Below the pieces are notes generated by a model. That model was not told the DNA's origin. It did no database searches and saw nothing but the letters and a program-made list of their open reading frames with translations. The translations under genes were made by a program, and so were the position numbers. This document shows positions 1 through 64,000 of a DNA stretch of 64,000 nt, in pieces. Every line of letters begins with the position of its first letter. The stretch's first letter is position 1. The DNA lies in contig JANGFR010000002.1 of NCBI GenBank assembly GCA_024707015.1, positions 74,007 through 138,006 of the forward strand, in the 5' to 3' direction. Source of the DNA: Candidatus Culexarchaeum yellowstonense (GTDB taxonomy: Archaea > Thermoproteota > Methanomethylicia > Culexarchaeales > Culexarchaeaceae).

Positions 1-660
1 GAATCCTACCCTCTTAACGATAGATATCATGAATGCGTATAGTGCGTAATCAAATTTTGTATATAGGTCTTTTCTTGATTTTGCTGTGGATAGCATTTCA
101 AGTATGTTTTGTGGTGTTGTGGTGAGTGTTTTGTTTTGGAATTGGCAGAGCATGATCATGTTTGGGAGGTCTTCAGGTTCTTTGAAGAGGGTTGTGTAGA
201 GGACTAATGTTTCCAGTTCAGGCAGTTTAAGCAGTCTACCAACAATCTCTTCTTCGAAATGTGCTTTGGCTTCTGCCTCCTTGGTGTGGTTGAATTCGAA
301 GGCTAAGAATAGTGTGGTTGAATCTGATAGCATGTCACTCTCGCTTTTAAACACTTTACTTACATCGCACCAGTATCTTTCAGCTCTTGGGTCTAGGTGG
401 AGGCTCCACCTAGCTCGTGTATCTGCTCTGCAAGCAGCCATTTCAGCACTATTCTTACCCTCCATCATCCCATCTCTACCACTGAACTCATATATGGCTA
501 GATACTTTATACCTCCACTCAGTGAGATGAAGCGTCTTGCAGTAATGAGGTTTGGAACTTTTAGAAGGTCTGGGAGATGCACATTATTATACCATCTATT
601 AAAATCCCCCTCCAACTCCGGCGTTTTAAAGTGTAATCGAACAATATATACTGGTTTCAT
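1..660 (-). CDS. Hypothetical protein, 5' part inside the window with the CDS running off the window start. Possible tandem dimeric alpha/beta-barrel (Dabb/ABM-like) repeats. Not in the supplied ORF track.
   Basis: My manual reverse-complement translation from the ATG at 658-660 reads MKPVYIVRLHFKTPELEGDFNRWYNNVHLPDLLKVPNLITARRF... with no stop through position 1 (220 codons). The composition is more protein-like than the antisense +strand ORF 266..682. Two internally similar halves (..LAIYEFSGRD.. and ..LFLAFEFNHTKEAEAKAHFEEE..). Confidence 0.45.
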   Translation of the reverse strand, partial: MKPVYIVRLHFKTPELEGDFNRWYNNVHLPDLLKVPNLITARRFISLSGGIKYLAIYEFSGRDGMMEGKNSAEMAACRADTRARWSLHLDPRAERYWCDVSKVFKSESDMLSDSTTLFLAFEFNHTKEAEAKAHFEEEIVGRLLKLPELETLVLYTTLFKEPEDLPNMIMLCQFQNKTLTTTPQNILEMLSTAKSRKDLYTKFDYALYAFMISIVKRVGF

Positions 661-865
661 TCCAAGAGACCTCAACATATAGTTTAAGGGTGATTAACGT
701 ATATAAGGTTTGCAATTTCATTAATGCATGATCATAATACCCCCAAATGTTGAAAAATTCAAAAATTTATGATGGTGATCCCTAGAATCCTTAACATCAT
801 AATTACTTAGCCTTTTCCATTGAAATTGGGTATGCAAGAATCTAAGAGTAAGGAGAACATAATGT

Positions 866-876
866 TATATGGAGCT
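866..876 (+). promoter_or_regulatory. TATA-like box (gcTTAAATAatc) about 25 nt upstream of the ATG at 898. Suggests a leaderless or short-leader transcript.
   Basis: AT-rich TATA-like hexamer at the canonical archaeal distance from the start codon. It sits in the divergent region between the minus-strand CDS 1..660 and the plus-strand CDS 898..1536. Confidence 0.3.
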
Positions 877-897
877 TAAATAATCTTTGGGGGTGTA

Positions 898-1536
898 ATG
901 TTGGAGAAGTATGATTTGGCAATTGTTTTGGGATCTCAAGTTAAAAAGCGGGATAATAGGTACTTTTTGGCGCCTCATACAGAACTTAAAGCGAGAGCAG
1001 CTGGAATAGCTTATCAAAGGGGGGTTGTTAAAAAGTTTATCATTTCTGGTGGATACAACTTTGGAGTTAGATATGAGTATAACAGGATACTGGAAAATCC
1101 AAACTTTTCCTTTGAAGCTTTTGCTCTCGCAAGATGGGAGAAATCGGAAGCCCAAATAATTGCTGAATTTCTTCATGAGGAATATAATGTCCCCTTACAA
1201 GACATGCTCTTAGAAGAACTCTCAGCAACCACCGAGGAAAATGTGGAATTTCTAAAAATCTTACTGAAAAGACAAACCTTTAACTTTGCAAAGAGGATTG
1301 GAGTTTTAACACTCCTCCCCCACATGGAAAGAGCATTACCACTATTCAAAAGAGCCAATCTAAATGTGAAACCAATCTTCGCCGAAGAACTACTAGTCCT
1401 CGAAAAATATGGAGTTGACAAGATATGCGAATATTACTCAATACCCTCAGATAAGGAGGAAGAGAAAATGAAGAGAATAGAAGAGCTAATTTCAAAATGT
1501 AAAGAAGTATCACAGCGGTTTTATTTGCTTCGATAA
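898..1536 (+). CDS. DUF218 / YdcF(ElyC/SanA)-like protein
   Basis: 212 aa. N-terminal AIVLGSQV...FIISGGYNFG resembles the DUF218 core (xIVVLG ... SGG). Confidence 0.5.
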   Translation: MLEKYDLAIVLGSQVKKRDNRYFLAPHTELKARAAGIAYQRGVVKKFIISGGYNFGVRYEYNRILENPNFSFEAFALARWEKSEAQIIAEFLHEEYNVPLQDMLLEELSATTEENVEFLKILLKRQTFNFAKRIGVLTLLPHMERALPLFKRANLNVKPIFAEELLVLEKYGVDKICEYYSIPSDKEEEKMKRIEELISKCKEVSQRFYLLR

Positions 1537-1580
1537 TATGCAATTCTGTAATAAACATGTGAGAATGTTAGCTACATGGG

Positions 1581-2759
1581 CTATTGCGAATAATCATGGA
1601 ATGATGGTGGAGTAAATCTCGCTTTATTGGGGGATCTTTTACGTGTTCTTCGTATTATTATTGGTATTGAGGCGCATGAAGCTACAATCAATATTATCCC
1701 AATTATGGTTGTGGGCGTTAAGTCTATCTTGAAAATGTTGAAGCTGGATTCGGCTATCTTATCAACTATATTGAATTTTATTTGCATATATTCAACAACA
1801 TCACCTGCAGTAAGAGGACGTACAACGTATGGTAAACCCTCATTGGTGTAGAGGGCCTTACGGCCTTCAATAGTATACTCCATGAGGTTTAGGTTTGCTA
1901 TTCTGCTCTTTAGTATACCGTATTCAAAGGGTAGTTTAATTTCAACTATTTCAGCTTCATAAGTGCATCTTTGAAGCCCACCAGTCTCAGGGTCAGTGTA
2001 GTACAGTAAATGTATGGATACACCGCTTCCATAATTAGATTTAGGATGTGTTGTAATTGGATTTGTTAGATTTAGTAGTTTAAATATGTCTAGAATGTAT
2101 GTGTTTCCTGGTTTGAAGTTGAAGTAGTTTTTCACAAATCTACTGACTGTTAGCATAGCGAAGTTGCTGGTGTCAGTTATTTGCAAACTGATTTTATCTC
2201 CTAAGCGTAGGAAATTTTTCGTCACTATGGACATAAACCCTTCATTAGGCTTTAATTTGAAAAATGCATCTACAATTTCATCTGGATTTAAATTGCTTAT
2301 GGTGCAAGTATACGTTACTTGTGTAGGACTTATCCAAGATTTCACCATATTTTTGAACTGTATCCCCATGTGATATTCGAGAGATTTGGTTATATTGTAG
2401 ATGTATGCATCAATATCCCTATCATCAACAATGCCTTTTATGACAAAGTTGCTATAAAAGGTTAATTCACTAGAACCCACAATATATGTGAACATCGTAG
2501 AATAAGTTGCACCAGCAACTCTAGGTAAAATGGGAGACAACTCAACCCCATTGAACATAATGCTAAAATAAACATCACCACTATAGTACACGGTTACATG
2601 AATATGTTCGAATGATTTCTCAAAATCAACCTGAGATGGGAAAACCACATTTGACATTGGAAATGAAAATGCATACAAATAGCTATAGTTAAGAGTACCA
2701 ATAAATGTAAAAGCAATCAATATTGCAATTAACTTTACGTGAAGACTTCTCAACATCAA
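1581..2759 (-). CDS. Hypothetical secreted/membrane-anchored protein
   Basis: 392 aa. N-terminal hydrophobic segment (LIAILIAFTFIGTL) and a C-terminal TM helix followed by a basic tail (IIGIILIVASCASIPIIIRRTRKR). No recognisable catalytic motif. Confidence 0.5.
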   Translation of the reverse strand: MMLRSLHVKLIAILIAFTFIGTLNYSYLYAFSFPMSNVVFPSQVDFEKSFEHIHVTVYYSGDVYFSIMFNGVELSPILPRVAGATYSTMFTYIVGSSELTFYSNFVIKGIVDDRDIDAYIYNITKSLEYHMGIQFKNMVKSWISPTQVTYTCTISNLNPDEIVDAFFKLKPNEGFMSIVTKNFLRLGDKISLQITDTSNFAMLTVSRFVKNYFNFKPGNTYILDIFKLLNLTNPITTHPKSNYGSGVSIHLLYYTDPETGGLQRCTYEAEIVEIKLPFEYGILKSRIANLNLMEYTIEGRKALYTNEGLPYVVRPLTAGDVVEYMQIKFNIVDKIAESSFNIFKIDLTPTTIIGIILIVASCASIPIIIRRTRKRSPNKARFTPPSFHDYSQ

Positions 2760-3399
2760 ATGACTATTTATTTCAAGAAAATTTAAAATTTACCATATAT
2801 ATATTAACATGTTCATTGTAAAGGAATAAATTATACGCAAATGCATAATTTTGCTGATTTTCATATCTTTGTGCATTGCATTTATAGCAGCAAAGGATAC
2901 TATAATATTACTTTCATTTCTAACATTAATATCGATTACATCAGCCTTACGCATCAAGTATTATACTGTAACTTAATGGATTAACGTTCACACAATTAAT
3001 ATACAATGCTTCAAATGCAATTTCAGCATTAATACCGGAGATACTTAGTGAAACAAGGCTTAAAGTCATCACAGCAATAAGGATGCTCACACCAGACCAA
3101 CACTACAACAATTTCAGCATGAACATCCTAAATGCTAAGATGGCTTTAGACCCATTTGGAATATTCCCAAGGGGACACCGCCTGGAAGATCCCTAACCAT
3201 AATTGAAAGCTTAGCAATATCATGGCCAAACCTAGCAATAATAACATCAATACTAATAGCATTCATAGCAGCATCCTACATAAAATTCCTAAGAGAAGAA
3301 GTGAGATGTTAAATGGAGATTCAAATTTACGTGTATTATAATTTCTTTAAGTGGAATTATAAAAAGTTGTGGTGTTTTTGTGCAGTCTCCTTTTTGAAT

Positions 3400-4425
3400 T
3401 TATTTTTGTGAGGTTTTCTTTATTTTTGGTTTTGCAGGTTTTTCAGGTATAATTCCTTGGGGACGAAACATTATCACTAGTATGAGTGCTAGGGCTAGTA
3501 GTATTTGTTCAAGCCAGACAACTGAGAATGGTACGTATGCTTCAAGTGAATACTTGTAGTATGTTATGACTCGTCTAAATATGATTACTATGGCCACTCC
3601 TACTAATGCTCCAATATTATTTCCCATTCCACCAATCATGGCCATTAACCAAGGCCAGAAAGTCCAATCAGTTCTAGTATATGCAGCAGCCATTACAGTA
3701 CCACAATAGAAGCTCCAAAGGGAACCTGCAATACCAGCAATCGCCGACCCCAACATCATTATCTGAATTTTAACTTTCACAACATCTTTCCCTACACATT
3801 CAGCTGTAAGTTCATTTTCTCTAACAGCCTTTATCAATCTCCCATAAGGCGATGAAACCAAATATTGAAGGAAGAAGAATATTAGTATTGAAATTGCCAG
3901 TATTAGTATTATTAGGAATTGGGATGCTATGTCACCCATCCATATGAAAACGTTTGGAACTGAAACCCATGCTGTTCCTCCAACAAGGGGGGTGTAATTT
4001 AACCCTATAATCCTAGCAGCTTCAGCCATAGCTATTAGAACCATCATTAAATAATCAGCTCTCAACCTTATCGCTGGATATGAAGCTATAAACCCTATAA
4101 TTGCACTTATGATGATCACTAATATTATGGTTGAGAAGAATATTGCCAAGCCCTTCAACGGATCATTCCTCACAACATTGTTAATCATACTTATAATCAT
4201 GGGGTTATACATTATGTAGTCTAAATCGCTTCTTACGCCACATATCCACATTCCAATTCTACCAGCCAGCGCACCAGTAACATAAGCCCCGGTAGCTACG
4301 GATAAAGCTAATCCAAAGTTTGGTATACCAGTATATCCATATTGCAGGTTTAACGCTAATGTAACTATTAGGTATACGGCGAAGAACACTATGATGTCAA
4401 GCAGCCAGCCTATACTTTCCATCAA
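3400..4425 (-). CDS. livM: Branched-chain amino acid ABC transporter permease (LivM-like)
   Basis: 341 aa polytopic membrane protein. Last gene of a five-gene ABC operon and overlaps the upstream permease by 4 nt. Confidence 0.8.
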   Translation of the reverse strand: MMESIGWLLDIIVFFAVYLIVTLALNLQYGYTGIPNFGLALSVATGAYVTGALAGRIGMWICGVRSDLDYIMYNPMIISMINNVVRNDPLKGLAIFFSTIILVIIISAIIGFIASYPAIRLRADYLMMVLIAMAEAARIIGLNYTPLVGGTAWVSVPNVFIWMGDIASQFLIILILAISILIFFFLQYLVSSPYGRLIKAVRENELTAECVGKDVVKVKIQIMMLGSAIAGIAGSLWSFYCGTVMAAAYTRTDWTFWPWLMAMIGGMGNNIGALVGVAIVIIFRRVITYYKYSLEAYVPFSVVWLEQILLALALILVIMFRPQGIIPEKPAKPKIKKTSQK

Positions 4426-5375
4426 CCTTGCCCACCTCTAATTTTAGCCATAGCCTTTGAAGCTCTCCTCGCTTGAATATCCTCTATTAAGCCAGTTATC
4501 CCCCTTGGGAATAGCAATAGTACTATACACATTATTGTTAAGGGTATTAGGGATCTATATCCAGTTAGCTGTGCCCCAAAAGTTTGAGCTAAGAGATATG
4601 TTCCAAGTATTTCAGTTAAACCTATTATGTATGCTCCGATCATTGCACCATAAATGCTGGATATACCTCCAAGTATAGATGCTGCGAAAACGCTGGTCAT
4701 TAGCATACTTCCAGTATATGGGTGTCCCTGAAACCAGAGGGGCAATAGTGATCCTGCAATTCCAGCTATCCCAGCAGTTAACATCCATGAAATTGTGCAA
4801 GCCAATTCCACATTAACCCCCAAAATGGAAGCTAAACTTGGATCTTCAACAACAGCTCTAAGGGATATGCCAAACTTAGTTCTCGTCAACATTAAATGGA
4901 GAAGTATTATTAAAGTTAGGAGGAAAATTGTTGAAACCACAAGGACTCCAGGCAACCCCATAAACTCAAAATCCAAATGTCTAAATAGGAAAAGTCTTGA
5001 GTAGGATCCTACCATTGGATACAGATAATCTGCATATATATTCAATAGTGCGGAAATCATTATTTGCATAGCCAATGTAGATATGGTTAATGAAATCATA
5101 GTTCCACCAAACCTTTTCAGAGTTCTTAAGACGCCATTATATATTAGGGCACCGGAGAACGCGGATATTAGGAAGGCTATTGGCACAGCCACATATGGAT
5201 TAGACTTCCAAACTTGAGCTACAGTAAACGTTATGTAAACGCCAATACCAGCAAATTCCCCATGAGCAAAATTGGGTATTTTTGCTATTAAGTAGGTTAA
5301 AGTGAAACCGACAGTTAACATGAATAATAGATTTGCATACATCAATGCATCTTCTATTAATGCTGGTGGAATCAT
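4422..5375 (-). CDS. livH: Branched-chain amino acid ABC transporter permease (LivH-like)
   Basis: 317 aa with multiple TM segments. Overlaps both flanking operon genes by 4 nt. Confidence 0.8.
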   Translation of the reverse strand: MIPPALIEDALMYANLLFMLTVGFTLTYLIAKIPNFAHGEFAGIGVYITFTVAQVWKSNPYVAVPIAFLISAFSGALIYNGVLRTLKRFGGTMISLTISTLAMQIMISALLNIYADYLYPMVGSYSRLFLFRHLDFEFMGLPGVLVVSTIFLLTLIILLHLMLTRTKFGISLRAVVEDPSLASILGVNVELACTISWMLTAGIAGIAGSLLPLWFQGHPYTGSMLMTSVFAASILGGISSIYGAMIGAYIIGLTEILGTYLLAQTFGAQLTGYRSLIPLTIMCIVLLLFPRGITGLIEDIQARRASKAMAKIRGGQG

Positions 5376-6085
5376 AATTTCTTCACCCCAAGATAAAGCT
5401 TCCCCAATTCAGGATGCTCTAAGAGCTCTTTCGAGCTACCCTCATATATTACTCTGCCAGAAACAAGTAGGTAGGCTCTATCACTCACTTCCAAAGCCTT
5501 CCTTGCCACTTGCTCCACCAACAGTATTGTTAGCTTGGACTGCTCTCTCAACTCAATAATTTTATTTAAAACTTCAGTGGCTATCTTTGGTGCAAGATTA
5601 CCAGTAGGCTCATCAAGCATTATAAATTTGGATTTCATTATGAGTGCCATAGCCATTGAAAGCATCTGCCTCTCGCCACCACTAAAAGTTTTAACCTTCC
5701 TATCTAGACAAGCTTTAAGGAATGGGAAAACGCTCAAAGCGTATTCCAATCTATCATTAAACTCACTCTTATCCAGAGTTAAACCAGCCATTATTAGATT
5801 CTCCTTTACAGTTAGATTTGTGAATACATTTCCAATTTGTGGTATGTATGCTAATCCAAGTCTTGCCTTCTCATCAGGTCTAAGTTTAGTGATATCTTTA
5901 CCATCAAAAATTATTCTTCCACCATATATTGTTGTAAGCCCCATTATAGTCTTCAACAAAGTACTCTTACCACTACCATTAGGACCGAGTACAGTAACTA
6001 TCTCATTATTGTTAACCTTGAGGTTAACATCGTATAGTATGTGTAGCTTACCATAACCAGCATTAAGGTTATCAACTTCTATCAT
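5372..6085 (-). CDS. livF: ABC transporter ATP-binding protein (LivF-like)
   Basis: Walker A GPNGSGKST, the ABC signature LSGGERQ and Walker B IMLDEP. 237 aa, typical of LivF. Confidence 0.9.
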   Translation of the reverse strand: MIEVDNLNAGYGKLHILYDVNLKVNNNEIVTVLGPNGSGKSTLLKTIMGLTTIYGGRIIFDGKDITKLRPDEKARLGLAYIPQIGNVFTNLTVKENLIMAGLTLDKSEFNDRLEYALSVFPFLKACLDRKVKTFSGGERQMLSMAMALIMKSKFIMLDEPTGNLAPKIATEVLNKIIELREQSKLTILLVEQVARKALEVSDRAYLLVSGRVIYEGSSKELLEHPELGKLYLGVKKL

Positions 6086-6846
6086 GCAACACCACCAAGA
6101 TAAGCTTCAATAACTTTTTCATCGTTAAATACTTTCTCAGGACTACCTTGTGAAATTATTCTACCCATATGCATTGCATAAACATAATCCACATAATCCA
6201 AAGCTACATCTAGCCTATGTTCAACAATTAGTAAGGTTACTCCAAGCTCATCTTTAATCTTCCTTAAATTCTGGAATATTTTATGGGCTAAAACTGGATT
6301 CACACTCCCAGCAGGTTCATCCATAACTATCATCTTTGGATCAGCCATTAAAGCCCTACCAATCTCAAGAAGTTTCAATTGACCACCGCTCAATGTGAAA
6401 GCAAGTTTATCATAAGAATCTGAAAGTTCGAGTAGGTCAAGAATCCTAAAAGCTTTATCCAAAGCTTCACTTTCACTTCTAATCCAAGAATTCTTGAAAA
6501 TGCATTTAAAAATGCTCTCACCAGGATTACTCTGATATGCCAATAATAGATTCTCCAGGACAGTTAACTTGTATAGTGGAGAAGGTATTTGAAATGTTGG
6601 AACTAAACCCATCTTAACCCTCTCATGAGGCTTCCTCCCAGTAATATCAACATTACCATATATCACCTTGCCATATTCAGGCTTATAAACTCCAACAATG
6701 CAGTTGAGTAGTGTCGTTTTACCACTACCATTTGGGCCTACTAGTAATGTTATCCTCCCCTTCTCAACAATCATAGATACATTGTCAACGGCTCTAAACT
6801 CCCCAAACTTCTTGGTTAAATCTTTAACTTCAAGCATAACTTCCAT
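6082..6846 (-). CDS. livG: ABC transporter ATP-binding protein (LivG-like)
   Basis: Walker A GPNGSGKTT, signature LSGGQLK and Walker B IVMDEP. 254 aa. Confidence 0.9.
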   Translation of the reverse strand: MEVMLEVKDLTKKFGEFRAVDNVSMIVEKGRITLLVGPNGSGKTTLLNCIVGVYKPEYGKVIYGNVDITGRKPHERVKMGLVPTFQIPSPLYKLTVLENLLLAYQSNPGESIFKCIFKNSWIRSESEALDKAFRILDLLELSDSYDKLAFTLSGGQLKLLEIGRALMADPKMIVMDEPAGSVNPVLAHKIFQNLRKIKDELGVTLLIVEHRLDVALDYVDYVYAMHMGRIISQGSPEKVFNDEKVIEAYLGGVA

Positions 6847-6893
6847 ATCAAACCCGCCTCCCTCTAAACATATAAAAAAGGTTTTAATGTTGT

Positions 6894-8279
6894 TTAATGG
6901 AGTTTGTAGTTGGCATAATTGACGATTACGTGATATTCTCCAGCACTAGAAGATCCAAGTGTTGGTTTTAAGAACCACTTTATAGCTCCGGTAGTGGCAC
7001 TATATGATCCAATTATAGCCCATGCCAGCCTCTCTCCACCAACAGTTACATTGTAGTAATAAACGAAAGTTGCATATTTAGCTTCACTCTCTTTTATAAC
7101 AGCCCAGAGATCATAATCCATAGCTGCCCTATCACCATTCTCATCCAATAAGCACCATCCACTAGCACCAAAATACCTAGCGGCAACATCAGGTAGTATC
7201 TTCTTGAGAACCGTAGTATCTGTGGTGGCGGCTTCAAGAATAGCCTTTGCAACAAGCCATATACTATCATAAAGGCATATGGCATACGTTCCTGGAACGT
7301 ATCCCACTTTTGCTCTATGCTTCTCTGCAAAGTTCATTCTAAGTGTGGAATTGGTGGTGGTGGCATATGTGCATATATGTCTAACTACAAATGCGTATTG
7401 TCCAGCTTCTTCCACCAATCTATCACTCCATACATGTCCATCGGATCCAAACCATAATACTGACATTAATGCTGGATAATCCTTCGCTTGTGATTGAACC
7501 ACTGCAACTTCATCAAACCCTAAGAATAAAAATCCAACTTTATCCTTACCATAAGTCTTAATTGCGCTATCAATCTTAGATGCTAAAACAGCCAGTTCAG
7601 CTGAAAACTCTGTTTTCTCAGGATCATATCTAACCCTCTCAATAATTGTTCCCCCAAGCTTCTTGAAGTTTTCCTCTACAACAGAATATAACCCATCACC
7701 CCAAGTATCAGCTCTCTGTAAAACCGCTATTGCCTTCACACCATAATCAGTTATTATCTTAGGTATCACAACACCCTGCACAGTATCAGGGGTTGGTAAT
7801 CTAAAGACGAAGTCATCTGCTATACGTAGTAGCGGTGAAGTTGAACCATCACTTATAACTAGAATTTTATTTGCCTGTATATAATCATAGCATGCCCTTA
7901 TATGGCTGCTAAACCTCCAACCAACAACTATTCTTATGCCCTTAGCATATAGGCTTTGAAGCTTCTCGAGCGCCTTTGTAGCTGATCCCTCAGCATTCTC
8001 AATATAAGCCTTAAATGTTATTGGCAATCCAAGGGCTTTAACATAATTGTTTACTTCCTCTATTGCGATATTAACAGTAGTTCCTTCAGTTTCCATATAC
8101 CCTGTATCCGCAACCATTACTCCTATTGGTATTTCACCCTTCAATGGGTAAACGGGTTTTTCAACAACCTTCTCCTGAATCTTTGGAGGAGCCATATAAT
8201 ATCCAATTGGATATCCTATGACTATCCCCACAACAAGCAACACTATAAATAATATTGGAGTTGTTTTTGCACTTTGCAT
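6894..8279 (-). CDS. ABC transporter substrate-binding protein (branched-chain amino acid/peptide-binding family) with an N-terminal membrane anchor
   Basis: 461 aa. N-terminal TM (TTPILFIVLLVVGIVIGY). First gene of the Liv-type operon. Periplasmic-binding-protein type I-like length and composition. Confidence 0.7.
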   Translation of the reverse strand: MQSAKTTPILFIVLLVVGIVIGYPIGYYMAPPKIQEKVVEKPVYPLKGEIPIGVMVADTGYMETEGTTVNIAIEEVNNYVKALGLPITFKAYIENAEGSATKALEKLQSLYAKGIRIVVGWRFSSHIRACYDYIQANKILVISDGSTSPLLRIADDFVFRLPTPDTVQGVVIPKIITDYGVKAIAVLQRADTWGDGLYSVVEENFKKLGGTIIERVRYDPEKTEFSAELAVLASKIDSAIKTYGKDKVGFLFLGFDEVAVVQSQAKDYPALMSVLWFGSDGHVWSDRLVEEAGQYAFVVRHICTYATTTNSTLRMNFAEKHRAKVGYVPGTYAICLYDSIWLVAKAILEAATTDTTVLKKILPDVAARYFGASGWCLLDENGDRAAMDYDLWAVIKESEAKYATFVYYYNVTVGGERLAWAIIGSYSATTGAIKWFLKPTLGSSSAGEYHVIVNYANYKLH

Positions 8280-8428
8280 ATAGTACCAATAAATACTAGT
8301 AGGTGATAAACATCATTTAAAGCTTACGTTATATATGTAGCAAAATTTTCTATCATTTCAACTTTATGTTATGTAAAACGTAATCATTACATAAATTTTA
8401 ATATTCCATTGGCTACTATAAATTTCCA

Positions 8429-9625
8429 GTGTTTTGTATGTTTAGTGATGATGTGTTGTTGATGTTTTTGTTGGTTTTCATGTTTGGTGCTTCTTATTTG
8501 TTGCATTTCTTGTTGGATAGGTTTCATTTGCCCAGTTTGCTTGCCCCTCTACTTGTTGGTTTAGTGTTTAGGCTTGTTCCACAATTTTCTTGGGTTGGAA
8601 AGTATGCTTCTAGTGGTGAGCTTGGTTTCCTCTCCAGTTTGGGTATTATGCTCTTGATATTTCTTGTGGGTGTGAGGGTTGATGTTAATGAGTTTAAGAG
8701 GCAGTCTTTAAATATGGTTTCCATAGCCATATTGAATATACTTTTCTCAACTTTGATTGGTATGCTTGTGCTCTTATATTATGGTTATTCATTGTTGATT
8801 TCAGCTTTGATATCTAGTGCTCTTGCAACTGTGGCTGAGGCTACGATTGCACCTATACTTGATGAGCTTGATGTTATTAGGAGTAGGAGTGCCAATTTGA
8901 TTTTGGGTCCTGGGATTTTGGATGATGTTTTGGAGATTGCCACTGCATCTATAGCTTCAGTTATGGTTGGGAGTATGGGGGCCTTCAATCCATCCATGAT
9001 ACTATTAGGGGTATTTGTATTGCTTATTCTTGCCATCATATTTCATAGGTTAATCCTCCCAACACTTGCATCCCTTGAGGTTGAAGCTAGAGCGTATAGT
9101 TTAACTATGCTTATGATTGTTGTGGCATTGACATTCACTTTAATCTCTGAATATTTTAGTCTTGGAATACTTCTTGGGGCTGTGACTGCAGGTATAGTTT
9201 TCCAGAAGTTTATATCGAAGTCTGGTGGTGAATGTGTTAAACTGCTTAGAGCTCTAGCCTATGGGTTTCTGGGACCAGTATTCTTCTTCACCATAGGTTT
9301 GAGCATAACCCCTGAGAGCATAGTTGAGAGTGCCATGCTAACTTTATGGCTTGTATTGGCTAATTTTGCTGGTAAGTTTGCTTCAACGATTATTGTGGGG
9401 GTTTATGCTAAGATGAATTGGAAGGAGAATGTGGTTGTGGGTATGGGGTTGAGTGCAAAGTTTTCCATGGGCATAATACCTGCACAAATACTATATTCGG
9501 CTGGTTTAATCGATGAAGCATTATTCACATCATTTGTTGGAGTCTCCGCAATAACCACTATGACCATACCCTTCACATTATCATACATTGTGAAGAGGTG
9601 GAGGGAGGATATAATTAACCCTTAA
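8429..9625 (+). CDS. Cation:proton antiporter (CPA/Kef-type Na+/H+ exchanger family) membrane protein
   Basis: 398 aa with about 11-12 predicted TM helices and glycine-rich membrane segments typical of the CPA superfamily. Confidence 0.55.
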   Translation: MFCMFSDDVLLMFLLVFMFGASYLLHFLLDRFHLPSLLAPLLVGLVFRLVPQFSWVGKYASSGELGFLSSLGIMLLIFLVGVRVDVNEFKRQSLNMVSIAILNILFSTLIGMLVLLYYGYSLLISALISSALATVAEATIAPILDELDVIRSRSANLILGPGILDDVLEIATASIASVMVGSMGAFNPSMILLGVFVLLILAIIFHRLILPTLASLEVEARAYSLTMLMIVVALTFTLISEYFSLGILLGAVTAGIVFQKFISKSGGECVKLLRALAYGFLGPVFFFTIGLSITPESIVESAMLTLWLVLANFAGKFASTIIVGVYAKMNWKENVVVGMGLSAKFSMGIIPAQILYSAGLIDEALFTSFVGVSAITTMTIPFTLSYIVKRWREDIINP

Positions 9626-9642
9626 TATGGTATAGGCGTAGT

Positions 9643-9981
9643 TTACCAGACCTTGGAACCCAGTGGAACTTCATCCCCAACTGTTATGAGGTGAACCTTC
9701 CCATCAGCCTCCTCAGCAACTATTAGCATGGCTTGACTCTCCACATCAGCAATCTTCTTAGGCTTTAAATTAACAACGAAAATCATCTTCTTACCCATGA
9801 GATCTTCTGGTTGATATTGATCTCCTATACCTGCCACTACAATTCTGGTTTCATCGCCGAAATCCACTGAAAGTTTTATTAGCTTCCTAGTTCTCGGAAT
9901 CCTCTCAGCACTCTTGACAAGTCCAACCCTCATCCTAAACTTCCAGAATTCTTCAACATCAAATAATTCATGTGTGGACAA
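9643..9981 (-). CDS. tRNA-binding domain protein (Trbp111/CsaA/EMAP-II-like OB fold)
   Basis: 112 aa. FRMRVGLVKSAERIPRTRKLIKLSVDFGDETRIVVAGI...KIADVESQAMLIVAEE follows the Myf/tRNA-binding OB-fold pattern found at the C-terminus of MetRS. Confidence 0.7.
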   Translation of the reverse strand: MSTHELFDVEEFWKFRMRVGLVKSAERIPRTRKLIKLSVDFGDETRIVVAGIGDQYQPEDLMGKKMIFVVNLKPKKIADVESQAMLIVAEEADGKVHLITVGDEVPLGSKVW

Positions 9982-10043
9982 TACTATTCACCGTTAAAAA
10001 TTTAATGTTTATTTAGTAGATAACGCTTCTCATTCAATTGATG

Positions 10044-10997
10044 TTAGCCTACCTCTTCAACCATTATTGGAACTTTAACCCTCCTATAACCGTAACCTTG
10101 CCTATAAACCTCCAATTCCACGTAACCTTGCATTATGGAGTCTTCCACAGCCCTCCTAAGCTCCCTAACGTCCGAAACCTCTTTACCAGCAACCTTAGTT
10201 ATAATGTCTCCAGGTGCAATTCTGGCTTCATAGGCTGGTGTTCCCGGGATGACTCTAACTATTAGTAGTCCACGTTTGAGTGGTAGTCTGTAGGCTGAGG
10301 CCAGTTGGGGGGTTATGGATGCAGCGTAAACTCCTATCATAGCTCTAACGGGTCTACCATAAGCTTCAATCATTTCCAAAACCCTCTTAACAGTGTTTAT
10401 TGGTATTGCGAAGCCAACTCCTTGAGCATATGGGATTATTGCTGTAACCATCCCCACAACCATCCCATCAACGTTGACGAGGGGGCCTCCACTATTACCT
10501 GGATTTATAGCTGCATCAGTCTGTATTAAGTCTTCCAATGCAACATCCTCGCCCACAATATTCCTACCAACAGCGCTAACCACACCCATGGTGACTGTGG
10601 GTCCAGGTAAACCTAGAGGGCTACCCACGGCGAAAACTATTTCACCAACCCTAAGCTGATTGGAGTCACCTAATGGTAGTGGTTTAATATCCTTTGGGAC
10701 ATTCTCAACGCTAACTAAAGCCACATCCCTATAAGTATCCGCTATTAAAACTTTACCATCAAATCTAGATCCATCAAAGAATATTACATCCACAACCCTT
10801 GCATCGGAAACCACATGTGCATTGGTTACAATTATGTTTTCACCTATTAAGAAGCCTGAGCCAAGCCCCCTAATTGGAACGGTACCAAAAATGCTTTCAA
10901 AACCAAGTTTAACAGTGGTTATCGTTACAACGCCCCTTGAAACTTCATTCACAACTTTAATCACATGTTCATTGAAGTCCTTTAGCGGAGTAGCCAT
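10044..10997 (-). CDS. Trypsin-like serine protease with PDZ domain (HtrA/DegP family, S1C)
   Basis: Catalytic-triad motifs TNAHVV (His), DVALV (Asp) and GNSGGPLVN (Ser). C-terminal PDZ-like segment. Confidence 0.85.
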   Translation of the reverse strand: MATPLKDFNEHVIKVVNEVSRGVVTITTVKLGFESIFGTVPIRGLGSGFLIGENIIVTNAHVVSDARVVDVIFFDGSRFDGKVLIADTYRDVALVSVENVPKDIKPLPLGDSNQLRVGEIVFAVGSPLGLPGPTVTMGVVSAVGRNIVGEDVALEDLIQTDAAINPGNSGGPLVNVDGMVVGMVTAIIPYAQGVGFAIPINTVKRVLEMIEAYGRPVRAMIGVYAASITPQLASAYRLPLKRGLLIVRVIPGTPAYEARIAPGDIITKVAGKEVSDVRELRRAVEDSIMQGYVELEVYRQGYGYRRVKVPIMVEEVG

Positions 10998-11037
10998 AAA
11001 ACCACTGTAATATACTTTGAAGAGATTCGATATAAAC

Positions 11038-11346
11038 CTATTTCAATGGGAATCTCTGAATGAATTTATCACCATCACCTGAAAGCCTATACCTATAACC
11101 ATTCAATTCTAGGTAATTGTTATCCCTAGCATTGGCTTCAATAAGCCTCTGCTTCAATTCCGGGAAATCATCTGAGAAAGCCCACTCCCCAACACCACTC
11201 TTAAATGGATGCCACTTATGAACATTCAATGAAGCTTCAAGGAATCTAAGCCTATCCTGAAGCATATCAATTATCTGCCTAAGCTCCTTAATCTGAGCTT
11301 CAAGCATAACCCTCTCCAAATCTATGGATTCCTCATCCCTCTCCAA
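11038..11346 (-). CDS. Hypothetical protein (N-terminal coiled coil)
   Basis: 102 aa. Charged heptad-like N-terminus (LERVMLEAQIKELRQIIDMLQDRLRFLEASL). No known motif. Confidence 0.35.
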   Translation of the reverse strand: MERDEESIDLERVMLEAQIKELRQIIDMLQDRLRFLEASLNVHKWHPFKSGVGEWAFSDDFPELKQRLIEANARDNNYLELNGYRYRLSGDGDKFIQRFPLK

Positions 11347-11400
11347 GACGCATCAAAATAAATATACATAAATTATATAATAAATGTCTCGGTGTAGGAT

Positions 11401-12399
11401 TTGAAGGCAATGATTTTAATGGAGCAAAAGCCAATAGAGGAAGCACCACTAAAAATGGTGGATTTGGAGGTGCCAACCCCATCCAAGGATGAAGTGCTAT
11501 TAAAGGTGAAGTGTTGTGGAGTGTGCAGAACAGACCTACACATAGTGGAGGGGGAGTTGAAGGCTTTAAAGCTCCCAGTAATAATTGGACATCAAGTTAT
11601 AGGTGAAGTTGTGGATGTGGGATCTGAGGGAAATTCCCATTTAATGGGGAAGGTTTTCGGGGTTCCATGGCTATACTGGAGTTGTGGAAAATGCAAGTAC
11701 TGCATAAATGGAAATGAAAATCTATGCCTAAACGCACTGTTCACTGGATATAGTGTGGATGGTGGATATGCAGAATACATGAAGGCTAAAGTGGATTATA
11801 TACATGAAATTCCATTGGGCATGGACCCAATACAGGCAGCACCACTACTATGTGGTGGAGCCATAGGGTATAGGGCATTTAAAATGGCAAAGGTTAAGGG
11901 GGGAGATAAACTTGGACTATTTGGGTTTGGATCATCAGCACACATGATAATACAAGTGGCAAACAGTATTGGTGTGGAAACATATGTATTCACAAGATCT
12001 AAGAGTTCACAAGAACTGGCCATAAGCTTGGGAGCTAAGTGGGCTGGAGATCCTAGGGAGAATATATCCACACCATTAGATGCAGCAATAGTATTCGCAC
12101 CGGCAGGATGGGTTGCTGTGGAGGCATTAAGGAAGCTTGATAGGGGTGGAAGACTAATATTGGCTGGAATATACATGACTCCAATAGAAAGGTTAGATTA
12201 TAATGACTTATGGCTTGAGAGGGAAATTAAAAGCGTTGCCAACGTTACGAGGAGTGATGTTAGAGAATTCCTAAACATAGCGTCAAAAATAAATTTGAAG
12301 ACAAAAGTGACAGTCTACCCACTGAGTGAAGCCAATGAAGCTTTAAAAAGCCTTAAATTTGGAGAGCATAGTGGATCTATAGTTTTAAAAGTGAATTGA
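11401..12399 (+). CDS. adh: Zinc-dependent alcohol dehydrogenase (medium-chain dehydrogenase/reductase family)
   Basis: Catalytic Zn motif GVCRTDLH, structural-Zn Cys cluster CGKCKYC, and a Rossmann motif in GFGSSAHMIIQVA. 332 aa. Confidence 0.85.
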   Translation: MKAMILMEQKPIEEAPLKMVDLEVPTPSKDEVLLKVKCCGVCRTDLHIVEGELKALKLPVIIGHQVIGEVVDVGSEGNSHLMGKVFGVPWLYWSCGKCKYCINGNENLCLNALFTGYSVDGGYAEYMKAKVDYIHEIPLGMDPIQAAPLLCGGAIGYRAFKMAKVKGGDKLGLFGFGSSAHMIIQVANSIGVETYVFTRSKSSQELAISLGAKWAGDPRENISTPLDAAIVFAPAGWVAVEALRKLDRGGRLILAGIYMTPIERLDYNDLWLEREIKSVANVTRSDVREFLNIASKINLKTKVTVYPLSEANEALKSLKFGEHSGSIVLKVN

Positions 12400-12423
12400 A
12401 GGTTAAATGTAAGTGTAGGATAT

Positions 12424-12975
12424 ATGTCCATCATAATAAGCGAATTGAAGAGGAGACTTAGGGAGCTTGAAGCAAAACACTCAACCAGACCAATACCATC
12501 AATAGTCATAGAAACTGAATTCTCAAGGAAACCTGCAACCATAACATACAATTCAAGCGAATACAGAGATCTAACCGAGATATTTAAGGGAGCTACAGCT
12601 AAGGGGGAGATATTGGGCGATGAATACGTAATATACAATCTACCACAAATATCCTTCGACTCAAAAACATTCAAGAAGATTGAGGATATAGCTTATGGGA
12701 AATTCAAAGTTGAGAGGATAGTGGATGTCCCACCAATACCACACCCAAGATATGGTAGAGAAACCTCAGCTGGATTAGAGTTGATTAAAGATGGTAAACC
12801 CATAGCCACACTATACTCAACTAGATTCCACATAAACATAAACTTTGAACCTGCAGAAGAGCTTGCAGATGAATTAATTAGGGAGGTTTATAGGTTTGAA
12901 GAGAAGCCAAGCTTATTGGCAATACTAATATGGAAGATTAAGAGGTTCCTTAAGAGGAGGTTTGGAGGGGAGTAG
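12424..12975 (+). CDS. Hypothetical protein
   Basis: 183 aa with no recognisable motif. Its 3' end overlaps the convergent amidohydrolase gene by about 50 nt. Confidence 0.4.
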   Translation: MSIIISELKRRLRELEAKHSTRPIPSIVIETEFSRKPATITYNSSEYRDLTEIFKGATAKGEILGDEYVIYNLPQISFDSKTFKKIEDIAYGKFKVERIVDVPPIPHPRYGRETSAGLELIKDGKPIATLYSTRFHININFEPAEELADELIREVYRFEEKPSLLAILIWKIKRFLKRRFGGE

Positions 12976-13686
12976 GGATAGTGAATTCAAACCCATAATC
13001 TTAAGCTTATCATCCCATGAAATCTTCAAATTCATAATCTTTGAAATCTCCATTTGAATGTTGGAGTATGGGTAATCCGAGCCGAATAGCACCCTATCGG
13101 AGCCAACCCTATTAACAGCATACTCAATAACCTTAAACCCCCTATAAGTGGAGGTTTCAAGGAAGACGTTATCAAAATCCTCTGCAACCTTAATAGCATC
13201 AACAGACCCTTGAGCCATATGGCCAACGATAACCTTCAATTCAGGGTACATGGAGCATATATGTCTAAGGGCATCTGGATGGGAAACACCATATCCGGAG
13301 CAATGAACATAAACAGGCATCCTCATCCTACAAGCATAACTCAATATTGGATCGAGTAGTGAAATATTGAATAAACTGTAACCATCAGTTTCAGGTCTAA
13401 ACTTTAATCCAACAAAACCATGCTTCAAAGCCCTTGAAACCTCATCAAGGATGCTTGAACGTTTAGGGTTAACCCAATAAAATCCGAAAAGCCTACCTGG
13501 ATACTTTGAAACTTCACCCATCAATTTGAGATTATGATTTAAACTTGATGAAGCAGCAGTTACAAATCCATGGGAAATGTTGAAGTCATCCATGATTGAA
13601 AGCATGTGCTCAGCGCAAATGTTTGTTGCAAATACCCCGAAAACTGCACCAATATGCATATGGGCATCTACAATCATTTCACTCAT
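12925..13686 (-). CDS. Amidohydrolase-2 family metal-dependent hydrolase (TIM barrel)
   Basis: N-terminal DAHMHIG metal-binding motif with later His/Asp ligands (HMAQGS, GSDYP). 253 aa. Confidence 0.7.
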   Translation of the reverse strand: MSEMIVDAHMHIGAVFGVFATNICAEHMLSIMDDFNISHGFVTAASSSLNHNLKLMGEVSKYPGRLFGFYWVNPKRSSILDEVSRALKHGFVGLKFRPETDGYSLFNISLLDPILSYACRMRMPVYVHCSGYGVSHPDALRHICSMYPELKVIVGHMAQGSVDAIKVAEDFDNVFLETSTYRGFKVIEYAVNRVGSDRVLFGSDYPYSNIQMEISKIMNLKISWDDKLKIMGLNSLSLLPSKPPLKEPLNLPY

Positions 13687-13698
13687 CCAATCGGAAGC

Positions 13699-14388
13699 CT
13701 ACTTCAAAGCATACTTGACGGCTTCCTCAGCTAAAACCTGCAATGGATCCACAATTGGAACCTTCAGATCGCCACTTTTAATAACTACTGAAACCTCCGT
13801 GCATCCGAGGATAATAAGCTCAGCACCTCTAGATATGAATTTATTTGCAACATCCATTAAAAGTCTCCTACCAAGCTCCAGATTCCCAGCCTTAACACCA
13901 TCATATATCCCACTCATAACCAGCTTCTGATCATCATCCCCTGAAATCAGCACCTCAACACCATACTTCCCAAAAGCCTTCTGATATAATCCAGTTTTAA
14001 CAGTTCCAGTTGTAGCTAGAAGCCCTGCAAATTTAATTTTCGGATAAACCTTCGAAACATATTCAGCCGCCAATTCAATCATATTGAAGAATGGGATTTT
14101 AACTGAGGATTTAAGCTCCTCATAATAGTAGTGTGCAGTGTTGCATGGCATTATGATGAAGTCTGCACCAGCCCTCTCAAGCAATCTAGCAGTTTTAATT
14201 AGCTCTGGAACTGGATTCTCCCCACCATAAAGTATTGCCGCAGTCCTATCTGGAACTTTTGGGTTATTGAATATTATTATTGGAATGTGATCTTGATCCC
14301 TCTTGGCAGGTGTAGCTTTAATTATTCTGAGGAATAGTTCTGCAGTGGCTTCAGGACCCAACCCACCCAAAATACCAATAGTCTTCAA
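13699..14388 (-). CDS. Aspartate/glutamate racemase family protein
   Basis: [12 protein letters not shown]-terminal motif and ILGCTE catalytic-Cys motif typical of Asp/Glu/hydantoin racemases. 229 aa. Confidence 0.8.
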
Positions 14389-14442
14389 AGCCTGACACCA
14401 CGATAAATAATGTTGAATCAGCCATTATTAAAATTAACCCTT

Positions 14443-15087
14443 CTAAACCTTAAACTTCAAGGTCATACCCATCAGTTTAAACTCACATTCACTGCAAAAC
14501 GTGTAACCCTTGAAATCGGTGTCAATAATGCTATTGCTGAAATGCATAACACACCGCCTATTTGGACAATGCCTTAAACCAAGTGTATGTCCAAGTTCAT
14601 GAACAGCCTCCTTCAAAGCCCTCTCAAAAAACAATTCCAAATCAGCACTATAACCATAAAATTCAGGCCTCAACCTATATAGGGATATAACTGCAAAACC
14701 ACCTCCAAGCATAGCTTCACCGAAAACGAAGTTGAGGGCATCAGCATACATATCCACATCCAAAACACCCAAAACCCTATAATTAATTGAAATCCTCCCG
14801 AAACTCCTACTGAGATAATTAAGTATGATTGAAGAGTTATACTGCATCCTATGGGAATTATAAGCTTCATCAATCAACGGCAACTCATACTCAGAAACAA
14901 TGGCTCTGAAAAATTTAACCTTAGAATTAATGTCGAAAGCTAAACGCTCAACAACTGCTGGCTCAACAAACCCTACTGGCTGAACTAGAACATTGATCAA
15001 CCTATTCAAAGCGTAAAACCATAAAAATATATTCAGAATGCAAATATAAAAATAAAACCGAATTACAAGCATAATGTGGAAAGACAT
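14443..15087 (-). CDS. amzA: Archaemetzincin (peptidase M54)
   Basis: HELGHTLGLRHCPNRRCVMHF...CSEC matches the archaemetzincin signature HExxHxxGx3Cx4CxMx17CxxC exactly. The N-terminal ~45 aa of the 214-aa ORF look non-native, so the real start may be internal or non-ATG. Confidence 0.85.
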   Translation of the reverse strand: MSFHIMLVIRFYFYICILNIFLWFYALNRLINVLVQPVGFVEPAVVERLAFDINSKVKFFRAIVSEYELPLIDEAYNSHRMQYNSSIILNYLSRSFGRISINYRVLGVLDVDMYADALNFVFGEAMLGGGFAVISLYRLRPEFYGYSADLELFFERALKEAVHELGHTLGLRHCPNRRCVMHFSNSIIDTDFKGYTFCSECEFKLMGMTLKFKV

Positions 15088-15125
15088 TTAAGATTAATTT
15101 ACAATTAACTTCTGGAAGTGGGATA

Positions 15126-15683
15126 TTGTCGTTAAACCTTTGGAAGGATATACCACCAGGAGATAATCCACCGGAAATATTGAATATGGTCGTTGAAGTT
15201 ATAAGTGGATCGAGAGACAAGTATGAATATAACCGTGAATGGGGCGCATTCGTACTCGACAGAATAATACATACATCCACAGTATTCCCAGTGGATTATG
15301 GATTCATACCACAAACATGGTATCATGATGAAGACCCACTGGACATAATGGTCTTATCATATGAGCCTCTTGAAATTGGATGCATAATAAAGGTTAGACC
15401 AATAGGTGTACTAATACTTGAAGATGAGAAGGGGGAAGACCCAAAAATACTCTCAGTTCCAATAGCAGACCCAAGATTCAATGGGATAACAAGATTGGAA
15501 CACGTACACCCACACCTATTAGTGGAGATAAGGGAATTCTTCGAAGCATACAAGAAGCTTGAACCAAATAAGTGGGTTAAATATAAGATGTGGGGAGACC
15601 ATGATTTGGCCAAGAGAATAGTTATGGAGAGCATAGAACTATATAAGGAGACATTCCTGAAGGCAGAGAAGAGGAAGGCATGA
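15126..15683 (+). CDS. ppa: Inorganic pyrophosphatase (family I)
   Basis: EVISGSRDKYEY, FPVDYGFIPQT and DPLDIMVL match the family-I PPase active-site motifs. 185 aa. Confidence 0.9.
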   Translation: MSLNLWKDIPPGDNPPEILNMVVEVISGSRDKYEYNREWGAFVLDRIIHTSTVFPVDYGFIPQTWYHDEDPLDIMVLSYEPLEIGCIIKVRPIGVLILEDEKGEDPKILSVPIADPRFNGITRLEHVHPHLLVEIREFFEAYKKLEPNKWVKYKMWGDHDLAKRIVMESIELYKETFLKAEKRKA

Positions 15684-15729
15684 ACACATATTTATACTGA
15701 AATAGGGCAATGAATAATGGATAGGGGGT

Positions 15730-16122
15730 ATGCCATCCAGCTACGTTAAAGGCAGGAAATTCGAATACACAGTTAGAGCAAAATTTGCAAAACACGGTTA
15801 TCTAAGTATAAGGGCTAGTAGCAGTAAGGGGACACCTAAAGGCCAACAGCCACTAGATATAGTGGCAGTAAAGGATGGGAAGATAATAATGGTGGAATGC
15901 AAAATGCAGAGGGAGAAGATAACACTACAACTATTGAGGGAGATGAAGGAGCTTGGTGAAAAGTATGGAGTGAACACAGTAATAGTTCACAGCAATAGTA
16001 GGATAACATGCATAGTAGTGCACGATAAGGATGGAATTATAAATGAATTGAAGAATGTTTTTGAAGAAGTTAAGGTTGCAAAAATATTTAATGAAGAATA
16101 TGAGTTTATTGAAGTCACATAA
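15730..16122 (+). CDS. hjc: Holliday junction resolvase Hjc/Hje-like
   Basis: KGRKFEYTVRAKFAKHGYLSIRASSSKG...LDIVAVKDGKIIMVECK aligns with Hjc KGSAVERNIVSRLRDKGFAVVRAPASG...PDIIALKNGVIILIEMK, including the catalytic E, D and E-x-K positions. 130 aa. Confidence 0.6.
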   Translation: MPSSYVKGRKFEYTVRAKFAKHGYLSIRASSSKGTPKGQQPLDIVAVKDGKIIMVECKMQREKITLQLLREMKELGEKYGVNTVIVHSNSRITCIVVHDKDGIINELKNVFEEVKVAKIFNEEYEFIEVT

Positions 16123-17530
16123 CCTTATGAAACCTATCCCTCTCAATATACATGTCAACCCTTCCATCACTGTAAATCACAAACTCCACAGGCATCCTAA
16201 CACCATTGGAGTAAACGTAGAATCTATTGGACTCCATTAAATCATCCTCTGGAATTAGTGGCATGGTAATGCTTCCAAAAACCCCCTTCTGAACCAAGTA
16301 TAGCATCCCACCCCTATTAACAACTTCAGCATTATCCACACCCATATATGTGGAGTAATGGCCGCAAAGAATATTCATCTTCCTCCTAACCTTAACATAT
16401 GGAACTTCCTCAGGATCCCTCCCCAAAAGGATGGCGTAGAGGGTTTGTGCAAACTCATCATATGGGAAGCCAGCTGAATTAGATGCCATGGCTATGCCGA
16501 AACCATACTCCGGTAGTAGTGATAGGTGGGATGTTGAAACCAGTATTGACCCTCCATGTGAAACAAGTTTAGTTCCAAAGAACCCCTCAATAACACTCCA
16601 ACCATAACCATACCCATGCTTACCATAAAGTTCCCTCGGGAATTCTATATGTATCTTGAACATTTCCTCCAAAGATTCTCTACCAATAACCCGTCTACCA
16701 TCAAATACACCCCAATTCAAATTGGCCACCAGGTAATTGGATAATTCAGTAACGGAGCTTATCAATCCACCAGGAGCTGATATGAAGGAGAATTCAGGGT
16801 TATCTTCAACGTTTGGATATGGGTATGGTGTTGGTATGAATCGTCCAGATTCATCCACCCTATATGGTGTTATCCTATCAGGATCCCTCTCAAAAACGCT
16901 CTTAACAAATGTGCTCCTAAACATTTTAAGAGGCTTCAAAACATTCTCAGTTACATAAACGTGGAATGGCATCCCACTAACATTTTGAATTATGTGTCCA
17001 AGCATCCTGTAACCAGCATTTAGATAGAAGTATCTCCTTCCAGGTTCATCCACAATCTCATTTTGAGCTCCATTAACAAACCTATAGAAATCATTCACAC
17101 TGGCCATGGGTATACCCATATGAAATCCCATACCACTCTGCAATATTATGGTGGAAGTCCCTAAATCTGGAATACCGGAAGTGTGTGAGAGGAGGTGGCG
17201 TATACGTATAGGCTTATCCTTAAACCCTATCTTTAAAGGAACATGATTGGATACTGGATCGTCGAGGGATATCTTCCCAGACTCGACAAGCTGCATTATG
17301 GATAAAGCCACAAAGGATTTGGTAGTTGAACCTAAACCATAAAGGGTGTTGGGGGTTGCTGGGAGAGCCCTCTCCAAATCCCTATAACCAAACCCCTCAC
17401 GATACAGAATACCACTCCTATCCACAATGGATATACTGAACCCTGGAACTTTGAAGCTCTTCATTAATTTTGGAACTTCCCTCTCCACATAACCCTTAAC
17501 CCTATCAATCTCACGTGACATAACCATCAA
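16115..17530 (-). CDS. Serine hydrolase, beta-lactamase/PBP-like family (class C beta-lactamase/esterase fold)
   Basis: S-x-x-K active-site motif in LGSTTKSF, a YxN-like segment and an HGG segment. 471 aa. Confidence 0.8.
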   Translation of the reverse strand: MMVMSREIDRVKGYVEREVPKLMKSFKVPGFSISIVDRSGILYREGFGYRDLERALPATPNTLYGLGSTTKSFVALSIMQLVESGKISLDDPVSNHVPLKIGFKDKPIRIRHLLSHTSGIPDLGTSTIILQSGMGFHMGIPMASVNDFYRFVNGAQNEIVDEPGRRYFYLNAGYRMLGHIIQNVSGMPFHVYVTENVLKPLKMFRSTFVKSVFERDPDRITPYRVDESGRFIPTPYPYPNVEDNPEFSFISAPGGLISSVTELSNYLVANLNWGVFDGRRVIGRESLEEMFKIHIEFPRELYGKHGYGYGWSVIEGFFGTKLVSHGGSILVSTSHLSLLPEYGFGIAMASNSAGFPYDEFAQTLYAILLGRDPEEVPYVKVRRKMNILCGHYSTYMGVDNAEVVNRGGMLYLVQKGVFGSITMPLIPEDDLMESNRFYVYSNGVRMPVEFVIYSDGRVDMYIERDRFHKVM

Positions 17531-17635
17531 ATAATACTATTAACATTGAGGCTATTAAAGGGTTTGTAAAACGCCTAGAACCATGAAATTTACATTTATC
17601 ATTTAACCGCCATGAATAAAATGTTATTCAGTTGA

Positions 17636-18079
17636 CTAGTACTTTAATCTTTCAAGTATTATTGAGGGGCAAACCCTCTTCACACCCTCAATACCCCCAA
17701 TCCCCTCAGAAAGAATCCTTGAGAGGTCATTGCCATCCCTAGCCCAAATTTCAACCATAATCATATGATCACCAGTGGATATGAATACATTTTTGGCTTC
17801 AGGAAGTTCACAGATCTTCTTAGCAACTTTTAAGAGTTGCTGAGGCTCCACATCCACACCCACAATTGCTACAGAATTGAAACCAAGCTTGTAGGGATCA
17901 ACAATCACAGTGAACTTATTTATAACATTACCCCTCTTCAATTTCTCAACCCTCTTCCTAATTGTAGACTCACTCAAATTCAGCCTCCTAGCCAATTCAC
18001 TAAAGCTAATATCACCCTCCTCCATCAAAATACTTATAATCCTAAAATCAACCTCATCCACCACGGCTAATTCACCCAC
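17636..18079 (-). CDS. lrp: Lrp/AsnC family transcriptional regulator
   Basis: N-terminal HTH (DFRIISILMEEGDISFSELARRLNLSESTIRKRVEKL) and a C-terminal RAM domain. 147 aa. Confidence 0.85.
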   Translation of the reverse strand: MGELAVVDEVDFRIISILMEEGDISFSELARRLNLSESTIRKRVEKLKRGNVINKFTVIVDPYKLGFNSVAIVGVDVEPQQLLKVAKKICELPEAKNVFISTGDHMIMVEIWARDGNDLSRILSEGIGGIEGVKRVCPSIILERLKY

Positions 18080-18152
18080 CTAAAGTTTAAAGCCATAACA
18101 TAGTGCTAAAATCGGACAATAAAGTTATATTATAGTCTTAAATATAAATTTA

Positions 18153-18668
18153 TTGGGAAATGAAATGAGGAAAATAAGTGAAGAAAATCTTAAAAACGCA
18201 CTTTCAGGGGAAAGCCAAGCACACATAAAGTACATGATTTACGCAGAGAAAGCTGAGGAGGAAGGGTTTAAAAACGTTTCAAGACTATTCAAAGCAGCAG
18301 CATACTCGGAATTCATACATGCAAAAAACCATTCCAGAATTCTAGGTATAATTAAAAGTACAAAGGAAAACCTTGAGAATGCAAGGAATGGGGAGAAATT
18401 TGAAGTTGAAGAAATGTATCCAGTATACAATCTAGTTGCAAAGAGTCAAGGTGAAAGTGGAGTTGCATTGACCACCAATTGGGCTTTGGAATCTGAGAAA
18501 ATCCACTTATCACTATACGAGAAAGCAAAGAGCAAAGTTGATATGGGAGAAGACATGGAACTAGGGGAAATACATGTATGTAGCATATGTGGATACACAG
18601 TTGAGGGGAAGAAACCAGAAAAATGTCCAATATGCGGTGCATCAAAGGATAAATTTAAAACATTCTAA
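18153..18668 (+). CDS. rbr: Rubrerythrin
   Basis: Ferritin-like di-iron ExxH motifs and a C-terminal rubredoxin-like CSICGY...CPICG. 171 aa. Confidence 0.9.
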   Translation: MGNEMRKISEENLKNALSGESQAHIKYMIYAEKAEEEGFKNVSRLFKAAAYSEFIHAKNHSRILGIIKSTKENLENARNGEKFEVEEMYPVYNLVAKSQGESGVALTTNWALESEKIHLSLYEKAKSKVDMGEDMELGEIHVCSICGYTVEGKKPEKCPICGASKDKFKTF

Positions 18669-19264
18669 TGGTGATATATATGAGCATGTATAAACCAACA
18701 AACTATGAACATCTAATAGGATTAAAGGGGTTCAGCGAACAACTACTCAGAAACCACTTCCAATTATACCAAGGATACGTATCCAACACCAATAAACTCA
18801 TGGAAACCCTTAGAAACCTTGAAAGGGAGGGTAAAATTGGAAGCCCCGAATACGCCGAAGTTAAAAGGAGATTCGGATGGGAATTCAATGGAATGCGCCT
18901 CCACGAATACTACTTCGAAAACATGACAAAAGAATCCATGGAACCAAACAAGAATTCAAAACTATACTTGAAGATCGTAGAGGATTACGGTTCTTACGAG
19001 AATTGGGAGAAGGAATTCAAATCCATTGGAGCTATGAGGGGGATTGGCTGGGTAGTATTATACTATGATGCAAAGGCTAATAGGCTTCTAAACGTTTGGA
19101 TAAATGAACATGATGTGGGACATTTAGCTGGCGCAAAACCAATACTGGTTATGGATGTCTTCGAACATGCATACATGTTGGATTACGGATTGAAGAAGGT
19201 GGATTACATAGAAGCATTCTTCAAAGCCATCAACTGGAGAGAAGTTGAAAAGAGATTTGAATGA
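18668..19264 (+). CDS. sod: Fe/Mn superoxide dismutase family protein
   Basis: C-terminal DVFEHAYMLDYGLKKVDYIEAFFKAINWREV matches the SOD [28 protein letters not shown] block (Asp/His ligands present). The N-terminal ...LRNHFQLYQGYVSNTN resembles the HHxKHHxxYVNNLN block but has fewer His. The start codon overlaps the rubrerythrin stop, so the real start is probably the ATG near 18680. Confidence 0.65.
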   Translation: MVIYMSMYKPTNYEHLIGLKGFSEQLLRNHFQLYQGYVSNTNKLMETLRNLEREGKIGSPEYAEVKRRFGWEFNGMRLHEYYFENMTKESMEPNKNSKLYLKIVEDYGSYENWEKEFKSIGAMRGIGWVVLYYDAKANRLLNVWINEHDVGHLAGAKPILVMDVFEHAYMLDYGLKKVDYIEAFFKAINWREVEKRFE

Positions 19265-19302
19265 AGTGAAACCAAAATAGATGAAATAAATATCAACTCA
19301 CC

Positions 19303-19309
19303 TTTTTTT
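19303..19309 (+). terminator. T7 tract downstream of the SOD gene in a convergent intergenic region; candidate archaeal oligo-T terminator
   Basis: ccTTTTTTTa about 39 nt after the stop at 19264, between convergent genes. Confidence 0.3.
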
Positions 19310-20228
19310 ACGTGACCCTTACAACCTCCTTCTCCAATATAAGGAATGTATGCTCCCATTGAGCCACAGGCTTCCCATTACCTTCAACCATATACGGGTA
19401 CTCAGTAATGTATCCCCTATCCAACAATTGATAGAAGGCCTTTGAATATGAGGGGTTGTCTCTAAACTCTGATAGCCAACGCCTAGTGAATGGGAGGTAA
19501 TTGAACCTCCTTTGAATTGCAAGGAAGAGGCTTCTAGCCGCACCCATCTTTGGAGGTCTTGGGCTAACGAGTTTAAATATATTTCCACCCCTAACCCCAT
19601 TAACTTCACCCTTACCTGAATCAATAGTTGCGAAGGGTTCAATGGCATAAGCATATCCTGGATATAGCTTTGTGAATACATCCTTCACTTGCTTAACATT
19701 TGGTATTGCAAATCCAGTATGAAGCTTATACCTATCCATCTGATGCCCACATAGATTCTTTATTGGCTTGAATCCATAGGACTTGATGGTCTTCTCAATT
19801 ATTGCGCTAATCTTCATAACCGAGACGCCAACCTCAATGTCATTTGAAACGTTATCAATGGCTTCCCTAACAGATTTAATTAAATCTTCATGTTCAGAGG
19901 ATAAGTTTATGGTTACAGCTGCATCTGCAATGTACCCATCATAATGTGCACCCACATCAACCTTGACAATACAGTTATCTGGAATTATGGTTCTTGTGTT
20001 TTCATCTGCAGTGTAGTGGGCTGCAACCTCATTTATACATATATTGCATGGGAAGGCTGGCTTACACCCAAACTCAACAATCTTCCTCTCAAGATCATCA
20101 CAAACATCCTTAATACTTACACCTGCACGCACAACCTCAAAAGCCCTATTTATAGCGGCCTTAGCAGCCTCCCCAGCCCTCCTATAAGCCTCAACCACCT
20201 CATCACTTACCAAGCCACTACACCACAA
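19308..20228 (-). CDS. map: Methionine aminopeptidase, type 2 (archaeal MetAP)
   Basis: Pita-bread fold motifs (AHYTADEN, VDVGAHYDGYIADAA, HQMDRY, GYAYAIEPF) in the MetAP2 arrangement. 306 aa. Confidence 0.8.
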   Translation of the reverse strand: MWCSGLVSDEVVEAYRRAGEAAKAAINRAFEVVRAGVSIKDVCDDLERKIVEFGCKPAFPCNICINEVAAHYTADENTRTIIPDNCIVKVDVGAHYDGYIADAAVTINLSSEHEDLIKSVREAIDNVSNDIEVGVSVMKISAIIEKTIKSYGFKPIKNLCGHQMDRYKLHTGFAIPNVKQVKDVFTKLYPGYAYAIEPFATIDSGKGEVNGVRGGNIFKLVSPRPPKMGAARSLFLAIQRRFNYLPFTRRWLSEFRDNPSYSKAFYQLLDRGYITEYPYMVEGNGKPVAQWEHTFLILEKEVVRVT

Positions 20229-20262
20229 ATAAATTTAAGTAAAAACTGTAATTTAAATTAAA

Positions 20263-20724
20263 CTAAAAGAAGAATGGCACATCCTTCCAAACAATGTTAA
20301 GCCATTCAAATTCTGTGACAAGTTCCCTCCTATTAACAGCCTCCTGCAAACCCAATAGCAATGCGTGGTGACGCTTCTCATCATCAAGTATATACCTCAA
20401 AACATACTTCAACCTTTCATCTCCAATAACCTTTATAAGCTCCTCAACATCCCTCATCATTTTCAACTCAACATTTATATGCTCAGCAATGGTCTTCCCA
20501 AGCATCTCATATTCCCCTTCAGTTAGAGGTCTAGCTTCACCCTTCAACATTTCCACTAAAGCTCTAAAGAGATATGCATGTTTCCTAGAATCATATGCTA
20601 TACCAGCCATCAACGCTTTGACCATGACATTAGAAACCTTCGCTGAAGCATCCTCTAAGCTTGTAGCATTCCACTCCTCAGATTTAATCATATCCGTTAT
20701 TCTTGAAATCAACTGACCACTCAT
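20263..20724 (-). CDS. Hypothetical protein, possibly ferritin-like/four-helix-bundle
   Basis: 153 aa, predicted all-helical, with ExxH-like pairs (EHINVE, DEKRHH). Confidence 0.35.
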   Translation of the reverse strand: MSGQLISRITDMIKSEEWNATSLEDASAKVSNVMVKALMAGIAYDSRKHAYLFRALVEMLKGEARPLTEGEYEMLGKTIAEHINVELKMMRDVEELIKVIGDERLKYVLRYILDDEKRHHALLLGLQEAVNRRELVTEFEWLNIVWKDVPFFF

Positions 20725-20782
20725 AAAACAATTTAGAAAAAAGGTGTTATATATGTGTTAGGGTTCAGAGGAGGACGCCCAT

Positions 20783-21853
20783 TTAATGGTTTGGATGAGC
20801 CTTTAAAACGTCGTTGAAAAGCCATGACATGTCGGAAGGTTTCCTCTTAAACTTAATCCTCTCATTCAATGCATGTGTTATTAGGGGTAGAGCAATTGTG
20901 GCATCGCAGTAGCATGTAACCCTCCTACCTTCAGCATCAATTTTACCCCAACTAATAGCCTCCTCCAATGTACAACCAGATAACCCACCCCACTGTGGAG
21001 AATCGGTTGTTATCTGTATGGCGTACTTATGTGGGTAATAGTATTCCTTCAAACTCTTCCTCATGAACCCTTTCCTACCAGGAACACCTTCATGCTTAGT
21101 CTTTGGGGATATGGAGATGGCTATGAGCTGGGTATAATCCTTGGGGACGCCGCCACCAATATATATGACGCCAATATCCTTAACCTTCTCACCTATACCC
21201 ACAAACTGGTCAAAGTCCTTAACGTTATCAACAATTATCGTTTTACCCTCATTCTTAGCCAATAGGAAGGCTTCACCGTAAGCGCTATCTGCAATTGCTG
21301 GACAGAATATGGGGACACCATGCTCCGCAGCCACAGCCACAATGCTCCTAACCCCCCTCTTCAAAAGCCACCTACCAAATAGATGTAAGAATTCCATTGT
21401 TGAGTAAATGTAGTCTTCACGTAAAGTCAGTATAAACTCCTTTATGAGCTCCTCCATAGCAGCATAATCCTTTTCAAGACCGTAAACATCATAATACCTA
21501 TTTATATCGGCTTTCAAAAGCTCCCTATCATTAACCATGTGACTACCCTGCCAATATGAGAATCCCATAGCTTCAACAATATCCTCTGAAACATTAGCCC
21601 CTGTGGAGACCAGCACATCAATAAACCTGTTCTCAATGAGCCAATTAATCATCTTCCACTGTCCAGCAGTACTCATGGATCCAGCTAAACCCATAATTAT
21701 CGTCACATTTGGATCCTTAATCATCTCCTCCCATACTTCCACAGATTCACCGAGCTTCCTACCCTGATAAGCGGTTTTAGCCATTTCTGCAAGCAACTGC
21801 GATATACTCTTCTCTTTCACCTCTATCGATTCAACCTTCCTCTTTAACTCCAC
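20783..21853 (-). CDS. dys: Deoxyhypusine synthase
   Basis: IIMGLAGSMSTAGQWKMINWLIENRFIDVLVSTGANVSEDIVEAMG matches the DHS NAD-binding core (xxGxxSNxISSGLR...VDVLVTTAGGVEED). 356 aa. Confidence 0.6.
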   Translation of the reverse strand: MELKRKVESIEVKEKSISQLLAEMAKTAYQGRKLGESVEVWEEMIKDPNVTIIMGLAGSMSTAGQWKMINWLIENRFIDVLVSTGANVSEDIVEAMGFSYWQGSHMVNDRELLKADINRYYDVYGLEKDYAAMEELIKEFILTLREDYIYSTMEFLHLFGRWLLKRGVRSIVAVAAEHGVPIFCPAIADSAYGEAFLLAKNEGKTIIVDNVKDFDQFVGIGEKVKDIGVIYIGGGVPKDYTQLIAISISPKTKHEGVPGRKGFMRKSLKEYYYPHKYAIQITTDSPQWGGLSGCTLEEAISWGKIDAEGRRVTCYCDATIALPLITHALNERIKFKRKPSDMSWLFNDVLKAHPNH

Positions 21854-22070
21854 TTTCAGATTATACCTCCGTTATTTCCTAATATGTAAGTTAATACACT
21901 TTTATCCTTTTCTATTCTAAACTTATATCTGAGAAAATGTGGTGAAAATGTATATTAATGTTGATAAACAGGATAATTTGGTTATAAACTTCATAATTCA
22001 TTTTTACTTTGAAAATATATGTGAAAAATCTATTTGAATCTATTAGAATGCTAATTTATTGTAGGGAGGG

Positions 22071-22970
22071 TTAGTTTCCCAATACTTCAAGGACCTCTAA
22101 ACTTATGTCCACACGCTCGGGATTCATGGTTATCCTGCTGGTGCTTATAACGTCAACATCCAATTTAGCATAATCGGTAATATTATCAAAACCTATTCCA
22201 CCACTCACTTCAATGATAACCTTATCCCTTAATCCTCTCCGCTTAAGCTCATTTAAAACATTTGAACATTCCTCAACACTCATATTATCCAGCATTATTA
22301 TGTCAGCTCCAGCTTCAACAGCTTCAATAGTCTCCTCCAAACTCTTAACTTCCACTTCAACCTTATGCATGAATGACGCCCTCTCCCTAGCAGTCTTAAC
22401 TGCATTGGCAACACCACCTAGAATTGCAATATGATTATCCTTCACCAATACTGCATCGCTAAGAGAGAATCTATGGGTATCTCCACCACCATAAGCCACA
22501 GCCCTCTTAACCAGATACCTTAATCCAGGGGGAACCTTGCGGGTGGCAGCCAACCTAACCCTCCCATTAACCATCCTAACCTTGTTGAGGAGAGTCCTTG
22601 TTGAAGTGGCAACACCAAATAGGTAGGATAGGAGGTTCAGTAGAGTCCTCTCCACTAGAAGTATACTCCTCGCAGAACCTTCAAGAAACATTAAAACATC
22701 TCCAGCTTTAAAATCTTGACCGCTCCTAACTCTACATTCAACCCTAATTCCTAGAAGCTCTAAAACCTCAGATAAATCTTCAATGCAAGCAACAACCCCA
22801 CTAGACTTGGCTATGACTGCAGCCTTAACTTTGCAATCCCTTGGAATTAGGAGTTCCGAGGTTAAATCCCCATGTGGAGCATCTTCAAGAAGCCATTTCA
22901 TAAAAGCGTCACGTAGCAACCCCATAATACCATCACTCCAGCAACTCCAAGGAGTTGAATATTGCCTCAC
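22071..22970 (-). CDS. nadC: Nicotinate-nucleotide pyrophosphorylase (quinolinate phosphoribosyltransferase)
   Basis: HGDLTSELL N-terminal motif and ATRKVPPGLRYLVKRAVAYGGGDTHRFSLSDAVLVKDNHI matches the NadC active-site block (TRKTxPGLR...GGxxNHR...DxxLIKDNH). Overlaps nadA by 38 nt. Confidence 0.85.
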   Translation of the reverse strand: MRQYSTPWSCWSDGIMGLLRDAFMKWLLEDAPHGDLTSELLIPRDCKVKAAVIAKSSGVVACIEDLSEVLELLGIRVECRVRSGQDFKAGDVLMFLEGSARSILLVERTLLNLLSYLFGVATSTRTLLNKVRMVNGRVRLAATRKVPPGLRYLVKRAVAYGGGDTHRFSLSDAVLVKDNHIAILGGVANAVKTARERASFMHKVEVEVKSLEETIEAVEAGADIIMLDNMSVEECSNVLNELKRRGLRDKVIIEVSGGIGFDNITDYAKLDVDVISTSRITMNPERVDISLEVLEVLGN

Positions 22971-23841
22971 GGGCTTTAGAGATTACTTCACGATCCAATG
23001 TAACTCTAAACTTAAGATTCTCAAGGCAATTTATAATCTTCCTTGGGGTGATCTTCTTCATATCAACACATACAGCTCTACAGTTGACTGGGAAAATCCT
23101 CTTACCCTCATAAAGCTTCCTAGCTCTATAAGTCAACCCCTCCTCAGTACCTAGGAGGAATTCATCCCCCTCAAGATCGCCAATAGCCCTAATCATACCA
23201 CTAGTGCTACCAACAAAATGTGCAATTCTACGGACACCTCTAGGAACCTCTGGGTGGACGAGTAGTTTAGCATTGGGATGAAGCTTCAAAGCCTCCAAAA
23301 CATAATATTCATCCAATAGATATTCGTGGACTGGGCAATGGGATTCTGGAGATAACTGTATAACATTAACATTCAATTTCTCAGAAATGTAATCGGCAAG
23401 ATTCCGATCAGGCCCAAAAATCACATTTTCAACATTCAACTTCGAAATAAGCCTCAGAATAGAGGAGCTTGTTACAAAGTAGTCTGCAGCAGCCTTAACC
23501 TCAATGGGAGAATTAACGTAAACCACCACGGGGACACCCTTAAACCTACTCCTAAAATCAGAAATCAAACCAGCATTAACACTATCAGCCAATGGACATC
23601 TGGAATTAGGTTCCGGATGCAAAACGATCCTATCTGGGTTTATTGCAGCCACAATTTCAGCCATAAACCTAACACCAGCCACAACAATCACATCAGCATC
23701 CAAATCAACAGCCCTAAAAGCCATTTCAAGACTATCCCCAACGAAATCAGCTAAATCCTGAACTTCTGGGGGCTGATAGTTGTGTGCAAGTATAACAGCC
23801 TTACGCCTCCTCTTCAAATCCTCAAGCAAATCTAAACTCAA
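22933..23841 (-). CDS. nadA: Quinolinate synthase
   Basis: VILAHNYQ N-terminal hallmark, three-fold repeated architecture and conserved Cys for the [4Fe-4S] cluster. 302 aa. Confidence 0.85.
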   Translation of the reverse strand: MSLDLLEDLKRRRKAVILAHNYQPPEVQDLADFVGDSLEMAFRAVDLDADVIVVAGVRFMAEIVAAINPDRIVLHPEPNSRCPLADSVNAGLISDFRSRFKGVPVVVYVNSPIEVKAAADYFVTSSSILRLISKLNVENVIFGPDRNLADYISEKLNVNVIQLSPESHCPVHEYLLDEYYVLEALKLHPNAKLLVHPEVPRGVRRIAHFVGSTSGMIRAIGDLEGDEFLLGTEEGLTYRARKLYEGKRIFPVNCRAVCVDMKKITPRKIINCLENLKFRVTLDREVISKAREAIFNSLELLE

Positions 23842-23964
23842 AACACATCAACCCCACAAGAGCGCCATCCAAACATTTAGTATAAATTGTTTAGAGAGAT
23901 TATAATAAAGATATCCCAGAATTCTGGTAAACGTTTAAATGCTTAACTGGGATTAATGTGATAC

Positions 23965-25110
23965 ATGATTGATTTAAGGGAATTTAGACTTGAAAGATGG
24001 CAAAGCCTAAGGGAAACCAAGGCAAAAATACTTTTAAGTGAAAGTGGAGTTGAACCACTAAGCATTGGAGAACTCAAAGAGATAATTGGAGAACCAATAC
24101 TTGAAGATGAATTTACAATTGGATATGGATGGACTAAGGGAAGCATTGAACTTAGAGAAGCAATAATGAATACTTATCAAGCAAAGCTGAACGTGGATAA
24201 CATACTCGTAACCCATGGAAGCGTAGAAGCAAACCTATTGGTAACATTATCGCAAGTGAAAAGTGGAGACAAAGTAATACTGGAGAAGCCAAACTACATG
24301 CAAATACATGGATTAACAGAATGGATTGGAGCAAAACAAAACTTCATATGGAGGAAGAGGGAAAACGATTTCAAAATAGATTTAACGGAACTCATAAACT
24401 TAATGAGAAGGGAGAAGCCTAAAGCAATATTCCTAACAAACCCAAACAACCCCACAGGACAATATCTAACCACAAAGGAATTGGAAGAAGTATATGTTGA
24501 AGCGGAAAGGTTAAATGCAAAGGTTATTGTGGATGAAGTCTACCTTGGAACAGAACATGAAGATGATAAGTTAAAGAGCATAGCGGATATAGGATTTGAA
24601 AGTGGAAACTTTATAGCTACATCAGGATTATCAAAGGCATACGGACTCCCAGGACTTAGAATCGGATGGATAATAGCTGGGGAAAGGGAGATAGAGAGGA
24701 TGTGGAGCTTAAAGGATTACACAACAATAGCACCATCAAAGATAAGTGATAAAATAGCATCCAAATGCCTACAACCACAAGCAAGAATGAAGATACTGGA
24801 AAGAACGAAAAGGATATTGAATGAGAATGTGAAAATCCTAAAAGAAGCTTCCAAAAACCTAGAGAAAATTAGAGTGCATATGCCGAAGGCTGGAGCAATA
24901 TTCCTAATGGAATTCATAGATAGAAGTGACGATGAAGAGATATGTGAAGAACTATTCAGAGAATATGGGATACTAATATGCCCAGGATCCACATTCGATT
25001 TAAAGGGGTTTGCAAGAGTTGGCATGGGAGCTAAACCAGAATTATTCAAAGAAAGACTGGAAATATTGAAACAATCCATTACAAAAATACTCTCAAAGGA
25101 GAAAGGTTAA
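23965..25110 (+). CDS. Pyridoxal-phosphate-dependent aminotransferase, class I/II (aspartate/aromatic aminotransferase-like)
   Basis: Fold-type I pattern with the PLP-lysine region SGLSKAYGLPGLRIGW and the NPNNPTG motif. 381 aa. Confidence 0.8.
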   Translation: MIDLREFRLERWQSLRETKAKILLSESGVEPLSIGELKEIIGEPILEDEFTIGYGWTKGSIELREAIMNTYQAKLNVDNILVTHGSVEANLLVTLSQVKSGDKVILEKPNYMQIHGLTEWIGAKQNFIWRKRENDFKIDLTELINLMRREKPKAIFLTNPNNPTGQYLTTKELEEVYVEAERLNAKVIVDEVYLGTEHEDDKLKSIADIGFESGNFIATSGLSKAYGLPGLRIGWIIAGEREIERMWSLKDYTTIAPSKISDKIASKCLQPQARMKILERTKRILNENVKILKEASKNLEKIRVHMPKAGAIFLMEFIDRSDDEEICEELFREYGILICPGSTFDLKGFARVGMGAKPELFKERLEILKQSITKILSKEKG

Positions 25111-25154
25111 AGCATATAAGCACATATGCAAACTTTGATTTAATGGTGTGAATA

Positions 25155-25934
25155 ATGAGTCTTGAGTGGAGGATAAGTAGACTGATATGGGAGTACACTG
25201 CGAAGGATTGGGTGGAAAACATTATAAAAAATGATGTTACAATAGTTGGGGCAGGACCCTCCGGATTAACAGCCTCAAAATATCTAGCGGAAAAAGGTTT
25301 GAAAACCGTGATTATAGAGAAGAGGCTCAGCTTTGGTGGAGGGATTGGCGGAGGCGGAATGCTACTACACAAAGTTGTTGTGGGTGAAGAGGCAAAACAG
25401 ATACTGGATGAAATGAACATTAAAGCTGTTAAAGCAGATGAAGGACTCTATGTTGTAGACACATATGAATTAATGACGAAACTAGCTTACAACGCCATTG
25501 AAGCTGGTGCAAAGATAGTATATGGACTCCAAGTGGATGACGTGATATATAGGGATAACCCACCAAGAATAACTGGCGTAGTAGTATTGTGGTCGGCAAT
25601 ACCCCTATCCGGATTACATGTAGACCCACTATTCATAGAATCAAAAGCAGTTGTAGATGCAACTGGACATGAAGCACAAGTAATATCCATAGCTTCAAAG
25701 AAGAATCCATCACTAAACATAAGCGTGATGGGGGAGAGATCAGCATACGCAGAACTTGCAGAGAAGCTTGTGGTAGACTACACTGGGAGAATCATACCAG
25801 GACTCTACGCAACAGGAATGTCAGTTGCAGCCATATACAACCTACCAAGAATGGGACCAATATTTGGAGGAATGCTACTATCAGGGAAAAAGATTGCAGA
25901 AATAATATACAACGACATCAAGAAAACCCAATAA
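25155..25934 (+). CDS. thi4: Thiamine thiazole synthase Thi4, archaeal His-type (ribose-1,5-bisphosphate isomerase-like family)
   Basis: [21 protein letters not shown] dinucleotide motif and the [14 protein letters not shown] glycine-rich loop. VDATGHEA has His where yeast Thi4 has the suicide Cys, as in non-suicidal archaeal Thi4. Confidence 0.85.
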
Positions 25935-25962
25935 ACAATAAAGGAAGTTATAACAAAAACAT

Positions 25963-25970
25963 AAAAAAAA
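25963..25970 (-). terminator. A8 on the plus strand, T8 on the minus strand, immediately 3' of the minus-strand gene 25977..27221; candidate oligo-T terminator
   Basis: acatAAAAAAAAgaag located 7 nt beyond the stop of the minus-strand CDS. Confidence 0.3.
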
Positions 25971-25976
25971 GAAGTT

Positions 25977-27221
25977 TTATGTTTTCAGTATAATGGCCCA
26001 GCATGGCAAACTATAATCAGCATTAACAGTCCTATAAACCTTAATATAATATACCGAAACGGTATAACCACTCTCACAATAAACTATTACTGTAGCATCT
26101 ACTGCATACCCACTCTTTAGAACTAAACACACATCAATTGAGACTACCAATGATACTGGCAAATAATCTAATGGTATGGTACGCACAAACCCAAACCCGG
26201 GAAGCGCAAACTGTGTACTTACATCTTCACGAAGCTTAACATCAGTTGTAGGATTTGCAGGGTATAAACCCTGCCCAGGAGAGCTCTTCAAAAATTGTTC
26301 AGTACCACCAATGTCGTCAACACCTTTAGTAGTATCTAGGGAATCCGGAAGATGATAACGTATGTATACCCTATGCTCCCTATAAAGTTCACCGCCATCA
26401 GCAGGCTCCTCATACTCCCAACACTCATAAGTAAATGTGACTAAACATGAAATATAGTTAACGCTACTCTGCGGAACATTAAATAAGAGTGTTTTCTCAC
26501 TTTGTGATGTAACCCAACTTATCTCCTTATCAACTTTCCATGGAATTATTATTGTACCACTATATTTTAAAGTGACTGAGAACGTGCATTTGAAAGCTAT
26601 CTCCTCATATTTATTCATAGTATAATCAACGGTAGCCGTGGTATGGGGGTCTGTAGCCACTTTGAATAATGTTTCTCTTAGTGATTCCTCCTTGCTGTAT
26701 ACTAGTGTGGCCCATGGAGGGGCTTGTTGTTTGTAGTTAACTGTGGAGGCAAGTGCACCTTCAACCTTAAGGAGCCTATCCTTCAGCTCTACCATTGTGC
26801 TGGTGATCAGTGGGCCAATGGTTTTTAATGGTAATTTCACGGATCCAGTTCCAAAGTACTTGTATTCCCCAACCCTCCCTATGACGGTTATGTAGAATCC
26901 TGGACTAATTTGTATGGCTTTTTGAACGGAATTCCAATTAATTATTGGTTTGATTACCTCTCCTATTGAGAATTCAAATGTTGCCATTCCTTGATTATCT
27001 GTAGAGGCCACTGCCATTAGGCGGGTTCCATTCGGGGTTACTGCAAAAACGTATACATTGGCATCGCTAACGGCTTTATCATCCTTAACCACAAGGACGG
27101 CCAAATGAATTGTGTTAAGCTCCTTTCCTACAACAATTGCACCATACAATGAGACTATGAAGAGCAATATGATAATTATAGTTCTCAAATTCGATTTTAT
27201 AATAAACATTACGGATCCCAA
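25977..27221 (-). CDS. Hypothetical exported protein with an N-terminal signal/anchor
   Basis: 414 aa. N-terminal TM (IIIILLFIVSLYGAIVV), beta-rich Thr/Val-rich body, several N-x-T/S sequons. Confidence 0.45.
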   Translation of the reverse strand: MGSVMFIIKSNLRTIIIILLFIVSLYGAIVVGKELNTIHLAVLVVKDDKAVSDANVYVFAVTPNGTRLMAVASTDNQGMATFEFSIGEVIKPIINWNSVQKAIQISPGFYITVIGRVGEYKYFGTGSVKLPLKTIGPLITSTMVELKDRLLKVEGALASTVNYKQQAPPWATLVYSKEESLRETLFKVATDPHTTATVDYTMNKYEEIAFKCTFSVTLKYSGTIIIPWKVDKEISWVTSQSEKTLLFNVPQSSVNYISCLVTFTYECWEYEEPADGGELYREHRVYIRYHLPDSLDTTKGVDDIGGTEQFLKSSPGQGLYPANPTTDVKLREDVSTQFALPGFGFVRTIPLDYLPVSLVVSIDVCLVLKSGYAVDATVIVYCESGYTVSVYYIKVYRTVNADYSLPCWAIILKT

Positions 27222-27314
27222 AAATTTTAGTTTGAATTCAAGTATATATATCGCTAGCTAAAGCGATTAAGGTTTAAAAAAAGATTGGTTTTGAGTAGCC
27301 GATGTTGGATTGTT

Positions 27315-28214
27315 TTACCAGTTTATTTCTGGTCTTAGGTTTAGGTAGTATGCTATGTTGGCTTTACCGTTTATTACTGGTTTAATTTTACCTTTGCTTG
27401 AGGTTAGTATAGTTGTTACTCCTGGACCGTGGCCTGCAATATATGAATTTGTGTGTACAACTACGCCTATGGTTACAGCCCCCCTCCTATAAATTCTACC
27501 GTAAGTGCTATCTGCATCCATTATTGCAACTATGTCTCCAAGTCTCAGTGTGGATAAATTATGCTTCTTAACAGTTTCCTCATCGAATAATGTTATGTCG
27601 TAATCTCCACTGTATGTTTGATTGCTACCTAAACCGGAACCCATTATCCCAGCTGGAATTATATGTGTAACTCCAACTACGAGGCAATCTCCCTCAACGG
27701 ATAGGTTCATCTTCATTAGTAGTGATGGATCTATATTCATTACTGTGATGTCTGGGAAGTCTAGGAGTTTTAATCCTTGACCGAAGGCTTTAACTTGAAC
27801 TTTATCCCCTATAACCAGTTTATCCAAAACTTCCGGTGGGAAATCCACCATAACATGTTCTATTCCACCATGCTTACCAGTGATGTATCCAATTGCCCCC
27901 TTAGCTTCCCCACTAACAACTCTAGCCTCATTACCAATACATGATAGAACGTTCAATGCATTATTAGGCCCTTCAGGGTTACCTGGGTAGCTGGATAAAT
28001 TCTTTATGCTAACACCAGGCTCCACGTGATCTGCAACCCAATTGACAGCTGAATCTCCAACGCGAACATTATACCTTATCCCACCAACCCCTGGGCACAC
28101 TATCAATTGGCCGAAAGCTGAAATGTTGTATGGTGGATACCTGAATACTGGGCTTGCCACTTCACCTATCACAGAAACTTTAACAAGCCTATCAACATTG
28201 GTTTTCAAATTCAT
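27315..28214 (-). CDS. Conserved hypothetical protein, possibly DUF4438-like
   Basis: 299 aa, soluble, glycine-rich beta-rich sequence. Family assignment is tentative and from memory only. Confidence 0.4.
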   Translation of the reverse strand: MNLKTNVDRLVKVSVIGEVASPVFRYPPYNISAFGQLIVCPGVGGIRYNVRVGDSAVNWVADHVEPGVSIKNLSSYPGNPEGPNNALNVLSCIGNEARVVSGEAKGAIGYITGKHGGIEHVMVDFPPEVLDKLVIGDKVQVKAFGQGLKLLDFPDITVMNIDPSLLMKMNLSVEGDCLVVGVTHIIPAGIMGSGLGSNQTYSGDYDITLFDEETVKKHNLSTLRLGDIVAIMDADSTYGRIYRRGAVTIGVVVHTNSYIAGHGPGVTTILTSSKGKIKPVINGKANIAYYLNLRPEINW

Positions 28215-28235
28215 TTAGATCACCATTAAGAATTA

Positions 28236-28778
28236 TTATTGTTTACCAAATTTAAAGGATTCCACATTCAACTTTACACCATAAGATTCAATGCTCACAA
28301 TATCCTCCAATGAAACTCTAGTGGATGTGCGTTCATGCGCCGGATATCCAAGGGTAATTGCACATACAACCCTAAACTTGTCTGGGATGTTTAGGATCCT
28401 CTTAAACTCACTTTCAAAGGGTGTGAATTGGACGCCAATCCAACATGAACCCAACCCTTCAGAGAAGGCTGTTAAAAGGATGTTTTGAACTGCTGCACCA
28501 GCATCATTCTGCCAGAATACTGGAGACTTCTCAGGGTCTGCTAAGACAACTATAACCACTGGGCTGGAGGCCATATGCTTACCATAAGGATGTATGCTTG
28601 CAAGCTTCTCACGAACAGATTTATCCCTAACAATTATGAAGTGCCATGGCTGTGAATTGTGAGCTGATGGAGCCCACCTAGCAGCTTCCAAACACTTCAA
28701 AACCTTCTCAGGCTCCACAGGCTTATCCAAATACCTCCTAATACTCCTCCTCTTCAATATGGCTTCCAAGACATCCAT
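28236..28778 (-). CDS. Nitroreductase family protein (FMN-dependent)
   Basis: ILKRRSIRRY...APSAHNSQPWHFIIV is the canonical nitroreductase N-terminal motif. 180 aa. Confidence 0.85.
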   Translation of the reverse strand: MDVLEAILKRRSIRRYLDKPVEPEKVLKCLEAARWAPSAHNSQPWHFIIVRDKSVREKLASIHPYGKHMASSPVVIVVLADPEKSPVFWQNDAGAAVQNILLTAFSEGLGSCWIGVQFTPFESEFKRILNIPDKFRVVCAITLGYPAHERTSTRVSLEDIVSIESYGVKLNVESFKFGKQ

Positions 28779-28823
28779 GATAAAACTATTTCCTAGACAA
28801 CCTATATAAACGTTAATATGACG

Positions 28824-30071
28824 CTAAAAGCGGTATTCCACTCTAACCCCCTCAGATGGACGTGAATAGAATGCCATTGGAAATCCACGATCAATACAGG
28901 CTTTACAAACCCTTTCCGCAGAACCCTCATCCCTAACTAAACCGATAATAGCTCCACCAAGCCCAGCTCCAGAAATCTTAGCTCCCAAAGCACCATTATC
29001 AATCATAACCCTCCTAATATCCTCAAGTATTGGTAGACTAACATCATAGTAATCCCTCAAAAGTTCATGCTGATAATTAACTATTAAACCAAGCAAACTC
29101 AATTTATCTTCAAAATCCACATGACACTCTAAATTCATGAGGCTACTAAGATCTTCAAATCTAGGTTTAATGACCCCCTTAATTAAATTCACAGCGTAAA
29201 TCGTGGATTTATTCATTTTAATTGTGAATATGAGTCTATTGGCAAGCTTTTTGGGTATGGAATTCAAGTATGGTTTGAGATCTTCCTCAGAAATTAAATG
29301 CCATGAAACTCTATCATAGGATGTTGAAAGCTTAGACTTCAGATTCTCATCAACACCAACCTCAAATAACAATATCCTTAAAGCTTCATTAAGCTCAGCC
29401 TGTCTAACTGGGTGAACATTGAAAATCCTCCTATGAACTCCTGAATCCACAACCACGAAAACTAAGTCTTCATGGGGTAGATGCTCAATGGTGCATGGAG
29501 GCTTAGGATCTAGGAGAACTACTCCACCATAAGAACATGCATACTGATCCAATCTACCACAAGGAATACCCATAACATCATGCTCAGCGAAGTAAGCCAA
29601 TTCAGCAATCCTATGCCTATCTAGATTCAACCCATAAATTTCGGATACAAGCTTAATTATTGAAACTTCAAGGGCAGCACTACTTGCAAGACCGGAACCC
29701 ATGGGTATTTCACTCCACAAAACAATATTAATGCCATTTAGTTTGAAGCCGAAAACATCCATAGACTTGAAAACAGCTCTAACATAATCCCCAAACCATC
29801 CACCACCAATAAGATTGAAATCACCAATACTGAAACTATCAAAACCATTGGGAATATTTAGTGAAGTGAAATTTACAACTCCACCACAACCCCTAACACC
29901 AGCCACATAACATCTAAGATTAATGGCAACTGGAACTACTGGTAAACCCTTATAATCTTGATGGGTATTCAGGAAGTCAACTCTACCAGGACTGGATACT
30001 AAAACTGGTTTAAAATTTGCATTGGAGGGGAGATGTGAAATCAATTTACGGCGAATTTCACTTGCATCCAC
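28824..30071 (-). CDS. GHMP kinase family protein, galactokinase-like
   Basis: PGRVDFLNTHQDYKGLPVVPVAI resembles the galactokinase signature GRVNLIGEHTDY...LPxAI. PMGSGLASSAALEV is GHMP motif II (PxGSGLGSSAA). 415 aa. Confidence 0.7.
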   Translation of the reverse strand: MDASEIRRKLISHLPSNANFKPVLVSSPGRVDFLNTHQDYKGLPVVPVAINLRCYVAGVRGCGGVVNFTSLNIPNGFDSFSIGDFNLIGGGWFGDYVRAVFKSMDVFGFKLNGINIVLWSEIPMGSGLASSAALEVSIIKLVSEIYGLNLDRHRIAELAYFAEHDVMGIPCGRLDQYACSYGGVVLLDPKPPCTIEHLPHEDLVFVVVDSGVHRRIFNVHPVRQAELNEALRILLFEVGVDENLKSKLSTSYDRVSWHLISEEDLKPYLNSIPKKLANRLIFTIKMNKSTIYAVNLIKGVIKPRFEDLSSLMNLECHVDFEDKLSLLGLIVNYQHELLRDYYDVSLPILEDIRRVMIDNGALGAKISGAGLGGAIIGLVRDEGSAERVCKACIDRGFPMAFYSRPSEGVRVEYRF

Positions 30072-30108
30072 AATAATGATATAAGGTGAAGTTTTATAGA
30101 AATTTATT

Positions 30109-30690
30109 GTGAATGATATGGAGTTGGAGAAGATTGATTTGGATAAATTCTATTTGATATTGCATCCAAGACCAGCATATGTTATAGGTTCTGGGAAGTT
30201 TGGTGAGAAAGTGAATTTCATGGCTGCAAGCTGGGTTACACCCATGGGTGAAGAACCCCCACTAGTCTGCGTAGCCATAGGTAAGGGGAGTTTGACCAAT
30301 GAATTGATACGTGAGTATAGGCAGTTTTCAGTGAACATACTTCCAATAGATAGAGTCAACGAACTATACACAGTTGGAACTGTTAGTGGTAGGGAGATGG
30401 ATAAAACCAAGATATTGAAGGCTGTGGAGGGTGATGAATTAACAGTTCCAATAGTTGAAGATGCCATAGCAGTCCTCGAATGTGAATTATGGGATAAAGT
30501 TGAATCAAATGATGTCACACTATTTATAGGGCAAGTTGTAAATGCAAAGGCAAACCCAAAATACTTCAACCAGAAAACGGGATGGAATATTAGGGATAAC
30601 CCAGTACCATTACACAATTGGGGTAAAGGCTTCCATAGAGTAGGCCAATTCATAATGGCAAAAACACTAGAGAAACATGAAACAAAATGA
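30109..30690 (+). CDS. Flavin reductase-like FMN-binding domain protein
   Basis: HPRPAYVIGSG...NFMAASWVTPMGEEPPLVCVAIG follows the flavin-reductase split-barrel pattern (NxMTxSWxxPxSxxPPxV). 193 aa. Confidence 0.8.
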   Translation: MNDMELEKIDLDKFYLILHPRPAYVIGSGKFGEKVNFMAASWVTPMGEEPPLVCVAIGKGSLTNELIREYRQFSVNILPIDRVNELYTVGTVSGREMDKTKILKAVEGDELTVPIVEDAIAVLECELWDKVESNDVTLFIGQVVNAKANPKYFNQKTGWNIRDNPVPLHNWGKGFHRVGQFIMAKTLEKHETK

Positions 30691-30724
30691 TTAAAGAAAT
30701 ATTGCAGTAAAAACAATTTCACTT

Positions 30725-31705
30725 TCAATTTATTTTGAAAACTTTAATGGCATTCTCCCCCAGAATCATCTTCTCTTCTTCCCCGCTTACCCCCAACTGC
30801 TTCACTCTCCAAACAGCATTTTCAATATCAGTTATTTGGTGTGGGAAATCTGTTCCAAGCATTATTTTATTGGCACCGAGAAACGCACATGAAAACTTTA
30901 ATATATTGTTGTTGTAGCATATGGAGTCAAAATATATATTTTTGAGATATGCTGATGCTGGCTTATTAATAACCTTCTTAGCTTCAGGGTATGCCTGAAT
31001 ACAAGTATCTATTCTACCAATAATGTATGGTAAAACCCCTCCAAGATGTGCAACAACAATCTTCAGTGAAGGAAACCTCTCCATAACTCCACTTAAAATT
31101 AACCTTAAAACTGCTAAGCTGGTGTCCACTGGAAAACCGAACATTGGCACAATCCTATAATCCTCCATGAACTTGAAGTTTATTGGGGATGTGGGATGTA
31201 TGAATAATGGGAAACCCAGCCTTTCAGCTTCACCATATATGGGCCAGAATTCCCTTGAATCAAGAGGTTTACCATTAATGTTTGAGAATATTATGGCACC
31301 ATTCAGCCCCAAATCCAAAATTGCCCTCCTAAATTCCTCCAAAGCCATTTCTGGGGATTGCAATGGTAAGATTGCAAGAGCCCTAAACCTATCCGGATAC
31401 TTTTCAACAATCTCTGAAAACGAATCATTAACTATTTTAGCCAATTTAACCCCCCTATCCACAGGTTCCCTTTCAACGCCAGGAGTGGTTAAAGTTAGTA
31501 TTTGCATATCTATACCATACTTATCCATAACCTTAATCCTCTCCAAGACATCAATGTGCGGTTTAACCACCACATTGTAATCCCCCTCATACCTTATGAT
31601 CAAATTTCCATGCTCATTGAAGTCGATGGATGCGTAGCCTCCACCAATCTTCAATTCTTCAATATATTGTGGTGGGTAGAAGTGATTGTGAACATCAATG
31701 TTCAT
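30725..31705 (-). CDS. Amidohydrolase-2 family (ACMSD-like metal-dependent hydrolase/decarboxylase)
   Basis: N-terminal IDVHNHFYP metal site and later HLGG and TDFPH ligands. 326 aa. Confidence 0.75.
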   Translation of the reverse strand: MNIDVHNHFYPPQYIEELKIGGGYASIDFNEHGNLIIRYEGDYNVVVKPHIDVLERIKVMDKYGIDMQILTLTTPGVEREPVDRGVKLAKIVNDSFSEIVEKYPDRFRALAILPLQSPEMALEEFRRAILDLGLNGAIIFSNINGKPLDSREFWPIYGEAERLGFPLFIHPTSPINFKFMEDYRIVPMFGFPVDTSLAVLRLILSGVMERFPSLKIVVAHLGGVLPYIIGRIDTCIQAYPEAKKVINKPASAYLKNIYFDSICYNNNILKFSCAFLGANKIMLGTDFPHQITDIENAVWRVKQLGVSGEEEKMILGENAIKVFKIN

Positions 31706-31730
31706 TTCAACTCAACCCATAATCTATAAA

Positions 31731-33086
31731 TTATATTCTCCCCATCATATCAATTATCTTAACTATATGTTTAATGCCAAGCTTGAAATCTTCCAATCTT
31801 ATATTCTCGTTTGGCGAGTGGTTGTTGGATTCATGATATCCCACGCCCACGGAGATCATTGGTATTTTAAGCTCATTTACGAAGAGATACATTGGACCAC
31901 TACCAGAGGATATTGGGTAGACTATGGGCTCTAAACCATAAATCTCCCTTGCCGAAGATAAAGCCACTTTAACTATCTCAGCTTTCAAATCAGTTTTTGC
32001 AGCTTCATACCCAGATAATAGTGAGACTTCAATATCGTTGAAACCATACTTATCCATATGCCTCTTAAGCTTCTCCAAAAGACTTTGACAAGTTAATCCA
32101 GGTGGAAGTCTGAAATCCACTTTAGCCATGGCATGGCTTGGTATTATCGTCTTTGAACCTTGACCAATGTATCCTGAATACAGCCCATCAATATTGCAAG
32201 TTGGATTGAATAGCATGGATTTTAAAGCTTCAAACCCCCTAATGCCACCCACAAACCCCCTTATACCAAGCCTCTTGATAATCTCTTCATCATTGAATGG
32301 TATGCTCTTTAAAAGCTCCTCATCCTCCCTCTCAACTGGCTTTAGATCGTCATAGAACCCATCTATCAATATCCTACCATCATCACTACGCAAACTATTC
32401 AAGAAGTATATGAGCCTCCAAGCGGGGTTAGGTATGATGGCAGCTTCACCACTATGAACATCCACCCTCGGACCCTTCACCCTAAATTCAAAGTATGCAA
32501 TACCCCTAACACCCAATGTAATAACTGGACGGCCACTCACATCCCTATAACCAAACTCCCATATACCAGCATCCGCTGAAAACATGTTACCATAACTCTT
32601 AACATAGCTTGGAAGTGAGGGGCTTCCAATCTCCTCCTCCCCCTCAACAACAAATTTAACTGCTATGGGTAAGTCGCCAAAAACATTCAACATGGACTCC
32701 ACAGCCTTCAATCTTGCAATTATATTCCCCTTATTATCCGCAACACCCCTAGCAAATATCTTCCCATCCCTTATACTTGGCTCAAATGGCGGTGTCACCC
32801 ACAAATCCAGTGGATCTGGCGGCTGAACGTCATAATGATTATAGAATAGTAGCGTCTTCTTGTAGGATCTAGGCTTATACTCCGCATATAATAGTGGATT
32901 ACCCTTATCCACGTTCAAAACCCTAACGTTTAAACCAGCATCCTCAAACATAACCCTAAGCTTATCCACAGCCTCCACTATACCAACATTCTGAGCTGCA
33001 ATGGATGGAATCCTACAAATCTCCCTCAAATCAGATATGAACTTCTCAAAATTCTCATCAATATAATTGAAAACCGTGTTAAGCAT
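31731..33086 (-). CDS. M20 family metallopeptidase (dipeptidase / ArgE-DapE-like)
   Basis: HYDVQPP metal-binding motif, GVADNKG, a dimerisation-domain insert and C-terminal HSPNE. 451 aa. Confidence 0.8.
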   Translation of the reverse strand: MLNTVFNYIDENFEKFISDLREICRIPSIAAQNVGIVEAVDKLRVMFEDAGLNVRVLNVDKGNPLLYAEYKPRSYKKTLLFYNHYDVQPPDPLDLWVTPPFEPSIRDGKIFARGVADNKGNIIARLKAVESMLNVFGDLPIAVKFVVEGEEEIGSPSLPSYVKSYGNMFSADAGIWEFGYRDVSGRPVITLGVRGIAYFEFRVKGPRVDVHSGEAAIIPNPAWRLIYFLNSLRSDDGRILIDGFYDDLKPVEREDEELLKSIPFNDEEIIKRLGIRGFVGGIRGFEALKSMLFNPTCNIDGLYSGYIGQGSKTIIPSHAMAKVDFRLPPGLTCQSLLEKLKRHMDKYGFNDIEVSLLSGYEAAKTDLKAEIVKVALSSAREIYGLEPIVYPISSGSGPMYLFVNELKIPMISVGVGYHESNNHSPNENIRLEDFKLGIKHIVKIIDMMGRI

Positions 33087-33127
33087 GAAAATATTTTGAA
33101 ATAAATAGTTTTTAAAGGTTTGGTAGC

Positions 33128-34279
33128 TTATGGTGTTATGGAACGCTTAAAGTTGGTTAGAGATCTACATCCATCCTCAGTGCACACCACAGTATCCTCT
33201 ATTCTAACCCCAAACTCACCCTTCAAATATATTCCAGGCTCCACTGTGAAAACCATACCAGGCTTCAATTCCAGCCCACTCCCCTTAACGAGGTATGGCG
33301 GTTCATGAACTTGCAATCCAACTCCATGACCAAGCCTATGCGTAAAGTACTTACCAAAACCTTCACCTTCAATAATACTCCTAGCAAAGAAATCAGCTTC
33401 ACCACATGTTACGCCAGGTTTAATTTTGCCAATAGCATACCTATTAGCCCTATAGACTATATCCCAAACTTTACTCTGAAATTCACTGGGTGAACCAAAA
33501 ACTACGGTTCTAGTTATGTCTGAGAAGTATCCATTAACAGAGCAACCAGCATCTATTAAAACAACATCCCCCCTCCTCAACTTTGAAATTCCAGAGTATC
33601 CATGAGGGAGAGCCGACTTTGCTCCAAATAGGACTGTGGAGAATTGCGGTGTAGCTCCAAGCTCCCTCATCTTAGATGCACAAATATGGCTTAACTCAAG
33701 CTCAGTAACACCTTCAGATAGGCTTTGAAAGACTGTTTCAACAGCCTTATCAGATATTTCACATGCCCTCCTAATATTCTCCAATTCCCATTCACTCTTA
33801 ATCATCCTCATACCATAAACCATGCTGGAGACATCTATGAAGTGTACTCCATTAAGCTTTGATTGAAGCCTGTTAACCCACCCCCAAGGGGCATCTTCAC
33901 ATAAACCTATAACGCCAAATCTAGGTTTACACTCAACAATAAGCTTAGACAATATTTCAATGGCATCTTCATCCTCATCCCAAACCTCAATCCTACTTAT
34001 CCATGTACGTTGCCCCCTAAGCTCCTCCTCAAGCTTTGGAACCAAAATAAATGAATCCTCATTAGCACATATGTAGGCAGCTGTAAGCCTCTCGGACAAA
34101 CCAATACTTACACCAGTGAAGTAGTATAGATTTGCACCTGGAAATAGTAGGAGGCCATCAATACCCTCACCCTCAAGCTTCCCAACAATCTCATCGCACC
34201 TCGCCTTAAAAAGGTCAATCAAGTACACCACCAAAAACAAATATTTAACATTAAAAATAGAAATAGCTTTCCAAACCAA
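33128..34279 (-). CDS. M24 family Xaa-Pro aminopeptidase/prolidase
   Basis: Pita-bread metal ligands (DAGCSVNGYFSD, HRLGHGVGLQVHE, TVEPGIY, RIEDTV). The first ~25 aa of the ORF are probably upstream of the true start. Confidence 0.8.
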   Translation of the reverse strand: MVWKAISIFNVKYLFLVVYLIDLFKARCDEIVGKLEGEGIDGLLLFPGANLYYFTGVSIGLSERLTAAYICANEDSFILVPKLEEELRGQRTWISRIEVWDEDEDAIEILSKLIVECKPRFGVIGLCEDAPWGWVNRLQSKLNGVHFIDVSSMVYGMRMIKSEWELENIRRACEISDKAVETVFQSLSEGVTELELSHICASKMRELGATPQFSTVLFGAKSALPHGYSGISKLRRGDVVLIDAGCSVNGYFSDITRTVVFGSPSEFQSKVWDIVYRANRYAIGKIKPGVTCGEADFFARSIIEGEGFGKYFTHRLGHGVGLQVHEPPYLVKGSGLELKPGMVFTVEPGIYLKGEFGVRIEDTVVCTEDGCRSLTNFKRSITP

Positions 34280-34328
34280 AACCCTTAAATAAAAGCGTAT
34301 AGGGGTTAAATTGAGGTGAACTCGAAAT

Positions 34329-34769
34329 ATGAGCTATGAGGAAGAGGGCCTGTCGAAGATAGAGCAACTGAAGCCAAACACCAGAAGCGTAAACCTAATG
34401 GTTAAAGTGGCATCGAAGGGCGAACCCAGAATGGTTAGTGGCGGAGCACACAGAGTAGCAGACATACTAGTTGGAGACGAAACTGGAGCAATATACCTAA
34501 CACTATGGGATGACGCCATAGACAGAGTAGATGAGGGAATGGTAATAAAGATAAAGAATGGATTCGTAAGCCTATTCAGAGGTAGCATGAGGTTAAATGT
34601 TGGAAGATATGGAAGCTTCGAAACAGTGGAAAATGCACCAGAAATGGAAGTAAACACGGAAAACAACCTCTCACTCGTACAATACGAGCAGGAAGAGAGG
34701 AGGGAAAGTAGATTTAGTAGAGGGAGATCAGGCCCTAGAAGATTTGAGGGGAGAAGACCTAGAAGATAG
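34329..34769 (+). CDS. ssb: Single-stranded DNA-binding protein, crenarchaeal type (single OB fold plus flexible acidic/basic tail)
   Basis: IEQLKPNTRSVNLMVKV...ADILVGDETGAIYLTLWDD...MRLNVGRYGSFE parallels Sulfolobus SSB (NLKPNMESVNVTVRVL...EAIVGDETGRVKLTLWG...QLNIGKYGSIE). R/E-rich C-terminal tail. Confidence 0.8.
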   Translation: MSYEEEGLSKIEQLKPNTRSVNLMVKVASKGEPRMVSGGAHRVADILVGDETGAIYLTLWDDAIDRVDEGMVIKIKNGFVSLFRGSMRLNVGRYGSFETVENAPEMEVNTENNLSLVQYEQEERRESRFSRGRSGPRRFEGRRPRR

Positions 34770-34905
34770 ATGGATGGAAAATAGAAGATAAATAGGGTAA
34801 GAGGAGTAGAGTTGGTTTTTTGAACTAAATTTTTATGTGAAAATATGGGAAACCCAGAAATAAGTAAATTTTTATCCGAGAAAAGCCAATCATAAAATTG
34901 AAGGA

Positions 34906-36345
34906 ATGTCAACGGAAAACATCATACTTATAAGAACAATTTTCGGAAGCCCAATAATAAGATTTCTATCAACACATGAGTATAATGGTAGATCACTATT
35001 AAACCATGCATTAACAATATACTCTGGGGAGGAGGAAGCAGGAAATTTAACTCTAAAAATAGCTTCATCAATAATCTCCGAAATTATAAGCTTAGGAGCA
35101 AAAGTAATGAAGGTAAATGAGGGGGAAGCTAAAAAGCTATTCAAGAATAAAGCGTTGAGGAGGGGGCTAGAAGTAATTTTGAGGAGCCTAGGGAAATATG
35201 GGGTAACTGTACCACAAAAGCTGGATTCACCATTCCTAGTGGTATGGAACTTCACAAACCTATGCAACCTTAAATGCAAACACTGCTACCAGAATGCATC
35301 ATCAATAATGGAGGGGGAATTGACACTCGAAGAGAAGATGGATGCATTGAGGCAACTGGAGGAGGCAGGGGTATCGGCAATAGCCTTCTCAGGGGGAGAA
35401 CCACTCATACACCCACACTTCTTCCAAGTGGCCAAGGAAGCTGTGAATAGAGGATTCTACACTGCAGTGGCAACCAATGGAACTACAATAACAGATGAAG
35501 CTGCAAAGAAGATGAGGGAGATTGGGATAAACTATGTTGAAGTAAGCTTAGACTCAGCAAACCCAGCTAAACATGATGAATTTAGAGGGGTTAATGGAGC
35601 ATGGAAGAAGGCTGTGGAGGGAATAAAGAATTGCGTGAAGAACGAGATATTCACTGGAATAGCTGTAACAGCCGTAAAGAGGAATTATGGGGAATGTAGG
35701 GAGATAATTAGTTTAGCAAGGGATTTAGGTGTAAAGAGGGTGATATTCTTCAATTTCATACCAGTGGGGAGGGGGGAATGGATAGTTAAGGAGGATTTAG
35801 ATCCATGGGAGAGGGAAGAATTCCTAACAATACTATATGAGGCAATGAAGGATTATGGTATAGAAGTCCTCTCCACAGCCCCTCAATATGCTAGAGTTGT
35901 AATTCAAAAGTCGCATGGAACATACGTAAGCCCAGTACACTTCTATACAGGTCCAGCAGTAGCTGGACTCAACTATTTGGCTGAATTCATCGGTGGATGT
36001 GGTGCTGGAAGAATATATTGTGCACTACAACCAAATGGAGATGTAACTCCATGCGTCTTCATACCAGACATAATCCTTGGAAACATTAGGGAGAAGAGGT
36101 TTAGGGATATATGGAATAATACGCCAATACTATCAGCCTTCCAAAGCAAAGACATTTTAAGGGAGAATTGCGGTAAATGTAGCTTTAGATATATTTGTGG
36201 TGGATGTAGAGCAAGGGCATACGCATACTTCAAAGACATATTAGCACCAGATCCAGGATGCATATACAACTCTGAACAATACGAGAACATCCTGAGGGAA
36301 ATGCATATAACCGTTGAAGGTAAAGTGAAGGTTCATGCAAATTAA
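34906..36345 (+). CDS. Radical SAM / SPASM-domain protein with a ~100-aa N-terminal extension
   Basis: CNLKCKHC is a Cx3Cx2C radical SAM motif, with GGEPL for SAM binding. The C-terminal Cys-rich SPASM-like region is CGAGRIYC...PC...CGKCSFRYICGGC. 479 aa. Confidence 0.8.
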   Translation: MSTENIILIRTIFGSPIIRFLSTHEYNGRSLLNHALTIYSGEEEAGNLTLKIASSIISEIISLGAKVMKVNEGEAKKLFKNKALRRGLEVILRSLGKYGVTVPQKLDSPFLVVWNFTNLCNLKCKHCYQNASSIMEGELTLEEKMDALRQLEEAGVSAIAFSGGEPLIHPHFFQVAKEAVNRGFYTAVATNGTTITDEAAKKMREIGINYVEVSLDSANPAKHDEFRGVNGAWKKAVEGIKNCVKNEIFTGIAVTAVKRNYGECREIISLARDLGVKRVIFFNFIPVGRGEWIVKEDLDPWEREEFLTILYEAMKDYGIEVLSTAPQYARVVIQKSHGTYVSPVHFYTGPAVAGLNYLAEFIGGCGAGRIYCALQPNGDVTPCVFIPDIILGNIREKRFRDIWNNTPILSAFQSKDILRENCGKCSFRYICGGCRARAYAYFKDILAPDPGCIYNSEQYENILREMHITVEGKVKVHAN

Positions 36346-37415
36346 ATTAACTTCATAACTGGAGCTTTCCCTAAGAAGCCTAAATCAGCAACATCACCAT
36401 AACCACCATCACTCAAAACAACCCTAATCCCATTAGGCCTATACTTAACACTTAAAGTTGAGTAAACGTCTAGGAGGAATCTGGTGAGGAGATCATCATC
36501 CATTCTTGGAAGAACAGCCATATCAAACCCTGCAACACAAATGGAGGAATATCGCAGTAGATCGTAAGCTGAAAGCTTACCCTCAAAACCCAATTGCATA
36601 AGCTTCGAATCCTCAGCATATGGAAGCATGAGTTCATTAAACCCAATGGAAGAAGGCTCCATTGAAGCAGCATGCCTCAAAACCCCATTAACATCATAAA
36701 TGGATTTCAAAGTTCCAACATCCCCAAACCTAACATTACCAAAAACCTCCAAGAGATCAACAACACTCTCATCCATCCATGGAGATATGGATAAATCCAA
36801 ACCCACCAATGGAAACTTGAAGTACTCAGCCAAATACGTTATAAACCCCTTAACACGCTTAACACAATCCAAAATGGTATTCAACATTGGAACACCATTA
36901 TTCAAACCCTCAATCAAAGTTTTAACATATAGTAGTGAAGCTGAAAGCATCGGACTACTTCCAGCGGAAGCCGATGGGAAATATGGCGTAATAATGTTTC
37001 CACCCACTGAAAATGAAACCTTCACGAAAGCCTCCAATGGAAGCTTCCTCCTAATAGTTATCAACAAATCCCTAAACACTCTAAGCTGATCCAAACCCCC
37101 ATACAAGGATATGAATAGCTTATCAAAATCCCCAAGCAAATCTGCAACATAATTCACATTTAGAGATGAATTACACATTAATGGAATTGCATAATAATTG
37201 AATGGCTCAGAAACATCATCTAAAAACTCCACTAATTCAGGCAGATTCCTAAAACTCTGCGGATCAACAGCCAACCTAAAAGTCCAAACATCCAAACCAA
37301 AACTTTTAGAAGCTTCACCAACAACATCCCGTACAAATCCGGAAATTGCAGAGAAATCCTTTAGAGATTTCGATGGAATGAGGAAAGTTAAACTCCTAAC
37401 CCTCAAACAAACCAC
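36342..37415 (-). CDS. Hypothetical protein
   Basis: 357 aa, soluble, no motif recognised. Convergent with the radical SAM gene and overlaps it by 4 nt. Confidence 0.4.
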   Translation of the reverse strand: MVCLRVRSLTFLIPSKSLKDFSAISGFVRDVVGEASKSFGLDVWTFRLAVDPQSFRNLPELVEFLDDVSEPFNYYAIPLMCNSSLNVNYVADLLGDFDKLFISLYGGLDQLRVFRDLLITIRRKLPLEAFVKVSFSVGGNIITPYFPSASAGSSPMLSASLLYVKTLIEGLNNGVPMLNTILDCVKRVKGFITYLAEYFKFPLVGLDLSISPWMDESVVDLLEVFGNVRFGDVGTLKSIYDVNGVLRHAASMEPSSIGFNELMLPYAEDSKLMQLGFEGKLSAYDLLRYSSICVAGFDMAVLPRMDDDLLTRFLLDVYSTLSVKYRPNGIRVVLSDGGYGDVADLGFLGKAPVMKLI

Positions 37416-37503
37416 AAAATAAAATCCTCAACAAAATTAAAAAGAGTTGCTAAACGAAAGCGATAAAAAGAGTGAAAGACAACCTATAACATGAGGACCC
37501 AAA

Positions 37504-38940
37504 ATGACAACAATGACAAAGGAAAAGGAGTATGCTTTAAGCATTATTGATAAGTATGAGGGGCGTTTTGTTGAGGTTTCTGATTTGGTTTGGGAGTTTG
37601 CTGAGCTTGGTCTTGTGGAGTTTAAGTCCTCTAGTCTATTGGCTGATGAGTTGGAGAAGCATGGTTTTAGAGTTATACGTGGCATTGCTGGTATGCCAAC
37701 AGCCTTCGTAGCAGAATGGGGAAGTGGAAAACCAGTAATTGCAATTTTAGGCGAATATGATGCATTACCAGGATTATCCCAAAAGAAAGTCCCTTGGAAA
37801 GAGCCTTTGGTTGAGGGTGCTCCTGGTCATGGTTGTGGTCATAATATTCATGGTGTTAGTGGTTTGGCTGCAGCTATTGCCGTTAGGTATGCCATGGAGA
37901 AGTTTGGTATTAAGGGGACTATTAGATTCTATGGGTGTCCAGCAGAGGAAAACTTCAGCGGAAAACTATTCATGGCTAGAGATGAATATTTCGACGATAT
38001 CGATGCATCAATAAGCCACCACCCAAGCACAATGAATGGAGCAACATTAATGAGTAGCCTAGCAATAAACTCTGCCAAATTCCATTTTTATGGTAGGGCT
38101 TCTCATGCTGGTGGTAGTCCTGAGGCTGGTAGGAGTGCTCTTGATGCTGTTGAGCTTATGAATATTGGCGTCAACTATATGCGTGAACACGTTATTCAGG
38201 ATGCTAGGATTCACTATGTGATAGAGAAGGGTGGGGATCAGCCTAATATTGTGCCTCCATATGCTAGGAGTTGGTATTATGTTAGGGCTCCTGAGAGGGA
38301 GCAAGTTGAGGAAATCTATAATTGGATCCTAGACATAGCTAAGGGAGCAGCACTAATGACACAAACACAACACAAAGTGGAGTTAATAGAGGGATTGCAT
38401 AACACAATACCAAATAGAACCATCGCTGAAACCATAGTTAAAAACATGAGGCTGATTGGCCTGCCAAAGTATAGTGATGAAGACATAAAATTTGCACAAG
38501 AAATTGCTAAAACTATAAGTTTGGAGGAGAAGATAAAACAGCTTAAGAAGTCTAAGAGGCCTGGATGGGAGAATCTCATCGATAAATTGATGGATGACGA
38601 GATACCAGACCCATGGGGTGAAGGGGAAATCAGCCATGGCTCTACAGATGTGGCAGAAGTAAGTTGGAAGGCTCCGACTGTGGAATTTGGAACAGCAACA
38701 TGGGTTCTTGGTACGCCTGGACATTCATGGCAGAATGTTGCTCAAAGCGGTGTTGGCCTAGGACATAAATCATTAATATTTGCAGCAAAAACGATGGCTG
38801 CAACAGCATTAGACCTACTAACAACACCTGAACTACTCCAAAAAGCGAAGGAAGAGCATGCCAAGAGACTTAGGGGTAGGAAGTATAAACCTCCAATACC
38901 ACCAGACCATAAACCACCACTAGACGCATGGAAAAAGTAA
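37504..38940 (+). CDS. M20D-family amidohydrolase (aminobenzoyl-glutamate hydrolase subunit B / hippurate hydrolase-like)
   Basis: GHGCGHN metal-binding motif, CPAEE, SHHPS and the overall AbgB-like length (478 aa). Confidence 0.8.
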   Translation: MTTMTKEKEYALSIIDKYEGRFVEVSDLVWEFAELGLVEFKSSSLLADELEKHGFRVIRGIAGMPTAFVAEWGSGKPVIAILGEYDALPGLSQKKVPWKEPLVEGAPGHGCGHNIHGVSGLAAAIAVRYAMEKFGIKGTIRFYGCPAEENFSGKLFMARDEYFDDIDASISHHPSTMNGATLMSSLAINSAKFHFYGRASHAGGSPEAGRSALDAVELMNIGVNYMREHVIQDARIHYVIEKGGDQPNIVPPYARSWYYVRAPEREQVEEIYNWILDIAKGAALMTQTQHKVELIEGLHNTIPNRTIAETIVKNMRLIGLPKYSDEDIKFAQEIAKTISLEEKIKQLKKSKRPGWENLIDKLMDDEIPDPWGEGEISHGSTDVAEVSWKAPTVEFGTATWVLGTPGHSWQNVAQSGVGLGHKSLIFAAKTMAATALDLLTTPELLQKAKEEHAKRLRGRKYKPPIPPDHKPPLDAWKK

Positions 38941-38962
38941 AACATAAAATAAACTCTCAACC

Positions 38963-38970
38963 TTTTTTCT
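38963..38970 (+). terminator. T6 tract (TTTTTTCT) 23 nt after the amidohydrolase stop, in a convergent intergenic region
   Basis: Oligo-T immediately downstream of the stop at 38940. Confidence 0.3.
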
Positions 38971-38995
38971 CCATAAAGCTCATGAATATACCTTG

Positions 38996-39991
38996 TTAAA
39001 ATTCTTTTCCATGGTTAAGTATGTGTTTTAATTGTAATTTTATTTTCCATAAATCCATTAAAGCCATGTCTATTGTTGGATAGTTGTATATGGTTTCACC
39101 TGGAGACTCATTGTAGAATGGTCTATTGCAGTCTGGACACCCAGACGTTTTGAATGGTTCACCACTTTCAACAACCCTAGCCAATAGGGTTTTATCGATG
39201 TTTATTGCTTTAAGCCTCCCAGAATCATCAAATTCAAAGTTATCCATGTTTGCCATATTGTGTTTTATTAGGTAATGAGCTAACTGTACGGCTCTATATG
39301 ATGATATATCTGGTTTCGGATGATTTTCCATGGATGTACCCTCCATTGGTGTGAATGCGAATAGACCAACATTAATCTTAGACTCGTATAGTCTATTAAT
39401 CATGGATATGAATTCTTTATCGGATCCGCCTAAACCATAGATTAAGTGTATTGAAACCTTATATGGACCCATAATTTCCGCAGCCTTCAAAACCATATTC
39501 ATAGTTTTACTCCAAGAGAAAGTCTTCTTCACTTCCCTAAATACCATTTCAGATGCAGCATCAACCCCTATCCCAATCCTATCAACACCACAATTCTTTA
39601 AGAGGATAATATCATCAATACTTCTAGGATGTATTGAACCCGATATTGGCAGATTCGTGACTCTCCTTATACTTGAAACTATGTTTGCAGTATCTTCAAC
39701 GTATCCTTGGTATATTAGGGTTTGAATGCATATCCGTCTAAATCCATTAGCATGTTCAATTGCATTTAGAACATCATTGAATTTGAATTTTGGCCAAGTA
39801 ACTCTGGATAAGTATTCTGGGTCGGACTTGCTACCCATAGCTTGAGTACAAAATGCGCAATTAGCCATACACCTACCATCAGCAAAGGTCATGAGGTACG
39901 CTGTTGTGGGTTCAGCTAAAACCCTAATTCTCAGTAAACCCAGTTTAGCAGCGGTACCAATGGATACCCTAATATAATCCAGCAATACCAA
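38996..39991 (-). CDS. Radical SAM protein, BioB/LipS-like (candidate archaeal lipoyl synthase component)
   Basis: CMANCAFC is a Cx3Cx2C motif near the N-terminus, with a TIM-barrel-length body (331 aa) and extra C-terminal Cys (CPDC). Lies immediately upstream of an LplA C-terminal-domain gene with a 9-nt gap. Confidence 0.65.
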   Translation of the reverse strand: MVLLDYIRVSIGTAAKLGLLRIRVLAEPTTAYLMTFADGRCMANCAFCTQAMGSKSDPEYLSRVTWPKFKFNDVLNAIEHANGFRRICIQTLIYQGYVEDTANIVSSIRRVTNLPISGSIHPRSIDDIILLKNCGVDRIGIGVDAASEMVFREVKKTFSWSKTMNMVLKAAEIMGPYKVSIHLIYGLGGSDKEFISMINRLYESKINVGLFAFTPMEGTSMENHPKPDISSYRAVQLAHYLIKHNMANMDNFEFDDSGRLKAINIDKTLLARVVESGEPFKTSGCPDCNRPFYNESPGETIYNYPTIDMALMDLWKIKLQLKHILNHGKEF

Positions 39992-40000
39992 TGTACACCT

Positions 40001-40279
40001 CTACCCTTCAGGTTTAGCTGAAAGTATTGCATTAACAATATCTCTGGCAGTCATCATGGGAAACTCCACAGACCCCTCTGAGAGAAATTTTGAAATCCTC
40101 CCATCCAACTCAACAGCATCCAATTTTGCACCGACCAATGCATTCTCCAACCCTCTAATAGCATCCTCCGGATACATGAAGAAATCACCAGTAATCCTAA
40201 TACTTTTTATAATGCCATTATCAACCTCCATGGAAACTTTAATTAGTTTCGTAGCTTTATAAACTCCTTTAAACTTCAA
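40001..40279 (-). CDS. Lipoate-protein ligase A C-terminal domain protein (LplB-like, stand-alone)
   Basis: 92 aa. LIKVSMEVDNGIIKSIRITGDFFMYPEDAIRGLENALVGAKLD matches the LplA C-domain pattern (xGxIrvxvxVxdGxIxdIxisGDFfxxPxeaixxlEexLxG), as split out in archaeal LplA-N/LplA-C systems. Confidence 0.55.
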   Translation of the reverse strand: MKFKGVYKATKLIKVSMEVDNGIIKSIRITGDFFMYPEDAIRGLENALVGAKLDAVELDGRISKFLSEGSVEFPMMTARDIVNAILSAKPEG

Positions 40280-40324
40280 TGGGGGACACCATAAAAAGAT
40301 TTGAGGGGGAGTATATGAAGCTTA

Positions 40325-40786
40325 TCACAGTATGTTTAGATGGAAGGTTATTGGGACTGCTTCACCCCAAGATTGCCTTACTGGGCATATCCTTTGCGCC
40401 ATTTCAAAGCAGGAGTAAGCTTTCTCACGCTCCCACTTAGTATCCTTAAGCAACTTAACATTTATTGTGAAATCTATTTTCGTAAAAATTATCTTCTCCA
40501 AACCTTCCACACGCATGTTAACTTTGGCTATTGTCTCAAGGCTTTGTATACCGAGTTTTGAGTTACCCGCTATTAATAGGAAGAGGGTGTTCATACATGA
40601 AGCAAGAGCTGCTGCGAAGAGATTTTCCGGTGTGGGATACCCTCTCTCACCACCAAATTCCACAGGAGGACTTATCGTTGCAATCTCCCTATCATCAACA
40701 AAAACTTTTGATTTCACACCTGAGGATAATGCTGCTCTACCCTCGAAAACGAATTCACTCATAAAATGACAATAGTAATACTTCAA
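40325..40786 (-). CDS. osmC: OsmC/Ohr family peroxiredoxin-like protein
   Basis: GYPTPENLFAAALASCMNTLF contains the OsmC catalytic Cys-containing helix. The likely true start is the internal Met (MSEFVFEG). Confidence 0.8.
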   Translation of the reverse strand: MKYYYCHFMSEFVFEGRAALSSGVKSKVFVDDREIATISPPVEFGGERGYPTPENLFAAALASCMNTLFLLIAGNSKLGIQSLETIAKVNMRVEGLEKIIFTKIDFTINVKLLKDTKWEREKAYSCFEMAQRICPVRQSWGEAVPITFHLNIL

Positions 40787-40830
40787 TTTAAGTTTTACCC
40801 TTACAAAAATAAGGGGTATTGATATGGGAT

Positions 40831-41853
40831 TTATAATTCGAATGGATTCAACTCACCAGCAGATGTCAATGGACGTTTGGGATGCAAATACTTTGCTAGG
40901 AAACTGTAGACTTCTGCTCTAACTTCCCTTGCAAACAATGTGTCAATTCTATTGAAGGAGTGTCCTCCAGGAGCCTCCTTAAATATTTTATACTCAAACT
41001 CCTTGCCAGCGGCTTTAAGTGCATTTATAAGGTTTAAAACCTCAAGGTAGTTTACATCCTCATCATTGGTTGTCGTGTGAATTAATAGTGGAGTTTTAAG
41101 CCTATCAACATAGTGCACTGGAGATCTACGCCTATACTCCTCAACATCATCACAGACATCCACACCCACGTGATAATTGGCGATAAACAAGTCTCTATAA
41201 TTCTGCCCCTTATAGCCCATCCTCATTATCAAATCGCTAACGGGAACACCAGCATATGCAACCTTATAATCGTCTGGATAGAAGAATATGTTCATTAGAG
41301 TATGAAGTCCACCATGACTCCAACCAACAATCCCAATCCTATTGGGATCAACATACCTACAGTTTTCCACCATCCAATTCCTAGCTGCATGGGTATCCTC
41401 AATCTCCAATCCACCATAATCTATCAACTCATAGAAGGCTTTCCCATAACCAGTACTACCACGATACTCTGGAGCCACCACCAAGTATCCCTGAGCCAAC
41501 AACTCCCTAACAATATTCGCTGAAGCAGTACTCATATTCGCATGAACTCCACCATGAGGTAAGACTATCAATGGATACTTCTGACTTTTATCAAGATCCT
41601 TCGGTAGGAATACGTAACTCCAGAATATCACTGGATTCCTAGCCCCAGGAGCATTCGGCTTTTGAACCTTACTTGGAGGAGGACCAACCATCCTAAACTT
41701 AAATATCCTTGCAACATCCCCAAGCATATTATACCACAAAACATCGTCAATACGCTTATCCAAAGCCAAGAACATATGCATCAAAGATTCACGCATCTGC
41801 CTCAATTCTTCCAAAACCATCCTCAAATCCTCTGACATAACAATCAATACCAA
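40831..41853 (-). CDS. Alpha/beta hydrolase, prolyl-oligopeptidase (S9) / dienelactone-hydrolase-like
   Basis: GWSHGG nucleophile elbow (GxSxG) plus later Asp and His (PGGHSF). 340 aa. Confidence 0.75.
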   Translation of the reverse strand: MVLIVMSEDLRMVLEELRQMRESLMHMFLALDKRIDDVLWYNMLGDVARIFKFRMVGPPPSKVQKPNAPGARNPVIFWSYVFLPKDLDKSQKYPLIVLPHGGVHANMSTASANIVRELLAQGYLVVAPEYRGSTGYGKAFYELIDYGGLEIEDTHAARNWMVENCRYVDPNRIGIVGWSHGGLHTLMNIFFYPDDYKVAYAGVPVSDLIMRMGYKGQNYRDLFIANYHVGVDVCDDVEEYRRRSPVHYVDRLKTPLLIHTTTNDEDVNYLEVLNLINALKAAGKEFEYKIFKEAPGGHSFNRIDTLFAREVRAEVYSFLAKYLHPKRPLTSAGELNPFEL

Positions 41854-41929
41854 GTATAAGCAATAAACCTAAAAGCGTTTCTAAAAACATGAGGAAAAGT
41901 AATCAAGGAAATGATATATGAGTTTCCCG

Positions 41930-42583
41930 CTATTCTGGCTTTACGATTATTGGCATAGTTACGCTTCCACTATAGACTTTTACATGGAATCCAATGGTTA
42001 TGTATTTGAATTCGCTATACCATATTTCGGCATATGGGTTTATGATTACATGGACTGCATAGTCAATATGTGCATACAAAGTTTTTGGGAGGTAATCGCG
42101 ACCACGATGAATGTGATAAACGAAAATGGATTCGGATAAATTACCGGGGAAAGATTTATAATAAAGAAAGGAGGTGGTGGCATACCAGTCAATAGTGGTG
42201 TCATTGCGATAAGCGAATAAGTTGATCGCTTCAACCGTTACGATAAAGCCTTTTACTAATGGATTGTATGTTTTCTCATTTATCTTCTTTACTATAACGT
42301 TTATTTCATAAATGTCTCGTGGATTTATTGGGCTAAATATGGGTGTGGGGATGTATATGATTAATCCGAAATCAGCCTCCCCAAGAAAACCACTATAATG
42401 GATTATTGTGCTATTAAATTTTATACCTTTAAACCAGATTAGAGATCTATTGAAAGATTCTAACCCAATTGGGTTTAAGTGTTGTGGGCATGTGAAATAG
42501 TTTCCTAACAGAATAAACGCTAAGAGTATTGTTAAAAAGATTGTTATGCATTTTTTGTTTAGGTATTTCCTCATGATTATCAC
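41930..42583 (-). CDS. Hypothetical exported protein
   Basis: 217 aa. N-terminal signal/anchor (ITIFLTILLAFILLG). Aromatic-rich. Confidence 0.4.
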   Translation of the reverse strand: MIIMRKYLNKKCITIFLTILLAFILLGNYFTCPQHLNPIGLESFNRSLIWFKGIKFNSTIIHYSGFLGEADFGLIIYIPTPIFSPINPRDIYEINVIVKKINEKTYNPLVKGFIVTVEAINLFAYRNDTTIDWYATTSFLYYKSFPGNLSESIFVYHIHRGRDYLPKTLYAHIDYAVHVIINPYAEIWYSEFKYITIGFHVKVYSGSVTMPIIVKPE

Positions 42584-42691
42584 TTTATGAGGAAATGAGC
42601 GAGCCCACTATAAATATAATTTGGTAAAGCTATATATATATCGACGTATTAAGATTGCTCATCGTCGAGTTACCGTTTTTTGATGGTAGGT

Positions 42692-43057
42692 TTAGATTGG
42701 CATTGGAATTGTTGGTGTTATGAGTCGTGTTAGGCTGGAGAGGATGTAGGTTATTATTAGTATGAATAGGCTTCTGGACCAGCTTGATCTGTATATGAAT
42801 TTTATGATGGATAGGTATATTATGAGTTTTAGGATGTATGAGGCTTGGAATTGGTTGAATGATGATATTATTGAGTTCATTAGCATGATCATTGTGGAGG
42901 AGGCTATGGCTAGGGGGAGGCTTTTGAGTCCGACTATTTTGGAGCTTAAGTATATGATTATGGTTAATAGGATGAAGCTTATTGTTAGATAGGGTAGGGA
43001 TTGTAGGATTGATGTTGGGTCGTAATTGGTTGCAGTTGTTATGTTAAGATTTGTCAT
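42692..43057 (-). CDS. Small integral membrane subunit, last gene of the membrane-bound hydrogenase operon (possible Mrp/MbhA-G-like or NuoK/J-like piece)
   Basis: 121 aa with about 3 TM helices. Overlaps the upstream NuoI-like gene by 14 nt. Confidence 0.4.
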   Translation of the reverse strand: MTNLNITTATNYDPTSILQSLPYLTISFILLTIIIYLSSKIVGLKSLPLAIASSTMIMLMNSIISSFNQFQASYILKLIIYLSIIKFIYRSSWSRSLFILIITYILSSLTRLITPTIPMPI

Positions 43058-43616
43058 ATAGGACGTGCTTCCTTGTGTGGATATTTAGTTTGAAGCTTAG
43101 GGTTTTTCTGCAATTTGGGCATAGGTGTAGGTATTTTGGTAGATCTTCTTGGGCGTATTGTATGGCTTTAGCCTCCTTTAATCCACTCATTAACCTATCG
43201 GTGATGCGGTTAAGTTGCTTTTCTGGTGCAAAGTAGTTTCCGCAGTTAATGCATTTTGAAAGTTCAATTGTGTTTGAAACTTTGAGTTCCGATTTATTGT
43301 TTGATGCTATTTCGAATTTAGTGGTTAAGGTTAATGCATCTTCAGGGCATACTTCGGCGCAACGCCTACAAAACACACACTTATTCAAATTAATGTTTAA
43401 ATTACGTTTACCCTCCGCGTCTATGTATGTTAATGCACCGCTACTACATTGGCTAACGCATGCACTGCACCCAATACATTTATCTGCATTGAATTCGGGC
43501 ATACCGCGCAGAGTTTCTGGAACACTACTATACTTCTCAACGCCAACACCAGCAGGATACTTAATTGTGTATGGTTTACTTAGAGCTTCAATGGCTCTCT
43601 TAAATGATTTGAGCAA
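43044..43616 (-). CDS. 2x[4Fe-4S] ferredoxin subunit of a group-4 hydrogenase (NuoI/EchF/MbhN-like)
   Basis: CIGCSACVSQC...CP and CVFCRRCAEVCP are two CxxCxxCxxxCP motifs. A C-terminal Cys-rich tail includes CINCGNYF. 190 aa. Confidence 0.8.
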   Translation of the reverse strand: MLKSFKRAIEALSKPYTIKYPAGVGVEKYSSVPETLRGMPEFNADKCIGCSACVSQCSSGALTYIDAEGKRNLNINLNKCVFCRRCAEVCPEDALTLTTKFEIASNNKSELKVSNTIELSKCINCGNYFAPEKQLNRITDRLMSGLKEAKAIQYAQEDLPKYLHLCPNCRKTLSFKLNIHTRKHVLYDKS

Positions 43617-43617
43617 T

Positions 43618-44628
43618 TCATGCCACCCCCAAAATAAACCTGATGATTATGGAGAATATTATGGAGAATGCGGATAAGGGCCATAGGTACTTGATGGCCC
43701 ATGAGACTGCTTGATCAATTCTAAATCTTGGGGCTATTGAGTGAACTATGGATATTATGAGTGTGACTATGAAGCACTCCAATAGGAAGACTATGAAGTT
43801 GAATATTTGATTGTATATGCTTGTTGGTGGCAGTATAAGTCCCCCTGAAAGGAATAGGTTTACAAACAATCCGATGAGGACTGATGTTAGAATGTATTTT
43901 GAGGATAATATTGTTGCTAGAAGTTTTCCGGAGTATTCTGTGTATGGACCTGAAACTATCTCCACATCAGCTTCAGGTATTTCGAATGGGTTGAAGTGCA
44001 GTTTCCCAAGTACTGCAATTATGAAAACTATGGCTGCGAAGGGGTTTAGAAGGATTATTGGATAGGATTTCAGCTGAAAACTCATGATGCCGCCAATCGA
44101 TAATGAATTGGATATTATGGCTGAAGAGAATATTGATGAGAGCAATGAAACTTCAATTACAAGCATCAGCTCAGCCTCCCTCCTAGATCCAACAACACTC
44201 CAAGGTGATGATGATGCCAAACCACCCAAAACCCAGAATAGGGATACACCAATTAAAATGTATGTTATGAAGATTATGCTGAGCGGATTATCTGCAAGCA
44301 AGCTTAAACCACCATAAGATATAAAGTATGTGGATAAAACTGCCAGGATGAAGCTTACTATTGGTGATGAAACAAATAAACCTTTACGTGCACTTCTAGG
44401 TATAATCGTCTCCTTAAACATCAATTTCAAAACATCGTAGAGGGGTTGTAAAACCCTACTTGAACCTAAAAGCCCCCTCAACTCACCATGCATTGAAAGT
44501 AGTGGTCCAAGCCTATACTGACTCCTAGCATAAACCTTCCTAATCTCATAATTGAACAAGACTCCAAGGATGAAGCATAACACTGGAATAAATATTATTG
44601 CTAGGAGCACAACCATCACCCCCTCCAA
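43618..44628 (-). CDS. Membrane subunit of a group-4 hydrogenase (NuoH/EchB/HycD/MbhM-like)
   Basis: 336 aa with about 8 TM helices. N-terminal RKVYARSQYRLGPLL resembles the NuoH R-x-GPxxxG loop. Overlaps the large-subunit gene by 13 nt. Confidence 0.75.
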   Translation of the reverse strand: MEGVMVVLLAIIFIPVLCFILGVLFNYEIRKVYARSQYRLGPLLSMHGELRGLLGSSRVLQPLYDVLKLMFKETIIPRSARKGLFVSSPIVSFILAVLSTYFISYGGLSLLADNPLSIIFITYILIGVSLFWVLGGLASSSPWSVVGSRREAELMLVIEVSLLSSIFSSAIISNSLSIGGIMSFQLKSYPIILLNPFAAIVFIIAVLGKLHFNPFEIPEADVEIVSGPYTEYSGKLLATILSSKYILTSVLIGLFVNLFLSGGLILPPTSIYNQIFNFIVFLLECFIVTLIISIVHSIAPRFRIDQAVSWAIKYLWPLSAFSIIFSIIIRFILGVA

Positions 44629-46247
44629 CCCTTAAATGCTAGATTCTTAAATTCATCACCACTCAAAGTCCACTGCTCCCCCCTCTTGGAATCAACTATC
44701 ATTACACGATCTGTGCATGAGAAGCATGGGTCAACGCTACCAATAATTATTGGTGCATCTGCAAGTCTACAACCTTTAAGCATGAATTTGAGGGCTGCAA
44801 TATTACGGTAACTTGGAGTTCTAATCCTAACAGTGTGCGGTATATCCATACCATTCGAAATTACGTAGTAGACTAGTTCACCCCTAGGAGCTTCAACCTT
44901 ACTTAAAGCTTCACCCTCAGGGAATGGTTTAAGTTCTGAAGTAGCTACTGGTCCACCAATACTCTTCAACCTATCAACACATTGTAGACATATATCTATG
45001 GATACAAGGGTTTCCTTAACTCTAACCATAACCCTTGAAAGTACATCCCCAGCCTCCTCAACCACAACATCCCAACTTATATGCCCCTCATCATAGAATG
45101 AGTATGGACTATCCCTTCTAACATCAATCTTCCATCCACTAGCCCTAGCAGTTGGCCCTACAGCTCCAGCCTCCCTAGCATCACTTAGAGACATGACACC
45201 TACACCCTCAGTCCTACGCCTAACAATGCTATGTGAAGCTATATCTTCAGCTAGTTTTTTGAAATCCCTCTTAACTTCAAGCAGTTTACTTTCAACTTTA
45301 CTAAGCTGCTCCTTAGTGACATCGAATCTTACGCCGCCAATACTCATGGAATCTGCATGAACCCTATTGCCCGATAGCAATTCAATGCAATCCTGTATTG
45401 GCTCCCTAATCTTCCAAGCCCACATGAGCAAAGTTTTAAAGCCAATCAAGTCTCCTGCAACGCCAAGCCATAGGAGGTGACTATGTATCCTATTCAACTC
45501 AGCCATTAAAACCCTAATATACTCAGCCCTCTCAGGGACATTTACCCCAAGAATGCGTTCCACAGCATTCACGAAAGCCAATTGATGCGGAACACTACAT
45601 ATACCACATATCCTACCAACAAGGAATAGGTCACGCCAAAAAGTCCTACTCTCAGCCAACTTCATTATCCCACGATGATTCAAACCAACCTTAATATCCA
45701 CATCAACAACATCTTCACCATCAACGAATAACTTGAAGAATCCACCTTCAAGCATTGCCGGATGATATGGACCTATGGGTAGAGTGACTTGCTTAACCCC
45801 AGCCTTAGATTCACTGGAACTCTCAACTGGGTTAGGCCACTCAAAGGGGAGGAAGATGTGTCTAGGGTCGGGGTGACCATCAAACTCAACTCCAAGGAGC
45901 TCCATAGTCTCCCTCTCAGCCCAATTAGCTTGATAAGTCAATTGTGCAACTGATGGAAACTTCGCTGGTTCACCATCACCATAAGCATACAATATTACAT
46001 GGGCATGTCTATCTATGTGTTCAAGACTGTAGATGTGCATGAGCCTAATACCATCAAAACCCATGTCTGAAGCTGTGACATGGACAATTCTAGAGCCTAT
46101 GGAAAGCATGTATTTAGCTGCATCCAGAAGCCTATTTGGACTGGTCTTAACACGTACATGCTTACCTCCACAACCATAACCAGTAATTTCAAAATCGGGT
46201 TTAAGGATGTTTCCAAGCTCATTTAAAACATCATTTAAACTCTTCAT
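44616..46247 (-). CDS. [NiFe] hydrogenase large subunit, group 4, fused NuoC-like + NuoD-like (HycE/EchE/MbhL-type)
   Basis: N-terminal NuoC-like domain (about 150 aa), then RICGICSVPH (RxCGxCx3H Ni/Fe-binding motif L1) and C-terminal DPCFSCTDR (DPCxxCxxR/H motif L2). All four metal-ligand Cys are present. 543 aa. Confidence 0.85.
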   Translation of the reverse strand: MKSLNDVLNELGNILKPDFEITGYGCGGKHVRVKTSPNRLLDAAKYMLSIGSRIVHVTASDMGFDGIRLMHIYSLEHIDRHAHVILYAYGDGEPAKFPSVAQLTYQANWAERETMELLGVEFDGHPDPRHIFLPFEWPNPVESSSESKAGVKQVTLPIGPYHPAMLEGGFFKLFVDGEDVVDVDIKVGLNHRGIMKLAESRTFWRDLFLVGRICGICSVPHQLAFVNAVERILGVNVPERAEYIRVLMAELNRIHSHLLWLGVAGDLIGFKTLLMWAWKIREPIQDCIELLSGNRVHADSMSIGGVRFDVTKEQLSKVESKLLEVKRDFKKLAEDIASHSIVRRRTEGVGVMSLSDAREAGAVGPTARASGWKIDVRRDSPYSFYDEGHISWDVVVEEAGDVLSRVMVRVKETLVSIDICLQCVDRLKSIGGPVATSELKPFPEGEALSKVEAPRGELVYYVISNGMDIPHTVRIRTPSYRNIAALKFMLKGCRLADAPIIIGSVDPCFSCTDRVMIVDSKRGEQWTLSGDEFKNLAFKGWRG

Positions 46248-46253
46248 CCCAGA

Positions 46254-47777
46254 TCACCATAAATCCATAAATTTAAACATAACATCATTATGGAGGGATA
46301 CTCCATAGGCTAGAAAGCCATGATACATTATACCAATTATAATTGATATTAAAGCTAAGAGGATTATGGAGGTAAACATTAAATCTGGTTTCTCCCTAAA
46401 AACGCCACTACCCCTAGCTGAAGCCACAACTATTCCGAGGAAAACACATAAAACTATTATACCACTGAGATATATTAAACCCTCATATATTGAGCTTGGA
46501 ATACCATAAAACTGATTGCCAGAATAAATGATTGATTCCATCACCATATGCTTACCATAATAACCTGAGAAGAATGGAAGTAAACCTGAAACGCTCATCC
46601 CACCTAAAATAATGATGAGTGAAGTGATGGGCATAGACCTAGTTGCCATTGAAAGTTTAAGCCAATTCCTCTCATGGAAAACCTTCACATACAAACCTGC
46701 AGATAGGAAGAGGAGTGCCTTAGCAATTGAATGTGCAAATAGGTATAATGCTGATCCAAAAATGCATAGATATGCTTCATAACCACTCATGGAAACACTT
46801 AAACCAATTGATGAACCTAGGAACCCCATACTCAAAATGCTACTGAAGGCTATAACCCTCTTAATATCCCTATCAATTATCATCCCCAACACTCCAAGGA
46901 CAATATTAATTAAACCTGAAAGGGTTATGAAAGCCCCCACATCCATTGAAATTATTGGTGAAAGTGAATAAACGTATTTCAATATTGGGATATATGCAGA
47001 CTCTATTATTACACCTGAAAGCATTGCACTAACTGGTGAAGGTGCTTCCGAGTGAACTAATGGGAGCCATAGGAGTGCAAGTGGAGATGTGCCAGCCTTA
47101 ATTCCAAAACCTAAAAGGATTAGGTAGGAGGCAAATTTGAAATTCCAATCATAAATCCCATATCTACTCAACCTATAAACATCCAGTAGATCGAAGTGTA
47201 AACCATAACCATTGATGAGGAGGCATACCCCAATTATTATTAGAATAGACTCTAAAATCGACATGGCCAAGTATACTATAACTGAAATAACAGCTCTACC
47301 CCTACGTTCACCATACAAAACTAGAATTGCACTCAGAGCTGTGGAAGCTTCAAGAAAAAATAGCATGTAAATCAAATTGCTAGATGACACCAGCCCAATT
47401 AGTGTCGCTAATAGAATTGGTATAATTGCAAAGTACAATCTAAATCTACCATTCAATTCAGAATCGAAATATTTGATTGAGTATAATGTTGATATTAAAC
47501 CAACAATCAATATAACCTCACACATAGCATAAATAAGGAAATCCGTAAACAATTTTGATTCCAGCTCAGCTAACCCAGCTGCTAATATTCCTGCTAATGG
47601 TATGGCGTTAACAATTAATGAGGAGAATATCAATAATGTGGAGAGGTGTATGGAATATTTTGATTTAAATGCTGAAATTATTAGCGATGATAAGAATAGA
47701 AGTGCATATGTCAATATGAGGTTAATGCTCACCCTTCTCATCCTCCATGAATGGTAGATTAAATATGTAGATTTCAT
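46254..47777 (-). CDS. NuoL/M/N-type (Mrp antiporter-like) membrane subunit of the hydrogenase (EchA/HyfB/MbhH-like)
   Basis: 507 aa with about 14 TM helices and conserved antiporter-like charged residues in the membrane. The start is possibly the internal Met (MRRVSINLIL). Confidence 0.75.
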   Translation of the reverse strand: MKSTYLIYHSWRMRRVSINLILTYALLFLSSLIISAFKSKYSIHLSTLLIFSSLIVNAIPLAGILAAGLAELESKLFTDFLIYAMCEVILIVGLISTLYSIKYFDSELNGRFRLYFAIIPILLATLIGLVSSSNLIYMLFFLEASTALSAILVLYGERRGRAVISVIVYLAMSILESILIIIGVCLLINGYGLHFDLLDVYRLSRYGIYDWNFKFASYLILLGFGIKAGTSPLALLWLPLVHSEAPSPVSAMLSGVIIESAYIPILKYVYSLSPIISMDVGAFITLSGLINIVLGVLGMIIDRDIKRVIAFSSILSMGFLGSSIGLSVSMSGYEAYLCIFGSALYLFAHSIAKALLFLSAGLYVKVFHERNWLKLSMATRSMPITSLIIILGGMSVSGLLPFFSGYYGKHMVMESIIYSGNQFYGIPSSIYEGLIYLSGIIVLCVFLGIVVASARGSGVFREKPDLMFTSIILLALISIIIGIMYHGFLAYGVSLHNDVMFKFMDLW

Positions 47778-48015
47778 CCATATGGATGTATGGAGGTTTA
47801 GCTAAACCACACATGAAAACTGAATCCAAATCTACATTACGTGATTGAAGCCATGGAATTAAAACTATGAATGTCAAATAGAATATTGAAGTTGAAGCTA
47901 ACTCAACTAGGAATAATGTTAGAATGATATCTGATGTTAAGGGTACAATCCAAAATCCAATGGCCAACAATCCTAACGATATTATTAGGGGGATGTACAT
48001 GTACTTCAACTTCAT
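47722..48015 (-). CDS. Small membrane protein within the hydrogenase operon
   Basis: 97 aa with 2-3 TM helices. Overlaps the NuoB-like gene by 4 nt and its 3' end overlaps the annotated start of the NuoL-like ORF. Confidence 0.35.
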   Translation of the reverse strand: MKLKYMYIPLIISLGLLAIGFWIVPLTSDIILTLFLVELASTSIFYLTFIVLIPWLQSRNVDLDSVFMCGLAKPPYIHMDEIYIFNLPFMEDEKGEH

Positions 48016-48464
48016 TTAACCACCCCACACCTCTCACGTAGGATGCTTATTGCCTTAACAACACCATTTATTATGGCTTCAGGTTTTGGTGGGCATCCAG
48101 ATACAAAGACATCCACTGGGATAACCTTATCTGCTCCACCAAGGATTGCATAAGTTTCTTCACCCTCAACATCATTGAATATTCCACCAGAACAGGCACA
48201 TGAGCCTATGGCGACAACAACCTTTGGGTTTGGAACTTGCATATAAACTCTCTTCATGAATGATGCAATATGCTTTGTAACTGGACCTGTAACTATTAGG
48301 ATGTCTGCATGCCTTGGAGATGTAACCAATTTAATCCCAAATCTCTCAACATCAAATCTTGGGGTTAATGCTGCAACAAGTTCAATGTCGCATCCATTAC
48401 ATCCACCAGCATGTAAATGGTAAACCCATGGTGAATATGTGAACATCTTCTGTTTAAACCCCAT
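48012..48464 (-). CDS. [NiFe] hydrogenase small subunit, group 4 (NuoB/EchC/MbhJ-like)
   Basis: Cys ligands for the proximal [4Fe-4S] in GGCNGCDIE, GSCACSGG and C-P (SGCPPKP). 150 aa. Its start codon abuts the stop of the upstream HdrB-like gene. Confidence 0.85.
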   Translation of the reverse strand: MGFKQKMFTYSPWVYHLHAGGCNGCDIELVAALTPRFDVERFGIKLVTSPRHADILIVTGPVTKHIASFMKRVYMQVPNPKVVVAIGSCACSGGIFNDVEGEETYAILGGADKVIPVDVFVSGCPPKPEAIINGVVKAISILRERCGVVK

Positions 48465-49328
48465 TTAACCCACCAACCTACCAATTATATTTTCAGTTGA
48501 AATTGCATGTGTATTTAAGCCGAAACTTTCTGGCTTAATTCCAAAACTTAAAGCTAAGAGTTCACTTAAATGTAACACTGGAATCCCATATTCTAATCCT
48601 TCATCTTTGAATGTCAATTGGGCTTTCTCAAATTGATCGTAGCATGCTGGGCATGCAACTACAATTGCATTTGCACCTGAATTCTTTATGGCATCAAGCT
48701 TCCACTTAGTCCTCTCCCTCATAGCCTTATCCACCGAGTATAGCATTAATGGGTATCCACAGCAAACACGCTCCAAACCATAATCAACGATCTCAACATT
48801 CAAAGCCTTCACAATTTCCCTAAGATACTTGGCGCCCCTCTCATCACTCATCTTATATAATTTGCATCCTGGGTGAAGTGCAACTTTAAGCCAACTTAAA
48901 TCCACATTAACATTGCTTCTAATAGCATTTAAACCAACATCTTCAAACAATACTTCAGTATAATGTTTAACTTTAATAGTCCCATTAAATTTCAATCCAA
49001 ACCCCTTAAGATTCCCATTAATCTTCTCCCTCAAATCACTTGACTCAATAAGCTTCTCCCTAGCTTCATGCAGAGACTCCCAACACCCATTACACATCAC
49101 AATTATATCCCTCCCAATAGCTTCAGCTAAGGATAGGTTTCTAGCAGCCACAGTTAACCATAAATCTTCATCTACAAGTCTAGCTATTTCTGGAACTGGG
49201 CAGCATGAAGCTCCATTTATATCGAGGAGGTTGATTCCAAGTTTACTGGATATGGCTCTCATGGATGATTCAGCAAATGGCTGCATTGCAGGTATATAGC
49301 ATCCTAGGAATAGACTGTATTCAAGCAT
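48465..49328 (-). CDS. CCG-domain (Cys-rich) protein, HdrB/HdrD-C/GlpC/Sulfolobus-SdhC-like
   Basis: Two Cys-rich repeats: C...CCP...CNGC and C...CCG...CPAC (287 aa). The first has CCP instead of CCG. Confidence 0.75.
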   Translation of the reverse strand: MLEYSLFLGCYIPAMQPFAESSMRAISSKLGINLLDINGASCCPVPEIARLVDEDLWLTVAARNLSLAEAIGRDIIVMCNGCWESLHEAREKLIESSDLREKINGNLKGFGLKFNGTIKVKHYTEVLFEDVGLNAIRSNVNVDLSWLKVALHPGCKLYKMSDERGAKYLREIVKALNVEIVDYGLERVCCGYPLMLYSVDKAMRERTKWKLDAIKNSGANAIVVACPACYDQFEKAQLTFKDEGLEYGIPVLHLSELLALSFGIKPESFGLNTHAISTENIIGRLVG

Positions 49329-49343
49329 ATGGATACCTCCAAC

Positions 49344-49622
49344 CTAATATTTGAAATCCCTCCTATCAAAGTCAAATCCAATCCTTCTACCAGCACCAAT
49401 CGATTTAATGAGATTGAACATTTGATTCACATATTCAGTGTTGCTATATGCTGTTGGGGGTATGCTTGGCAAACCAATCCTACTCCTAGTCCTCTGCATA
49501 TATCTAGAAAGCATTGGAACATGACCAGTTCTAAGTATACTCCTAATTGGAGATTTAAGTGAATCCTGCAATCCCACAATATCCTTCCTTAATGGGTGAA
49601 TTTTACCTTCGCTGGAGCTCAT
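49344..49622 (-). CDS. Small basic protein of unknown function inside the Hdr/hydrogenase operon
   Basis: 92 aa, Cys-free, Arg-rich. Overlaps the upstream polyferredoxin gene by 4 nt and has a 15-nt gap to the downstream gene. Confidence 0.3.
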   Translation of the reverse strand: MSSSEGKIHPLRKDIVGLQDSLKSPIRSILRTGHVPMLSRYMQRTRSRIGLPSIPPTAYSNTEYVNQMFNLIKSIGAGRRIGFDFDRRDFKY

Positions 49623-50104
49623 GATCTCACCCTCTCCAAAACCTCCCTCCTAGGTAATACTTGAAGTGCACCAGTACTACAATACTTTGCACATAGAAAT
49701 TCACCTTTACATGCATCGCATTTAACGCTAACCCTCAACCTCTCATCGAAAAAAGGTATTGAGATGGGGCATGCATAATTACAGCTTCTACAACCAATAC
49801 ATAGAGCTGGATTTATGAGTACAAATCCTGTTACAGTATCCTTACTTATAGCTTTAGGTTCCACTGGACATGCAGCCATACAAAATGGGTCTTGACAATG
49901 ACTGCAGTAGTTGTTTATGAAGAGTGGATTCCCCTCAGGGTTCAATGCCACCATCAAGTATGCCTTCGAAATATCAATTACCCCATAATGCTTGTATGAG
50001 CAAACCTCCATGCAATATAGGCATCCTGAACATTTATTTGGATCGTAGAAGAGCACTTTCTGTTCCTCTAAATTCAAGGTGCATGCCCCACAACAATTTT
50101 TCAC
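49619..50104 (-). CDS. Polyferredoxin, 4x[4Fe-4S] (HycB/DmsB/HdrC-like electron-transfer subunit)
   Basis: Four CxxCxxCx3C-type motifs: CSGCLYCMEVC, CSHCQDPFCMAACP, CIGCRSCNYACP and CDACKGEFLCAKYC. 161 aa. Confidence 0.8.
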   Translation of the reverse strand: MKNCCGACTLNLEEQKVLFYDPNKCSGCLYCMEVCSYKHYGVIDISKAYLMVALNPEGNPLFINNYCSHCQDPFCMAACPVEPKAISKDTVTGFVLINPALCIGCRSCNYACPISIPFFDERLRVSVKCDACKGEFLCAKYCSTGALQVLPRREVLERVRS

Positions 50105-50502
50105 TGCTGATACTTAGAGTACTCCTCGGCAGTTAAAAGTTCATCCTTCTCCTCTTCCCACTTTGTTGGTTGAATTATAACTAGCCATCCAGCTCCATAT
50201 GGATCTGCATTAACAAGTGATGGCTGCTTTAAAACCCTCTCATTAACCTGCTTTATAACACCACTAACTGGGGATATAAGGTCGCTGGTGGCTTTAGTGG
50301 ACTCTATAACTCCGAATGGCTCGTACTGTGAAACTGTTGTGCCAACATTCTCTAATCTAATTCTCCTAACGGTCTTCAGCATCTTTTGTGCATAATCTGT
50401 TATCCCAACCCTAACGGTTCCATCGGGCAGAAGTTCAGCCCATGTATGGTCTGGAATGTAATATATGCCTTCACGCAAAACATAACTCTTACTCATACCC
50501 AC
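50101..50502 (-). CDS. Glycine-cleavage H-protein-like lipoyl-carrier protein (GcvH/LbpA-like)
   Basis: HTWAEL...VRVGITDYAQKML...ESTKATSDLISPVSGVI...NADPYGAGW reproduces the GcvH fold motifs (HxW, GITDxAQ, ESVKAxSDxxxPxSG, NxDPYGxGW), with the lipoyl-Lys in ESTKA. 133 aa. No gcvT or gcvP nearby. Confidence 0.75.
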   Translation of the reverse strand: MGMSKSYVLREGIYYIPDHTWAELLPDGTVRVGITDYAQKMLKTVRRIRLENVGTTVSQYEPFGVIESTKATSDLISPVSGVIKQVNERVLKQPSLVNADPYGAGWLVIIQPTKWEEEKDELLTAEEYSKYQQ

Positions 50503-50593
50503 ACACCTGGCAAAATAAGATTATACTTGATTTCTTAAATAGTTTACCATAAGCCAGCAAAGTGAAATATAGGTTGATTTAAAAAAATGTGGT

Positions 50594-52270
50594 TTAAATT
50601 GGGAATATTGGTATGGCTTTGGATAGAACCTTTTCCCCTCTATATTCTGGTAGTAGCATTGGTGCACGCCTATCCTTTGGAGCGCCGATCTTCTCAAGCT
50701 CTTCAACATATCTTGGTATGTGATTCAATGTTAGCTTCCCTGGGCTAGCACCACTCTTAACATATTTTGCAGCTGAAATGCCAGCTCTCCTACCATAGAC
50801 TTGGGTGTCTAGCAGTGAGTTGCCCATAAGTCTATTCTTCCCATGAACCCCACTTGTAACCTCCCCAGCTGCGAAGAAACCTTCAATTATTCCATTGGCA
50901 TCTAAAACCTGTCCATACTTGTTTATACATACGCCGCCATTCATGTAGTGTAATGTTGGGAAGACGAGTATAGGCTCTTTTGTGACATCTATACCGAACC
51001 TTGCATACATCCTATATACTGAGGATAGATACCTCTTAGTGGCGCCTTCTCCTCTAACAATGTCCACCATTGGAGTATCAAGCCAAACCCCCCTAACCCC
51101 AGTCGGCGTAACTATACCCTTGTTTCTACCATAGCATTCCCTTATTATTGCCGCTGAGACAGCATCTCTAGTTTCGAGTGGATATACGAATTGTTCACCA
51201 TCAATGTTAACTAGCTGTGCACCCATGGATCTAACTTTCTCAGTTATGAGCAATCCAAGTATCTGATCTGGGTACGCTGCACCTGTTGGATGGTATTGTG
51301 TGGCGTCTAGATCCCTTAGCTTTGCCCCAACCCTATAAGCTAGGACTACTCCATCCATTGTGGCTCCATAGTGATTTGTGGTTGGGAAGTTTTGTATGTG
51401 TAGTCTACCATAACCTCCAGTGGCTAAGACTACGGCTTTAGCTCTAGCAACATAATACTCCTTTGTCTCCATATTCCATAGTATTGCACCTGTAACTCTA
51501 TTTCCAGAATCATCTGTTAGCAATTCTATTGCTGGAGAAAATTCCAGTATGCGTATCCCCCTATTCAATACTTCATCCATCAATACACGCATGATTTCAA
51601 GTCCAGTGTAATCTTTGCATGAGTGCATCCTATTCCTAGATGTACCTCCACCTGAAACTTCAATCATCGTTCCATCGGGCTCCTTATCGAACATGACGCC
51701 TAAATCTTCAAGCCACTTTATTATGAATGGGGCATCCCTGACAAGCTCCCTAACGAGCTCAGGGTCATTTGTGTACTGTCCACCACCCATAATGTCTAGG
51801 AAGTGTCTTGCAGGGCTATCATTCGGTCTATCTGCAGCCTGTATACCTCCTTGAGCCATCTTGGTATTTGCATCCCCAAACCTAAGCTTTGTGGCTATGA
51901 GAATGTTCTCTGCAGGTATACCCTCAATGTTAGCCCATAATGCTGCAGAAGCCCCTGCACCTCCACCTCCAATCACAAGTATATCTACATCGTAATCTAT
52001 CTTGCTCAAATCTATATCCTTTGGATCTATTAGTGGATAGGCTTCAATGAGGTTTGCAACTTCATGTGGAACCATTAATCCAGCACTTGGGCCAATCTTT
52101 ATAGGCCTCTTAGTCCCCTCCTTATAATCTGGATGCCAAGTTTTGAGGAGCTCCATCTTCTCATCTGGGCTAAGCCGTCTATACCTCTCCTTAAGCCTCC
52201 TCTCCCTAGTCTCCTCCACAATCTTAATGTATTCCCTCATGTAATCTGGATACCCAATCTTCTGAGACAT
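50594..52270 (-). CDS. FAD flavoprotein of the fumarate reductase/succinate dehydrogenase/L-aspartate oxidase superfamily (non-covalent-FAD type)
   Basis: DVDILVIGGGGAGASAA dinucleotide fold and HPTG active-site motif. C-terminal RLMGNSLLDTQVYGRRAG. The covalent-FAD histidine position reads ANTKMAQGG (K, not H), as in NadB and TfrA. An unusual ~90-aa N-terminal extension precedes the FAD fold. 558 aa. Confidence 0.8.
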   Translation of the reverse strand: MSQKIGYPDYMREYIKIVEETRERRLKERYRRLSPDEKMELLKTWHPDYKEGTKRPIKIGPSAGLMVPHEVANLIEAYPLIDPKDIDLSKIDYDVDILVIGGGGAGASAALWANIEGIPAENILIATKLRFGDANTKMAQGGIQAADRPNDSPARHFLDIMGGGQYTNDPELVRELVRDAPFIIKWLEDLGVMFDKEPDGTMIEVSGGGTSRNRMHSCKDYTGLEIMRVLMDEVLNRGIRILEFSPAIELLTDDSGNRVTGAILWNMETKEYYVARAKAVVLATGGYGRLHIQNFPTTNHYGATMDGVVLAYRVGAKLRDLDATQYHPTGAAYPDQILGLLITEKVRSMGAQLVNIDGEQFVYPLETRDAVSAAIIRECYGRNKGIVTPTGVRGVWLDTPMVDIVRGEGATKRYLSSVYRMYARFGIDVTKEPILVFPTLHYMNGGVCINKYGQVLDANGIIEGFFAAGEVTSGVHGKNRLMGNSLLDTQVYGRRAGISAAKYVKSGASPGKLTLNHIPRYVEELEKIGAPKDRRAPMLLPEYRGEKVLSKAIPIFPI

Positions 52271-52273
52271 AAC

Positions 52274-52981
52274 CTATCCCTCCGGACTTTCAATATCCCT
52301 ACTATCATACAACTTCTTCAGTTCAGCAGAGCTCATTTTAACCAGCTTATCAAGTTCCATATCAAATTTCCCCTCCTCTATCTCCTTAACCCTAATTTCA
52401 AGATGCTTGGCTTTTGGAGCCATATATTTGCCATAGAGCCTCCTAACCAACTGAAATACGTGATAATGGATTATTTCAGCTGGACATCTAATGCTACATA
52501 ATCCACATGAAATGCAGTCAAAGCATAACTCAGCGGCTTTGGCTATATCCCCCCTCTTAATCATCTGTATTGCATCCATAACCTGCAATTCCTGTGGGCA
52601 TGCCTTAGTACAAGAATTGCATGCAACACATCTAGCTACTTCGGGATATAATGCCAATACATTTGCACCTGTAGGCTTTAACTCCTCAATATTATACTTA
52701 ACCTTCTCCGCTGGTGCAAAGGGTATTTGAACAAGGTACATTCCATCTTGAACTGTTGTTTGGCATGCTAGAGCTGTGTAGAGCCTATAATCCCCCTTAA
52801 GCCTATATATCGTTGCACATGCACCGCAGAATCCACCCCTACAACCAGCACCCCTAATATACTGGTATCCAGCATACTCAACAGCCTTCATTATAGTTAT
52901 CCCAGCAGGAACTTCATACTCCTTACCCATAATGTATATTTTCACGGTCCTCTTAGGTTCAGTTTGACCCGCCATGTTCAT
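52274..52981 (-). CDS. Iron-sulfur subunit, SdhB/FrdB-like (2Fe-2S plus 2x[4Fe-4S]-type Cys clusters)
   Basis: Plant-ferredoxin-like CRGGFCGAC...C, then CVACNSCTKACP and CFDCISCGLCSIRCP. 235 aa. Overlaps the downstream HdrB gene by 4 nt. Confidence 0.75.
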   Translation of the reverse strand: MNMAGQTEPKRTVKIYIMGKEYEVPAGITIMKAVEYAGYQYIRGAGCRGGFCGACATIYRLKGDYRLYTALACQTTVQDGMYLVQIPFAPAEKVKYNIEELKPTGANVLALYPEVARCVACNSCTKACPQELQVMDAIQMIKRGDIAKAAELCFDCISCGLCSIRCPAEIIHYHVFQLVRRLYGKYMAPKAKHLEIRVKEIEEGKFDMELDKLVKMSSAELKKLYDSRDIESPEG

Positions 52982-53832
52982 CCACCACCAATTTTACTCT
53001 TAAAGATTGAAAGGGTTTCTTGGGATAGTTTTTCGTCGAGGCCCATGGCATAAGCCATCAACTCAGTGAAATATAGTGTTGGTATATTAAATTTGTTTCT
53101 AACGATATTTAAGTTGTAATGGCAAAGTGGACATGCAGTTATTATCATATCTGCACCCCACCTCCCAGCAGCCCTAACTATCTCCCCAACAGTCCTCTCA
53201 ACCATACTCCTATCATAAACCACATTATAAGAACCACAACACCTCTTCTCATATGGGAATTTAATGGGCTTAGCGCCTAAACTGGAGATCAAATCTGATA
53301 GTATGTGTGGATCTTCAGGGTCATCTATACCAATACCCCTTGGTCTAAGTAGTGAACAACTATAGAATGGTGCAACCTTTAATTTGCTTAAATCCCTCTT
53401 AACAGCCTCCCTAACCCTCTTTAAACCTATGATATTATCATCCAATATTATTTCAAGCACATGCTTAACATCCACACCACAATTATATCTAGGCTCATCA
53501 TCCATGTACTTACTTAGATTGTCAAGCTTCTCAGGATCACTTGTAACGATCTCATTAACCTTCTTCAATGTGCTATAACACATGGAGCATAGGGTTATAA
53601 GCCTATTATCCCCAACCTTACCCATAAACTCCTGAGCCCTTACAAGATCCCTCAGTGGAGCAACATGCTGCATAACTGCATCAGCAGAATACTCATACAT
53701 CACACCACAGCAATTCCATCTATCCAGCTCCACAAGCTCCACATCAAAAAGCTTCAAAACTGCAATGGCGGAATCCTCATAGCTTTTAGCGTAATCCTTA
53801 ACTGAGCAGCCAGGGTAATACATGAACTTCAA
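52978..53832 (-). CDS. hdrB: Heterodisulfide reductase subunit B (two CCG domains)
   Basis: PGCSV...CCG...CSMC and C...CCGSY...CPLC give two full Cx(n)CCGx(n)CxxC repeats. 284 aa. Confidence 0.8.
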   Translation of the reverse strand: MKFMYYPGCSVKDYAKSYEDSAIAVLKLFDVELVELDRWNCCGVMYEYSADAVMQHVAPLRDLVRAQEFMGKVGDNRLITLCSMCYSTLKKVNEIVTSDPEKLDNLSKYMDDEPRYNCGVDVKHVLEIILDDNIIGLKRVREAVKRDLSKLKVAPFYSCSLLRPRGIGIDDPEDPHILSDLISSLGAKPIKFPYEKRCCGSYNVVYDRSMVERTVGEIVRAAGRWGADMIITACPLCHYNLNIVRNKFNIPTLYFTELMAYAMGLDEKLSQETLSIFKSKIGGG

Positions 53833-53838
53833 CCACGA

Positions 53839-54210
53839 TCACCCCGTAAGCTTCCTTGAAGCTGATATCAGAGCTATTTGAGGTAAATCCCCAAGCCCCT
53901 TAACCCTCCTCAAATCCACTGGATAAATGTTTTTACGTTGAACAATGGTTCTAAGGACATTTATCATTCTAGCTGGATCTATATCCCTCGGACACCTAAC
54001 ACTACAAGTATTACATGAAGCACAAACCCAAATGGTCTTGCAATTCAAAACCTCAGGCATATCGAGTTGAATCATCCTTATAACTTGATGTGGAGGAACA
54101 TCCATATCCTTAATCATTGGACAGCTACCACTACAAATACCACATTGAATACATAGGTATGGATTCTTCCCACTCAACTCATAAACAGTTTGAGGTAAAC
54201 CTCTAAACAT
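53839..54210 (-). CDS. hdrC: Heterodisulfide reductase subunit C (2x[4Fe-4S])
   Basis: CIQCGICSGSCP and CASCNTCSVRCP with the HdrC-type C-terminal extension. 123 aa. Confidence 0.8.
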   Translation of the reverse strand: MFRGLPQTVYELSGKNPYLCIQCGICSGSCPMIKDMDVPPHQVIRMIQLDMPEVLNCKTIWVCASCNTCSVRCPRDIDPARMINVLRTIVQRKNIYPVDLRRVKGLGDLPQIALISASRKLTG

Positions 54211-54221
54211 GACTACACCCC

Positions 54222-56612
54222 CTAAACCTTAATCCTCCCCCTATCCTCAACACTCAATGGGCCAAGCTTCTCCACAATGGATACAAGATCACCTAAATCC
54301 TTCACAAGCCTCTCAGCCATATCGACGGCTATGGTGTCAAATTTAAGCCTCCTAGCATCAATCCTATATTTCCTCATCTGGGATCTAGCCTCCCTAATAA
54401 CATCGTTAATTACATCTAAAACTTTGGGATGATATGGCGATGCCCCCTCAAGGCAGTCTCCAATGAAAACTCCATCAGCACCATACTTGAATGCACTCAA
54501 TATTATTTTTGGTGTAAGTCTACTTGCACTTGGAACAGTTATAACCCTAACCCTATTATCATAGGTAAGCCTACTGGTACCTGCAAGATCTGCAGCCCTA
54601 TAAGTGCAGGAGTCATCGAAGAATGCTATAACTCTAATTTCACCATCCCTCTTACTCTTAAGAGCCCCCTCAATCTGGCTTAAAATTTGCTTCTCACTGT
54701 AATGCTTCAATTCAATAGCCCCCCTTGGGCAGTATGGTATGCAACTTCCACAACCAACACATAGAGCTTCACTAATATGCGCCTTACCATCCACCATACT
54801 TATAGCCCCCAGCGGACACTTATCAACACATACTCCACAACCATTACATAATTCAGCAATTACATAGGCTTTTATTGGCTCTATAAGTATCCTACCCTGA
54901 CTTATGAGTCTAAGAGTTCTCCCAGCAGCTGCACTGGCCTGAGCCACACTATCAGCTATATCCTTAGGTCCCTGTGCACACCCACATATGAAAACCCCCT
55001 CCCTAAGCGTATCCACAGGCCTATACTTCGGGTGAGCTTCAAGGAGGAATCCATCTGGACCTATATTCAACTTGAGCTTCTTAGCCAACTCCTCAACACC
55101 ACGTGATGGAACTAGACCCACAGATAAAACCACAAGATCAAATTCATCTTCAATAAATCTTCCAGTCAACGTATCTTCAGCCCTAACTATAACCCTACCA
55201 CTCACGGGATCCTCAATGACCTCACTAACCTTCCCCCTAACGAATTTAACACCCAAATCCTGTGCCCTCATATAGTATTCTTCAAACCCCTTACCATAAG
55301 CTCTAATATCAATGTAGAATAAGGTTATATCCCTAGTTACATCTTGCCTCTTCAACGTCATAGCCTGCTTAATAGTGTACATGCAACAAACCCTCGAACA
55401 TCCAGGTCTACCAATCTGCTCATCCCTAGAACCCACACAATGTATGAATGCAATCTTCCGGGCAAGTTGACCATCAGATAACCTAATAACCTTACCACCA
55501 GTTGGGCCTACTGGCATAACCATCCTCTCCAATTGTGGCGCTATTATAACATTCTTGTATACTCCGTAACCGTACTGTTTAAGTTTAGTTGCATCGAAGG
55601 GCTCATAGCCAGTGGCAACGATTATTGCATCCACAACAATATCCAATATCCTCTCCTTATCATCGAAGTTTATAGCCTTCTGTGGGCAAACCCTCTCACA
55701 AACCCTACATATCCCCTTAGTTAAGTATAGGCAGGATTTTGGGTCTATGAGATACTTGTATGGAACAGCCATTTCATGTGGAACGTATATTGCCCTCCTA
55801 TTCCTAAGGCCATAATTGAATTCATCTGGCGCAGATGCAGGGCATTTTGATGCACATATCCCACAAGCAACACATTTACTCATATCAACATATCTCGGTT
55901 TAACCTTAACCTTAACATGGAAATCACCCACACTCCCACTAACATCCTCAACTTCACTGTAAGTCAATAATGTAATGTTTGGATGATTATACACTGCAGC
56001 CATTTTTGGTGAGAGTATACAGAGGGAGCAGTCGTCAGTTGGGAATGTGTAGCTTAACTGAGCCATCCTACCCCCAATTGCGGGTTCCTTCTCAACCAAG
56101 TAAACTTTACAACCAGAATCAGCCAAATCCAATGCAGCCTGAATCCCAGCTATGCCAGCACCAATAACCATAACCCTATTCCCAACCTTAACCTCCCTCG
56201 CCTTCAGAGGTTCATTAAGATTAACTTTACCAATAGCAGCCATTATCTGATCAATGGCTCTTCTGGTAGCCCCATCTGGATCGTTGGAGTGAACCCATGA
56301 ATCCTGCTCCCTAATATTAACCATCTCAAACAAGTATGGGTTTAAACCAGAATCCTCGAGGAGCTTCATGAATGTTGGACCGTGAAATTTTGGGGAACAA
56401 GCTGCAATGATAACCCTATTCAAATTATATCGTTTAATATCCTCCCTAATCTCCCTCTGACCAGCCTCAGAACATACATGCTCATTATCCTTAACTAGAA
56501 CAACACCATCAACACCGCTAATGGCCTTCAAAACCTCATTTATCCTAACGACATTGGATATATTTCCACCACAATGACAAACATAGACACCAATCCTAGC
56601 ATCATTAGCCAT
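54222..56612 (-). CDS. hdrA: Heterodisulfide reductase subunit A with a C-terminal MvhD-like domain fusion
   Basis: N-terminal VYVCHCGGNIS (HdrA N-domain), FAD-binding VIGAGIAGIQAALDLADSG, inserted ferredoxin motifs (CVACGICASKCP, CRVCERVCP), a C-terminal 2x[4Fe-4S] domain (CNGCGVCVDKCP / CVGCGSCIPYCP), then an MvhD-like tail (FFDDSCTY...FKYGADGVFIGDCLEG). 796 aa. Confidence 0.85.
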   Translation of the reverse strand: MANDARIGVYVCHCGGNISNVVRINEVLKAISGVDGVVLVKDNEHVCSEAGQREIREDIKRYNLNRVIIAACSPKFHGPTFMKLLEDSGLNPYLFEMVNIREQDSWVHSNDPDGATRRAIDQIMAAIGKVNLNEPLKAREVKVGNRVMVIGAGIAGIQAALDLADSGCKVYLVEKEPAIGGRMAQLSYTFPTDDCSLCILSPKMAAVYNHPNITLLTYSEVEDVSGSVGDFHVKVKVKPRYVDMSKCVACGICASKCPASAPDEFNYGLRNRRAIYVPHEMAVPYKYLIDPKSCLYLTKGICRVCERVCPQKAINFDDKERILDIVVDAIIVATGYEPFDATKLKQYGYGVYKNVIIAPQLERMVMPVGPTGGKVIRLSDGQLARKIAFIHCVGSRDEQIGRPGCSRVCCMYTIKQAMTLKRQDVTRDITLFYIDIRAYGKGFEEYYMRAQDLGVKFVRGKVSEVIEDPVSGRVIVRAEDTLTGRFIEDEFDLVVLSVGLVPSRGVEELAKKLKLNIGPDGFLLEAHPKYRPVDTLREGVFICGCAQGPKDIADSVAQASAAAGRTLRLISQGRILIEPIKAYVIAELCNGCGVCVDKCPLGAISMVDGKAHISEALCVGCGSCIPYCPRGAIELKHYSEKQILSQIEGALKSKRDGEIRVIAFFDDSCTYRAADLAGTSRLTYDNRVRVITVPSASRLTPKIILSAFKYGADGVFIGDCLEGASPYHPKVLDVINDVIREARSQMRKYRIDARRLKFDTIAVDMAERLVKDLGDLVSIVEKLGPLSVEDRGRIKV

Positions 56613-56659
56613 GATCCCGCCACCAACATAGCAAGGGGAAACCTACTTAAACCAATATT

Positions 56660-56667
56660 CAACAATA
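56660..56667 (-). promoter_or_regulatory. TATA-like box (TTATAAAT on the minus strand) about 48-55 nt upstream of the hdrA ATG; candidate promoter of the 16-gene operon
   Basis: The only strong TATA-like element in the 117-nt divergent region 56613-56729. Confidence 0.3.
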
Positions 56668-56729
56668 CAATTTATAAGTTTTGGTTGGGTAATGTGTGGG
56701 AAAACATTATCTATAGGCATTAAACCATA

Positions 56730-57227
56730 ATGAAGTGTGAATTTATGGAGGTAGCAATATTCGATTTAGATGGAGTAATAGCGAATGTAAGTGGGAGAAT
56801 TGAAAAAGCTCTAAGGGAGCTTGGCAAGGAAAACTTAAAGGAACTCTCAAGGAAAGATAGAAGGAGATTTTGGGAAATATTCCTAAACCCAGAACTACTG
56901 GAGCTGGATAAACCTAGAATGGATATTATAGATTACATGAGGAAGATTAAGGATAAGGGATTAAGGATAATCATAGTAACTGGAAGGACAATTAAACAGA
57001 AGAACGAAACTTTAAAGCAATTGAGCTCTTGGGGGGTTCCATACGATGAAATATACTTTAGGATGGCGGGGGACTTGAGGAAGGATTCCATCTACAAGAG
57101 GGAAGTGGTGAAGCTACTGCTAAGGAGGGGGTATAATATAGTGGAAGTGTGGGAGGATAGCGATGAAGTCATAAGAGAATTAAGAAAACTAATTCCAGAT
57201 GCGAAAATAGTAAAAGTTGAAAACTAA
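56730..57227 (+). CDS. HAD-superfamily phosphatase-like protein
   Basis: AIFDLDGVIA (HAD motif I, DxDG), IIVTGR (motif II-like) and a late acidic motif (VWEDSDE). The likely start is the internal Met (MEVAIFD). 165 aa. Confidence 0.5.
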   Translation: MKCEFMEVAIFDLDGVIANVSGRIEKALRELGKENLKELSRKDRRRFWEIFLNPELLELDKPRMDIIDYMRKIKDKGLRIIIVTGRTIKQKNETLKQLSSWGVPYDEIYFRMAGDLRKDSIYKREVVKLLLRRGYNIVEVWEDSDEVIRELRKLIPDAKIVKVEN

Positions 57228-57237
57228 ATTATGATAT

Positions 57238-58314
57238 GTGGATGATAATATGGATATAATAAGGTTAGGGGATGTGGAAAAATATGTTTATGGTGGAGCA
57301 GTCCTAGGTGGAGGCGGTGGAGGAAGCATAGAGGAGGGGGTTAAAATAGGTAGACTTGCAACACAAATATCGCCAATAAAACTTTTGAATGTAGATGAAA
57401 TGCGTGCCGAAGAAAATTTAGTAACAATATCAATGGTGGGAGTACAATCAAAGGGGGTTATACTACCATACCACCACATACGCATAATAGAGCTCATGAA
57501 AATGTTCAATGTGAATGTTGATGGATTAATTGGAAGCGAATGTGGAGCCACAGCAGTAACACATGGATGGATACAAGCAGCAGTATATGGGAAACCTGTA
57601 ATAGACTGCCCATGTGATGGGAGGGCACACCCCACTGGGGTTATGGGTGCCATGGGGCTACATAAAATAAGGAACTATAGAACGGTGCAAGCAGCATGTG
57701 GAGGCGAAGAGAATTTGGAGATAATTGTTAGTGGCAGTATAGAGGCAACTAGCAGAATCATTAGGCAATTCTCCATGGAAGCTGGTGGATGCGTAGCTGT
57801 AGCAAGAAACCCAGTAAAAGTGGATTATGCAAAGAGGAATGGAGCTCCAGGAGCATTAAAACAAGCTTACAAAATAGGTGAAGCAATATTATCAGTGGAT
57901 AAACCTGAAGATAGAATTGAATCTGCAACGAAGACATTAAATGGGAAGATTATCTGTAGAGGTGAAGTTAGGGGGAAGAGAATGGAAGTTGAAGGTGGAT
58001 TCGATGTTGGATACATAGAAGTTGTGGATGAGGGAAATGAGCTATACAAAGTGGCATTCGTAAATGAATACATGAGTGTACATAAATGGGATGAAACAGT
58101 AACAACATTCCCAAACCTAATAAACGTATTCAGCCTAAAAACAGGGCTACCACTAAACTCAGCTGAAGTAAAACTTGAAGAACCAGTAGCCATAACAGTT
58201 GCAGATAAGAATGCAATAAAGATTGGTGAAGGATTAAGGGATAGAAAACTATATGAACCAATAAAAAGGATTATGAAGAATAAACTAAACTTAGAATTGG
58301 AATTCAAAATATAA
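57238..58314 (+). CDS. Hypothetical protein, possibly DUF917-like
   Basis: 358 aa, soluble, Gly-rich N-terminus (GGAVLGGGGGGS). Family assignment is tentative. Confidence 0.4.
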   Translation: MDDNMDIIRLGDVEKYVYGGAVLGGGGGGSIEEGVKIGRLATQISPIKLLNVDEMRAEENLVTISMVGVQSKGVILPYHHIRIIELMKMFNVNVDGLIGSECGATAVTHGWIQAAVYGKPVIDCPCDGRAHPTGVMGAMGLHKIRNYRTVQAACGGEENLEIIVSGSIEATSRIIRQFSMEAGGCVAVARNPVKVDYAKRNGAPGALKQAYKIGEAILSVDKPEDRIESATKTLNGKIICRGEVRGKRMEVEGGFDVGYIEVVDEGNELYKVAFVNEYMSVHKWDETVTTFPNLINVFSLKTGLPLNSAEVKLEEPVAITVADKNAIKIGEGLRDRKLYEPIKRIMKNKLNLELEFKI

Positions 58315-58342
58315 TAAATTAAAAGAAGTTAAAAAAATGGGT

Positions 58343-59062
58343 TTATTTTTTGACCTTCTTGTAGTAGTCGTATCCTAGTAGTGTGGCTAATAGTAGTAGT
58401 GCAACCCATGGGAAGAACATCTTGTTTTCAGGCGCATATGGAGGTATACCTAGTAAGAACTGTGCTCTACCAATGAACATGGACATTCTTGTTAGTACTG
58501 TGTATCCGTATGCTGAGCCGAAGCCTATCATCATGGCATATCTAGCAAACTTGTTAATAGGCTTCCAGAAGGCAGCTTCCTGCTTTAATGTGAAAGTGAA
58601 GTATAATAAGACGCAGATCACAATGGCGGCTGTAACTAGATTGTTGAATGCAGTCCAAGGATCCACACCAATGAAGGTCAATCCAGCTGTAGCGCTAACC
58701 TGTCTAATAAGCTGAGCAAAGACTATGGTTCTCAAAGCCAATCCGATACCAGTACCAACGACGACGGCCAATGCAATTCTGTAGAGCCAGAAGAATCTCT
58801 TAGAGAATCTGAAATACCATAATACACTTACGAGTAATGCAAGTATGAAAGCAGCTGTACCGCTGGTGGTCGTTGACCATGTGCCCTCCCATTGACTCCT
58901 CAGCCAATCCAAGGAGTATGCAATATCATATCCAGTGGCTGTTCCTATGAAGACGTATTCAGCTAATCTAGACCATGGATTCTCCTTGTATAGGAATGTG
59001 TAAACTGCAAGTGTGAAGAATACTCCGCAGAATGCTGCAAATAGTGTGGTTATGTCTGTCAT
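58343..59062 (-). CDS. Integral membrane protein (unknown function), last gene of a four-gene membrane operon
   Basis: 239 aa with about 7 TM helices. Overlaps the upstream gene by 4 nt. Confidence 0.45.
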   Translation of the reverse strand: MTDITTLFAAFCGVFFTLAVYTFLYKENPWSRLAEYVFIGTATGYDIAYSLDWLRSQWEGTWSTTTSGTAAFILALLVSVLWYFRFSKRFFWLYRIALAVVVGTGIGLALRTIVFAQLIRQVSATAGLTFIGVDPWTAFNNLVTAAIVICVLLYFTFTLKQEAAFWKPINKFARYAMMIGFGSAYGYTVLTRMSMFIGRAQFLLGIPPYAPENKMFFPWVALLLLATLLGYDYYKKVKK

Positions 59063-59919
59063 TTAACTCCCCTCCTCTTCTTAGCAAAATATCCAATGTT
59101 GCCTATGATCACGAATATTAGGAAGACCATATGGGTTGTCGATAATGCATCAGCTGAAGCTACTGCTAGACCCTTCCTGCCTATTAGAAGCTCGTACTCT
59201 GCACCAGCCCTCAAACCTGGAAGCATACCCTTAACCTGACCTGACTGAACATATGGAGTGACACCTGGAGCGCTAACCCCTATACATGCAATTAACATTG
59301 GAACATTATATGTGCCCCACTGCCTAACCCACTCATCAACGCCAGGTGTACCAGTCTCTATACTTATAAGTAGTTGAACATCATTAGCAGACCTCAAATT
59401 CTGCATAATTGGATATTCACTAACGGGACGCTTATACAGATAATCTGTGGGGAAAACTTTCCAGAAGTCTTGCCCCAATGCACGCATAGCAACTTCACCT
59501 CCAGGAGCCCATCCTAGAAATATCCAATCCACACCATACTTCTTACCATAAGTAACCTCTGGGTTCAACTCGTCAATGATCATTTTAGCGACAAGGGGTC
59601 CCTGATTCCATATAGCTATAATAGCGAACTTTATAGGTCTACTGAACAAGTGATGCATAGTTGCCACAGCAATTGGGTAAAGCTCTCCAAGAGATCCCAA
59701 ACCGAAGTCAAAGGATAAGACAACCATGGAGCCTGGGGGCAAATTCTGTATGGTTCTATAGTATGCTTCGGTGTTAGGACTTATACTCACAGGCAACCCT
59801 ATTGGGGAAATCATTGGAGTTAAAACGACTATCCATATGAGTAGGTATATTATTCTGGAATCGATGTTTTCAAGCTTCTCCCAAATACTAATACTACCAG
59901 ACATTTTACGTCCCCCCAC
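59059..59919 (-). CDS. Membrane-anchored protein of unknown function
   Basis: 286 aa. N-terminal TM, large soluble domain and a C-terminal TM plus basic tail (KKRRGVK). Overlaps neighbours on both sides. Confidence 0.45.
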   Translation of the reverse strand: MGGRKMSGSISIWEKLENIDSRIIYLLIWIVVLTPMISPIGLPVSISPNTEAYYRTIQNLPPGSMVVLSFDFGLGSLGELYPIAVATMHHLFSRPIKFAIIAIWNQGPLVAKMIIDELNPEVTYGKKYGVDWIFLGWAPGGEVAMRALGQDFWKVFPTDYLYKRPVSEYPIMQNLRSANDVQLLISIETGTPGVDEWVRQWGTYNVPMLIACIGVSAPGVTPYVQSGQVKGMLPGLRAGAEYELLIGRKGLAVASADALSTTHMVFLIFVIIGNIGYFAKKRRGVK

Positions 59920-60568
59920 CCCTCAAATAGCCCCTCTCATAACCAGTTAACGTTCTAATACCCAGAACTATGGCTCCGAGGGCAGCCCCAATTATGATTG
60001 ATCTCTGAACAGCCATATTGGGAACGTTGAAAAGCCAATCACCAAGACTTGAGACTTGAGGTACTAGGAATGTTCCCAGAGGGGCATTCCTAAACACCAG
60101 TATTGACCCAGCAATCAATAGTAATGCAGCTTCAAGGGATCTAGCCTTAAAAGCTCTATAAGCAGCTGAAGCTATGAAGAATGCTAACATAGCATATAGG
60201 CTGCTATCCAATGGTGTTAAGACATTGTTTGTTAGGAAATTGAATATATCGTTATTCATTCCGAGACCCCACTCCCAAATTGGCAAACCAACTATCATCA
60301 TCACGAACATTAAGATTAATAGGATTAAACTATACTCCCAGTATTGGCGTCTTTTAACGACTCTTGGAGCATGAACTAAGATTATGGAGATTGCACCTAC
60401 AAACAGAGCCCCAGTAGCTACAACCATCTCCCAATTCACAGCATTATCCATGAAGCTCTCAACATCTGGACCCAAAGTGAAGAAGTATGGGATTATCTGT
60501 ATCAATGCACATATAACTGTTACTGCTATTGGAATTTCAACACGTTTATACCATGCCAACCCAAACAC
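59906..60568 (-). CDS. Integral membrane protein (unknown function)
   Basis: 220 aa with about 6 TM helices. Overlaps the downstream gene by 14 nt. Confidence 0.45.
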   Translation of the reverse strand: MFGLAWYKRVEIPIAVTVICALIQIIPYFFTLGPDVESFMDNAVNWEMVVATGALFVGAISIILVHAPRVVKRRQYWEYSLILLILMFVMMIVGLPIWEWGLGMNNDIFNFLTNNVLTPLDSSLYAMLAFFIASAAYRAFKARSLEAALLLIAGSILVFRNAPLGTFLVPQVSSLGDWLFNVPNMAVQRSIIIGAALGAIVLGIRTLTGYERGYLRGGGT

Positions 60569-60571
60569 CCC

Positions 60572-61366
60572 CTACATCTTCAATATATCAACAATAAAAT
60601 TTGAACCAGCAAGCCCAAGCAATATCCCCACAACTATAAGCAATAAAGATATTATTTTGCCTATGTCTTGTGCTACTATGCTTCCAATCATTGCTGGATC
60701 TTTGCTTAGGTATGCCCCTGCAGCATAGATTTCTTCACCTATCAGGGTATAATCCGTGGCGACCACGAAGAATGGAATCTGATGAGTATTAGCAGTACCA
60801 GCAACTTGCATAGCACCAACCTTATAACCAGTCTCCGCAAGCTGTAGAGACTCAGCCCAATATGCACCAATCATAACGTTTGCACCAGCCCTCTCCCTCT
60901 GCATCAAACTCATATAACCAAGCGAATAGCTAAACTGCCACGTGGACAAGTATGGTATATCATCCAACTTAAACTGCTCAAGCTTACCCTCCATCCTATA
61001 AGCATTCTCAACAATCTCCCTAGCAATGGGGTAGACTGTTAAGCTGACAACTGGGACTATAACTCTAGTACCATACTTAGCGCATAAACGTGCAACATAA
61101 CTTAATACTGAGAGCCCTGCAATGGTCTGCGGACCATAAGTTGAATCATGAATATCTGCAAGACCCTGAGAGCAGAATACTGGTCTACCCATTTCAGTAG
61201 CTCTACCCACAGCCTCATCAATAGCATCCAAACCTGAAACTCTACGGATGCTAGGTACTTTCCCCCTTTTACCCCTCTCAATAAAGTAGACGGTTGCAAT
61301 TGTGATTATCAATAGGATCACTAGACCACTAGCCCTACCAGATTGTACAAAAGACATAGAATTCAT
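60572..61366 (-). CDS. Membrane-anchored protein of unknown function (N- and C-terminal TM helices flanking a soluble domain)
   Basis: 264 aa. First gene of the overlapping four-gene cluster. A 169-nt AT-rich upstream region follows. Confidence 0.45.
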   Translation of the reverse strand: MNSMSFVQSGRASGLVILLIITIATVYFIERGKRGKVPSIRRVSGLDAIDEAVGRATEMGRPVFCSQGLADIHDSTYGPQTIAGLSVLSYVARLCAKYGTRVIVPVVSLTVYPIAREIVENAYRMEGKLEQFKLDDIPYLSTWQFSYSLGYMSLMQRERAGANVMIGAYWAESLQLAETGYKVGAMQVAGTANTHQIPFFVVATDYTLIGEEIYAAGAYLSKDPAMIGSIVAQDIGKIISLLLIVVGILLGLAGSNFIVDILKM

Positions 61367-61535
61367 CTCCAGAAACTTTCCAATAATAATCTTAAGAAGT
61401 GAAAATATATATATACCTTTCCTCCTTTCTAAAATAAAGTAACTAACATTTTTAGGAAAAGTGAAAAATATAGTTTGCCATGCAATTTCAAAATCTAAAA
61501 TACTTTAATTAGGTTATTTATATTGTTAAGATTGT

Positions 61536-62942
61536 TTACTTTACGTTGAAGTTGAATTTGTGGAGGTTTACAATAACTTCGAAGGTGTATGTGGAAAGCT
61601 TTTTGAGACTTTCCCTGTATTTGAAGTATTTTATGGCAATGTCTGGGAAGAGGGCGTATGTGATGTAGTCTTCATCCTTCTCCACAAGTTCCTTTGGAAG
61701 TTCGGAAACTATTTTATTGTAGGCTGACTCCAACATTTCTGCTGGTCTAACTGTTATTGGCTTTTCCTCCCCCAAAGCCAGTTTAATTAGCTCTGGATTT
61801 ATTTCTGCTGGAGGCTTCCCGTATAGTCCTTTAACATAGTCTCTCACCTCCCTTATTATGGTTGAGTATGGTTTCCCTGAAAGTACATTCACCACCGCCT
61901 GAGCCCCAACTATCTGCGATAATGGTGTTACAAGTGGTGGGTAGCCTAAATCTCTCCTAACCCTTGGAACCTCCATTAAAACTTCATCTAGTCTATCTTC
62001 AGCACCTTGCATTCTCAATTGCTCCAATAGGTTGCTGAGCATCCCACCTGGAATTTGATGTTCAAGTACACTTGCATCCACTGGAGGGTTTTTCAATGCA
62101 TAATCATATTCAGAGTACCTCTTCCTCCTCTCCCAGAAGTATTTTGAAGCTTTTAGAGCTAATTTCAAATTTATCTTCTTAATCTCGTATGGCGTCCCCT
62201 CCAATGATGAAACTATTGATTCCAGTGGTGGGTGTGATGTGTGCATGGACATTGATGATAGGGCGCAATCCACATAATCCGCACCTGCTTCAATAGCTTT
62301 AACTATAGTTATTGGAGCGAAGCCTGCTGTGGTATGTGAATGAACATCAACCCGCATGCCAACTTCACTCTTAATCCTCTTAACAAGCTCATATGCCACA
62401 TATGGCTTCAATATTCCAGACATATCTTTAATGCATATGGAATCCACTTCCATGGATGCTATCTCTCTAGCTAATGATAGGTAGTAGTTTAATGTATGTA
62501 TTGGGCTTACAGTATACACCATACACAGCTGGATTTCAGCTCCAACTCTCCTAGCAGCATCAACGGTAACTTTAACATTTCTCAAATCATTTAATGCATC
62601 GAAAATCCTGAATATATCAATACCATTCTCAAATGCCTTCTCCACGAATTTTACGCATATATCATCTGGATAATGTCTATATCCAACAAGATTCTGCCCC
62701 CTCAATAACATTTGAAGCTTAGTCTTCCTAACCCTCTCCCTAATGAGTTTAAGTCTAACCCATGGATCTTCATTCAAATACCTTAATGGGACATCGAAAG
62801 TTGCTCCACCCCAAACCTCCATGGAGTAGAAGCCTATATCATCCATCACATCCAATATTGGGAGCATATCCTCAGTTCTAAATCTAGTGGCTAATAGAGA
62901 TTGATGAGCATCCCTCAAAGTGACATCTACAATTTCAACCAT
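61536..62942 (-). CDS. Biotin-dependent carboxyltransferase 5S subunit (pyruvate carboxylase subunit B / oxaloacetate decarboxylase alpha-like), no biotinyl domain
   Basis: VEIVDVTLRDAHQSL N-terminal HMGL-like TIM-barrel motif, then metal ligands (HSHTTAG, HTS). 468 aa, ending before any biotinyl domain. Confidence 0.8.
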   Translation of the reverse strand: MVEIVDVTLRDAHQSLLATRFRTEDMLPILDVMDDIGFYSMEVWGGATFDVPLRYLNEDPWVRLKLIRERVRKTKLQMLLRGQNLVGYRHYPDDICVKFVEKAFENGIDIFRIFDALNDLRNVKVTVDAARRVGAEIQLCMVYTVSPIHTLNYYLSLAREIASMEVDSICIKDMSGILKPYVAYELVKRIKSEVGMRVDVHSHTTAGFAPITIVKAIEAGADYVDCALSSMSMHTSHPPLESIVSSLEGTPYEIKKINLKLALKASKYFWERRKRYSEYDYALKNPPVDASVLEHQIPGGMLSNLLEQLRMQGAEDRLDEVLMEVPRVRRDLGYPPLVTPLSQIVGAQAVVNVLSGKPYSTIIREVRDYVKGLYGKPPAEINPELIKLALGEEKPITVRPAEMLESAYNKIVSELPKELVEKDEDYITYALFPDIAIKYFKYRESLKKLSTYTFEVIVNLHKFNFNVK

Positions 62943-62946
62943 AACC

Positions 62947-63489
62947 TCACCCCCTCAACCTTATTGCCATTAAGGGTGCCCCAACCTTAACGTCACCCCC
63001 CTCAAATGTTAGAATTCTCTCCACAACACCATCCACAGGGGATTTCACCTCAACCTCCATCTTCATAGATTCAATCTTCAATAGAGTTTCACCCCTAACA
63101 ACCTTAGCACCCTCAGAAACAAGTAGTTTGATTATCCTACCTCCAACACTGGATTTAACTATGAATAAATCCTTAGGGGTTTCCTCAACCACCCTAGAAG
63201 CCTCATAACCAATAACATTCAACTCCACTTCAAATCCATGAAACTTTGCAACATAACCTTTATCTGAAAATTTAAACCTCATAACGTCACCATCCAAGGA
63301 AATATCCCTAAATACATACTCCTCAAAACCAGAACTCAACTTAACTTCATCAACACCCCTCAAACCAGCATTTGAAAGGTATCTATGTAAAGCTAAAACT
63401 GCAGCCACAAACCCCCTAGCATTAGAAGACATAATCATCCACATAACCTTTAAAGATGAATAAACTGATATAGTTTTTGAAGGGTGCAT
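62947..63489 (-). CDS. Biotin carboxyl carrier protein (biotinyl/lipoyl domain)
   Basis: C-terminal GETLLKIESMKMEVEVKSPVDGVV carries the biotinyl-Lys motif (E-x-M-K-M). The N-terminal ~100 aa are of unknown function and the start is uncertain. 4-nt gap to the carboxyltransferase gene. Confidence 0.75.
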   Translation of the reverse strand: MHPSKTISVYSSLKVMWMIMSSNARGFVAAVLALHRYLSNAGLRGVDEVKLSSGFEEYVFRDISLDGDVMRFKFSDKGYVAKFHGFEVELNVIGYEASRVVEETPKDLFIVKSSVGGRIIKLLVSEGAKVVRGETLLKIESMKMEVEVKSPVDGVVERILTFEGGDVKVGAPLMAIRLRG

Positions 63490-63496
63490 ATATGGG

Positions 63497-64000
63497 ATGA
63501 CGATGCGGGGGGAATTGGAAGTTCAAATAATGGGTGAAGAGGGGCTGATGATAGATTTTGGAAGCAAATTGAGCAAAGAAGTTAATATCATGGTTAAGAT
63601 TGTTAGCGAGAAGCTGGAGGAGTTAAGAGGCCTTGGCATCAAGGAAGTTATACCAGCATACACAACCATACTAGCAGTACTGGATCCACTGAAGGCTGAT
63701 AGGGATAAGCTAATAAATGAAGTAAGGAGGATAGTGAGAAGCATAAAACCTGAGGATTTGAAGGAAGAGGTTAATAGGGTTATTGAAGTTCCAACAGTAT
63801 ACGATCCACAATATGGATTAGATCTTGAAGACATATCCAAGTTGACGAAGCTAAGCATAGAGGAGATAATTAATCTGCATTCAAGTCAGGTTTATAGGGT
63901 TTACATGGTTGGATTCATACCTGGATTCCCATATATGGGGGAAGTTCCTGAGAAGATAGCAGTCCCAAGACTTGAAAATCCAAGGATAAGGGTTCCAGCA
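63497..64000 (+). CDS. pxpB: 5-oxoprolinase subunit B / KipI-allophanate-hydrolase-subunit-1 family (PxpB), 3'-truncated by the window end. Not in the supplied ORF track.
   Basis: My manual translation from the ATG at 63497 gives MTMRGELEVQIMGEEGLMIDFG...QVYRVYMVGFIPGFPYMGEVPEKIAVPRLENPRIRVPA, which matches the KipI/PxpB cyclophilin-like core (xVYxVxxxGFxPGFxYLxxLPxxLxxPRLxxPRxxVPAG). It is in frame to position 64000 with no stop. Confidence 0.7.
   Translation, partial: MTMRGELEVQIMGEEGLMIDFGSKLSKEVNIMVKIVSEKLEELRGLGIKEVIPAYTTILAVLDPLKADRDKLINEVRRIVRSIKPEDLKEEVNRVIEVPTVYDPQYGLDLEDISKLTKLSIEEIINLHSSQVYRVYMVGFIPGFPYMGEVPEKIAVPRLENPRIRVPA

Follow-up and report, generated by a model that had tools for sequence, protein, structure and literature searches.

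Linkage of the lipoate assembly genes lplB and lipS2 to the Ehe hydrogenase-Hdr cluster of Culexarchaeia

Genes and features at the locus

The window, i.e. the whole 64-kb stretch of DNA that was analysed, carries two small neighbouring genes, lplB and lipS2, on the same strand as a long hydrogenase/Hdr cluster. The relevant features are:

38996..39991, minus strand: lipS2, predicted radical SAM lipoyl synthase subunit for the C8 sulfur; 331 aa, TTG start (NCBIfam LipS2, Cys ligands)
39992..40000, minus strand: 9-nt spacer between lplB and lipS2, read directly as TAG AGGTGTACA TTG
40001..40279, minus strand: lplB, predicted accessory C-terminal-domain small subunit of an archaeal LplAB ligase; 92 aa, TTG start (NCBIfam, Pfam, PDB 3R07_C)
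40325-40786, minus strand: OsmC-like protein (Pfam/NCBIfam)
40831-41853, minus strand: S9 peptidase (Pfam/NCBIfam)
41930-42583 and 42692-43057, minus strand: two membrane proteins, no family match (Pfam/NCBIfam)
43044..49328, minus strand: Ehe membrane-bound group 4 [NiFe]-hydrogenase module (Pfam, NCBIfam, published Ehe complex)
49344-49622, minus strand: 92-aa ORF, no family match, between the HdrB-like gene and gcvH
49619-50104, minus strand: 4Fe-4S dicluster protein, also between the HdrB-like gene and gcvH
50101..50502, minus strand: GcvH-type lipoyl carrier EheJ (Pfam GCV_H 120.7 bits; PRK01202 134.2 bits, cutoff 117)
50594-52270, minus strand: TfrA/SdhA-like flavoprotein (Pfam, NCBIfam)
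52274-52981, minus strand: 4Fe-4S protein (Pfam, NCBIfam)
52978-53832, minus strand: HdrB2-like protein (Pfam, NCBIfam)
53839-54210, minus strand: HdrC2-like protein (Pfam, NCBIfam)
54222-56612, minus strand: HdrA2-MvhD fusion (HdrA2 NF040770 969.9 bits, below the cutoff of 1100)

The 92-aa protein encoded at 40001..40279 exceeds the cutoffs of NCBIfam NF053749 LplB, although narrowly (69.4 bits, cutoff 65, E 2.2e-19), and of Pfam PF10437 Lip_prot_lig_C (39.3 bits, cutoff 24). The match to the LplB model covers protein residues 7-88 and model positions 3-85 of 86. In addition, residues 6-84 align with residues 11-87 of the 91 aa of Thermoplasma acidophilum LplB (PDB 3R07 chain C) at E 1.7e-10. 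The ORF is bounded by stops and carries no fused catalytic LplA domain. Matches to the profiles and to the crystallised T. acidophilum protein thus classify it as a stand-alone LplB, a known enzyme of a known pathway, as the original prediction of a protein of the LplA C-terminal-domain type had anticipated. A metagenome gene caller shortens LplB to 76 aa. The 92-aa start is backed by orthologues, which have an ATG in place of the TTG at this MKFK, and by the T. acidophilum alignment, which begins already at residue 6.

The original prediction placed lplB 9 nt downstream of the radical SAM gene. The 9-nt spacer was found, but both genes are located on the minus strand, and lplB is 'downstream' in plus-strand coordinates only; on the coding strand it lies upstream (5') of lipS2. 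A Shine-Dalgarno-like (G)AGGTG in the spacer overlaps the lplB stop codon, and a GGTG, likewise Shine-Dalgarno-like, precedes the lplB TTG by 7 nt. Inspection for archaeal promoters and terminators revealed a T-rich stretch before lplB with a run of five T (T5) and AT-rich, TATA-like boxes, whose spacing does not correspond to any clear model.

The 331-aa ORF with its N-terminal CMANCAFC motif was found as predicted. It scores 365.2 bits with NCBIfam NF053743 LipS2 (cutoff 270, E 2.6e-109) and fails both the LipS1 model (19.7 bits, cutoff 230) and BioB (TIGR00433; 47.3 bits, cutoff 225). CMANCAFC (CX3CX2C) comprises residues 41-48 and is one of two such motifs among the window ORFs from 80 aa upwards. 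In an alignment of 28 homologues, C41/C45/C48 as well as C88/C285/C288 are invariant. The former correspond to C39/43/46 of Thermococcus kodakarensis LipS2, the latter, with the same spacing pattern, to its auxiliary [4Fe-4S] ligands C85/C276/C279. The dN/dS of lipS2 (0.16) indicates purifying selection. By profile and ligand pattern, the protein is assigned as LipS2 and not as biotin synthase, again a known enzyme of a known pathway, which bears out the proposal that the radical SAM protein is of the LipS type. The PDB holds no LipS2 structure; of the solved structures, those of biotin synthases come closest.

The GcvH-like/Hdr cluster, announced at about 10 kb distance, was located there: gcvH lies inside a hydrogenase/Hdr cluster, 9.8 kb from lplB-lipS2. 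The module at 43044..49328 encodes NuoI-like, NuoH-like, NuoCD/large-subunit, Mrp/NuoLMN-like antiporter and NuoB-like proteins, a 97-aa ORF and an HdrB-like CCG protein. The genes at 50594..56612 match the published Ehe-HdrA2B2C2-GcvH cluster (PMC9723716). Judged by gene content, the cluster is the Ehe hydrogenase-HdrA2B2C2-GcvH cluster of Culexarchaeia, including GcvH (EheJ), the SdhA-like EheK and HdrA2B2C2 (Kohtz et al., 2022, PMC9723716). LipS2 is 15 genes away from EheJ, exactly as in the MAG Ga0272449 of the same study. EheJ retains the lipoyl-lysine motif (ESTKATSD, compared to ESVKATSD in pea H-protein 1HPC and ESTKSVSD in 3IFT). The region at 19-34 kb of the window comprises housekeeping genes only (NadA/NadC, deoxyhypusine synthase, peptidases, SSB), and the Hdr cluster lies at 43-56.6 kb.

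Partner genes and gene order in relatives

No LplA catalytic domain was detected in the 64-kb window by phmmer and tblastn with Culexmicrobium LplA and by an HMM scan; the original prediction had reported its absence. Similarly, the window lacks lipS1. A 'LipS1' call at 34906-36345 was a false positive: NCBIfam identifies a 479-aa SPASM protein of the NirJ/AhbD type. Since iteration led the LipS1 HMM astray to LipS2 and unspecific radical SAM proteins, first-round HMMs with best-score assignment were used. In Bathyarchaeia loci, several 'LipS1' calls of 1.4 kb probably have the same origin and are artefacts as well.

A catalytic subunit, for which the original prediction had suggested a search in the genome, is encoded on the 1.0-Mb contig k141_333507 from the window's metagenome sample (ERZ27247226), where lplA (269 aa) and lipS1 (293 aa) are 12 nt apart. 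This LplA matches Pfam LplA-B_cat and BPL_LplA_LipB and reaches 271 bits with NF053750, below the cutoff of 480. LipS1 has LipS1 as its sole NCBIfam match (205.5 bits, below the cutoff of 230) and contains the CGLKCKFC, GCM and FCC motifs of T. kodakarensis LipS1; its Culexmicrobium orthologue scores 242.6 bits and, hence, above this cutoff. The tetranucleotide correlation between k141_333507 and the window (k141_278192) is 0.963, compared to 0.97-0.99 within the window and 0.943 for the congeneric locus L002. Judged only by sample identity, composition and orthology pattern, the contig probably originates from the window's genome. A second lplA-lipS1 pair (L083) shares 94% and 89% identity with the pair on k141_333507.

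In six genomes (the window and loci L002, L084, L003, L004 and L005), the Ehe NuoI-like gene is followed by lplB-lipS2. In three of them, L003, L004 and L005, lplB begins 32-38 nt after the NuoI-like gene, and the lplB/lipS2 junction has a gap of 0 in L004 and overlaps of 14 nt in L003 and 23 nt in L005. In Culexmicrobium (L004), gcvH-ehe-lplB-lipS2-lplA-lipS1 form an array of 14 genes that all run in the same direction and are never more than 32 nt apart. In the published gene table, the sole lplA of Culexmicrobium cathedralense is gene 174 on contig 1000004, with LipS2 as gene 173 and EheJ as gene 162; its second gcvH adjoins gcvT on another contig (PMC9723716). For the more distant relative L085, nothing Ehe-like was found in the 2.7 kb available upstream. 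The suggested tie of lplB-lipS2 to the Hdr-embedded GcvH was thus corroborated by the same neighbour in six genomes and by all four lipoate genes abutting the cluster in Culexmicrobium, and on this gene-order evidence the association exceeds mere proximity.

Comparison of these loci identifies the intact Culexmicrobium array as the ancestral arrangement. This means, the window would contain one half of a broken ancestral operon. The genes inserted between Ehe and lplB amount to 2.8 kb in the window, 5.3 kb in L002 and about 1 kb in L084. The four co-directional genes concerned (40325..43057) are missing at this position in L003, L004 and L005 and are probably not part of the system. Due to these 2.8 kb of unrelated genes (5.3 kb in L002) and the T-rich stretch before lplB, co-transcription of lplB with Ehe in the window's genus is doubtful. 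Furthermore, the synteny is kept within one class and may be partly inherited rather than selected.

Predicted function and clients of the lipoate enzymes

We consider it about 80% probable that lplB and lipS2 are one half of a four-gene lipoate pathway split off from an ancestral Ehe array, with EheJ and the glycine-cleavage GcvH as likely clients. By analogy to the characterized enzymes, LplB would pair with the catalytic subunit LplA, and the LplA-LplB heterodimer would activate free octanoate (or lipoate) with ATP and load it onto the conserved lysine of a carrier of the GcvH type. LipS2 could then insert sulfur at C8 of the octanoyl chain by means of two [4Fe-4S] clusters, that of the radical SAM site and a sacrificial auxiliary one, and LipS1 would afterwards add sulfur at C6, so that lipoic acid might be built directly on the carrier protein. 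In T. kodakarensis, LipS2 converts octanoyl-lysine to the 8-mercaptooctanoyl form, from which LipS1 produces the finished cofactor (Neti et al., 2022, PMC9585515). The combination of a ligase with LipS1/S2 is established in archaea and bacteria (PMC10332631). In the window's lineage, the array might have been broken between lipS2 and lplA, with unrelated genes inserted between Ehe and lplB, and lplA-lipS1 would have become an adjacent pair elsewhere in the Culexarchaeum-like genome. Since the lipoate genes were ancestrally in one array with gcvH-Ehe, the enzymes most likely lipoylate the Ehe-embedded GcvH (EheJ). As they are apparently the only such set, they probably serve the glycine-cleavage GcvH as well.

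The original prediction went further and envisaged a maturation route dedicated to the Hdr-embedded carrier, with the question of whether two ligase sets exist. According to the published gene table of ten Culexarchaeia MAGs, one lplA is present in six, two in one and none in three, and two gcvH genes are found in nine of the ten, one of them beside gcvT (PMC9723716). With one lplA in most MAGs but two gcvH in most, a dedicated route is not supported. Likewise, a second ligase set finds no support in these MAG tables, with a single lplA in six MAGs and two in one MAG only. No lipoyl synthase appears among the entries listed in this table.

The most serious competitor of the proposed dual clientele, though in our view unlikely, is a general housekeeping lipoylation with the glycine cleavage system as its true client, in which the proximity to Ehe is inherited gene order without function. 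This would agree with the one lplA of most MAGs and the canonical gcvH-gcvT pair located elsewhere (PMC9723716). Moreover, the four lipoate genes adjoin gcvH-gcvP in the Hadarchaeota locus L064, and the window's genus has tolerated both the insertions between Ehe and lplB and the relocation of lplA-lipS1 with no apparent harm. However, the Ehe/lplB-lipS2 junction persists among the six genomes down to 52% LipS2 identity (range 52-85%), while the opposite flank varies in its genes. The four lipoate genes of Culexmicrobium directly extend the Ehe array, whereas the glycine-cleavage genes reside on another contig, and a carrier with the intact lipoyl-lysine is part of the Ehe cluster itself.

A second alternative focuses on the coupling of lplB to lipS2: it could reflect a direct LplB-LipS2 partnership, e.g. 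in handing over the octanoylated carrier, beyond the role of LplB with LplA. In all seven Culexarchaeia-like loci, lplB lies directly 5' of lipS2, abutting or overlapping it, compared to none of about 78 other LipS2 loci, and when the cluster was split, lplB remained with lipS2 and not with lplA. Nevertheless, one break halfway through lplB-lipS2-lplA-lipS1 suffices to yield this pattern, no new function is needed, and other lineages have different orders (lplB-lplA-lipS1-lipS2 or lipS2-lplA-lplB-lipS1). Such a partnership is highly improbable.

Still less credit can be given to lplB as a non-functional, decaying remnant left after lplA moved or was lost. The lack of lplA in the window, the 76-aa version of the gene caller and the TTG start might be read in this way, but dN/dS is 0.11 in comparison to Ca. 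Culexarchaeum nevadense, as expected for purifying selection, and the ORF is intact in relatives (71% identity in L084, 49% in L004). In addition, the HMM match is full-length, the Shine-Dalgarno-like GGTG is in place, lplA was found in the same metagenome sample, and the functional lplA and lplB of T. kodakarensis are likewise unclustered (PMC10332631).

The reading of the radical SAM protein as biotin synthase BioB is already effectively refuted by its profile scores, the auxiliary-cluster Cys triad of the T. kodakarensis LipS2 type and the relatives' flanking lplB, lplA and lipS1, even though the Culexarchaeia gene table lists its orthologues as bioB (K01012/COG2516; PMC9723716), many database homologues are named 'biotin synthase', biotin synthases are its closest solved structures, and the window also encodes a biotin-dependent carboxylase and a biotinyl carrier; T. 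kodakarensis LipS2 itself was once annotated as biotin synthase and then shown to form lipoyl groups (PMC9585515).

Comparison with known systems and implications

LipS2 of the T. kodakarensis LipS1/LipS2 synthase (Neti et al., 2022, PMC9585515) belongs to the same curated family (NCBIfam LipS2) as the window protein and shares CX3CX2C, the three auxiliary Cys residues and a similar length; the T. kodakarensis lipS1 and lipS2 genes are likewise non-adjacent. The window LipS2 is about 46% identical to a Pyrococcus homologue. In contrast to T. kodakarensis, lipS2 of the window has a hydrogenase/Hdr cluster as neighbour and is predicted to be coupled to lplB in translation. BioB resembles LipS2 in its membership in the radical SAM megacluster, its length and the single sulfur insertion starting at a terminal carbon, but the window gene has LipS2-type auxiliary ligands and a lipoate-related rather than biotin-related neighbourhood.

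T. acidophilum LplA-LplB (3R07) also comprises a stand-alone LplB of about 90 aa, whose homology to the window protein spans almost the entire length, and a separate catalytic LplA of 250-270 aa without C-terminal domain appears common to T. acidophilum and this lineage. According to Tanabe et al. (2023, PMC10332631), T. acidophilum lacks a lipoyl synthase and acquires lipoate by scavenging. By contrast, the organism of the window probably combines the ligase with LipS1/S2, which implies octanoate ligation followed by sulfur insertion, and probably encodes lplA and lplB at different loci.

The same four enzyme families constitute the archaeal lipS2-lplA-lplB-lipS1 and the bacterial sHdr-LbpA-associated lipS1-slpl(AB)-lipT-lipS2 clusters (PMC10332631). 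As in sHdr organisms, the assembly genes in Culexarchaeia adjoin an Hdr-type complex with a GcvH-like lipoyl carrier of its own. Their order, however, is lplB-lipS2-lplA-lipS1 and is split in the window's genus. In Methanomethylicia proper, lipS1-lplB-lplA-lipS2 was reported, and no Culexarchaeia are among the entries listed (PMC10332631). In contrast to sHdr-LbpA systems, the ligase is two-part and unfused, no lipT was seen, and the carrier scores as GcvH. The original prediction had referred to an sHdr/LbpA-type setting. This did not hold: the cluster is an Ehe [NiFe]-hydrogenase with an HdrA2B2C2-type module and a TfrA-like protein, in an anaerobe for which no sulfur oxidation is predicted, and it is not of the sHdrC1B1AHC2B2 type. 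The scanned ORFs of the cluster yielded no sulfur transferases (DsrE, TusA, rhodanese). In the literature, a search for lipoate-binding protein, Hdr and LipS1 in archaea led only to papers on sulfur oxidisers.

The chemistry of the pathway is not new. The modest new points are the Ehe linkage and the fact that LipS2 has been published under the name bioB. Kohtz et al. (PMC9723716) do not tie the lipoate genes to Ehe: the LipS2 orthologues are given as bioB under biotin, and lplA is assigned to glycine cleavage. The published Culexarchaeia 'bioB' thus corresponds to LipS2, which means that a lipoate synthesis pathway exists and that biotin synthesis has to be reconsidered. The Ehe linkage across the class suggests that the EheJ carrier is really lipoylated. 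It provides independent genomic support for the earlier hypothesis that, in the absence of CoM/CoB, the lipoyl disulfide of the Ehe GcvH is the substrate of the HdrB-like subunits. The lipoyl-EheJ idea is now directly testable.

It is tempting, albeit tentative, to extend this to the entire system: the Ehe/HdrA2B2C2/TfrA-like cluster might use lipoyl-EheJ as thiol/disulfide carrier that replaces CoM-S-S-CoB, with LplAB-LipS1/S2, ancestrally encoded in the same operon, maturing EheJ. If true, the bacterial sHdr-LbpA-LipS1/S2 supercluster would have an anaerobic counterpart that does not oxidise sulfur and that might be its evolutionary relative or source. Furthermore, the four-gene pathway can apparently be split into two pairs, each with one ligase and one synthase subunit, and such split pairs escape annotation pipelines that expect clustered genes. 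In Bathyarchaeia loci, lipS genes recurrently occur with HdrA-MvhD-like genes and gcvH, which hints at a wider theme.

The lplB-lipS2 gene pair

lplB and lipS2 are two adjacent genes transcribed from the minus strand:

40279..40001, minus strand: lplB, 92 aa, TTG start (ORF plus LplB and Pfam profiles)
39991..38996, minus strand: lipS2, 331 aa, TTG start (ORF plus LipS2 profile)

The original prediction had correctly located two ORFs at 38996-40279. Its description of the 92-aa gene as lying 9 nt downstream of the radical SAM gene holds in plus-strand coordinates only: on the coding strand, lplB comes first and is separated from lipS2 by 9 nt. GGTG is found 7 nt ahead of the lplB TTG. The metagenome gene caller cuts LplB to 76 aa. 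Judged from the sequence, the start giving 92 aa is preferable, because the orthologues in the Culexmicrobium loci L003 and L004 have an ATG at the same MKFK position and the alignment with Thermoplasma LplB opens at residue 6. Later starts were also chosen by the caller for OsmC (145 vs 153 aa) and the S9 peptidase (335 vs 340 aa). TTG starts are common among the longest-ORF calls in the window (lplB, lipS2, OsmC-like, S9 peptidase and many more).

LplB is, as predicted, a stand-alone LplA C-terminal domain. With the NCBIfam equivalog model of the lipoate-protein ligase small subunit it clears the cutoff narrowly (69.4 bits vs 65), and it also passes Pfam Lip_prot_lig_C (39.3 bits vs 24). In addition, almost the whole protein aligns with PDB 3R07 chain C (E 1.7e-10), the homologous LplB from the two-part ligase of Thermoplasma acidophilum. 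With the Ca. Culexarchaeum nevadense orthologue it shares 91% identity at a dN/dS of 0.11, and lplB is therefore a maintained coding gene.

The radical SAM protein is of the lipoate type, as anticipated: It scores 365.2 bits with the NCBIfam LipS2 equivalog (cutoff 270). BioB (47.3 bits vs 225) and LipS1 (19.7 bits vs 230) were rejected, which settles the refutation test posed with the original prediction. In an alignment of 28 homologues, the CX3CX2C motif (C41, C45, C48) as well as C88, C285 and C288 are invariant. The equivalent residues of Thermococcus kodakarensis LipS2 are C39/C43/C46 and, as ligands of the auxiliary cluster, C85/C276/C279, which were found by mutagenesis (PMC9585515). 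The T. kodakarensis enzyme accepts only octanoyl-lysine and places sulfur at C8; LipS1 acts after LipS2, only on the 8-mercapto intermediate, and places sulfur at C6 (PMC9585515). A search of the PDB found no LipS2 structure; the closest solved proteins are biotin synthases with weak scores. The closest named relative is LipS2 of Ca. Culexarchaeum nevadense GBS-70-058 (about 84-85% identity, dN/dS 0.16), followed by an NCBI MAG labelled "Methanomethylicia archaeon" that shares the synteny (64%), and by Ca. Culexmicrobium (52-54%). The window thus derives from a Culexarchaeum-like archaeon within the Culexarchaeia (Thermoproteota). Both proteins belong to curated, biochemically characterised families and are nothing new in themselves; the LplAB and LipS1/S2 pathway is established for archaea and bacteria (PMC10332631, PMC9585515).

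Attachment to the Ehe cluster

Upstream on the same strand lies a [NiFe]-hydrogenase/HdrA2B2C2 cluster with its own lipoyl carrier:

43044-56612, minus strand: Ehe/Hdr cluster (family profiles)
50101-50502, minus strand: GcvH (EheJ), lipoyl-lysine motif kept

The cluster encodes, in this order, an HdrA2-MvhD fusion, HdrC-like and HdrB-like proteins, a 4Fe-4S protein, a TfrA/SdhA-like flavoprotein and GcvH. A 4Fe-4S dicluster protein, a small ORF and a second HdrB-like CCG protein follow, and NuoB-, Mrp-, NuoCD/large-subunit-, NuoH- and NuoI-like subunits form the end. This is the Ehe complex of Culexarchaeia, in which GcvH is counted as EheJ (Kohtz et al., 2022; PMC9723716). Because Culexarchaeia lack CoM/CoB biosynthesis, the same authors put EheJ forward as a possible disulfide carrier for the HdrB-like subunits. 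The lipoyl-lysine motif of the window GcvH (ESTKATSD) is retained and aligns with those of pea H-protein (ESVKATSD) and mycobacterial GcvH (ESTKSVSD). The TfrA-like flavoprotein and the HdrB-like CCG proteins lie on either side of GcvH (48465-52270, minus strand). In NCBIfam, the former matches subunit A of thiol:fumarate reductase best, with 320 bits and thus below the cutoff. The set resembles the methanogen thiol:fumarate reductase with a lipoyl protein replacing CoM/CoB, and a role as dihydrolipoyl-GcvH:fumarate reductase is conceivable.

Among about 85 LipS2 loci, lplB is directly upstream of lipS2 only in seven Culexarchaeia-like ones. In six genomes (the window, L002 of Ca. C. nevadense, L084, L003, L004 and L005) the pair follows the NuoI-like last Ehe gene. 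In L003 and L004 the order is NuoI-like, lplB, lipS2, lplA, lipS1; L004 has 14 co-directional genes from gcvH to lipS1 with gaps of -44 to +32 nt, which looks like a single operon with the carrier at the start and the assembly enzymes at the end. In L005 and L085, two or three inserted genes separate lplA from lipS2, and in L084, L002 and the window lplA-lipS1 is no longer found after lipS2. In the genus Culexarchaeum, 2.8-5.3 kb of unrelated genes (OsmC, S9 peptidase, membrane proteins) separate Ehe from lplB. This zone varies within the genus: L002 carries a gene pair twice in tandem between Ehe and the S9 peptidase (4554-7659; products of 268/273 aa and 212/213 aa whose N-termini resemble signal peptides); the window has only a single 217-aa homologue (41930-42583).

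The lplB-lipS2 pair of the window is thus the half that was kept in place when an ancestral array broke. A single break in the middle, between lplB-lipS2 and lplA-lipS1, accounts for one ligase and one synthase subunit in each half.

Other archaea are arranged differently. Typical is lipS2-lplA-lplB-lipS1, and Methanomethylicia proper have lipS1-lplB-lplA-lipS2 (Tanabe et al., PMC10332631). Hadarchaeota have lplB-lplA-lipS1-lipS2-gcvH-gcvP beside glycine cleavage genes. In the Hadarchaeum loci L064 (7970-13682) and L046, gcvH immediately follows the four assembly genes; in L064 it precedes putative gcvPA/gcvPB genes. In Hadarchaeum, the partner of the same four assembly genes is thus the canonical glycine cleavage system, in contrast to the Ehe attachment in Culexarchaeia.

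The partners lplA and lipS1

No LplA catalytic domain, in agreement with the original prediction, and no LipS1 was found in the window by phmmer/tblastn with Culexmicrobium proteins or by an HMM scan. Only one other CX3CX2C protein is present, a NirJ/AhbD-like SPASM enzyme next to a DUF711 gene:

34906-36345, plus strand: radical SAM/SPASM protein, 479 aa, closest to NirJ2/AhbD (heme b synthase) models
36342-37415, minus strand: DUF711 protein, 357 aa (Pfam)

The SPASM protein reaches 261 and 250 bits with the NirJ2/AhbD models, far below the cutoff of 500, and is extended at its N-terminus by about 110 aa. Its gene has the same position relative to DUF711 in L001 and is absent in L084, where DUF711 also adjoins lipS2. 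Of the 413 positions in the Pfam model, the DUF711 protein matches only the last 160, and no match was obtained for its N-terminal 190 residues.

With the LplA of Culexmicrobium as query, a 269-aa LplA (P0133) was identified on the 1.0-Mb contig k141_333507 of sample ERZ27247226, the sample that also contains the window's LipS2, on contig k141_278192 (397.5 kb). Twelve nt after this lplA, a 293-aa radical SAM protein is encoded, whose only NCBIfam match is LipS1 (205.5 bits, below the cutoff of 230; the Culexmicrobium orthologue passes with 242.6). The tetranucleotide correlation between this locus (L082) and the window is 0.963, compared with 0.97-0.99 among window quarters and 0.943 for the congeneric L002. 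A second such pair (L083, JGI sample) is 94% and 89% identical to that of k141_333507. The window and C. nevadense have diverged to a similar degree (LplB 91%, LipS2 84%), which is evidence for a same-genome origin. From sample, composition and orthologue divergence we infer that the lplA-lipS1 pair belongs to the same genome as the window. The gene table for MAG Ga0272449 is consistent with this: on contig 1000032, gene 128 encodes LipS2 (listed as "bioB") and gene 143 encodes EheJ, and the sole listed lplA is on contig 1000035 (PMC9723716). The distance of 15 genes is exactly that in the window. Downstream of lplA-lipS1, L082 encodes a 269-aa protein whose N-terminal region resembles GlmS-type glutamine amidotransferases (9955-10764, weak 42 bits) and a 337-aa radical SAM/SPASM protein (10782-11795). 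A putative glutamine amidotransferase, LipX, is mentioned for bacterial lip clusters (Tanabe et al., PMC10332631).

Probable clients of the assembly enzymes and the "bioB" listing

That the assembly genes are linked to the Ehe cluster speaks for EheJ as a client of these enzymes. On contig 1000004 of Culexmicrobium cathedralense, EheJ is gene 162, and LipS2 (gene 173) and the only lplA in the list (gene 174) are 11-12 genes away; a different contig carries the second gcvH, next to gcvT (PMC9723716). One lplA is listed in six of 10 Culexarchaeia MAGs, two in one and none in three, whereas nine of 10 have two gcvH copies; no second synthase set is evident in these published gene tables (PMC9723716). 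Most likely, a single assembly set serves both GcvH carriers. The original prediction was largely right about identity and linkage and went too far in proposing a dedicated maturation route for the Hdr-embedded carrier. The same applies to its analogy with sHdr/LbpA: The gene content of the neighbouring Ehe hydrogenase/HdrA2B2C2 complex rules out this sulfur-oxidation system.

A further, rather unlikely reading takes lipoyl-GcvH as the thiol/disulfide substrate on which the hydrogenase/Hdr/TfrA-like machinery acts physiologically; this machinery would then be an analogue of sHdr-LbpA in an anaerobe. About a dozen Bathyarchaeia loci have HdrA-MvhD-like genes no more than 2-5 kb away from lipS2, two of them together with gcvH. 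This proximity hints at a wider pattern, and lipS genes may be recurrently associated with Hdr-type flavoproteins outside sulfur oxidisers. The loci are L009, L010, L013, L020, L022, L029, L030, L042, L051, L058, L067 and L074. Their HdrA-MvhD-like genes (about 810-1016 aa, 626-751 bits to the window HdrA2) are a few kb from lipS2 and lipS1; in L029 and L067, gcvH lies between them and the lipS genes.

Supplementary File 3 of Kohtz et al. (2022; PMC9723716) enters LipS2 orthologues as "bioB K01012 COG2516 biotin synthase" under biotin. The entries Ga0272449_1000032128, Ga0197143_10032422 and Ga0190363_1000004173 are LipS2. The published Culexarchaeia "bioB" is LipS2, and the predicted biotin synthesis therefore needs to be re-checked. 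Neither this correction nor the conserved Ehe attachment of the assembly genes nor their split into two mixed pairs in Culexarchaeum was found stated in the searchable literature; all three are useful but incremental. At 61536-63489 (minus strand), the window encodes a 468-aa carboxyltransferase resembling pyruvate carboxylase subunit B/oxaloacetate decarboxylase alpha (699 bits), followed by a 180-aa biotinyl carrier whose biotin-attachment motif reads ESMKME. A biotin-dependent enzyme is present in this organism, yet its annotated "bioB" is really LipS2.

Follow-up and report, generated by a model that had tools for sequence, protein, structure and literature searches.

The Ehe gene cluster of Ca. 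Culexarchaeum yellowstonense read as two adjacent redox modules, a putative Hdr-type fumarate reductase and an HdrB-bearing group-4 [NiFe] hydrogenase

The cluster of 16 genes (g1–g16) analysed here seems to consist of two adjacent redox modules, conserved independently of each other, and not to encode one 16-subunit machine; the probability of this reading, taken jointly with the roles proposed for both modules, is estimated at about 0.5. Module A (g1–g5) would be a fumarate reductase of the Hdr type, soluble and probably working by flavin-based electron bifurcation, and module B (g6–g16), or Ehe, a membrane-bound, ion-translocating group-4 [NiFe] hydrogenase. The reading is built on gene content, motifs, synteny patterns and a promoter-like element, all observed directly. 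The window (the whole 64,000-nt stretch of DNA analysed) originates from the MAG of the hot-spring archaeon Ca. Culexarchaeum yellowstonense YNP-LCB-024-027, the genome used by Kohtz et al. 2022 (ISME Commun 2:86; PMC9723716), who named these genes EheA–O and list them gene by gene in their supplement, including HdrA2B2C2, ‘SdhA’, ‘CdhA’ and GcvH. A first-pass annotation of the window had taken the arrangement for an undescribed one, which is wrong: gene for gene, it is the already published Ehe cluster with its predicted functions. The accompanying caution that function cannot be deduced from sequence was right. Ehd, Ehe, Drh and Ehg are by now a recognised class of HdrB-associated group-4 hydrogenases.

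A re-check of the open reading frames reproduced exactly the coordinates reported at first pass for the 16 minus-strand genes, with their overlaps, abutments and single 91-nt gap (50503–50593). Overlaps of 4 nt occur at g3/g4, g6/g7, g7/g8 and g10/g11, and overlaps of 13 and 14 nt at g13/g14 and g15/g16, respectively; the g9/g10 junction (48464/48465) has zero gap. The longest-ORF start of g12 gives a 56-nt overlap with g11, and a later start is used in the public gene call. The probable start of g6 is the ATG at 50496. The gap contains a terminator-like T7 run, matched by a T5 run at the equivalent position in L003, and the BRE/TATA-like box GTAAACTATTTAAGA. The box GTAAA(C/T)TATTTAAGA precedes g6 in all four Culexarchaeia genomes compared (the window, L003, L005 and L007), 36–43 nt from its ATG, and is kept in both tandem and divergent arrangements of g1–g5 and g6. 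These data support the internal promoter suggested earlier for the gap, while the single transcription unit suggested with it is left unsupported, g6 having its own conserved promoter-like element and g1–g5 being encoded on the other strand in Culexmicrobium. Since the T-run and the TATA-like box are compatible with read-through, Culexarchaeum may nevertheless form a 16-gene transcript. The features are listed in Table 1.

Table 1. Genes and candidate transcription signals of the Ehe locus in window coordinates.
Feature	Coordinates	Strand	Evidence
g1 (EheO), HdrA2-type HdrA with C-terminal MvhD domain, 796 aa	54222..56612	-	NCBIfam HdrA2, Pfam FlpD
g2 (EheN), HdrC-like 2x[4Fe-4S], 123 aa	53839..54210	-	TIGR03290, Fer4_17, Fer4_8
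g3 (EheM), divergent HdrB/SdhE-like, two CCG domains	52978..53832	-	Pfam CCG x2
g4 (EheL, published ‘CdhA’), SdhB/TfrB-N-like Fe-S subunit, 235 aa	52274..52981	-	motifs, profile matches
g5 (EheK, ‘SdhA’), fumarate-reductase-type flavoprotein	50594..52270	-	FAD_binding_2, active-site alignment
T7 run, archaeal terminator-like	50581..50587	-	7 nt after g5 stop; sequence
BRE/TATA-like box, candidate module B promoter	50533..50547	-	36 nt upstream of g6 ATG
g6 (EheJ), GcvH-like lipoyl carrier, first module B gene	50101..50502	-	GCV_H 121 bits
g7 (EheI), 4x[4Fe-4S] polyferredoxin, HybA/DmsB type	49619..50104	-	Fer4_11, four Cys motifs
g8 (EheH, ‘HdrC?’), stand-alone HdrC C-terminal arm, 92 aa	49344..49622	-	5odc_C, TIGR03290
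g9 (EheG), full-length HdrB, both non-cubane-cluster CCG motifs	48465..49328	-	TIGR03288 250 bits
g10, [NiFe] hydrogenase small subunit, NuoB-like	48012..48464	-	Oxidored_q6 120 bits
g11, small membrane protein, 97 aa	47722..48015	-	hydrophobic segments; syntenic in Ehd-type loci
g12, antiporter-like NuoL/HyfB-type membrane subunit	46254..47777	-	Proton_antipo_M 114 bits; HyfB 156 bits
g13 (EheC), fused NuoC-NuoD [NiFe] large subunit, group 4	44616..46247	-	Pfam Complex1_30kDa, NiFeSe_Hases, Complex1_49kDa
g14, NuoH-like membrane subunit	43618..44628	-	NADHdh 218 bits
g15, HycF/NuoI-like 2x[4Fe-4S] subunit	43044..43616	-	PRK12387 126 bits
g16, small membrane protein, 121 aa	42692..43057	-	hydrophobic segments
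OsmC-family thiol peroxidase	40325..40786	-	OsmC 50 bits
LplB, lipoate-protein ligase small subunit	40001..40279	-	NF053749 69 bits, cutoff 65
LipS2-family lipoyl synthase, radical SAM	38996..39991	-	NF053743 365 bits, cutoff 270

The two modules part company in other genomes. In Culexmicrobium (L005 and L007), g1–g5 are divergent, on the strand opposite g6–g15. Module A is a portable operon, present in five other lineages (archaeon L082, Thermoplasmata, Acetothermia, Njordarchaeia and a Thermococci-labelled MAG), where relatives of g5 with 64–70% identity lie in operons of the order HdrA-(MvhD-MvhG-MvhA)-HdrC-CCG-FeS-flavoprotein. Genes for 2-oxoacid:ferredoxin oxidoreductase are found immediately upstream in four of the five, and a membrane hydrogenase beside none of them (0/5). 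The g7-g8-g9 genes together with the hydrogenase occur in about 30 archaeal loci that have no g1–g5. An HdrA locus ‘physically fused’ to the hydrogenase, as the first-pass annotation had it, finds no support in these patterns, since in the five lineages g1–g5 form a separate operon together with soluble Mvh.

Subunit classes were assigned with Pfam and NCBIfam profile searches, which bore out the domain classes proposed earlier for the cluster. The g1 product matches the full HdrA2 model with 970 bits, under the cutoff of 1100, carries FlpD at residues 661–784 and has Fer4 and FAD motifs. Protein g2 corresponds to just the ferredoxin portion at the HdrC N-terminus (TIGR03290 positions 3–88 of 144, 68 bits). 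All ten CCG-motif cysteines are present in g3, which scores 125 bits as HdrB and 113 bits as SdhE, and 86–107 bits against solved HdrB chains (7bkb_B 107). The motifs of g4 (C47x4Cx2C, C118xxCxxCxxxCP and C156xxCxxCxxxCP) correspond to one [2Fe-2S] and two [4Fe-4S] clusters, and its N-terminus matches the TfrB 2Fe-2S domain at corresponding positions. A CO dehydrogenase (‘CdhA’) assignment of g4 was ruled out: the match is limited to a ferredoxin insert of about 60 residues (TIGR00314 positions 394–457 of 784; 9c0q_A residues 410–467), with no catalytic domain.

The flavoprotein g5 has a 92-aa N-terminal extension and no Succ_DH_flav_C domain. It matches FAD_binding_2 with 242 bits and TfrA, SdhA/FrdA and NadB with 321, 288 and 271 bits, the last three under cutoffs. 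Alignment to 1chu, 6lum and 7d6v demonstrated that the catalytic His, Arg, His and Arg (equivalents of NadB H244, R290, H351 and R386) are kept, that Asn stands where the covalent-FAD His is expected and that Gly occupies the position of the aspartate-oxidase-specific NadB Glu121. The covalent-FAD His of Sdh/Frd enzymes is required for efficient succinate oxidation, and its absence from g5 suggests that fumarate is reduced and not succinate oxidised. Fumarate is put forward as a substrate on active-site conservation only, because in the profile search g5 reaches the curated cutoff of none of the named NCBIfam families.

The fused MvhD domain of HdrA would be the entry point for electrons in module A, and the HdrA flavin the point where they are split: one branch would lead to ferredoxin, the other would pass HdrC (g2), the CCG protein (g3) and g4 in turn and end at the non-covalently bound FAD of g5, where fumarate would be reduced to succinate. 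The substrates, the bifurcation and the direction of flow are inferred here. A precedent is the bifurcating, Hdr-linked fumarate reductase beside OGOR that has been proposed for Ca. Endoriftia.

Module B starts with g6, which exceeds the cutoff of NF002270 (134 against 117 bits), falls short of that of TIGR00527 (110 against 115.85 bits) and has an invariant lipoyl-Lys motif, ESTKA. Polyferredoxin g7, kept next to g9 in the approximately 30 archaeal hydrogenase loci, stands in for the HdrC ferredoxin domain, and g8 matches 5odc_C residues 117–180 (E 1.5e-4) and TIGR03290 positions 85–138 and is flanked by g7 and g9 in many lineages. The gene inventory made at first pass stands except for g8, an ‘unknown 92-aa protein’ there, which is the HdrC C-terminal arm. 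The closer HdrB of the cluster is g9, not g3 (about 200 versus about 100 bits to solved HdrB chains); it scores 193–206 bits, has the ten cysteines and is proposed to be the disulfide/dithiol site of the hydrogenase. The intact Ni motifs reported for g13 were found as RICGIC (212) and DPCFSC (506), their four cysteines invariant in 20 homologues; g13 falls into one 90% cluster with Ca. Culexarchaeum yellowstonense MCR6624226.1. Neither g11 nor g16 has a family match in Pfam or NCBIfam.

The lipoyl carrier, formerly grouped with the HdrA/fumarate-reductase unit, travels with the hydrogenase/HdrB unit according to synteny: the hydrogenase operon begins with gcvH in 4/4 Culexarchaeia genomes sampled. 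A second gcvH of Culexarchaeia adjoins gcvT. In L002, L003 and L005 the genes for LplB and LipS2 come straight after the hydrogenase, in L005 with LplA as well. The closest GcvH outside Culexarchaeia (53%) belongs to a Thermoprotei archaeon, where the locus reads LipS2-OsmC-LplA-LplB <-> GcvH-CoADR-like flavoprotein-antiporter-NuoC-HdrB-NiFe large subunit-NuoH-NuoI, with LipS2 adjoining gcvH in L088–L090. GcvH is encoded within 10 kb in 7/30 HdrB-bearing group-4 hydrogenase loci versus 1/48 loci without HdrB (Fisher p = 0.004, in a test that ignores phylogeny and with three of the seven positive loci from Culexarchaeia).

In the peripheral arm of Ehe, the true HdrB (g9) would be wired via the polyferredoxin (g7) and the free-standing HdrC arm (g8), and its most likely substrate would be the lipoyl disulfide/dithiol on the co-encoded g6, itself probably lipoylated by the downstream LplB and LipS2 products. 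Interconversion of H2 and dihydrolipoyl-GcvH by Ehe, with ion movement coupled to it, would be the most likely reaction. Ion translocation on this couple is energetically marginal, because about 125 mV is available under standard conditions and, at environmental H2 levels, about 0 mV. The sHdr system, which requires the GcvH-like LbpA (PMC6067878), is a precedent for an Hdr-lipoyl link.

Energy would be ample for H2 oxidation with a −140 mV disulfide, as in the Ehd proposed for methanogens, and Ehe might be such an ion-pumping H2:low-molecular-weight-disulfide/polysulfide oxidoreductase, the GcvH and lipoylation genes being bystanders. The canonical character of g9 (about 200 bits to methanogen HdrB structures, all cluster ligands) and the g7-g8-g9-hydrogenase core common to Methanosuratincola and Methanomethylicus Ehd agree with it, and HdrB of this family clearly can use other disulfides, since 23 of the 30 Ehd-type loci have no gcvH nearby. 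Culexarchaeia, however, have neither mcr nor a complete CoM/CoB biosynthesis pathway (PMC9723716), gcvH overlaps g7 by 4 nt and leads the operon in every genome sampled, and the set of gcvH, LplAB, LipS2, OsmC and HdrB is repeated in a second lineage (Thermoprotei) with a differently ordered hydrogenase operon. We consider this reading unlikely.

GcvH, OsmC, LplB and LipS2 could also form a lipoyl-dependent peroxide-detoxification system on the model of the H-protein/L-protein/OsmC system of Trichomonas hydrogenosomes, with the hydrogenase and HdrB at most a source of reductant and the link to energy metabolism secondary. OsmC-family proteins are reduced by lipoylated proteins (PMC5384416). 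OsmC is conserved with LplB and LipS2 in L002, where, as in the window, its gene separates the hydrogenase from LplB-LipS2, and in the Thermoprotei loci L088–L090, where it lies between LipS2 and LplA; the gene after gcvH in L088 encodes a flavoprotein of the CoA-disulfide-reductase/NADH-oxidase family, possibly an NAD(P)H-dependent regenerating enzyme. However, OsmC is absent from the equivalent place in L003 and L005, where LplB and LipS2 remain, gcvH of Culexarchaeia sits inside the hydrogenase operon and not beside osmC, and a twelve-gene ion-translocating hydrogenase seems extravagant as a reductant supply for a peroxidase. Detoxification is quite improbable as the main function and compatible with the two-module reading as a side branch.

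A single modular complex of all 15–16 products on the membrane hydrogenase, oxidising succinate (‘SdhA’) or CO (‘CdhA’) with H2 formation and ion translocation or bifurcating electrons from H2, is the published model (PMC9723716) and that of the first-pass annotation, and agrees with the co-directional, tightly joined genes of Culexarchaeum, with the constant adjacency of g1–g5 and Ehe in the Culexarchaeia genomes sampled and with the sister complex Ehg (HdrA, MvhD and FdhF genes, expressed in culture), but is hardly probable given a 235-aa ‘CdhA’ with no CdhA catalytic domain, a g5 devoid of the covalent-FAD His, the divergent g1–g5 of Culexmicrobium, their autonomy with soluble Mvh elsewhere and the promoter-like box of g6.

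For two separate modules, some functional coupling is nevertheless argued for by their position, since A and B (g1–g5 and Ehe) are neighbours in every Culexarchaeia genome examined, whatever the orientation. A possible hand-off between them would pass from dihydrolipoyl-GcvH to g3 or OsmC.

The ORF list recovered all sixteen minus-strand ORFs of the cluster (g1-g16, 42692-56612) with the boundaries proposed in the first-pass annotation, and the junctions were reproduced by direct computation. Four junctions (g3/g4, g6/g7, g7/g8 and g10/g11) overlap by 4 nt, g13/g14 by 13 nt and g15/g16 by 14 nt; there is a gap of 0 at g9/g10 and, as the sole sizeable gap, 91 nt (50503-50593) from g5 to g6. The subunit classes named in that annotation were borne out by Pfam and NCBIfam profile searches. 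Its view that the arrangement was undescribed must be given up. The cluster itself is already known, and this very locus was published as Ehe by Kohtz et al. 2022 (ISME Commun 2:86, PMC9723716), with a section and a figure devoted to it; the MAG concerned here, YNP-LCB-024-027, is one of those for which EheA-O are tabulated in Supplementary File 5. The published locus and that in the window are identical, EheA-O matching in order and content and the sequence being the same.

In PMC9723716, the genes are labelled EheG/HdrB, EheH/'HdrC?', EheJ/gcvH, EheK/'sdhA', EheL/'cdhA' and EheM-O/HdrB2C2A2. Ehe is assigned to HydDB group 4b and set beside Ehd (Methanomethylicia), Drh (Methanocellales) and Ehg (Nezhaarchaeia), with Ehe, Ehd and Drh forming a distinct clade. 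GcvH has already been speculated there to be a possible disulfide carrier; the text of the paper makes no mention of lipoate ligase or radical SAM genes. The reading presented here differs from the published one in several respects. The locus is divided into two modules, each with a separate promoter-like element; 'CdhA' (g4) is not regarded as a CO dehydrogenase, and 'SdhA' (g5) appears fumarate-reductase-like with non-covalent FAD, which clears two misleading annotations from the published model. EheH (g8) is identified as an HdrC C-terminal arm, the HdrA-to-flavoprotein block is recognised as a widespread independent operon, and the conserved downstream OsmC-LplB-LipS2 genes are included. 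A second lineage supports lipoyl-GcvH as the putative HdrB substrate.

The locus consists of two modules. Module A (g1-g5, EheO-K) encodes HdrA-MvhD, HdrC-like, CCG, Fe-S and flavoprotein components, and module B (g6-g16) encodes the GcvH-like protein, a polyferredoxin, the HdrC arm, HdrB and seven hydrogenase subunits. When all 16 proteins were compared by tblastn with 80 hydrogenase-anchored loci of species-representative genomes, the g7-(g8)-g9 trio was found inside or beside hydrogenase genes in Culexarchaeia, Methanosuratincola, Methanomethylicus, Bathyarchaeia, Odinarchaeia, Baldrarchaeia, Hodarchaeia and others, and was absent from the bacterial relatives among these loci. The juxtaposition of g1-g5 with a hydrogenase recurs, but among the 80 loci it is confined to Culexarchaeia. 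Modules A and B are adjacent throughout Culexarchaeia, which hints at some functional coupling. In both Culexmicrobium genomes (L005 and L007), g1-g5 occupy the opposite strand and diverge from g6.

A promoter inside the 91-nt gap had been suspected, and a conserved BRE/TATA-like box is indeed present there. The box, GTAAA(C/T)TATTTAAGA, lies 36-43 nt 5' of g6 in 4/4 Culexarchaeia genomes, with g1-g5 either tandem or divergent; its motif and conservation suggest that it is a BRE/TATA promoter. Because g1-g5 are portable or divergent and g6 has a conserved box of its own, the single 16-gene transcription unit originally proposed is unsupported as an obligatory unit. Read-through across g5/g6 is possible in Culexarchaeum. 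No Rfam family reached its gathering threshold anywhere in the window, and a scan for sigma-70 promoters and intrinsic terminators, bacterial signals inapplicable to an archaeon, returned fewer sites than shuffled sequences.

Coordinates of features within and around the Ehe locus of Ca. Culexarchaeum yellowstonense
Feature	Position	Strand	Remark
Amidohydrolase	30725-31705		
M20 peptidase	31731-33086		
M24 prolidase-like protein	33128-34279		
Radical SAM/SPASM protein	34906-36345	+	
M20 peptidase	37504-38940		
OsmC	40325-40786		downstream of hydrogenase
Peptidase S9	40831-41853		
217-aa ORF	41930-42583	-	between hydrogenase and peptidase gene
BRE/TATA-like box GTAAACTATTTAAGA	50533-50547	-	36 nt 5' of g6 ATG
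T7 run	50581-50587	-	7 nt past g5 stop
Three ORFs without Pfam match	58343-60568	-	
DUF6754 protein	60572-61366	-	
Carboxyltransferase, PYC_OADA/HMGL type	61536-62942	-	
Biotin/lipoyl-carrier protein	62947-63489	-	

The seven genes g10-g16 together encode a group-4 [NiFe] hydrogenase. The large subunit g13 is a NuoC-NuoD fusion (Pfam NiFeSe_Hases and Complex1_49kDa) with RICGIC at 212 and DPCFSC at 506, and all four Ni-binding cysteines are invariant in 20 homologues. At 90% identity it clusters with proteins of Ca. Culexarchaeum yellowstonense (MCR6624226.1) and Ca. Culexarchaeum nevadense, and a genome scan showed 94% identity to the nevadense locus (L002). The membrane part includes antiporter-like g12 (Proton_antipo_M, 114 bits) and NuoH-like g14 (NADHdh, 218 bits). 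The gene abutting the hydrogenase gene g10 with a gap of 0, g9, encodes a full-length HdrB, whose scores against the solved HdrB chains are all 193-206 bits and in which all ten cysteines are kept. Directly upstream of it lie g7, a Fer4_11 polyferredoxin with four clusters, and g8, which matches the HdrC C-terminal arm (5odc_C residues 117-180, E 1.5e-4); as g8 corresponds to this arm, g7 and g8 would jointly replace HdrC. Near its N-terminus g7 contains 'NCCGAC', which was rejected as a feature because it is unconserved even in the closest relative; it probably stems from an over-extended GTG start.

HdrB-associated group-4 hydrogenases are an established category according to a 2025 cultivation paper, in which Ehg was found to be expressed. 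Ehd, Drh and Ehg share with Ehe the group-4 core, an hdrB gene within the operon and a polyferredoxin/HdrC-like partner, and the antiporter-like subunit is common to Ehe, Ehd and Ehg. In the Ehd of Methanosuratincola, the large subunit is 43-45% identical to g13 and the g7-(g8)-g9 synteny is also found; however, the gene order of Ehd differs, with the small subunit last, and gcvH is absent. Ehd hosts make CoM and CoB, and the presumed Ehd substrate is CoM-S-S-CoB, whereas Ehe gains gcvH and lipoylation genes in Culexarchaeia, which lack mcr and have incomplete CoM/CoB biosynthesis (PMC9723716). The functions of Ehd, Drh and Ehg are putative. Hydrogenases of this kind occur in both methanogens and non-methanogens, and may be a widespread archaeal means of linking H2 with the chemistry of disulfides and with ion gradients.

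In module A, g1 (796 aa) matches the HdrA2 model over its full length at 970 bits (cutoff 1100) and carries a C-terminal MvhD/FlpD domain. The dicluster protein g2 covers HdrC positions 3-88 of 144, the arm being missing, and g3 is a double-CCG protein with all ten cysteines, with about equal HdrB and SdhE scores (HdrB 125 bits vs. cutoff 345). The published CdhA label of g4 can be traced to a ferredoxin insert of about 60 residues (TIGR00314 394-457 of 784; the match to 9c0q_A is likewise limited to residues 410-467). The protein has 235 aa compared with about 800 aa for CdhA and contains no Ni-Fe-S C-cluster catalytic domain, so that both the label and the accompanying idea of CO oxidation are unsupported. 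The N-terminus of g4 matches the TfrB 2Fe-2S domain at equivalent positions, and its cysteine motifs, C47x4Cx2C followed by two CxxCxxCxxxCP, correspond to one [2Fe-2S] and two [4Fe-4S] clusters.

The flavoprotein g5 (FAD_binding_2) has a 92-aa N-terminal extension, and the Succ_DH_flav_C domain is absent. Alignment with E. coli NadB (1chu_A) and mycobacterial SdhA (6lum_A, 7d6v_A) shows that it keeps the equivalents of NadB H244, R290, H351 and R386 in HPTG, TRD, LHY and NRL motifs. Identification as L-aspartate oxidase was nevertheless rejected, since the aspartate-specific Glu121 position of NadB is occupied by Gly and the gene is accompanied by an Fe-S partner and Hdr genes. Scores below the named-equivalog cutoffs (TfrA 321 bits vs. 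718, sdhA_frdA 288 vs. 567, NadB 271 vs. 453) mark g5, as judged by profile, as a distinct subfamily without a family name. Its 'DANT' motif contains Asn at the place where the His of 'RSHT' or 'KAHT' binds FAD covalently (8-alpha-N3-histidyl) in Sdh enzymes. In Sdh/Frd enzymes devoid of covalent FAD, the flavin potential drops and efficient succinate oxidation is lost, while fumarate reduction is kept. The replacement of this His by Asn thus speaks for fumarate reduction and against the 'succinate to H2' direction proposed in the publication.

Taken together, g3-g4-g5 resemble either a TfrAB divided into separate genes or a Frd of type E, with HdrA and HdrC attached, and the best reading of module A is a predicted flavin-based bifurcating fumarate reductase. 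The thiol:fumarate reductase TfrAB, type-E SdhABE(F) and the Frd of Ca. Endoriftia persephone similarly combine a catalytic flavoprotein, a 2Fe-2S + 4Fe-4S subunit and a double-CCG protein. The latter is cited in PMC13147460 as a proposed Hdr-linked bifurcating AB-type fumarate reductase beside a 2-oxoglutarate:ferredoxin oxidoreductase, with evidence of co-expression; relatives of module A also have 2-oxoacid:ferredoxin oxidoreductase and Hdr/Mvh genes co-located. The differences are that the Fe-S and CCG parts are fused in TfrB and encoded separately by g4 and g3, that g5 falls far under the TfrA, SdhA and NadB cutoffs, with its extra N-terminus and lacking C-terminal domain, and that the Endoriftia partner is an NADH-dehydrogenase/Hdr (Flx-type) instead of an HdrA-MvhD fusion. 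HdrA2B2C2 of Methanosarcina acetivorans, a proven bifurcating enzyme (Yan, Wang and Ferry 2017), resembles module A in the HdrA with fused MvhD and the neighbouring hdrC and hdrB-like genes. However, g1 scores under the cutoff, and the divergent CCG protein g3 is followed by fumarate-reductase subunits; moreover, a heterodisulfide is unlikely to be available to module A because the host has no complete CoM/CoB pathway.

A search with g5 revealed a family of about 550-aa proteins, 64-70% identical across lineages, in Njordarchaeia, Thermoplasmata, Asgard archaea, Thermococci-labelled MAGs, Bathyarchaeota and Acetothermia. The homologue ends an HdrA-(MvhD-MvhG-MvhA)-HdrC-CCG-FeS-flavoprotein operon in 5/5 lineages examined, and 2-oxoacid:ferredoxin oxidoreductase genes lie directly upstream in four of the five; a membrane hydrogenase was near in none of them (0/5). 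An isocitrate dehydrogenase gene is located downstream of the operon in Acetothermia. This block is therefore a separate, widely distributed, putative Mvh/Hdr-linked fumarate reductase, which bears on reductive TCA chemistry in Asgard archaea, Thermoplasmata and Acetothermia. Four loci anchored on g5 homologues (L082, L084, L093 and L094), from archaeal phyla and Acetothermia and with flavoproteins in the same identity range, show the order (POR/KOR)-HdrA-MvhD-MvhG-MvhA-(HycI-like)-HdrC-CCG-FeS-flavoprotein. Their operon looks like an H2-dependent, Hdr-coupled fumarate reductase tied to 2-oxoacid:ferredoxin oxidoreductase.

The first gene of module B, g6, encodes a GcvH-like protein (GCV_H 121 bits; NF002270 134 bits, cutoff 117; TIGR00527 110 bits, under the 115.85 cutoff) with the lipoyl motif ESTKA, the lysine of which is invariant in the alignment. 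It is not the gcvT-linked gcvH, which is a separate gene elsewhere in the MAG; the MAGs carry gcvPA, gcvPB, gcvT and a second gcvH. The term Lpd does not appear in the available portion of the PMC9723716 supplement. Orthologues of g6 with at least 70% identity occur in Culexarchaeia only, and the next-nearest relatives (52-53%) belong to genomes labelled 'Thermoprotei archaeon'. A more distant GcvH, P0301 (47%), is encoded on the strand of gcvT and about 2.6 kb 5' of it; no hydrogenase genes lie close by. Around the lipoyl lysine, the Ehe-linked GcvHs of Culexarchaeia have ESTKAT vs. ESVKAV in ordinary GcvHs, and a basic patch KTVRRIRLE is found vs. HEVVYVDLP; these could be partner-recognition differences.

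Besides OsmC, the region 3' of the hydrogenase encodes LplB, at 69 bits against a cutoff of 65, and a lipoyl synthase of the LipS2 family, at 365 bits against 270; searches of the window for LplA and LipS1 gave no match. LplB-LipS2 also follow the hydrogenase in Ca. Culexarchaeum nevadense (L002), in another member of Culexarchaeia (L003) and, directly and together with LplA, in Culexmicrobium (L005). Lipoylated proteins are known reductants of OsmC/Ohr peroxidases, as in the H-protein/L-protein/OsmC system of Trichomonas (PMC5384416).

The Thermoprotei locus encodes LipS2, OsmC, LplA and LplB on one strand, while the divergent strand begins with GcvH and a flavoprotein of the CoA-disulfide-reductase/NADH-oxidase family and continues with an antiporter subunit, NuoC, an HdrB scoring 297 bits, the NiFe large subunit, NuoH and NuoI, a set that closely matches Ehe in a different order. 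The 446-aa protein beside gcvH in L088 was considered as a dihydrolipoamide dehydrogenase and rejected (CoADR family 396 bits vs. Lpd 154 bits). In L088/L089 (1-18417) and L090, hdrB stands between individual genes for NuoC and the NuoD-like large subunit, and the antiporter subunit has 851 aa; gcvH and the flavoprotein gene precede the operon, and HypC, HypF and HypE genes flank it. No description of this HdrB-hydrogenase locus was found in the literature searched.

Across the loci, gcvH lies within 10 kb in 7/30 of those bearing HdrB vs. 1/48 without HdrB (Fisher p = 0.004, phylogeny ignored, with Culexarchaeia contributing three of the seven positive loci). It is not nearby in most Ehd-type loci. 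Ehd-like clusters were described as having no GcvH (PMC9723716); directly beside two Bathyarchaeia Ehd-like operons, however, gcvH was observed, in L012 (13687) after the small subunit and in L017 (2287) diverging from the homologue of g8.

The sHdr-LbpA system demonstrates that an Hdr-type enzyme is able to depend on a GcvH-like lipoyl protein (PMC6067878; Cao et al. 2018, eLife). Like Ehe, it ties a CCG enzyme to a GcvH-like protein and LplAB/LipS-type genes (Cao 2018; Tanabe et al. 2023, PLoS Biol). Membership of the locus in this system was rejected on HdrA type, gene order and missing sulfur transferases: g1 is an MvhD-bearing protein of HdrA2 type, in contrast to the short, non-bifurcating sHdrA; the sHdr order is hdrC1B1A-hyp-C2B2 and that in the window A-C-B-FeS-flavoprotein; and DsrE, TusA and rhodanese were absent among ORFs of about 25977-63858 in Pfam/NCBIfam searches (flank E-value limits 1e-4 to 0.01). 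Furthermore, the Ehe partner is a membrane [NiFe] hydrogenase in an anaerobic fermenter, while sHdr hosts are sulfur oxidisers.

Given the linkage of gcvH with lipoylation genes and OsmC, the Thermoprotei lineage, the enrichment among loci, the invariant lysine and the sHdr-LbpA precedent, lipoyl-GcvH appears to be the strongest candidate for what the HdrB of Ehe acts upon. In Culexarchaeia, with no mcr and an incomplete CoM/CoB pathway, the genomic evidence points to this protein, and the assignment is testable with recombinant proteins. We give a probability of roughly one in four to the broader proposal that some membrane-bound group-4 hydrogenases are ion-coupled H2:lipoyl-protein oxidoreductases, in which the lipoate of a dedicated GcvH paralogue is both the physiological disulfide/dithiol substrate of HdrB and a mobile redox carrier. 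In Culexarchaeia, such a carrier would join the membrane hydrogenase to the Hdr-type bifurcating fumarate reductase with neither quinone nor cytochrome, and would also serve glycine cleavage, replacing L-protein, and OsmC. The dihydrolipoyl pool would be used or fed by OsmC and possibly also by glycine cleavage or by module A. The soluble partner in the Thermoprotei lineage would be the NAD(P)H-dependent CoADR-like flavoprotein. The H2/lipoyl couple yields little free energy, as estimated from textbook potentials, so a reversible or gradient-assisted enzyme fits better than a strong ion pump.

The surroundings of the locus contain further gene groups. A second co-directional minus-strand run with overlapping junctions (58343-63858) may encode a decarboxylase or carboxylase that depends on biotin. 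The 217-aa ORF next to the hydrogenase has one N-terminal hydrophobic segment and no match in Pfam or NCBIfam; two copies with 62-63% identity occupy the same place in the Ca. Culexarchaeum nevadense locus L002 (5361, 7018), and no counterpart was found in L003 and L005. The radical SAM/SPASM protein belongs to the NirJ/AhbD (heme b synthase-like) family (250-261 bits, under the named-equivalog cutoffs). The region 30725-41853 carries a dense set of peptide-degradation genes, which fits the proposed peptide-fermenting lifestyle of Culexarchaeia.

Follow-up and report, generated by a model that had tools for sequence, protein, structure and literature searches.

An HdrB-type module joined to a group-4 [NiFe]-hydrogenase at the Ehe locus of Candidatus Culexarchaeum yellowstonense, and its linkage to GcvH and lipoate-assembly genes

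The window analysed here, a 64,000-nt stretch of DNA from the hot-spring archaeon Candidatus Culexarchaeum yellowstonense, carries on its minus strand, from 50502 down to 43044, genes for a GcvH-like protein, a 4×[4Fe-4S] polyferredoxin, a 92-aa protein and an HdrB-like CCG protein, followed by a group-4 [NiFe]-hydrogenase module. In order of transcription, the features are:

50101..50502, minus strand: EheJ, GcvH-like lipoyl-carrier protein carrying the lipoyl-lysine motif ESTKA; opens the core unit
49619..50104, minus strand: EheI, 4×[4Fe-4S] polyferredoxin of the HycB/CooF/AorA type (Pfam Fer4_11)
49344..49622, minus strand: EheH, HdrC C-terminal arm without ferredoxin domain, 'hdrC-like' (TIGR03290, profile, Foldseek)
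48465..49328, minus strand: EheG (HdrB'), HdrB-type catalytic subunit (PF02754 twice)
48012..48464, minus strand: EheF, small subunit, NuoB/MbhJ/HycG-like (PF01058)
47722..48015, minus strand: EheE, membrane subunit of 97 aa, two transmembrane helices, acidic tail (no family assignment)
46254..47732, minus strand: EheD, single NuoL/HyfB/HycC-like antiporter-like subunit (PF00361, E=9.5e-33)
44616..46247, minus strand: EheC, [NiFe] large subunit with fused N-terminal NuoC-like domain (PF00329, PF00374, PF00346)
43618..44628, minus strand: EheB, NuoH/HycD-like membrane subunit (PF00146, E=2.9e-64)
43044..43616, minus strand: EheA, NuoI/HycF-like 2×[4Fe-4S] subunit with four extra C-terminal Cys (NCBIfam, motifs)

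The intergenic spacing from gcvH through the NuoI-like gene ranges from -11 to +15 nt, indicating that these genes form one operon. The gcvH and polyferredoxin genes overlap by 4 nt. The stop of the CCG gene abuts the start of the small-subunit gene with a gap of 0 nt, as an earlier note on this DNA had described. All ORFs named in that note are present on the minus strand with the coordinates it had assigned, and its central claim, a disulfide-reductase-type module joined at the operon level to a group-4 [NiFe]-hydrogenase, is borne out by the tight spacing and the intact ligand Cys. The ORFs within its range of 42692-50104 are real, but the unit begins one gene upstream, at the GcvH-like gene (50101-50502), and the 121-aa ORF at the lower boundary (42692-43057), which does exist, is not part of the conserved module, its conservation being limited to the genus Culexarchaeum. 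This ORF was also left out of Ehe in PMC9723716. The order polyferredoxin, HdrC arm (HdrC'), HdrB' and group-4 hydrogenase is found in every locus examined (Culexarchaeia, Methanocella, Bathyarchaeota, Hodarchaeota, Promethearchaeota and a MAG labelled Methanospirillum), and the check for co-occurrence of the 92-aa homologues with the module found both together at each of them, the small gene always lying between the polyferredoxin and HdrB' genes.

With no sequence difference, the proteins encoded here are those of MAG YNP-LCB-024-027 (Ca. Culexarchaeum yellowstonense), and the 92-aa protein shows 100% identity to MCR6624231.1 of that MAG. Taken as a whole, the region from 50502 to 43044 is the Ehe operon of this organism. 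The Ehe complex was described from the very same locus by Kohtz, Jay, Lynes, Krukenberg and Hatzenpichler (2022, ISME Commun 2:86, PMC9723716). Its supplement gives EheA-N for YNP-LCB-024-027, from the NuoI-like gene through HdrC2, with HdrA2 as co-located; the 92-aa gene is labelled 'EheH/HdrC?'; H2:disulfide coupling with ion translocation is already proposed for Ehe; and the GcvH lipoyl group is already mentioned as a candidate disulfide. The article also describes a Drh/Ehd/Ehe family of HdrB-linked hydrogenases to which Ehe belongs and which forms a separate clade in the large-subunit phylogeny. The finding is thus already known, and the novelty of the locus implied by the earlier note is not upheld. 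What is added here is a rereading of 'CdhA', the missing FAD-His of 'SdhA', the linkage to lipoate genes and the fusions of NuoC with the HdrC arm. No mention of the NuoC-HdrC' fusions or the Asgard homologues was found in the available portions of PMC9723716, nor of the linkage to lipoate-assembly genes in its main text, and LipS does not appear in its supplement as available to us. Upregulation of Drh in Methanocella conradii cocultures is the sole expression report found for the Drh/Ehd/Ehe clade, and the related Ehg complex is reported to be expressed in a cultivated Methanonezhaarchaeia strain.

The hydrogenase module retains its ligands throughout. EheC (543 aa) contains RICGICSVPH at residue 212 and DPCFSCTDR at residue 506, and both motifs align column for column with HycE (7z0s_E, E=2.4e-82, the best PDB match) and MbhL (6cfw_L, E=1.5e-76), confirming that the large subunit keeps all four Ni-Fe Cys; its C-terminus extends 29 residues beyond the DPCxxCxxR motif. 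EheF keeps the four Cys of the proximal [4Fe-4S] cluster, which align with those of MbhJ (6cfw_J, E=1.6e-50) and HycG (7z0s_G, E=2.8e-42). The HydDB class is 4b. The top NCBIfam match of EheD is hydrogenase 4 subunit B (156 bits), and that of EheA is 'formate hydrogenlyase complex iron-sulfur subunit' (126 bits). The gene call for EheD gives 492 aa, while the longest ORF reaches 47777; this subunit is the putative ion-translocating module. EheE has no match in Pfam and NCBIfam searches, and a Foldseek search was uninformative. All related clusters keep it, together with its motif ELAS..FY..F.V..P...F.CG..KPPY..DE.Y, its relatives fall into 127 clusters, every one named hypothetical, and its AF2 model is a helical hairpin over residues 3-57 (pLDDT 73). 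The term 'Ech-type' used previously is loose, since the fused NuoC-D with a C-terminal extension and the HycF/HyfB/HycB-like partners mark the module as formate hydrogenlyase-like.

EheG (287 aa) has two CCG domains with exactly 10 Cys, CCP at residue 42 and CCG at residue 189. It aligns end to end with the solved HdrB chains 9sfi_C (E=7e-60) and 5odc_B (E=5e-58) and retains all 10 Cys, which in solved HdrB are the ligands of two non-cubane [4Fe-4S] clusters, the disulfide-reducing site. The CCP had been taken as a deviation from CCG; this does not hold, as the solved HdrB chains show GASCCPAP at the equivalent position. EheG scores 250 bits against TIGR03288, below the cutoff of 345, and the neighbouring HdrB2 scores 125 bits against methanogen HdrB. 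The closer relation of HdrB' to the methanogen protein would also fit a small-molecule heterodisulfide. EheI (161 aa) has four complete CxxCx2-5Cx3C motifs, in agreement with the four clusters claimed for it, and three additional N-terminal Cys; its PDB matches are 8c0z_C (E=1.6e-24), HycB3 7qv7_A (E=3e-12) and HycB 7z0s_B (E=3e-10).

EheH is Cys-free and basic (0 Cys, pI 10.7), as noted before, but its standing as an unknown, candidate novel subunit is rejected by three comparisons. It matches positions 85-138 of TIGR03290 (E=1.5e-4); its profile, built from 22 sequences, matches residues 117-183 of HdrC in 8rvu_c (E=1e-13), the top five matches all being HdrC; and HdrC chains make up 7/7 of the top Foldseek matches, with an AF2 model of low confidence (pLDDT 69, pTM 0.35). 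By sequence, we assign EheH as a homologue of the C-terminal ~65 residues of HdrC, a cluster-less remnant of that protein. Its relative in Methanocella is already annotated 'hdrC-like protein'. A NuoC-like domain is fused to the HdrC arm in related clusters (P0025, P0026 and L011:5262-5930). The name 'HdrD-like' given earlier is loose, with neither an HdrE cytochrome b nor a fused ferredoxin domain present; the parts behind it are HdrB, an HdrC arm and a HycB/CooF-type polyferredoxin.

The core operon is flanked upstream by a co-directional unit and downstream by lipoate-assembly genes:

50594..56612, minus strand: co-directional unit upstream of gcvH, the gap between them being 91 nt
54222-56612, minus strand: HdrA2-MvhD fusion, 796 aa (NF040770, 970 bits)
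53839-54210, minus strand: HdrC2
52978-53832, minus strand: HdrB2/SdhE-like
52274-52981, minus strand: 2Fe-2S + 2×[4Fe-4S] protein, 235 aa, 'CdhA' of PMC9723716
50594-52270, minus strand: SdhA/TfrA/NadB-family flavoprotein, 'SdhA' of PMC9723716
40325-40786: OsmC-family gene, adjoining LplB/LipS2
40001-40279, minus strand: LplB (NCBIfam 69 bits, cutoff 65)
38996-39991, minus strand: LipS2, lipoyl synthase (NCBIfam 365 bits, cutoff 270)

In the upstream unit, 'CdhA' matches TIGR00314 only at positions 394-457, the 2×[4Fe-4S] insert (41.5 bits, cutoff 781), and its PDB match to 9c0q_A spans residues 410-467 of that chain, with a score similar to those of its FwdF and RnfC matches and only modestly above PsaC. 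Profile and PDB comparisons reveal no CODH catalytic domain in its 235 aa. It is only a ferredoxin-type Fe-S protein, leaving the CO-oxidation reading unsupported. The flavoprotein has Asn at the covalent-FAD histidine position of SdhA ('dANTkmaQGG' versus 'AHT' and 'SHT'); what is established for complex II links this trait to fumarate reductases and NadB rather than to enzymes that oxidise succinate. At L004, L006 and L007, from the marine genus Culexmicrobium, gcvH leads a separately oriented core operon and the HdrA2 unit lies divergently, on the strand opposite to the hydrogenase operon; this unit is probably a separate soluble module that has a thiol/disulfide carrier in common with Ehe.

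EheJ matches Pfam GCV_H (E=4.5e-35) and NCBIfam PRK01202 (134 bits, cutoff 117). The LplB-LipS2 pair (38996..40279, minus strand) lies 2.4 kb downstream of the Ehe operon and is linked downstream in every Culexarchaeia locus with sufficient downstream sequence, and in L004 LplB-LipS2-LplA-LipS1 directly follow the NuoI-like gene. LplAB-LipS1/S2 are widespread in archaea, mostly without linkage to sHdr. Their linkage here indicates that the Ehe-linked GcvH is probably lipoylated, but it does not follow that HdrB' acts on GcvH. The homologous Bathyarchaeota cluster ends with a GcvH gene bearing an ESMK motif. The flanks of the homologous methanogen and Asgard clusters carry no GcvH gene, indicating that the substrate is not uniform across the family; the GcvH linkage could be lineage-specific.

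In analogy with homologous solved complexes, the Ni-Fe site would exchange electrons with both non-cubane [4Fe-4S] clusters of HdrB' by way of the small-subunit cluster, two HycF-like clusters and four polyferredoxin clusters. EheI would replace the HdrC ferredoxin domain as the electron wire from the hydrogenase arm to HdrB', while EheH may clamp HdrB' and tether it close to the NuoC domain of the large subunit. Such a path suggests that Ehe would work as a reversible H2:disulfide oxidoreductase with ion translocation via the NuoH-like and antiporter-like subunits. From gene linkage, we tentatively favour the lipoyl group of the co-translated GcvH paralogue, not CoM-S-S-CoB, as the disulfide; both the lipoate-gene linkage and the Bathyarchaeota GcvH support lipoyl-GcvH as substrate, as do the 4-nt overlap of gcvH with the polyferredoxin gene, its retention in the core operon where the HdrA2 unit is inverted, and the lack of full CoM and CoB biosynthesis stated in PMC9723716.

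It is less probable that the substrate is a low-molecular-weight disulfide or sulfane/polysulfide sulfur, with GcvH at most a carrier or bystander. Candidates would be a thiol-cofactor heterodisulfide or a protein-bound persulfide as in sulfur-oxidising sHdr-LbpA. Such a substrate would fit the nearness of HdrB' to methanogen HdrB and the lack of a nearby GcvH in the methanogen and Asgard clusters, and sHdr systems likewise pair Hdr-like proteins with GcvH-like LbpA and LplAB/LipS1/S2 genes. However, complete CoM and CoB biosynthesis is missing in these genomes according to PMC9723716, translation of gcvH is coupled to that of the polyferredoxin gene, the neighbouring HdrA is of the 796-aa HdrA2-MvhD type in a set different from shdrC1B1AHC2B2, and the scanned window ORFs, of at least ~100 aa, included no TusA, DsrE or rhodanese sulfur transferase.

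We consider it improbable that, as published, H2 is evolved with electrons from 'SdhA'/'CdhA' by succinate or CO oxidation, HdrB' being one interchangeable input module. In the genus Culexarchaeum these genes do lie together and point the same way, and docking of other partners by the polyferredoxin is conceivable in principle, on the model of HycB with FdhH, but 'CdhA' has no CODH catalytic domain, Asn replaces the covalent-FAD His, and the HdrA2 unit, set apart by the 91-nt gap, lies on the opposite strand in the marine genus. To read the membrane module as an Mbx/Mbs- or complex-I-like oxidoreductase without hydrogenase function is hardly credible: its high NCBIfam NuoD and FpoD scores are expected for any group-4 large subunit, while both Ni-Fe CxxC pairs align with HycE and MbhL, the C-terminal extension is HycE-like, PF00374 (NiFeSe_Hases) matches, and a HycI protease gene adjoins the homologous L014 cluster. 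With the four Ni-Fe Cys and four small-subunit Cys kept, the earlier call of a genuine group-4 [NiFe]-hydrogenase stands, and its proposed check for maturation genes is answered by hycI, hypA and hypC, given for YNP-LCB-024-027 in the supplement of PMC9723716.

Compared with known systems, sHdr-LbpA with sLpl(AB)-LipS1/S2 (Cao et al. 2018; Tanabe et al. 2023, PMC10332631) has, like the Ehe locus, Hdr-like CCG proteins and a GcvH-like lipoate-binding protein with linked LplAB/LipS1/LipS2, whereas the Ehe locus lacks the sHdr gene set and, among the scanned ORFs of at least ~100 aa, sulfur transferases, has a hydrogenase attached, and encodes a GcvH that scores as near-canonical. With HdrABC-MvhAGD and HdrDE of methanogens (PDB 5odc, 8rvu), Ehe shares an HdrB homologous over its full length to EheG, including the 10 cluster Cys, and an HdrC C-terminal arm homologous to EheH. 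The Ehe core unit has no HdrA flavoprotein and thus no bifurcation site; a separate polyferredoxin stands in place of the HdrC ferredoxin domain, HdrE cytochrome b is absent, and a membrane group-4 hydrogenase serves as electron partner instead of soluble Mvh or methanophenazine. Drh (disulfide-reducing hydrogenase, Methanocellales) and Ehd (Methanomethylicia) have the core order in common with Ehe (L009: polyferredoxin, hdrC-like ~90-aa protein, HdrB, ~90-aa two-helix membrane protein, NuoCD-fused large subunit, NuoH, NuoI, NuoB), and their large subunits fall in the same clade in the phylogeny of PMC9723716. Drh has no antiporter-like subunit according to the same paper, and none is found on the short L009 contig, whereas Ehe has one; the Drh/Ehd hosts are methanogens making CoM-S-S-CoB, and L009 has no linked GcvH or lipoylation genes. 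The Ehe module is more like formate hydrogenlyase (HycBCDEFG) than like Ech, its subunit set corresponding one-for-one to that of FHL-1 of E. coli (HycBCDEFG + FdhH, PDB 7z0s): a fused NuoC-D large subunit with C-terminal extension, HycG-, HycF-, HycD- and HycC/HyfB-like subunits, and a 4-cluster HycB-like polyferredoxin that would bridge to a soluble catalytic partner. Ehe differs in gene order and in its additional conserved two-helix subunit EheE, and its catalytic partner is HdrB' with the HdrC arm, in place of the molybdoenzyme FdhH.

The locus analyzed here is already known at the genomic level, because it is the very locus published for Culexarchaeia under the name "Ehe complex" (Kohtz et al., 2022; PMC9723716), a member of the Drh/Ehd/Ehe family. 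Its 92-aa protein is 100% identical to MCR6624231.1 of the MAG "archaeon YNP-LCB-024-027", that is, Ca. Culexarchaeum yellowstonense. In the published summary, Ehe combines a membrane-bound [NiFe]-hydrogenase, HdrBC, and an antiporter subunit and is co-located with "SdhA", "CdhA", HdrA2B2C2, and GcvH, and the supplement lists EheA-N for MAG YNP-24-27, including "EheG/HdrB", "EheH/HdrC?", and "EheJ/gcvH". H2:disulfide coupling with ion translocation was already proposed there, and the lipoyl group of GcvH was mentioned as a possible disulfide. The name Drh dates from 2015, and the Drh transcript rises in Methanocella conradii when conditions are syntrophic. In a later cultivation paper, a related complex, Ehg, is reported as expressed in the paper's strain, and an Ehd-like complex is noted in other genomes of the strain's class. 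No biochemical characterization of the Drh, Ehd, Ehe, or Ehg enzymes was found in the literature. The present analysis adds the identity of the HdrC arm, NuoC fusions, an FHL-like architecture, a linkage to lipoylation genes, a re-reading of "CdhA" and "SdhA", and the occurrence of the module in MAGs of Hodarchaeota and Promethearchaeota; these additions refine the hypotheses and leave the locus a known one.

The relevant genes, with domains assigned by Pfam and NCBIfam, all lie on the minus strand and are given here in transcriptional order (56612→42692).

Genes of the Ehe locus and its upstream unit in order of transcription
54222-56612, minus strand: HdrA2-MvhD fusion, 796 aa
53839-54210, minus strand: HdrC2, 123 aa
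52978-53832, minus strand: HdrB2, 284 aa
52274-52981, minus strand: protein with 2Fe-2S and 2×[4Fe-4S], 235 aa
50594-52270, minus strand: FAD_binding_2 flavoprotein, 558 aa, followed by a 91-nt gap before gcvH
50101-50502, minus strand: GcvH-like protein, 133 aa
49619-50104, minus strand: polyferredoxin, 161 aa
49344-49622, minus strand: 92-aa protein (EheH)
48465-49328, minus strand: CCG protein (HdrB'), 287 aa
48012-48464, minus strand: NuoB-like small subunit, 150 aa
47722-48015, minus strand: membrane protein EheE, 97 aa
46254-47732, minus strand: NuoL/HyfB-like antiporter subunit, 492 aa
44616-46247, minus strand: NuoC-D fused large subunit, 543 aa
43618-44628, minus strand: NuoH-like subunit, 336 aa
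43044-43616, minus strand: NuoI/HycF-like subunit, 190 aa
42692-43057, minus strand: ORF of 121 aa

From gcvH through the NuoI-like gene, the intergenic spacing is -11 to +15 nt, and the stop of the CCG gene directly abuts the start of the small-subunit gene (0-nt gap), as the earlier note had read it. The polyferredoxin carries four complete cluster motifs, and the 92-aa protein is Cys-free with a pI of 10.7. The observation of an operon joining a disulfide-reductase module to a hydrogenase is thus confirmed, while its interpretation as an HdrD-like module on an Ech-type hydrogenase is partly supported. An Rfam scan of the whole window gave no matches. Elsewhere in the window, rubrerythrin and Fe/Mn superoxide dismutase genes adjoin at 18153-19264 (plus strand), pointing to oxidative-stress defence in a predicted anaerobe, and a DUF6754 protein (60572-61366) adjoins a subunit with a carboxylase domain (PYC_OADA/HMGL-like) and a biotin-carrier protein (61536-63489). 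At the thresholds used, Pfam gave no match for ORFs of 239, 286, 220, 414, and 392 aa at 58343-60568, 25977-27221, and 1581-2759 (all minus strand).

The large subunit has the motifs RICGICSVPH at residue 212 and DPCFSCTDR at residue 506, which fit the group 4 pattern (RxCGxCxxxH and DPCxxCxxH/R) and align with HycE (7z0s_E, E=2.4e-82) and MbhL (6cfw_L, E=1.5e-76). All four Ni-Fe Cys are therefore retained, as had been claimed, and a reading in which these ligands are absent fails. Cys 22, 25, 89, and 124 of the small subunit align with those of MbhJ and HycG (four Cys, one proximal [4Fe-4S] cluster), and this NuoB-like subunit is accompanied by the NuoH-like (PF00146), antiporter-like (PF00361), and 2×Fer4 NuoI-like subunits expected of group 4. 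The NuoI/HycF-like subunit (43044-43616, minus strand) also has four further C-terminal Cys, in CxxC motifs at 122 and 166, which look like a zinc-ribbon or an additional cluster site.

The label "Ech-type" fits only loosely, and the architecture is not that of Ech. Group 4e Ech is a six-subunit EchA-F enzyme with a separate EchD, an unfused EchE, and ferredoxin as partner, and it is ruled out by the HycE-like NuoC-D fused large subunit with its C-terminal extension and by the extra subunits. In the supplement of PMC9723716, HydDB assigns Ehe to class "4b", and in the published tree Ehe, Ehd (Methanomethylicia), and Drh (Methanocellales) form a clade apart from the classified group-4 subgroups. 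A synteny table of 13 related loci and an alignment of EheE show that the Fer4_11 polyferredoxin, the ~90-aa hdrC-like protein, the HdrB-like CCG protein, the group-4 hydrogenase, and the ~90-110-aa two-helix subunit of Drh/Ehd/Ehe are all present. The analogy with HdrD/HdrE, in which ferredoxin and CCG domains share one polypeptide anchored by a cytochrome b, also fails, since the CCG protein has no ferredoxin domain and the cluster has no cytochrome b gene; the anchor here is the membrane arm of the hydrogenase.

HdrB' aligns end to end with solved HdrB structures (9sfi_C, E=7e-60; 5odc_B, E=5e-58). It shows the two CCG domains with five Cys each (Cx31-39CCx35-36CxxC) that define HdrB and its two non-cubane [4Fe-4S] clusters, all ten Cys being kept (10/42/43/79/82 and 155/189/190/226/229). 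The first motif does read CCP (residue 42) and the second CCG (residue 189), but the CCP is no deviation, because the query's "GASCCPVP" corresponds to "GASCCPAP" in solved HdrB; judged by this alignment, CCP is the normal first motif of true HdrB. Against the HdrB equivalog TIGR03288, HdrB' scores 250 bits with a cutoff of 345, so it is HdrB-like and not assured to be a CoM-S-S-CoB reductase, and the neighbouring HdrB2 scores half as much (125 bits).

The 92-aa protein, previously regarded as unknown, has clear homology to HdrC. A single-sequence search returned four close relatives only. The NCBIfam search, in turn, matched it to positions 85-138 of 144 in TIGR03290 (HdrC; E=1.5e-4), and a three-sequence profile matched HdrC residues 115-182 in 5odc_C (E=1e-4). 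When 1.8 billion representatives were searched exhaustively with a profile, 19 clusters emerged; a second profile search enlarged the family to 111 clusters at 90% identity. A 22-sequence profile then matched HdrC over its C-terminal ~65 residues in five separate Hdr complexes of solved structure; the best match was 8rvu_c residues 117-183 (E=1e-13), and all non-HdrC matches lay at E>=0.01. The AF2 model is of low confidence (pLDDT 69), and its top seven Foldseek matches, all of them HdrC, have a weak E of 3e-3 and do no more than corroborate what the sequence shows. Existing annotations also name members of the family "hdrC-like protein" (Methanocella arvoryzae) and "heterodisulfide reductase subunit C" (JGI). 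A full HdrC, with a 2×[4Fe-4S] ferredoxin domain and an arm, is ruled out because the N-terminal domain is missing and there are zero Cys. By homology, the 92-aa protein is the C-terminal arm of HdrC without its ferredoxin domain.

In every context examined, the gene for this arm lies between the Fer4_11 polyferredoxin and HdrB-like genes and beside a group-4 hydrogenase, so that its homologues always co-occur with the module in the loci sampled. These contexts are Methanocella (L009), Hodarchaeota (L010), Bathyarchaeota (L011, two clusters), Promethearchaeota (L013), a MAG labelled Methanospirillum (L014), and, within Culexarchaeia, L003, L004, L006, L007, and L012. A NuoC-like domain is joined to the HdrC arm in three fusion proteins (P0025 and P0026, homologues from the profile search, and L011:5262-5930, minus strand), and a Rosetta-stone reading of these fusions places the arm next to the NuoC domain of the hydrogenase. 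The fusions belong to a second HdrB-linked hydrogenase cluster, which has no antiporter subunit, in a Bathyarchaeota MAG where an Ehe-like cluster adjoins it in divergent orientation. We propose that the HdrC arm would clamp HdrB' onto the hydrogenase and that the separate 4-cluster polyferredoxin would serve as the electron wire, replacing the lost ferredoxin domain of HdrC.

EheE has two transmembrane helices and is conserved in all related clusters. Its family comprises about 127 unannotated clusters with a taxonomic spread matching that of the HdrC-arm family, and it shares the motif ELAS..FY..F.V..P....F.CG..KPPY..DE.Y followed by an acidic tail. A Foldseek search of its AF2 model against PDB returned generic helical hairpins only (E above 1) and matched no known subunit, and a likeness of its F-x-C-G to the 'YECG' loop of NuoA/ND3 was dropped because the motif is wrongly placed with respect to the transmembrane helices. 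The 121-aa hydrophobic ORF (42692-43057) and a 217-aa ORF (41930-42583) are rejected as subunits, both being missing in the close relatives L003, L012, and L004. Among the loci compared, the former is restricted to the genus Culexarchaeum, and it is excluded from Ehe in PMC9723716 too. The 217-aa protein (minus strand) has no family match; its gene is present in two copies in C. nevadense (L002:5361-7656), with ~62% identity to the window protein.

A genome-contig search with the large subunit found Culexarchaeia and one Clostridia locus (L008) only, and the latter encodes an Mrp/Mbh-type hydrogenase without HdrB. Two Asgard MAGs carry the block, from Hodarchaeota (L010:7462-14888) and Promethearchaeota (L013:1-7403), where polyferredoxin, HdrC arm, and HdrB are accompanied by the antiporter and two-helix subunits and by NuoCD, NuoH, NuoI, and NuoB. 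In both, another cluster, of NuoA/NuoB/NuoCD type, comes directly after the block.

Two genes of the upstream unit are read differently here. The protein published as "EheL/cdhA" (PMC9723716) is the 235-aa protein with 2Fe-2S and 2×[4Fe-4S] (52274-52981, minus strand). CdhA is the ~800-aa Ni-Fe-S C-cluster catalytic subunit, and its model TIGR00314 has a cutoff of 781 bits; the 235-aa protein reaches 41.5 bits and matches only positions 394-457, the 2×[4Fe-4S] insert. In PDB, it matches CdhA residues 410-467 only, with a score comparable to those of FwdF and RnfC and only modestly above that of PsaC. With the ferredoxin insert alone matched and no CODH catalytic domain, it is not a CO dehydrogenase, and this gene gives no grounds for CO-driven H2 evolution. 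The 558-aa "SdhA" flavoprotein (50594-52270, minus strand) scores best against TfrA (321 bits, below the cutoff) and has Asn at the position of the covalent-FAD His of SdhA ("dANTkmaQGG" versus "AHT" and "SHT"). In complex II enzymes, FAD that is not bound covalently is associated with reduction of fumarate or NadB-type chemistry and not with succinate oxidation. TfrB is weakly matched in its 2Fe-2S part by the N-terminus of the 235-aa protein and is matched in its C-terminal part by HdrB2, which also matches SdhE. Given these matches, the upstream unit looks like a split thiol:fumarate reductase attached to HdrA2-MvhD.

Gene context makes the lipoyl group of GcvH the favoured candidate substrate. 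The GcvH-like protein has the lipoyl-lysine motif ESTKA, and the gcvH and polyferredoxin genes overlap by 4 nt. In the marine genus Culexmicrobium (L004, L006, and L007), the HdrA2C2B2/Fe-S/flavoprotein unit lies on the opposite strand and the gcvH-polyferredoxin-hdrC'-hdrB'-hydrogenase block is intact. A homologous Bathyarchaeota cluster has a GcvH gene (ESMK motif) at its end, and this position, different from that in Culexarchaeia, suggests that the linkage arose independently. No GcvH was found near the methanogen and Asgard homologues in the flanks of L009, L010, L013, and L014. Downstream of the window operon, a lipoate-assembly region (38996-40786, minus strand) encodes LplB (69 bits, cutoff 65) and LipS2 (365 bits, cutoff 270), with an OsmC-family gene beside them. 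Since lipoyl proteins are the reductants of OsmC/Ohr peroxidases, a lipoyl-dependent link to the detoxification of peroxides is conceivable. The LplB-LipS2 linkage is kept in every Culexarchaeia locus with enough flank, and in Culexmicrobium cathedralense LplB-LipS2-LplA-LipS1 directly follow the NuoI-like gene on the same strand (L004:13236-16111, plus strand). LplAB-LipS1/S2 are widespread in archaea, mostly without sHdr linkage. The Ehe-linked GcvH is probably lipoylated; the linkage to lipoate genes bears on this lipoylation, not on the action of HdrB'.

PMC9723716 describes the organism as having no full CoM and CoB biosynthesis, and its supplement lists gcvPA, gcvPB, gcvT, and two gcvH copies. 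Dihydrolipoamide dehydrogenase (L-protein, Lpd) was found neither among the larger ORFs of the window nor in the portion of the published gene tables that was covered, and its absence from that portion leads to the speculative idea that Ehe replaces L-protein. We tentatively consider Ehe a lipoyl-protein:H+ oxidoreductase whose partner would be the lipoyl/dihydrolipoyl couple on a dedicated GcvH paralogue, a reading that we hold to be possible but rather doubtful. With lipoamide at about -290 mV and H+/H2 at -414 mV, the reaction would be close to reversible. In one direction, Ehe would take the role of L-protein and reoxidize dihydrolipoyl-GcvH from glycine cleavage, with the electrons vented as H2. 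In the other, H2 would reduce lipoyl-GcvH, coupled to ion translocation, and the GcvH would be reoxidized by the neighbouring thiol:fumarate-reductase-like unit (the non-covalent-FAD flavoprotein, the 2Fe-2S/4Fe-4S protein, HdrB2/C2, and possibly HdrA2). The outcome would be a quinone-free H2:fumarate respiratory loop with a protein-bound disulfide as its shuttle.

The HdrB-linked group-4 hydrogenases, namely Drh, Ehd, Ehe, and Ehg, have the proposed role of directly coupling H2 to disulfide reduction and to ion pumping, which, if true, would give methyl-reducing methanogens and, with Ehe, non-methanogenic Thermoproteota a one-enzyme energy-conserving step. Our re-analysis sharpens the hypotheses: lipoylated GcvH becomes a candidate substrate, the CO-oxidation reading is dropped, fumarate reduction rather than succinate oxidation is expected of the neighbouring flavoprotein, and the 92-aa arm is expected between HdrB' and the NuoC domain.

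Among known systems, sHdr-LbpA (shdrC1B1AHC2B2 with a short sHdrA, LbpA, and DsrE/TusA/rhodanese) is rejected as a match, since the window HdrA is of the 796-aa HdrA2-MvhD type; no DsrE, TusA, or rhodanese sulfur transferases were found among the window ORFs scanned, and the only features common to both are a GcvH-like protein and the LplB/LipS2 linkage. The subunits pair off one to one with those of formate hydrogenlyase (FHL): the large subunit is fused and HycE-like, the small subunit is HycG/MbhJ-like, the antiporter subunit is HyfB-like, and the polyferredoxin is HycB-like, and there are also a NuoH/HycD-like subunit and a HycF-like one, whose best NCBIfam match is "formate hydrogenlyase complex iron-sulfur subunit". 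The large subunit extends 29 residues past DPCxxCxxR, which implies processing by a HycI-type protease. A gene for such a protease lies directly 3' of the Drh-like operon in the MAG labelled Methanospirillum (L014:15646-16146, plus strand) and fits the C-terminal extension on the large subunits of the Drh/Ehd/Ehe family. A scan of the larger ORFs in the 64-kb window found no genes for Ni-Fe maturation, neither hyp genes nor an endopeptidase. For this MAG, the supplement of PMC9723716 lists hycI and hypC as well as hypA, of which one copy is on the same contig; going by that listing, the objection that the genome has no maturation genes would not apply. By analogy, HdrB' and its arm would functionally take the place in Ehe that FdhH has in FHL, and the proposed H2:fumarate loop would resemble Mvh-Hdr plus Tfr in Methanothermobacter.
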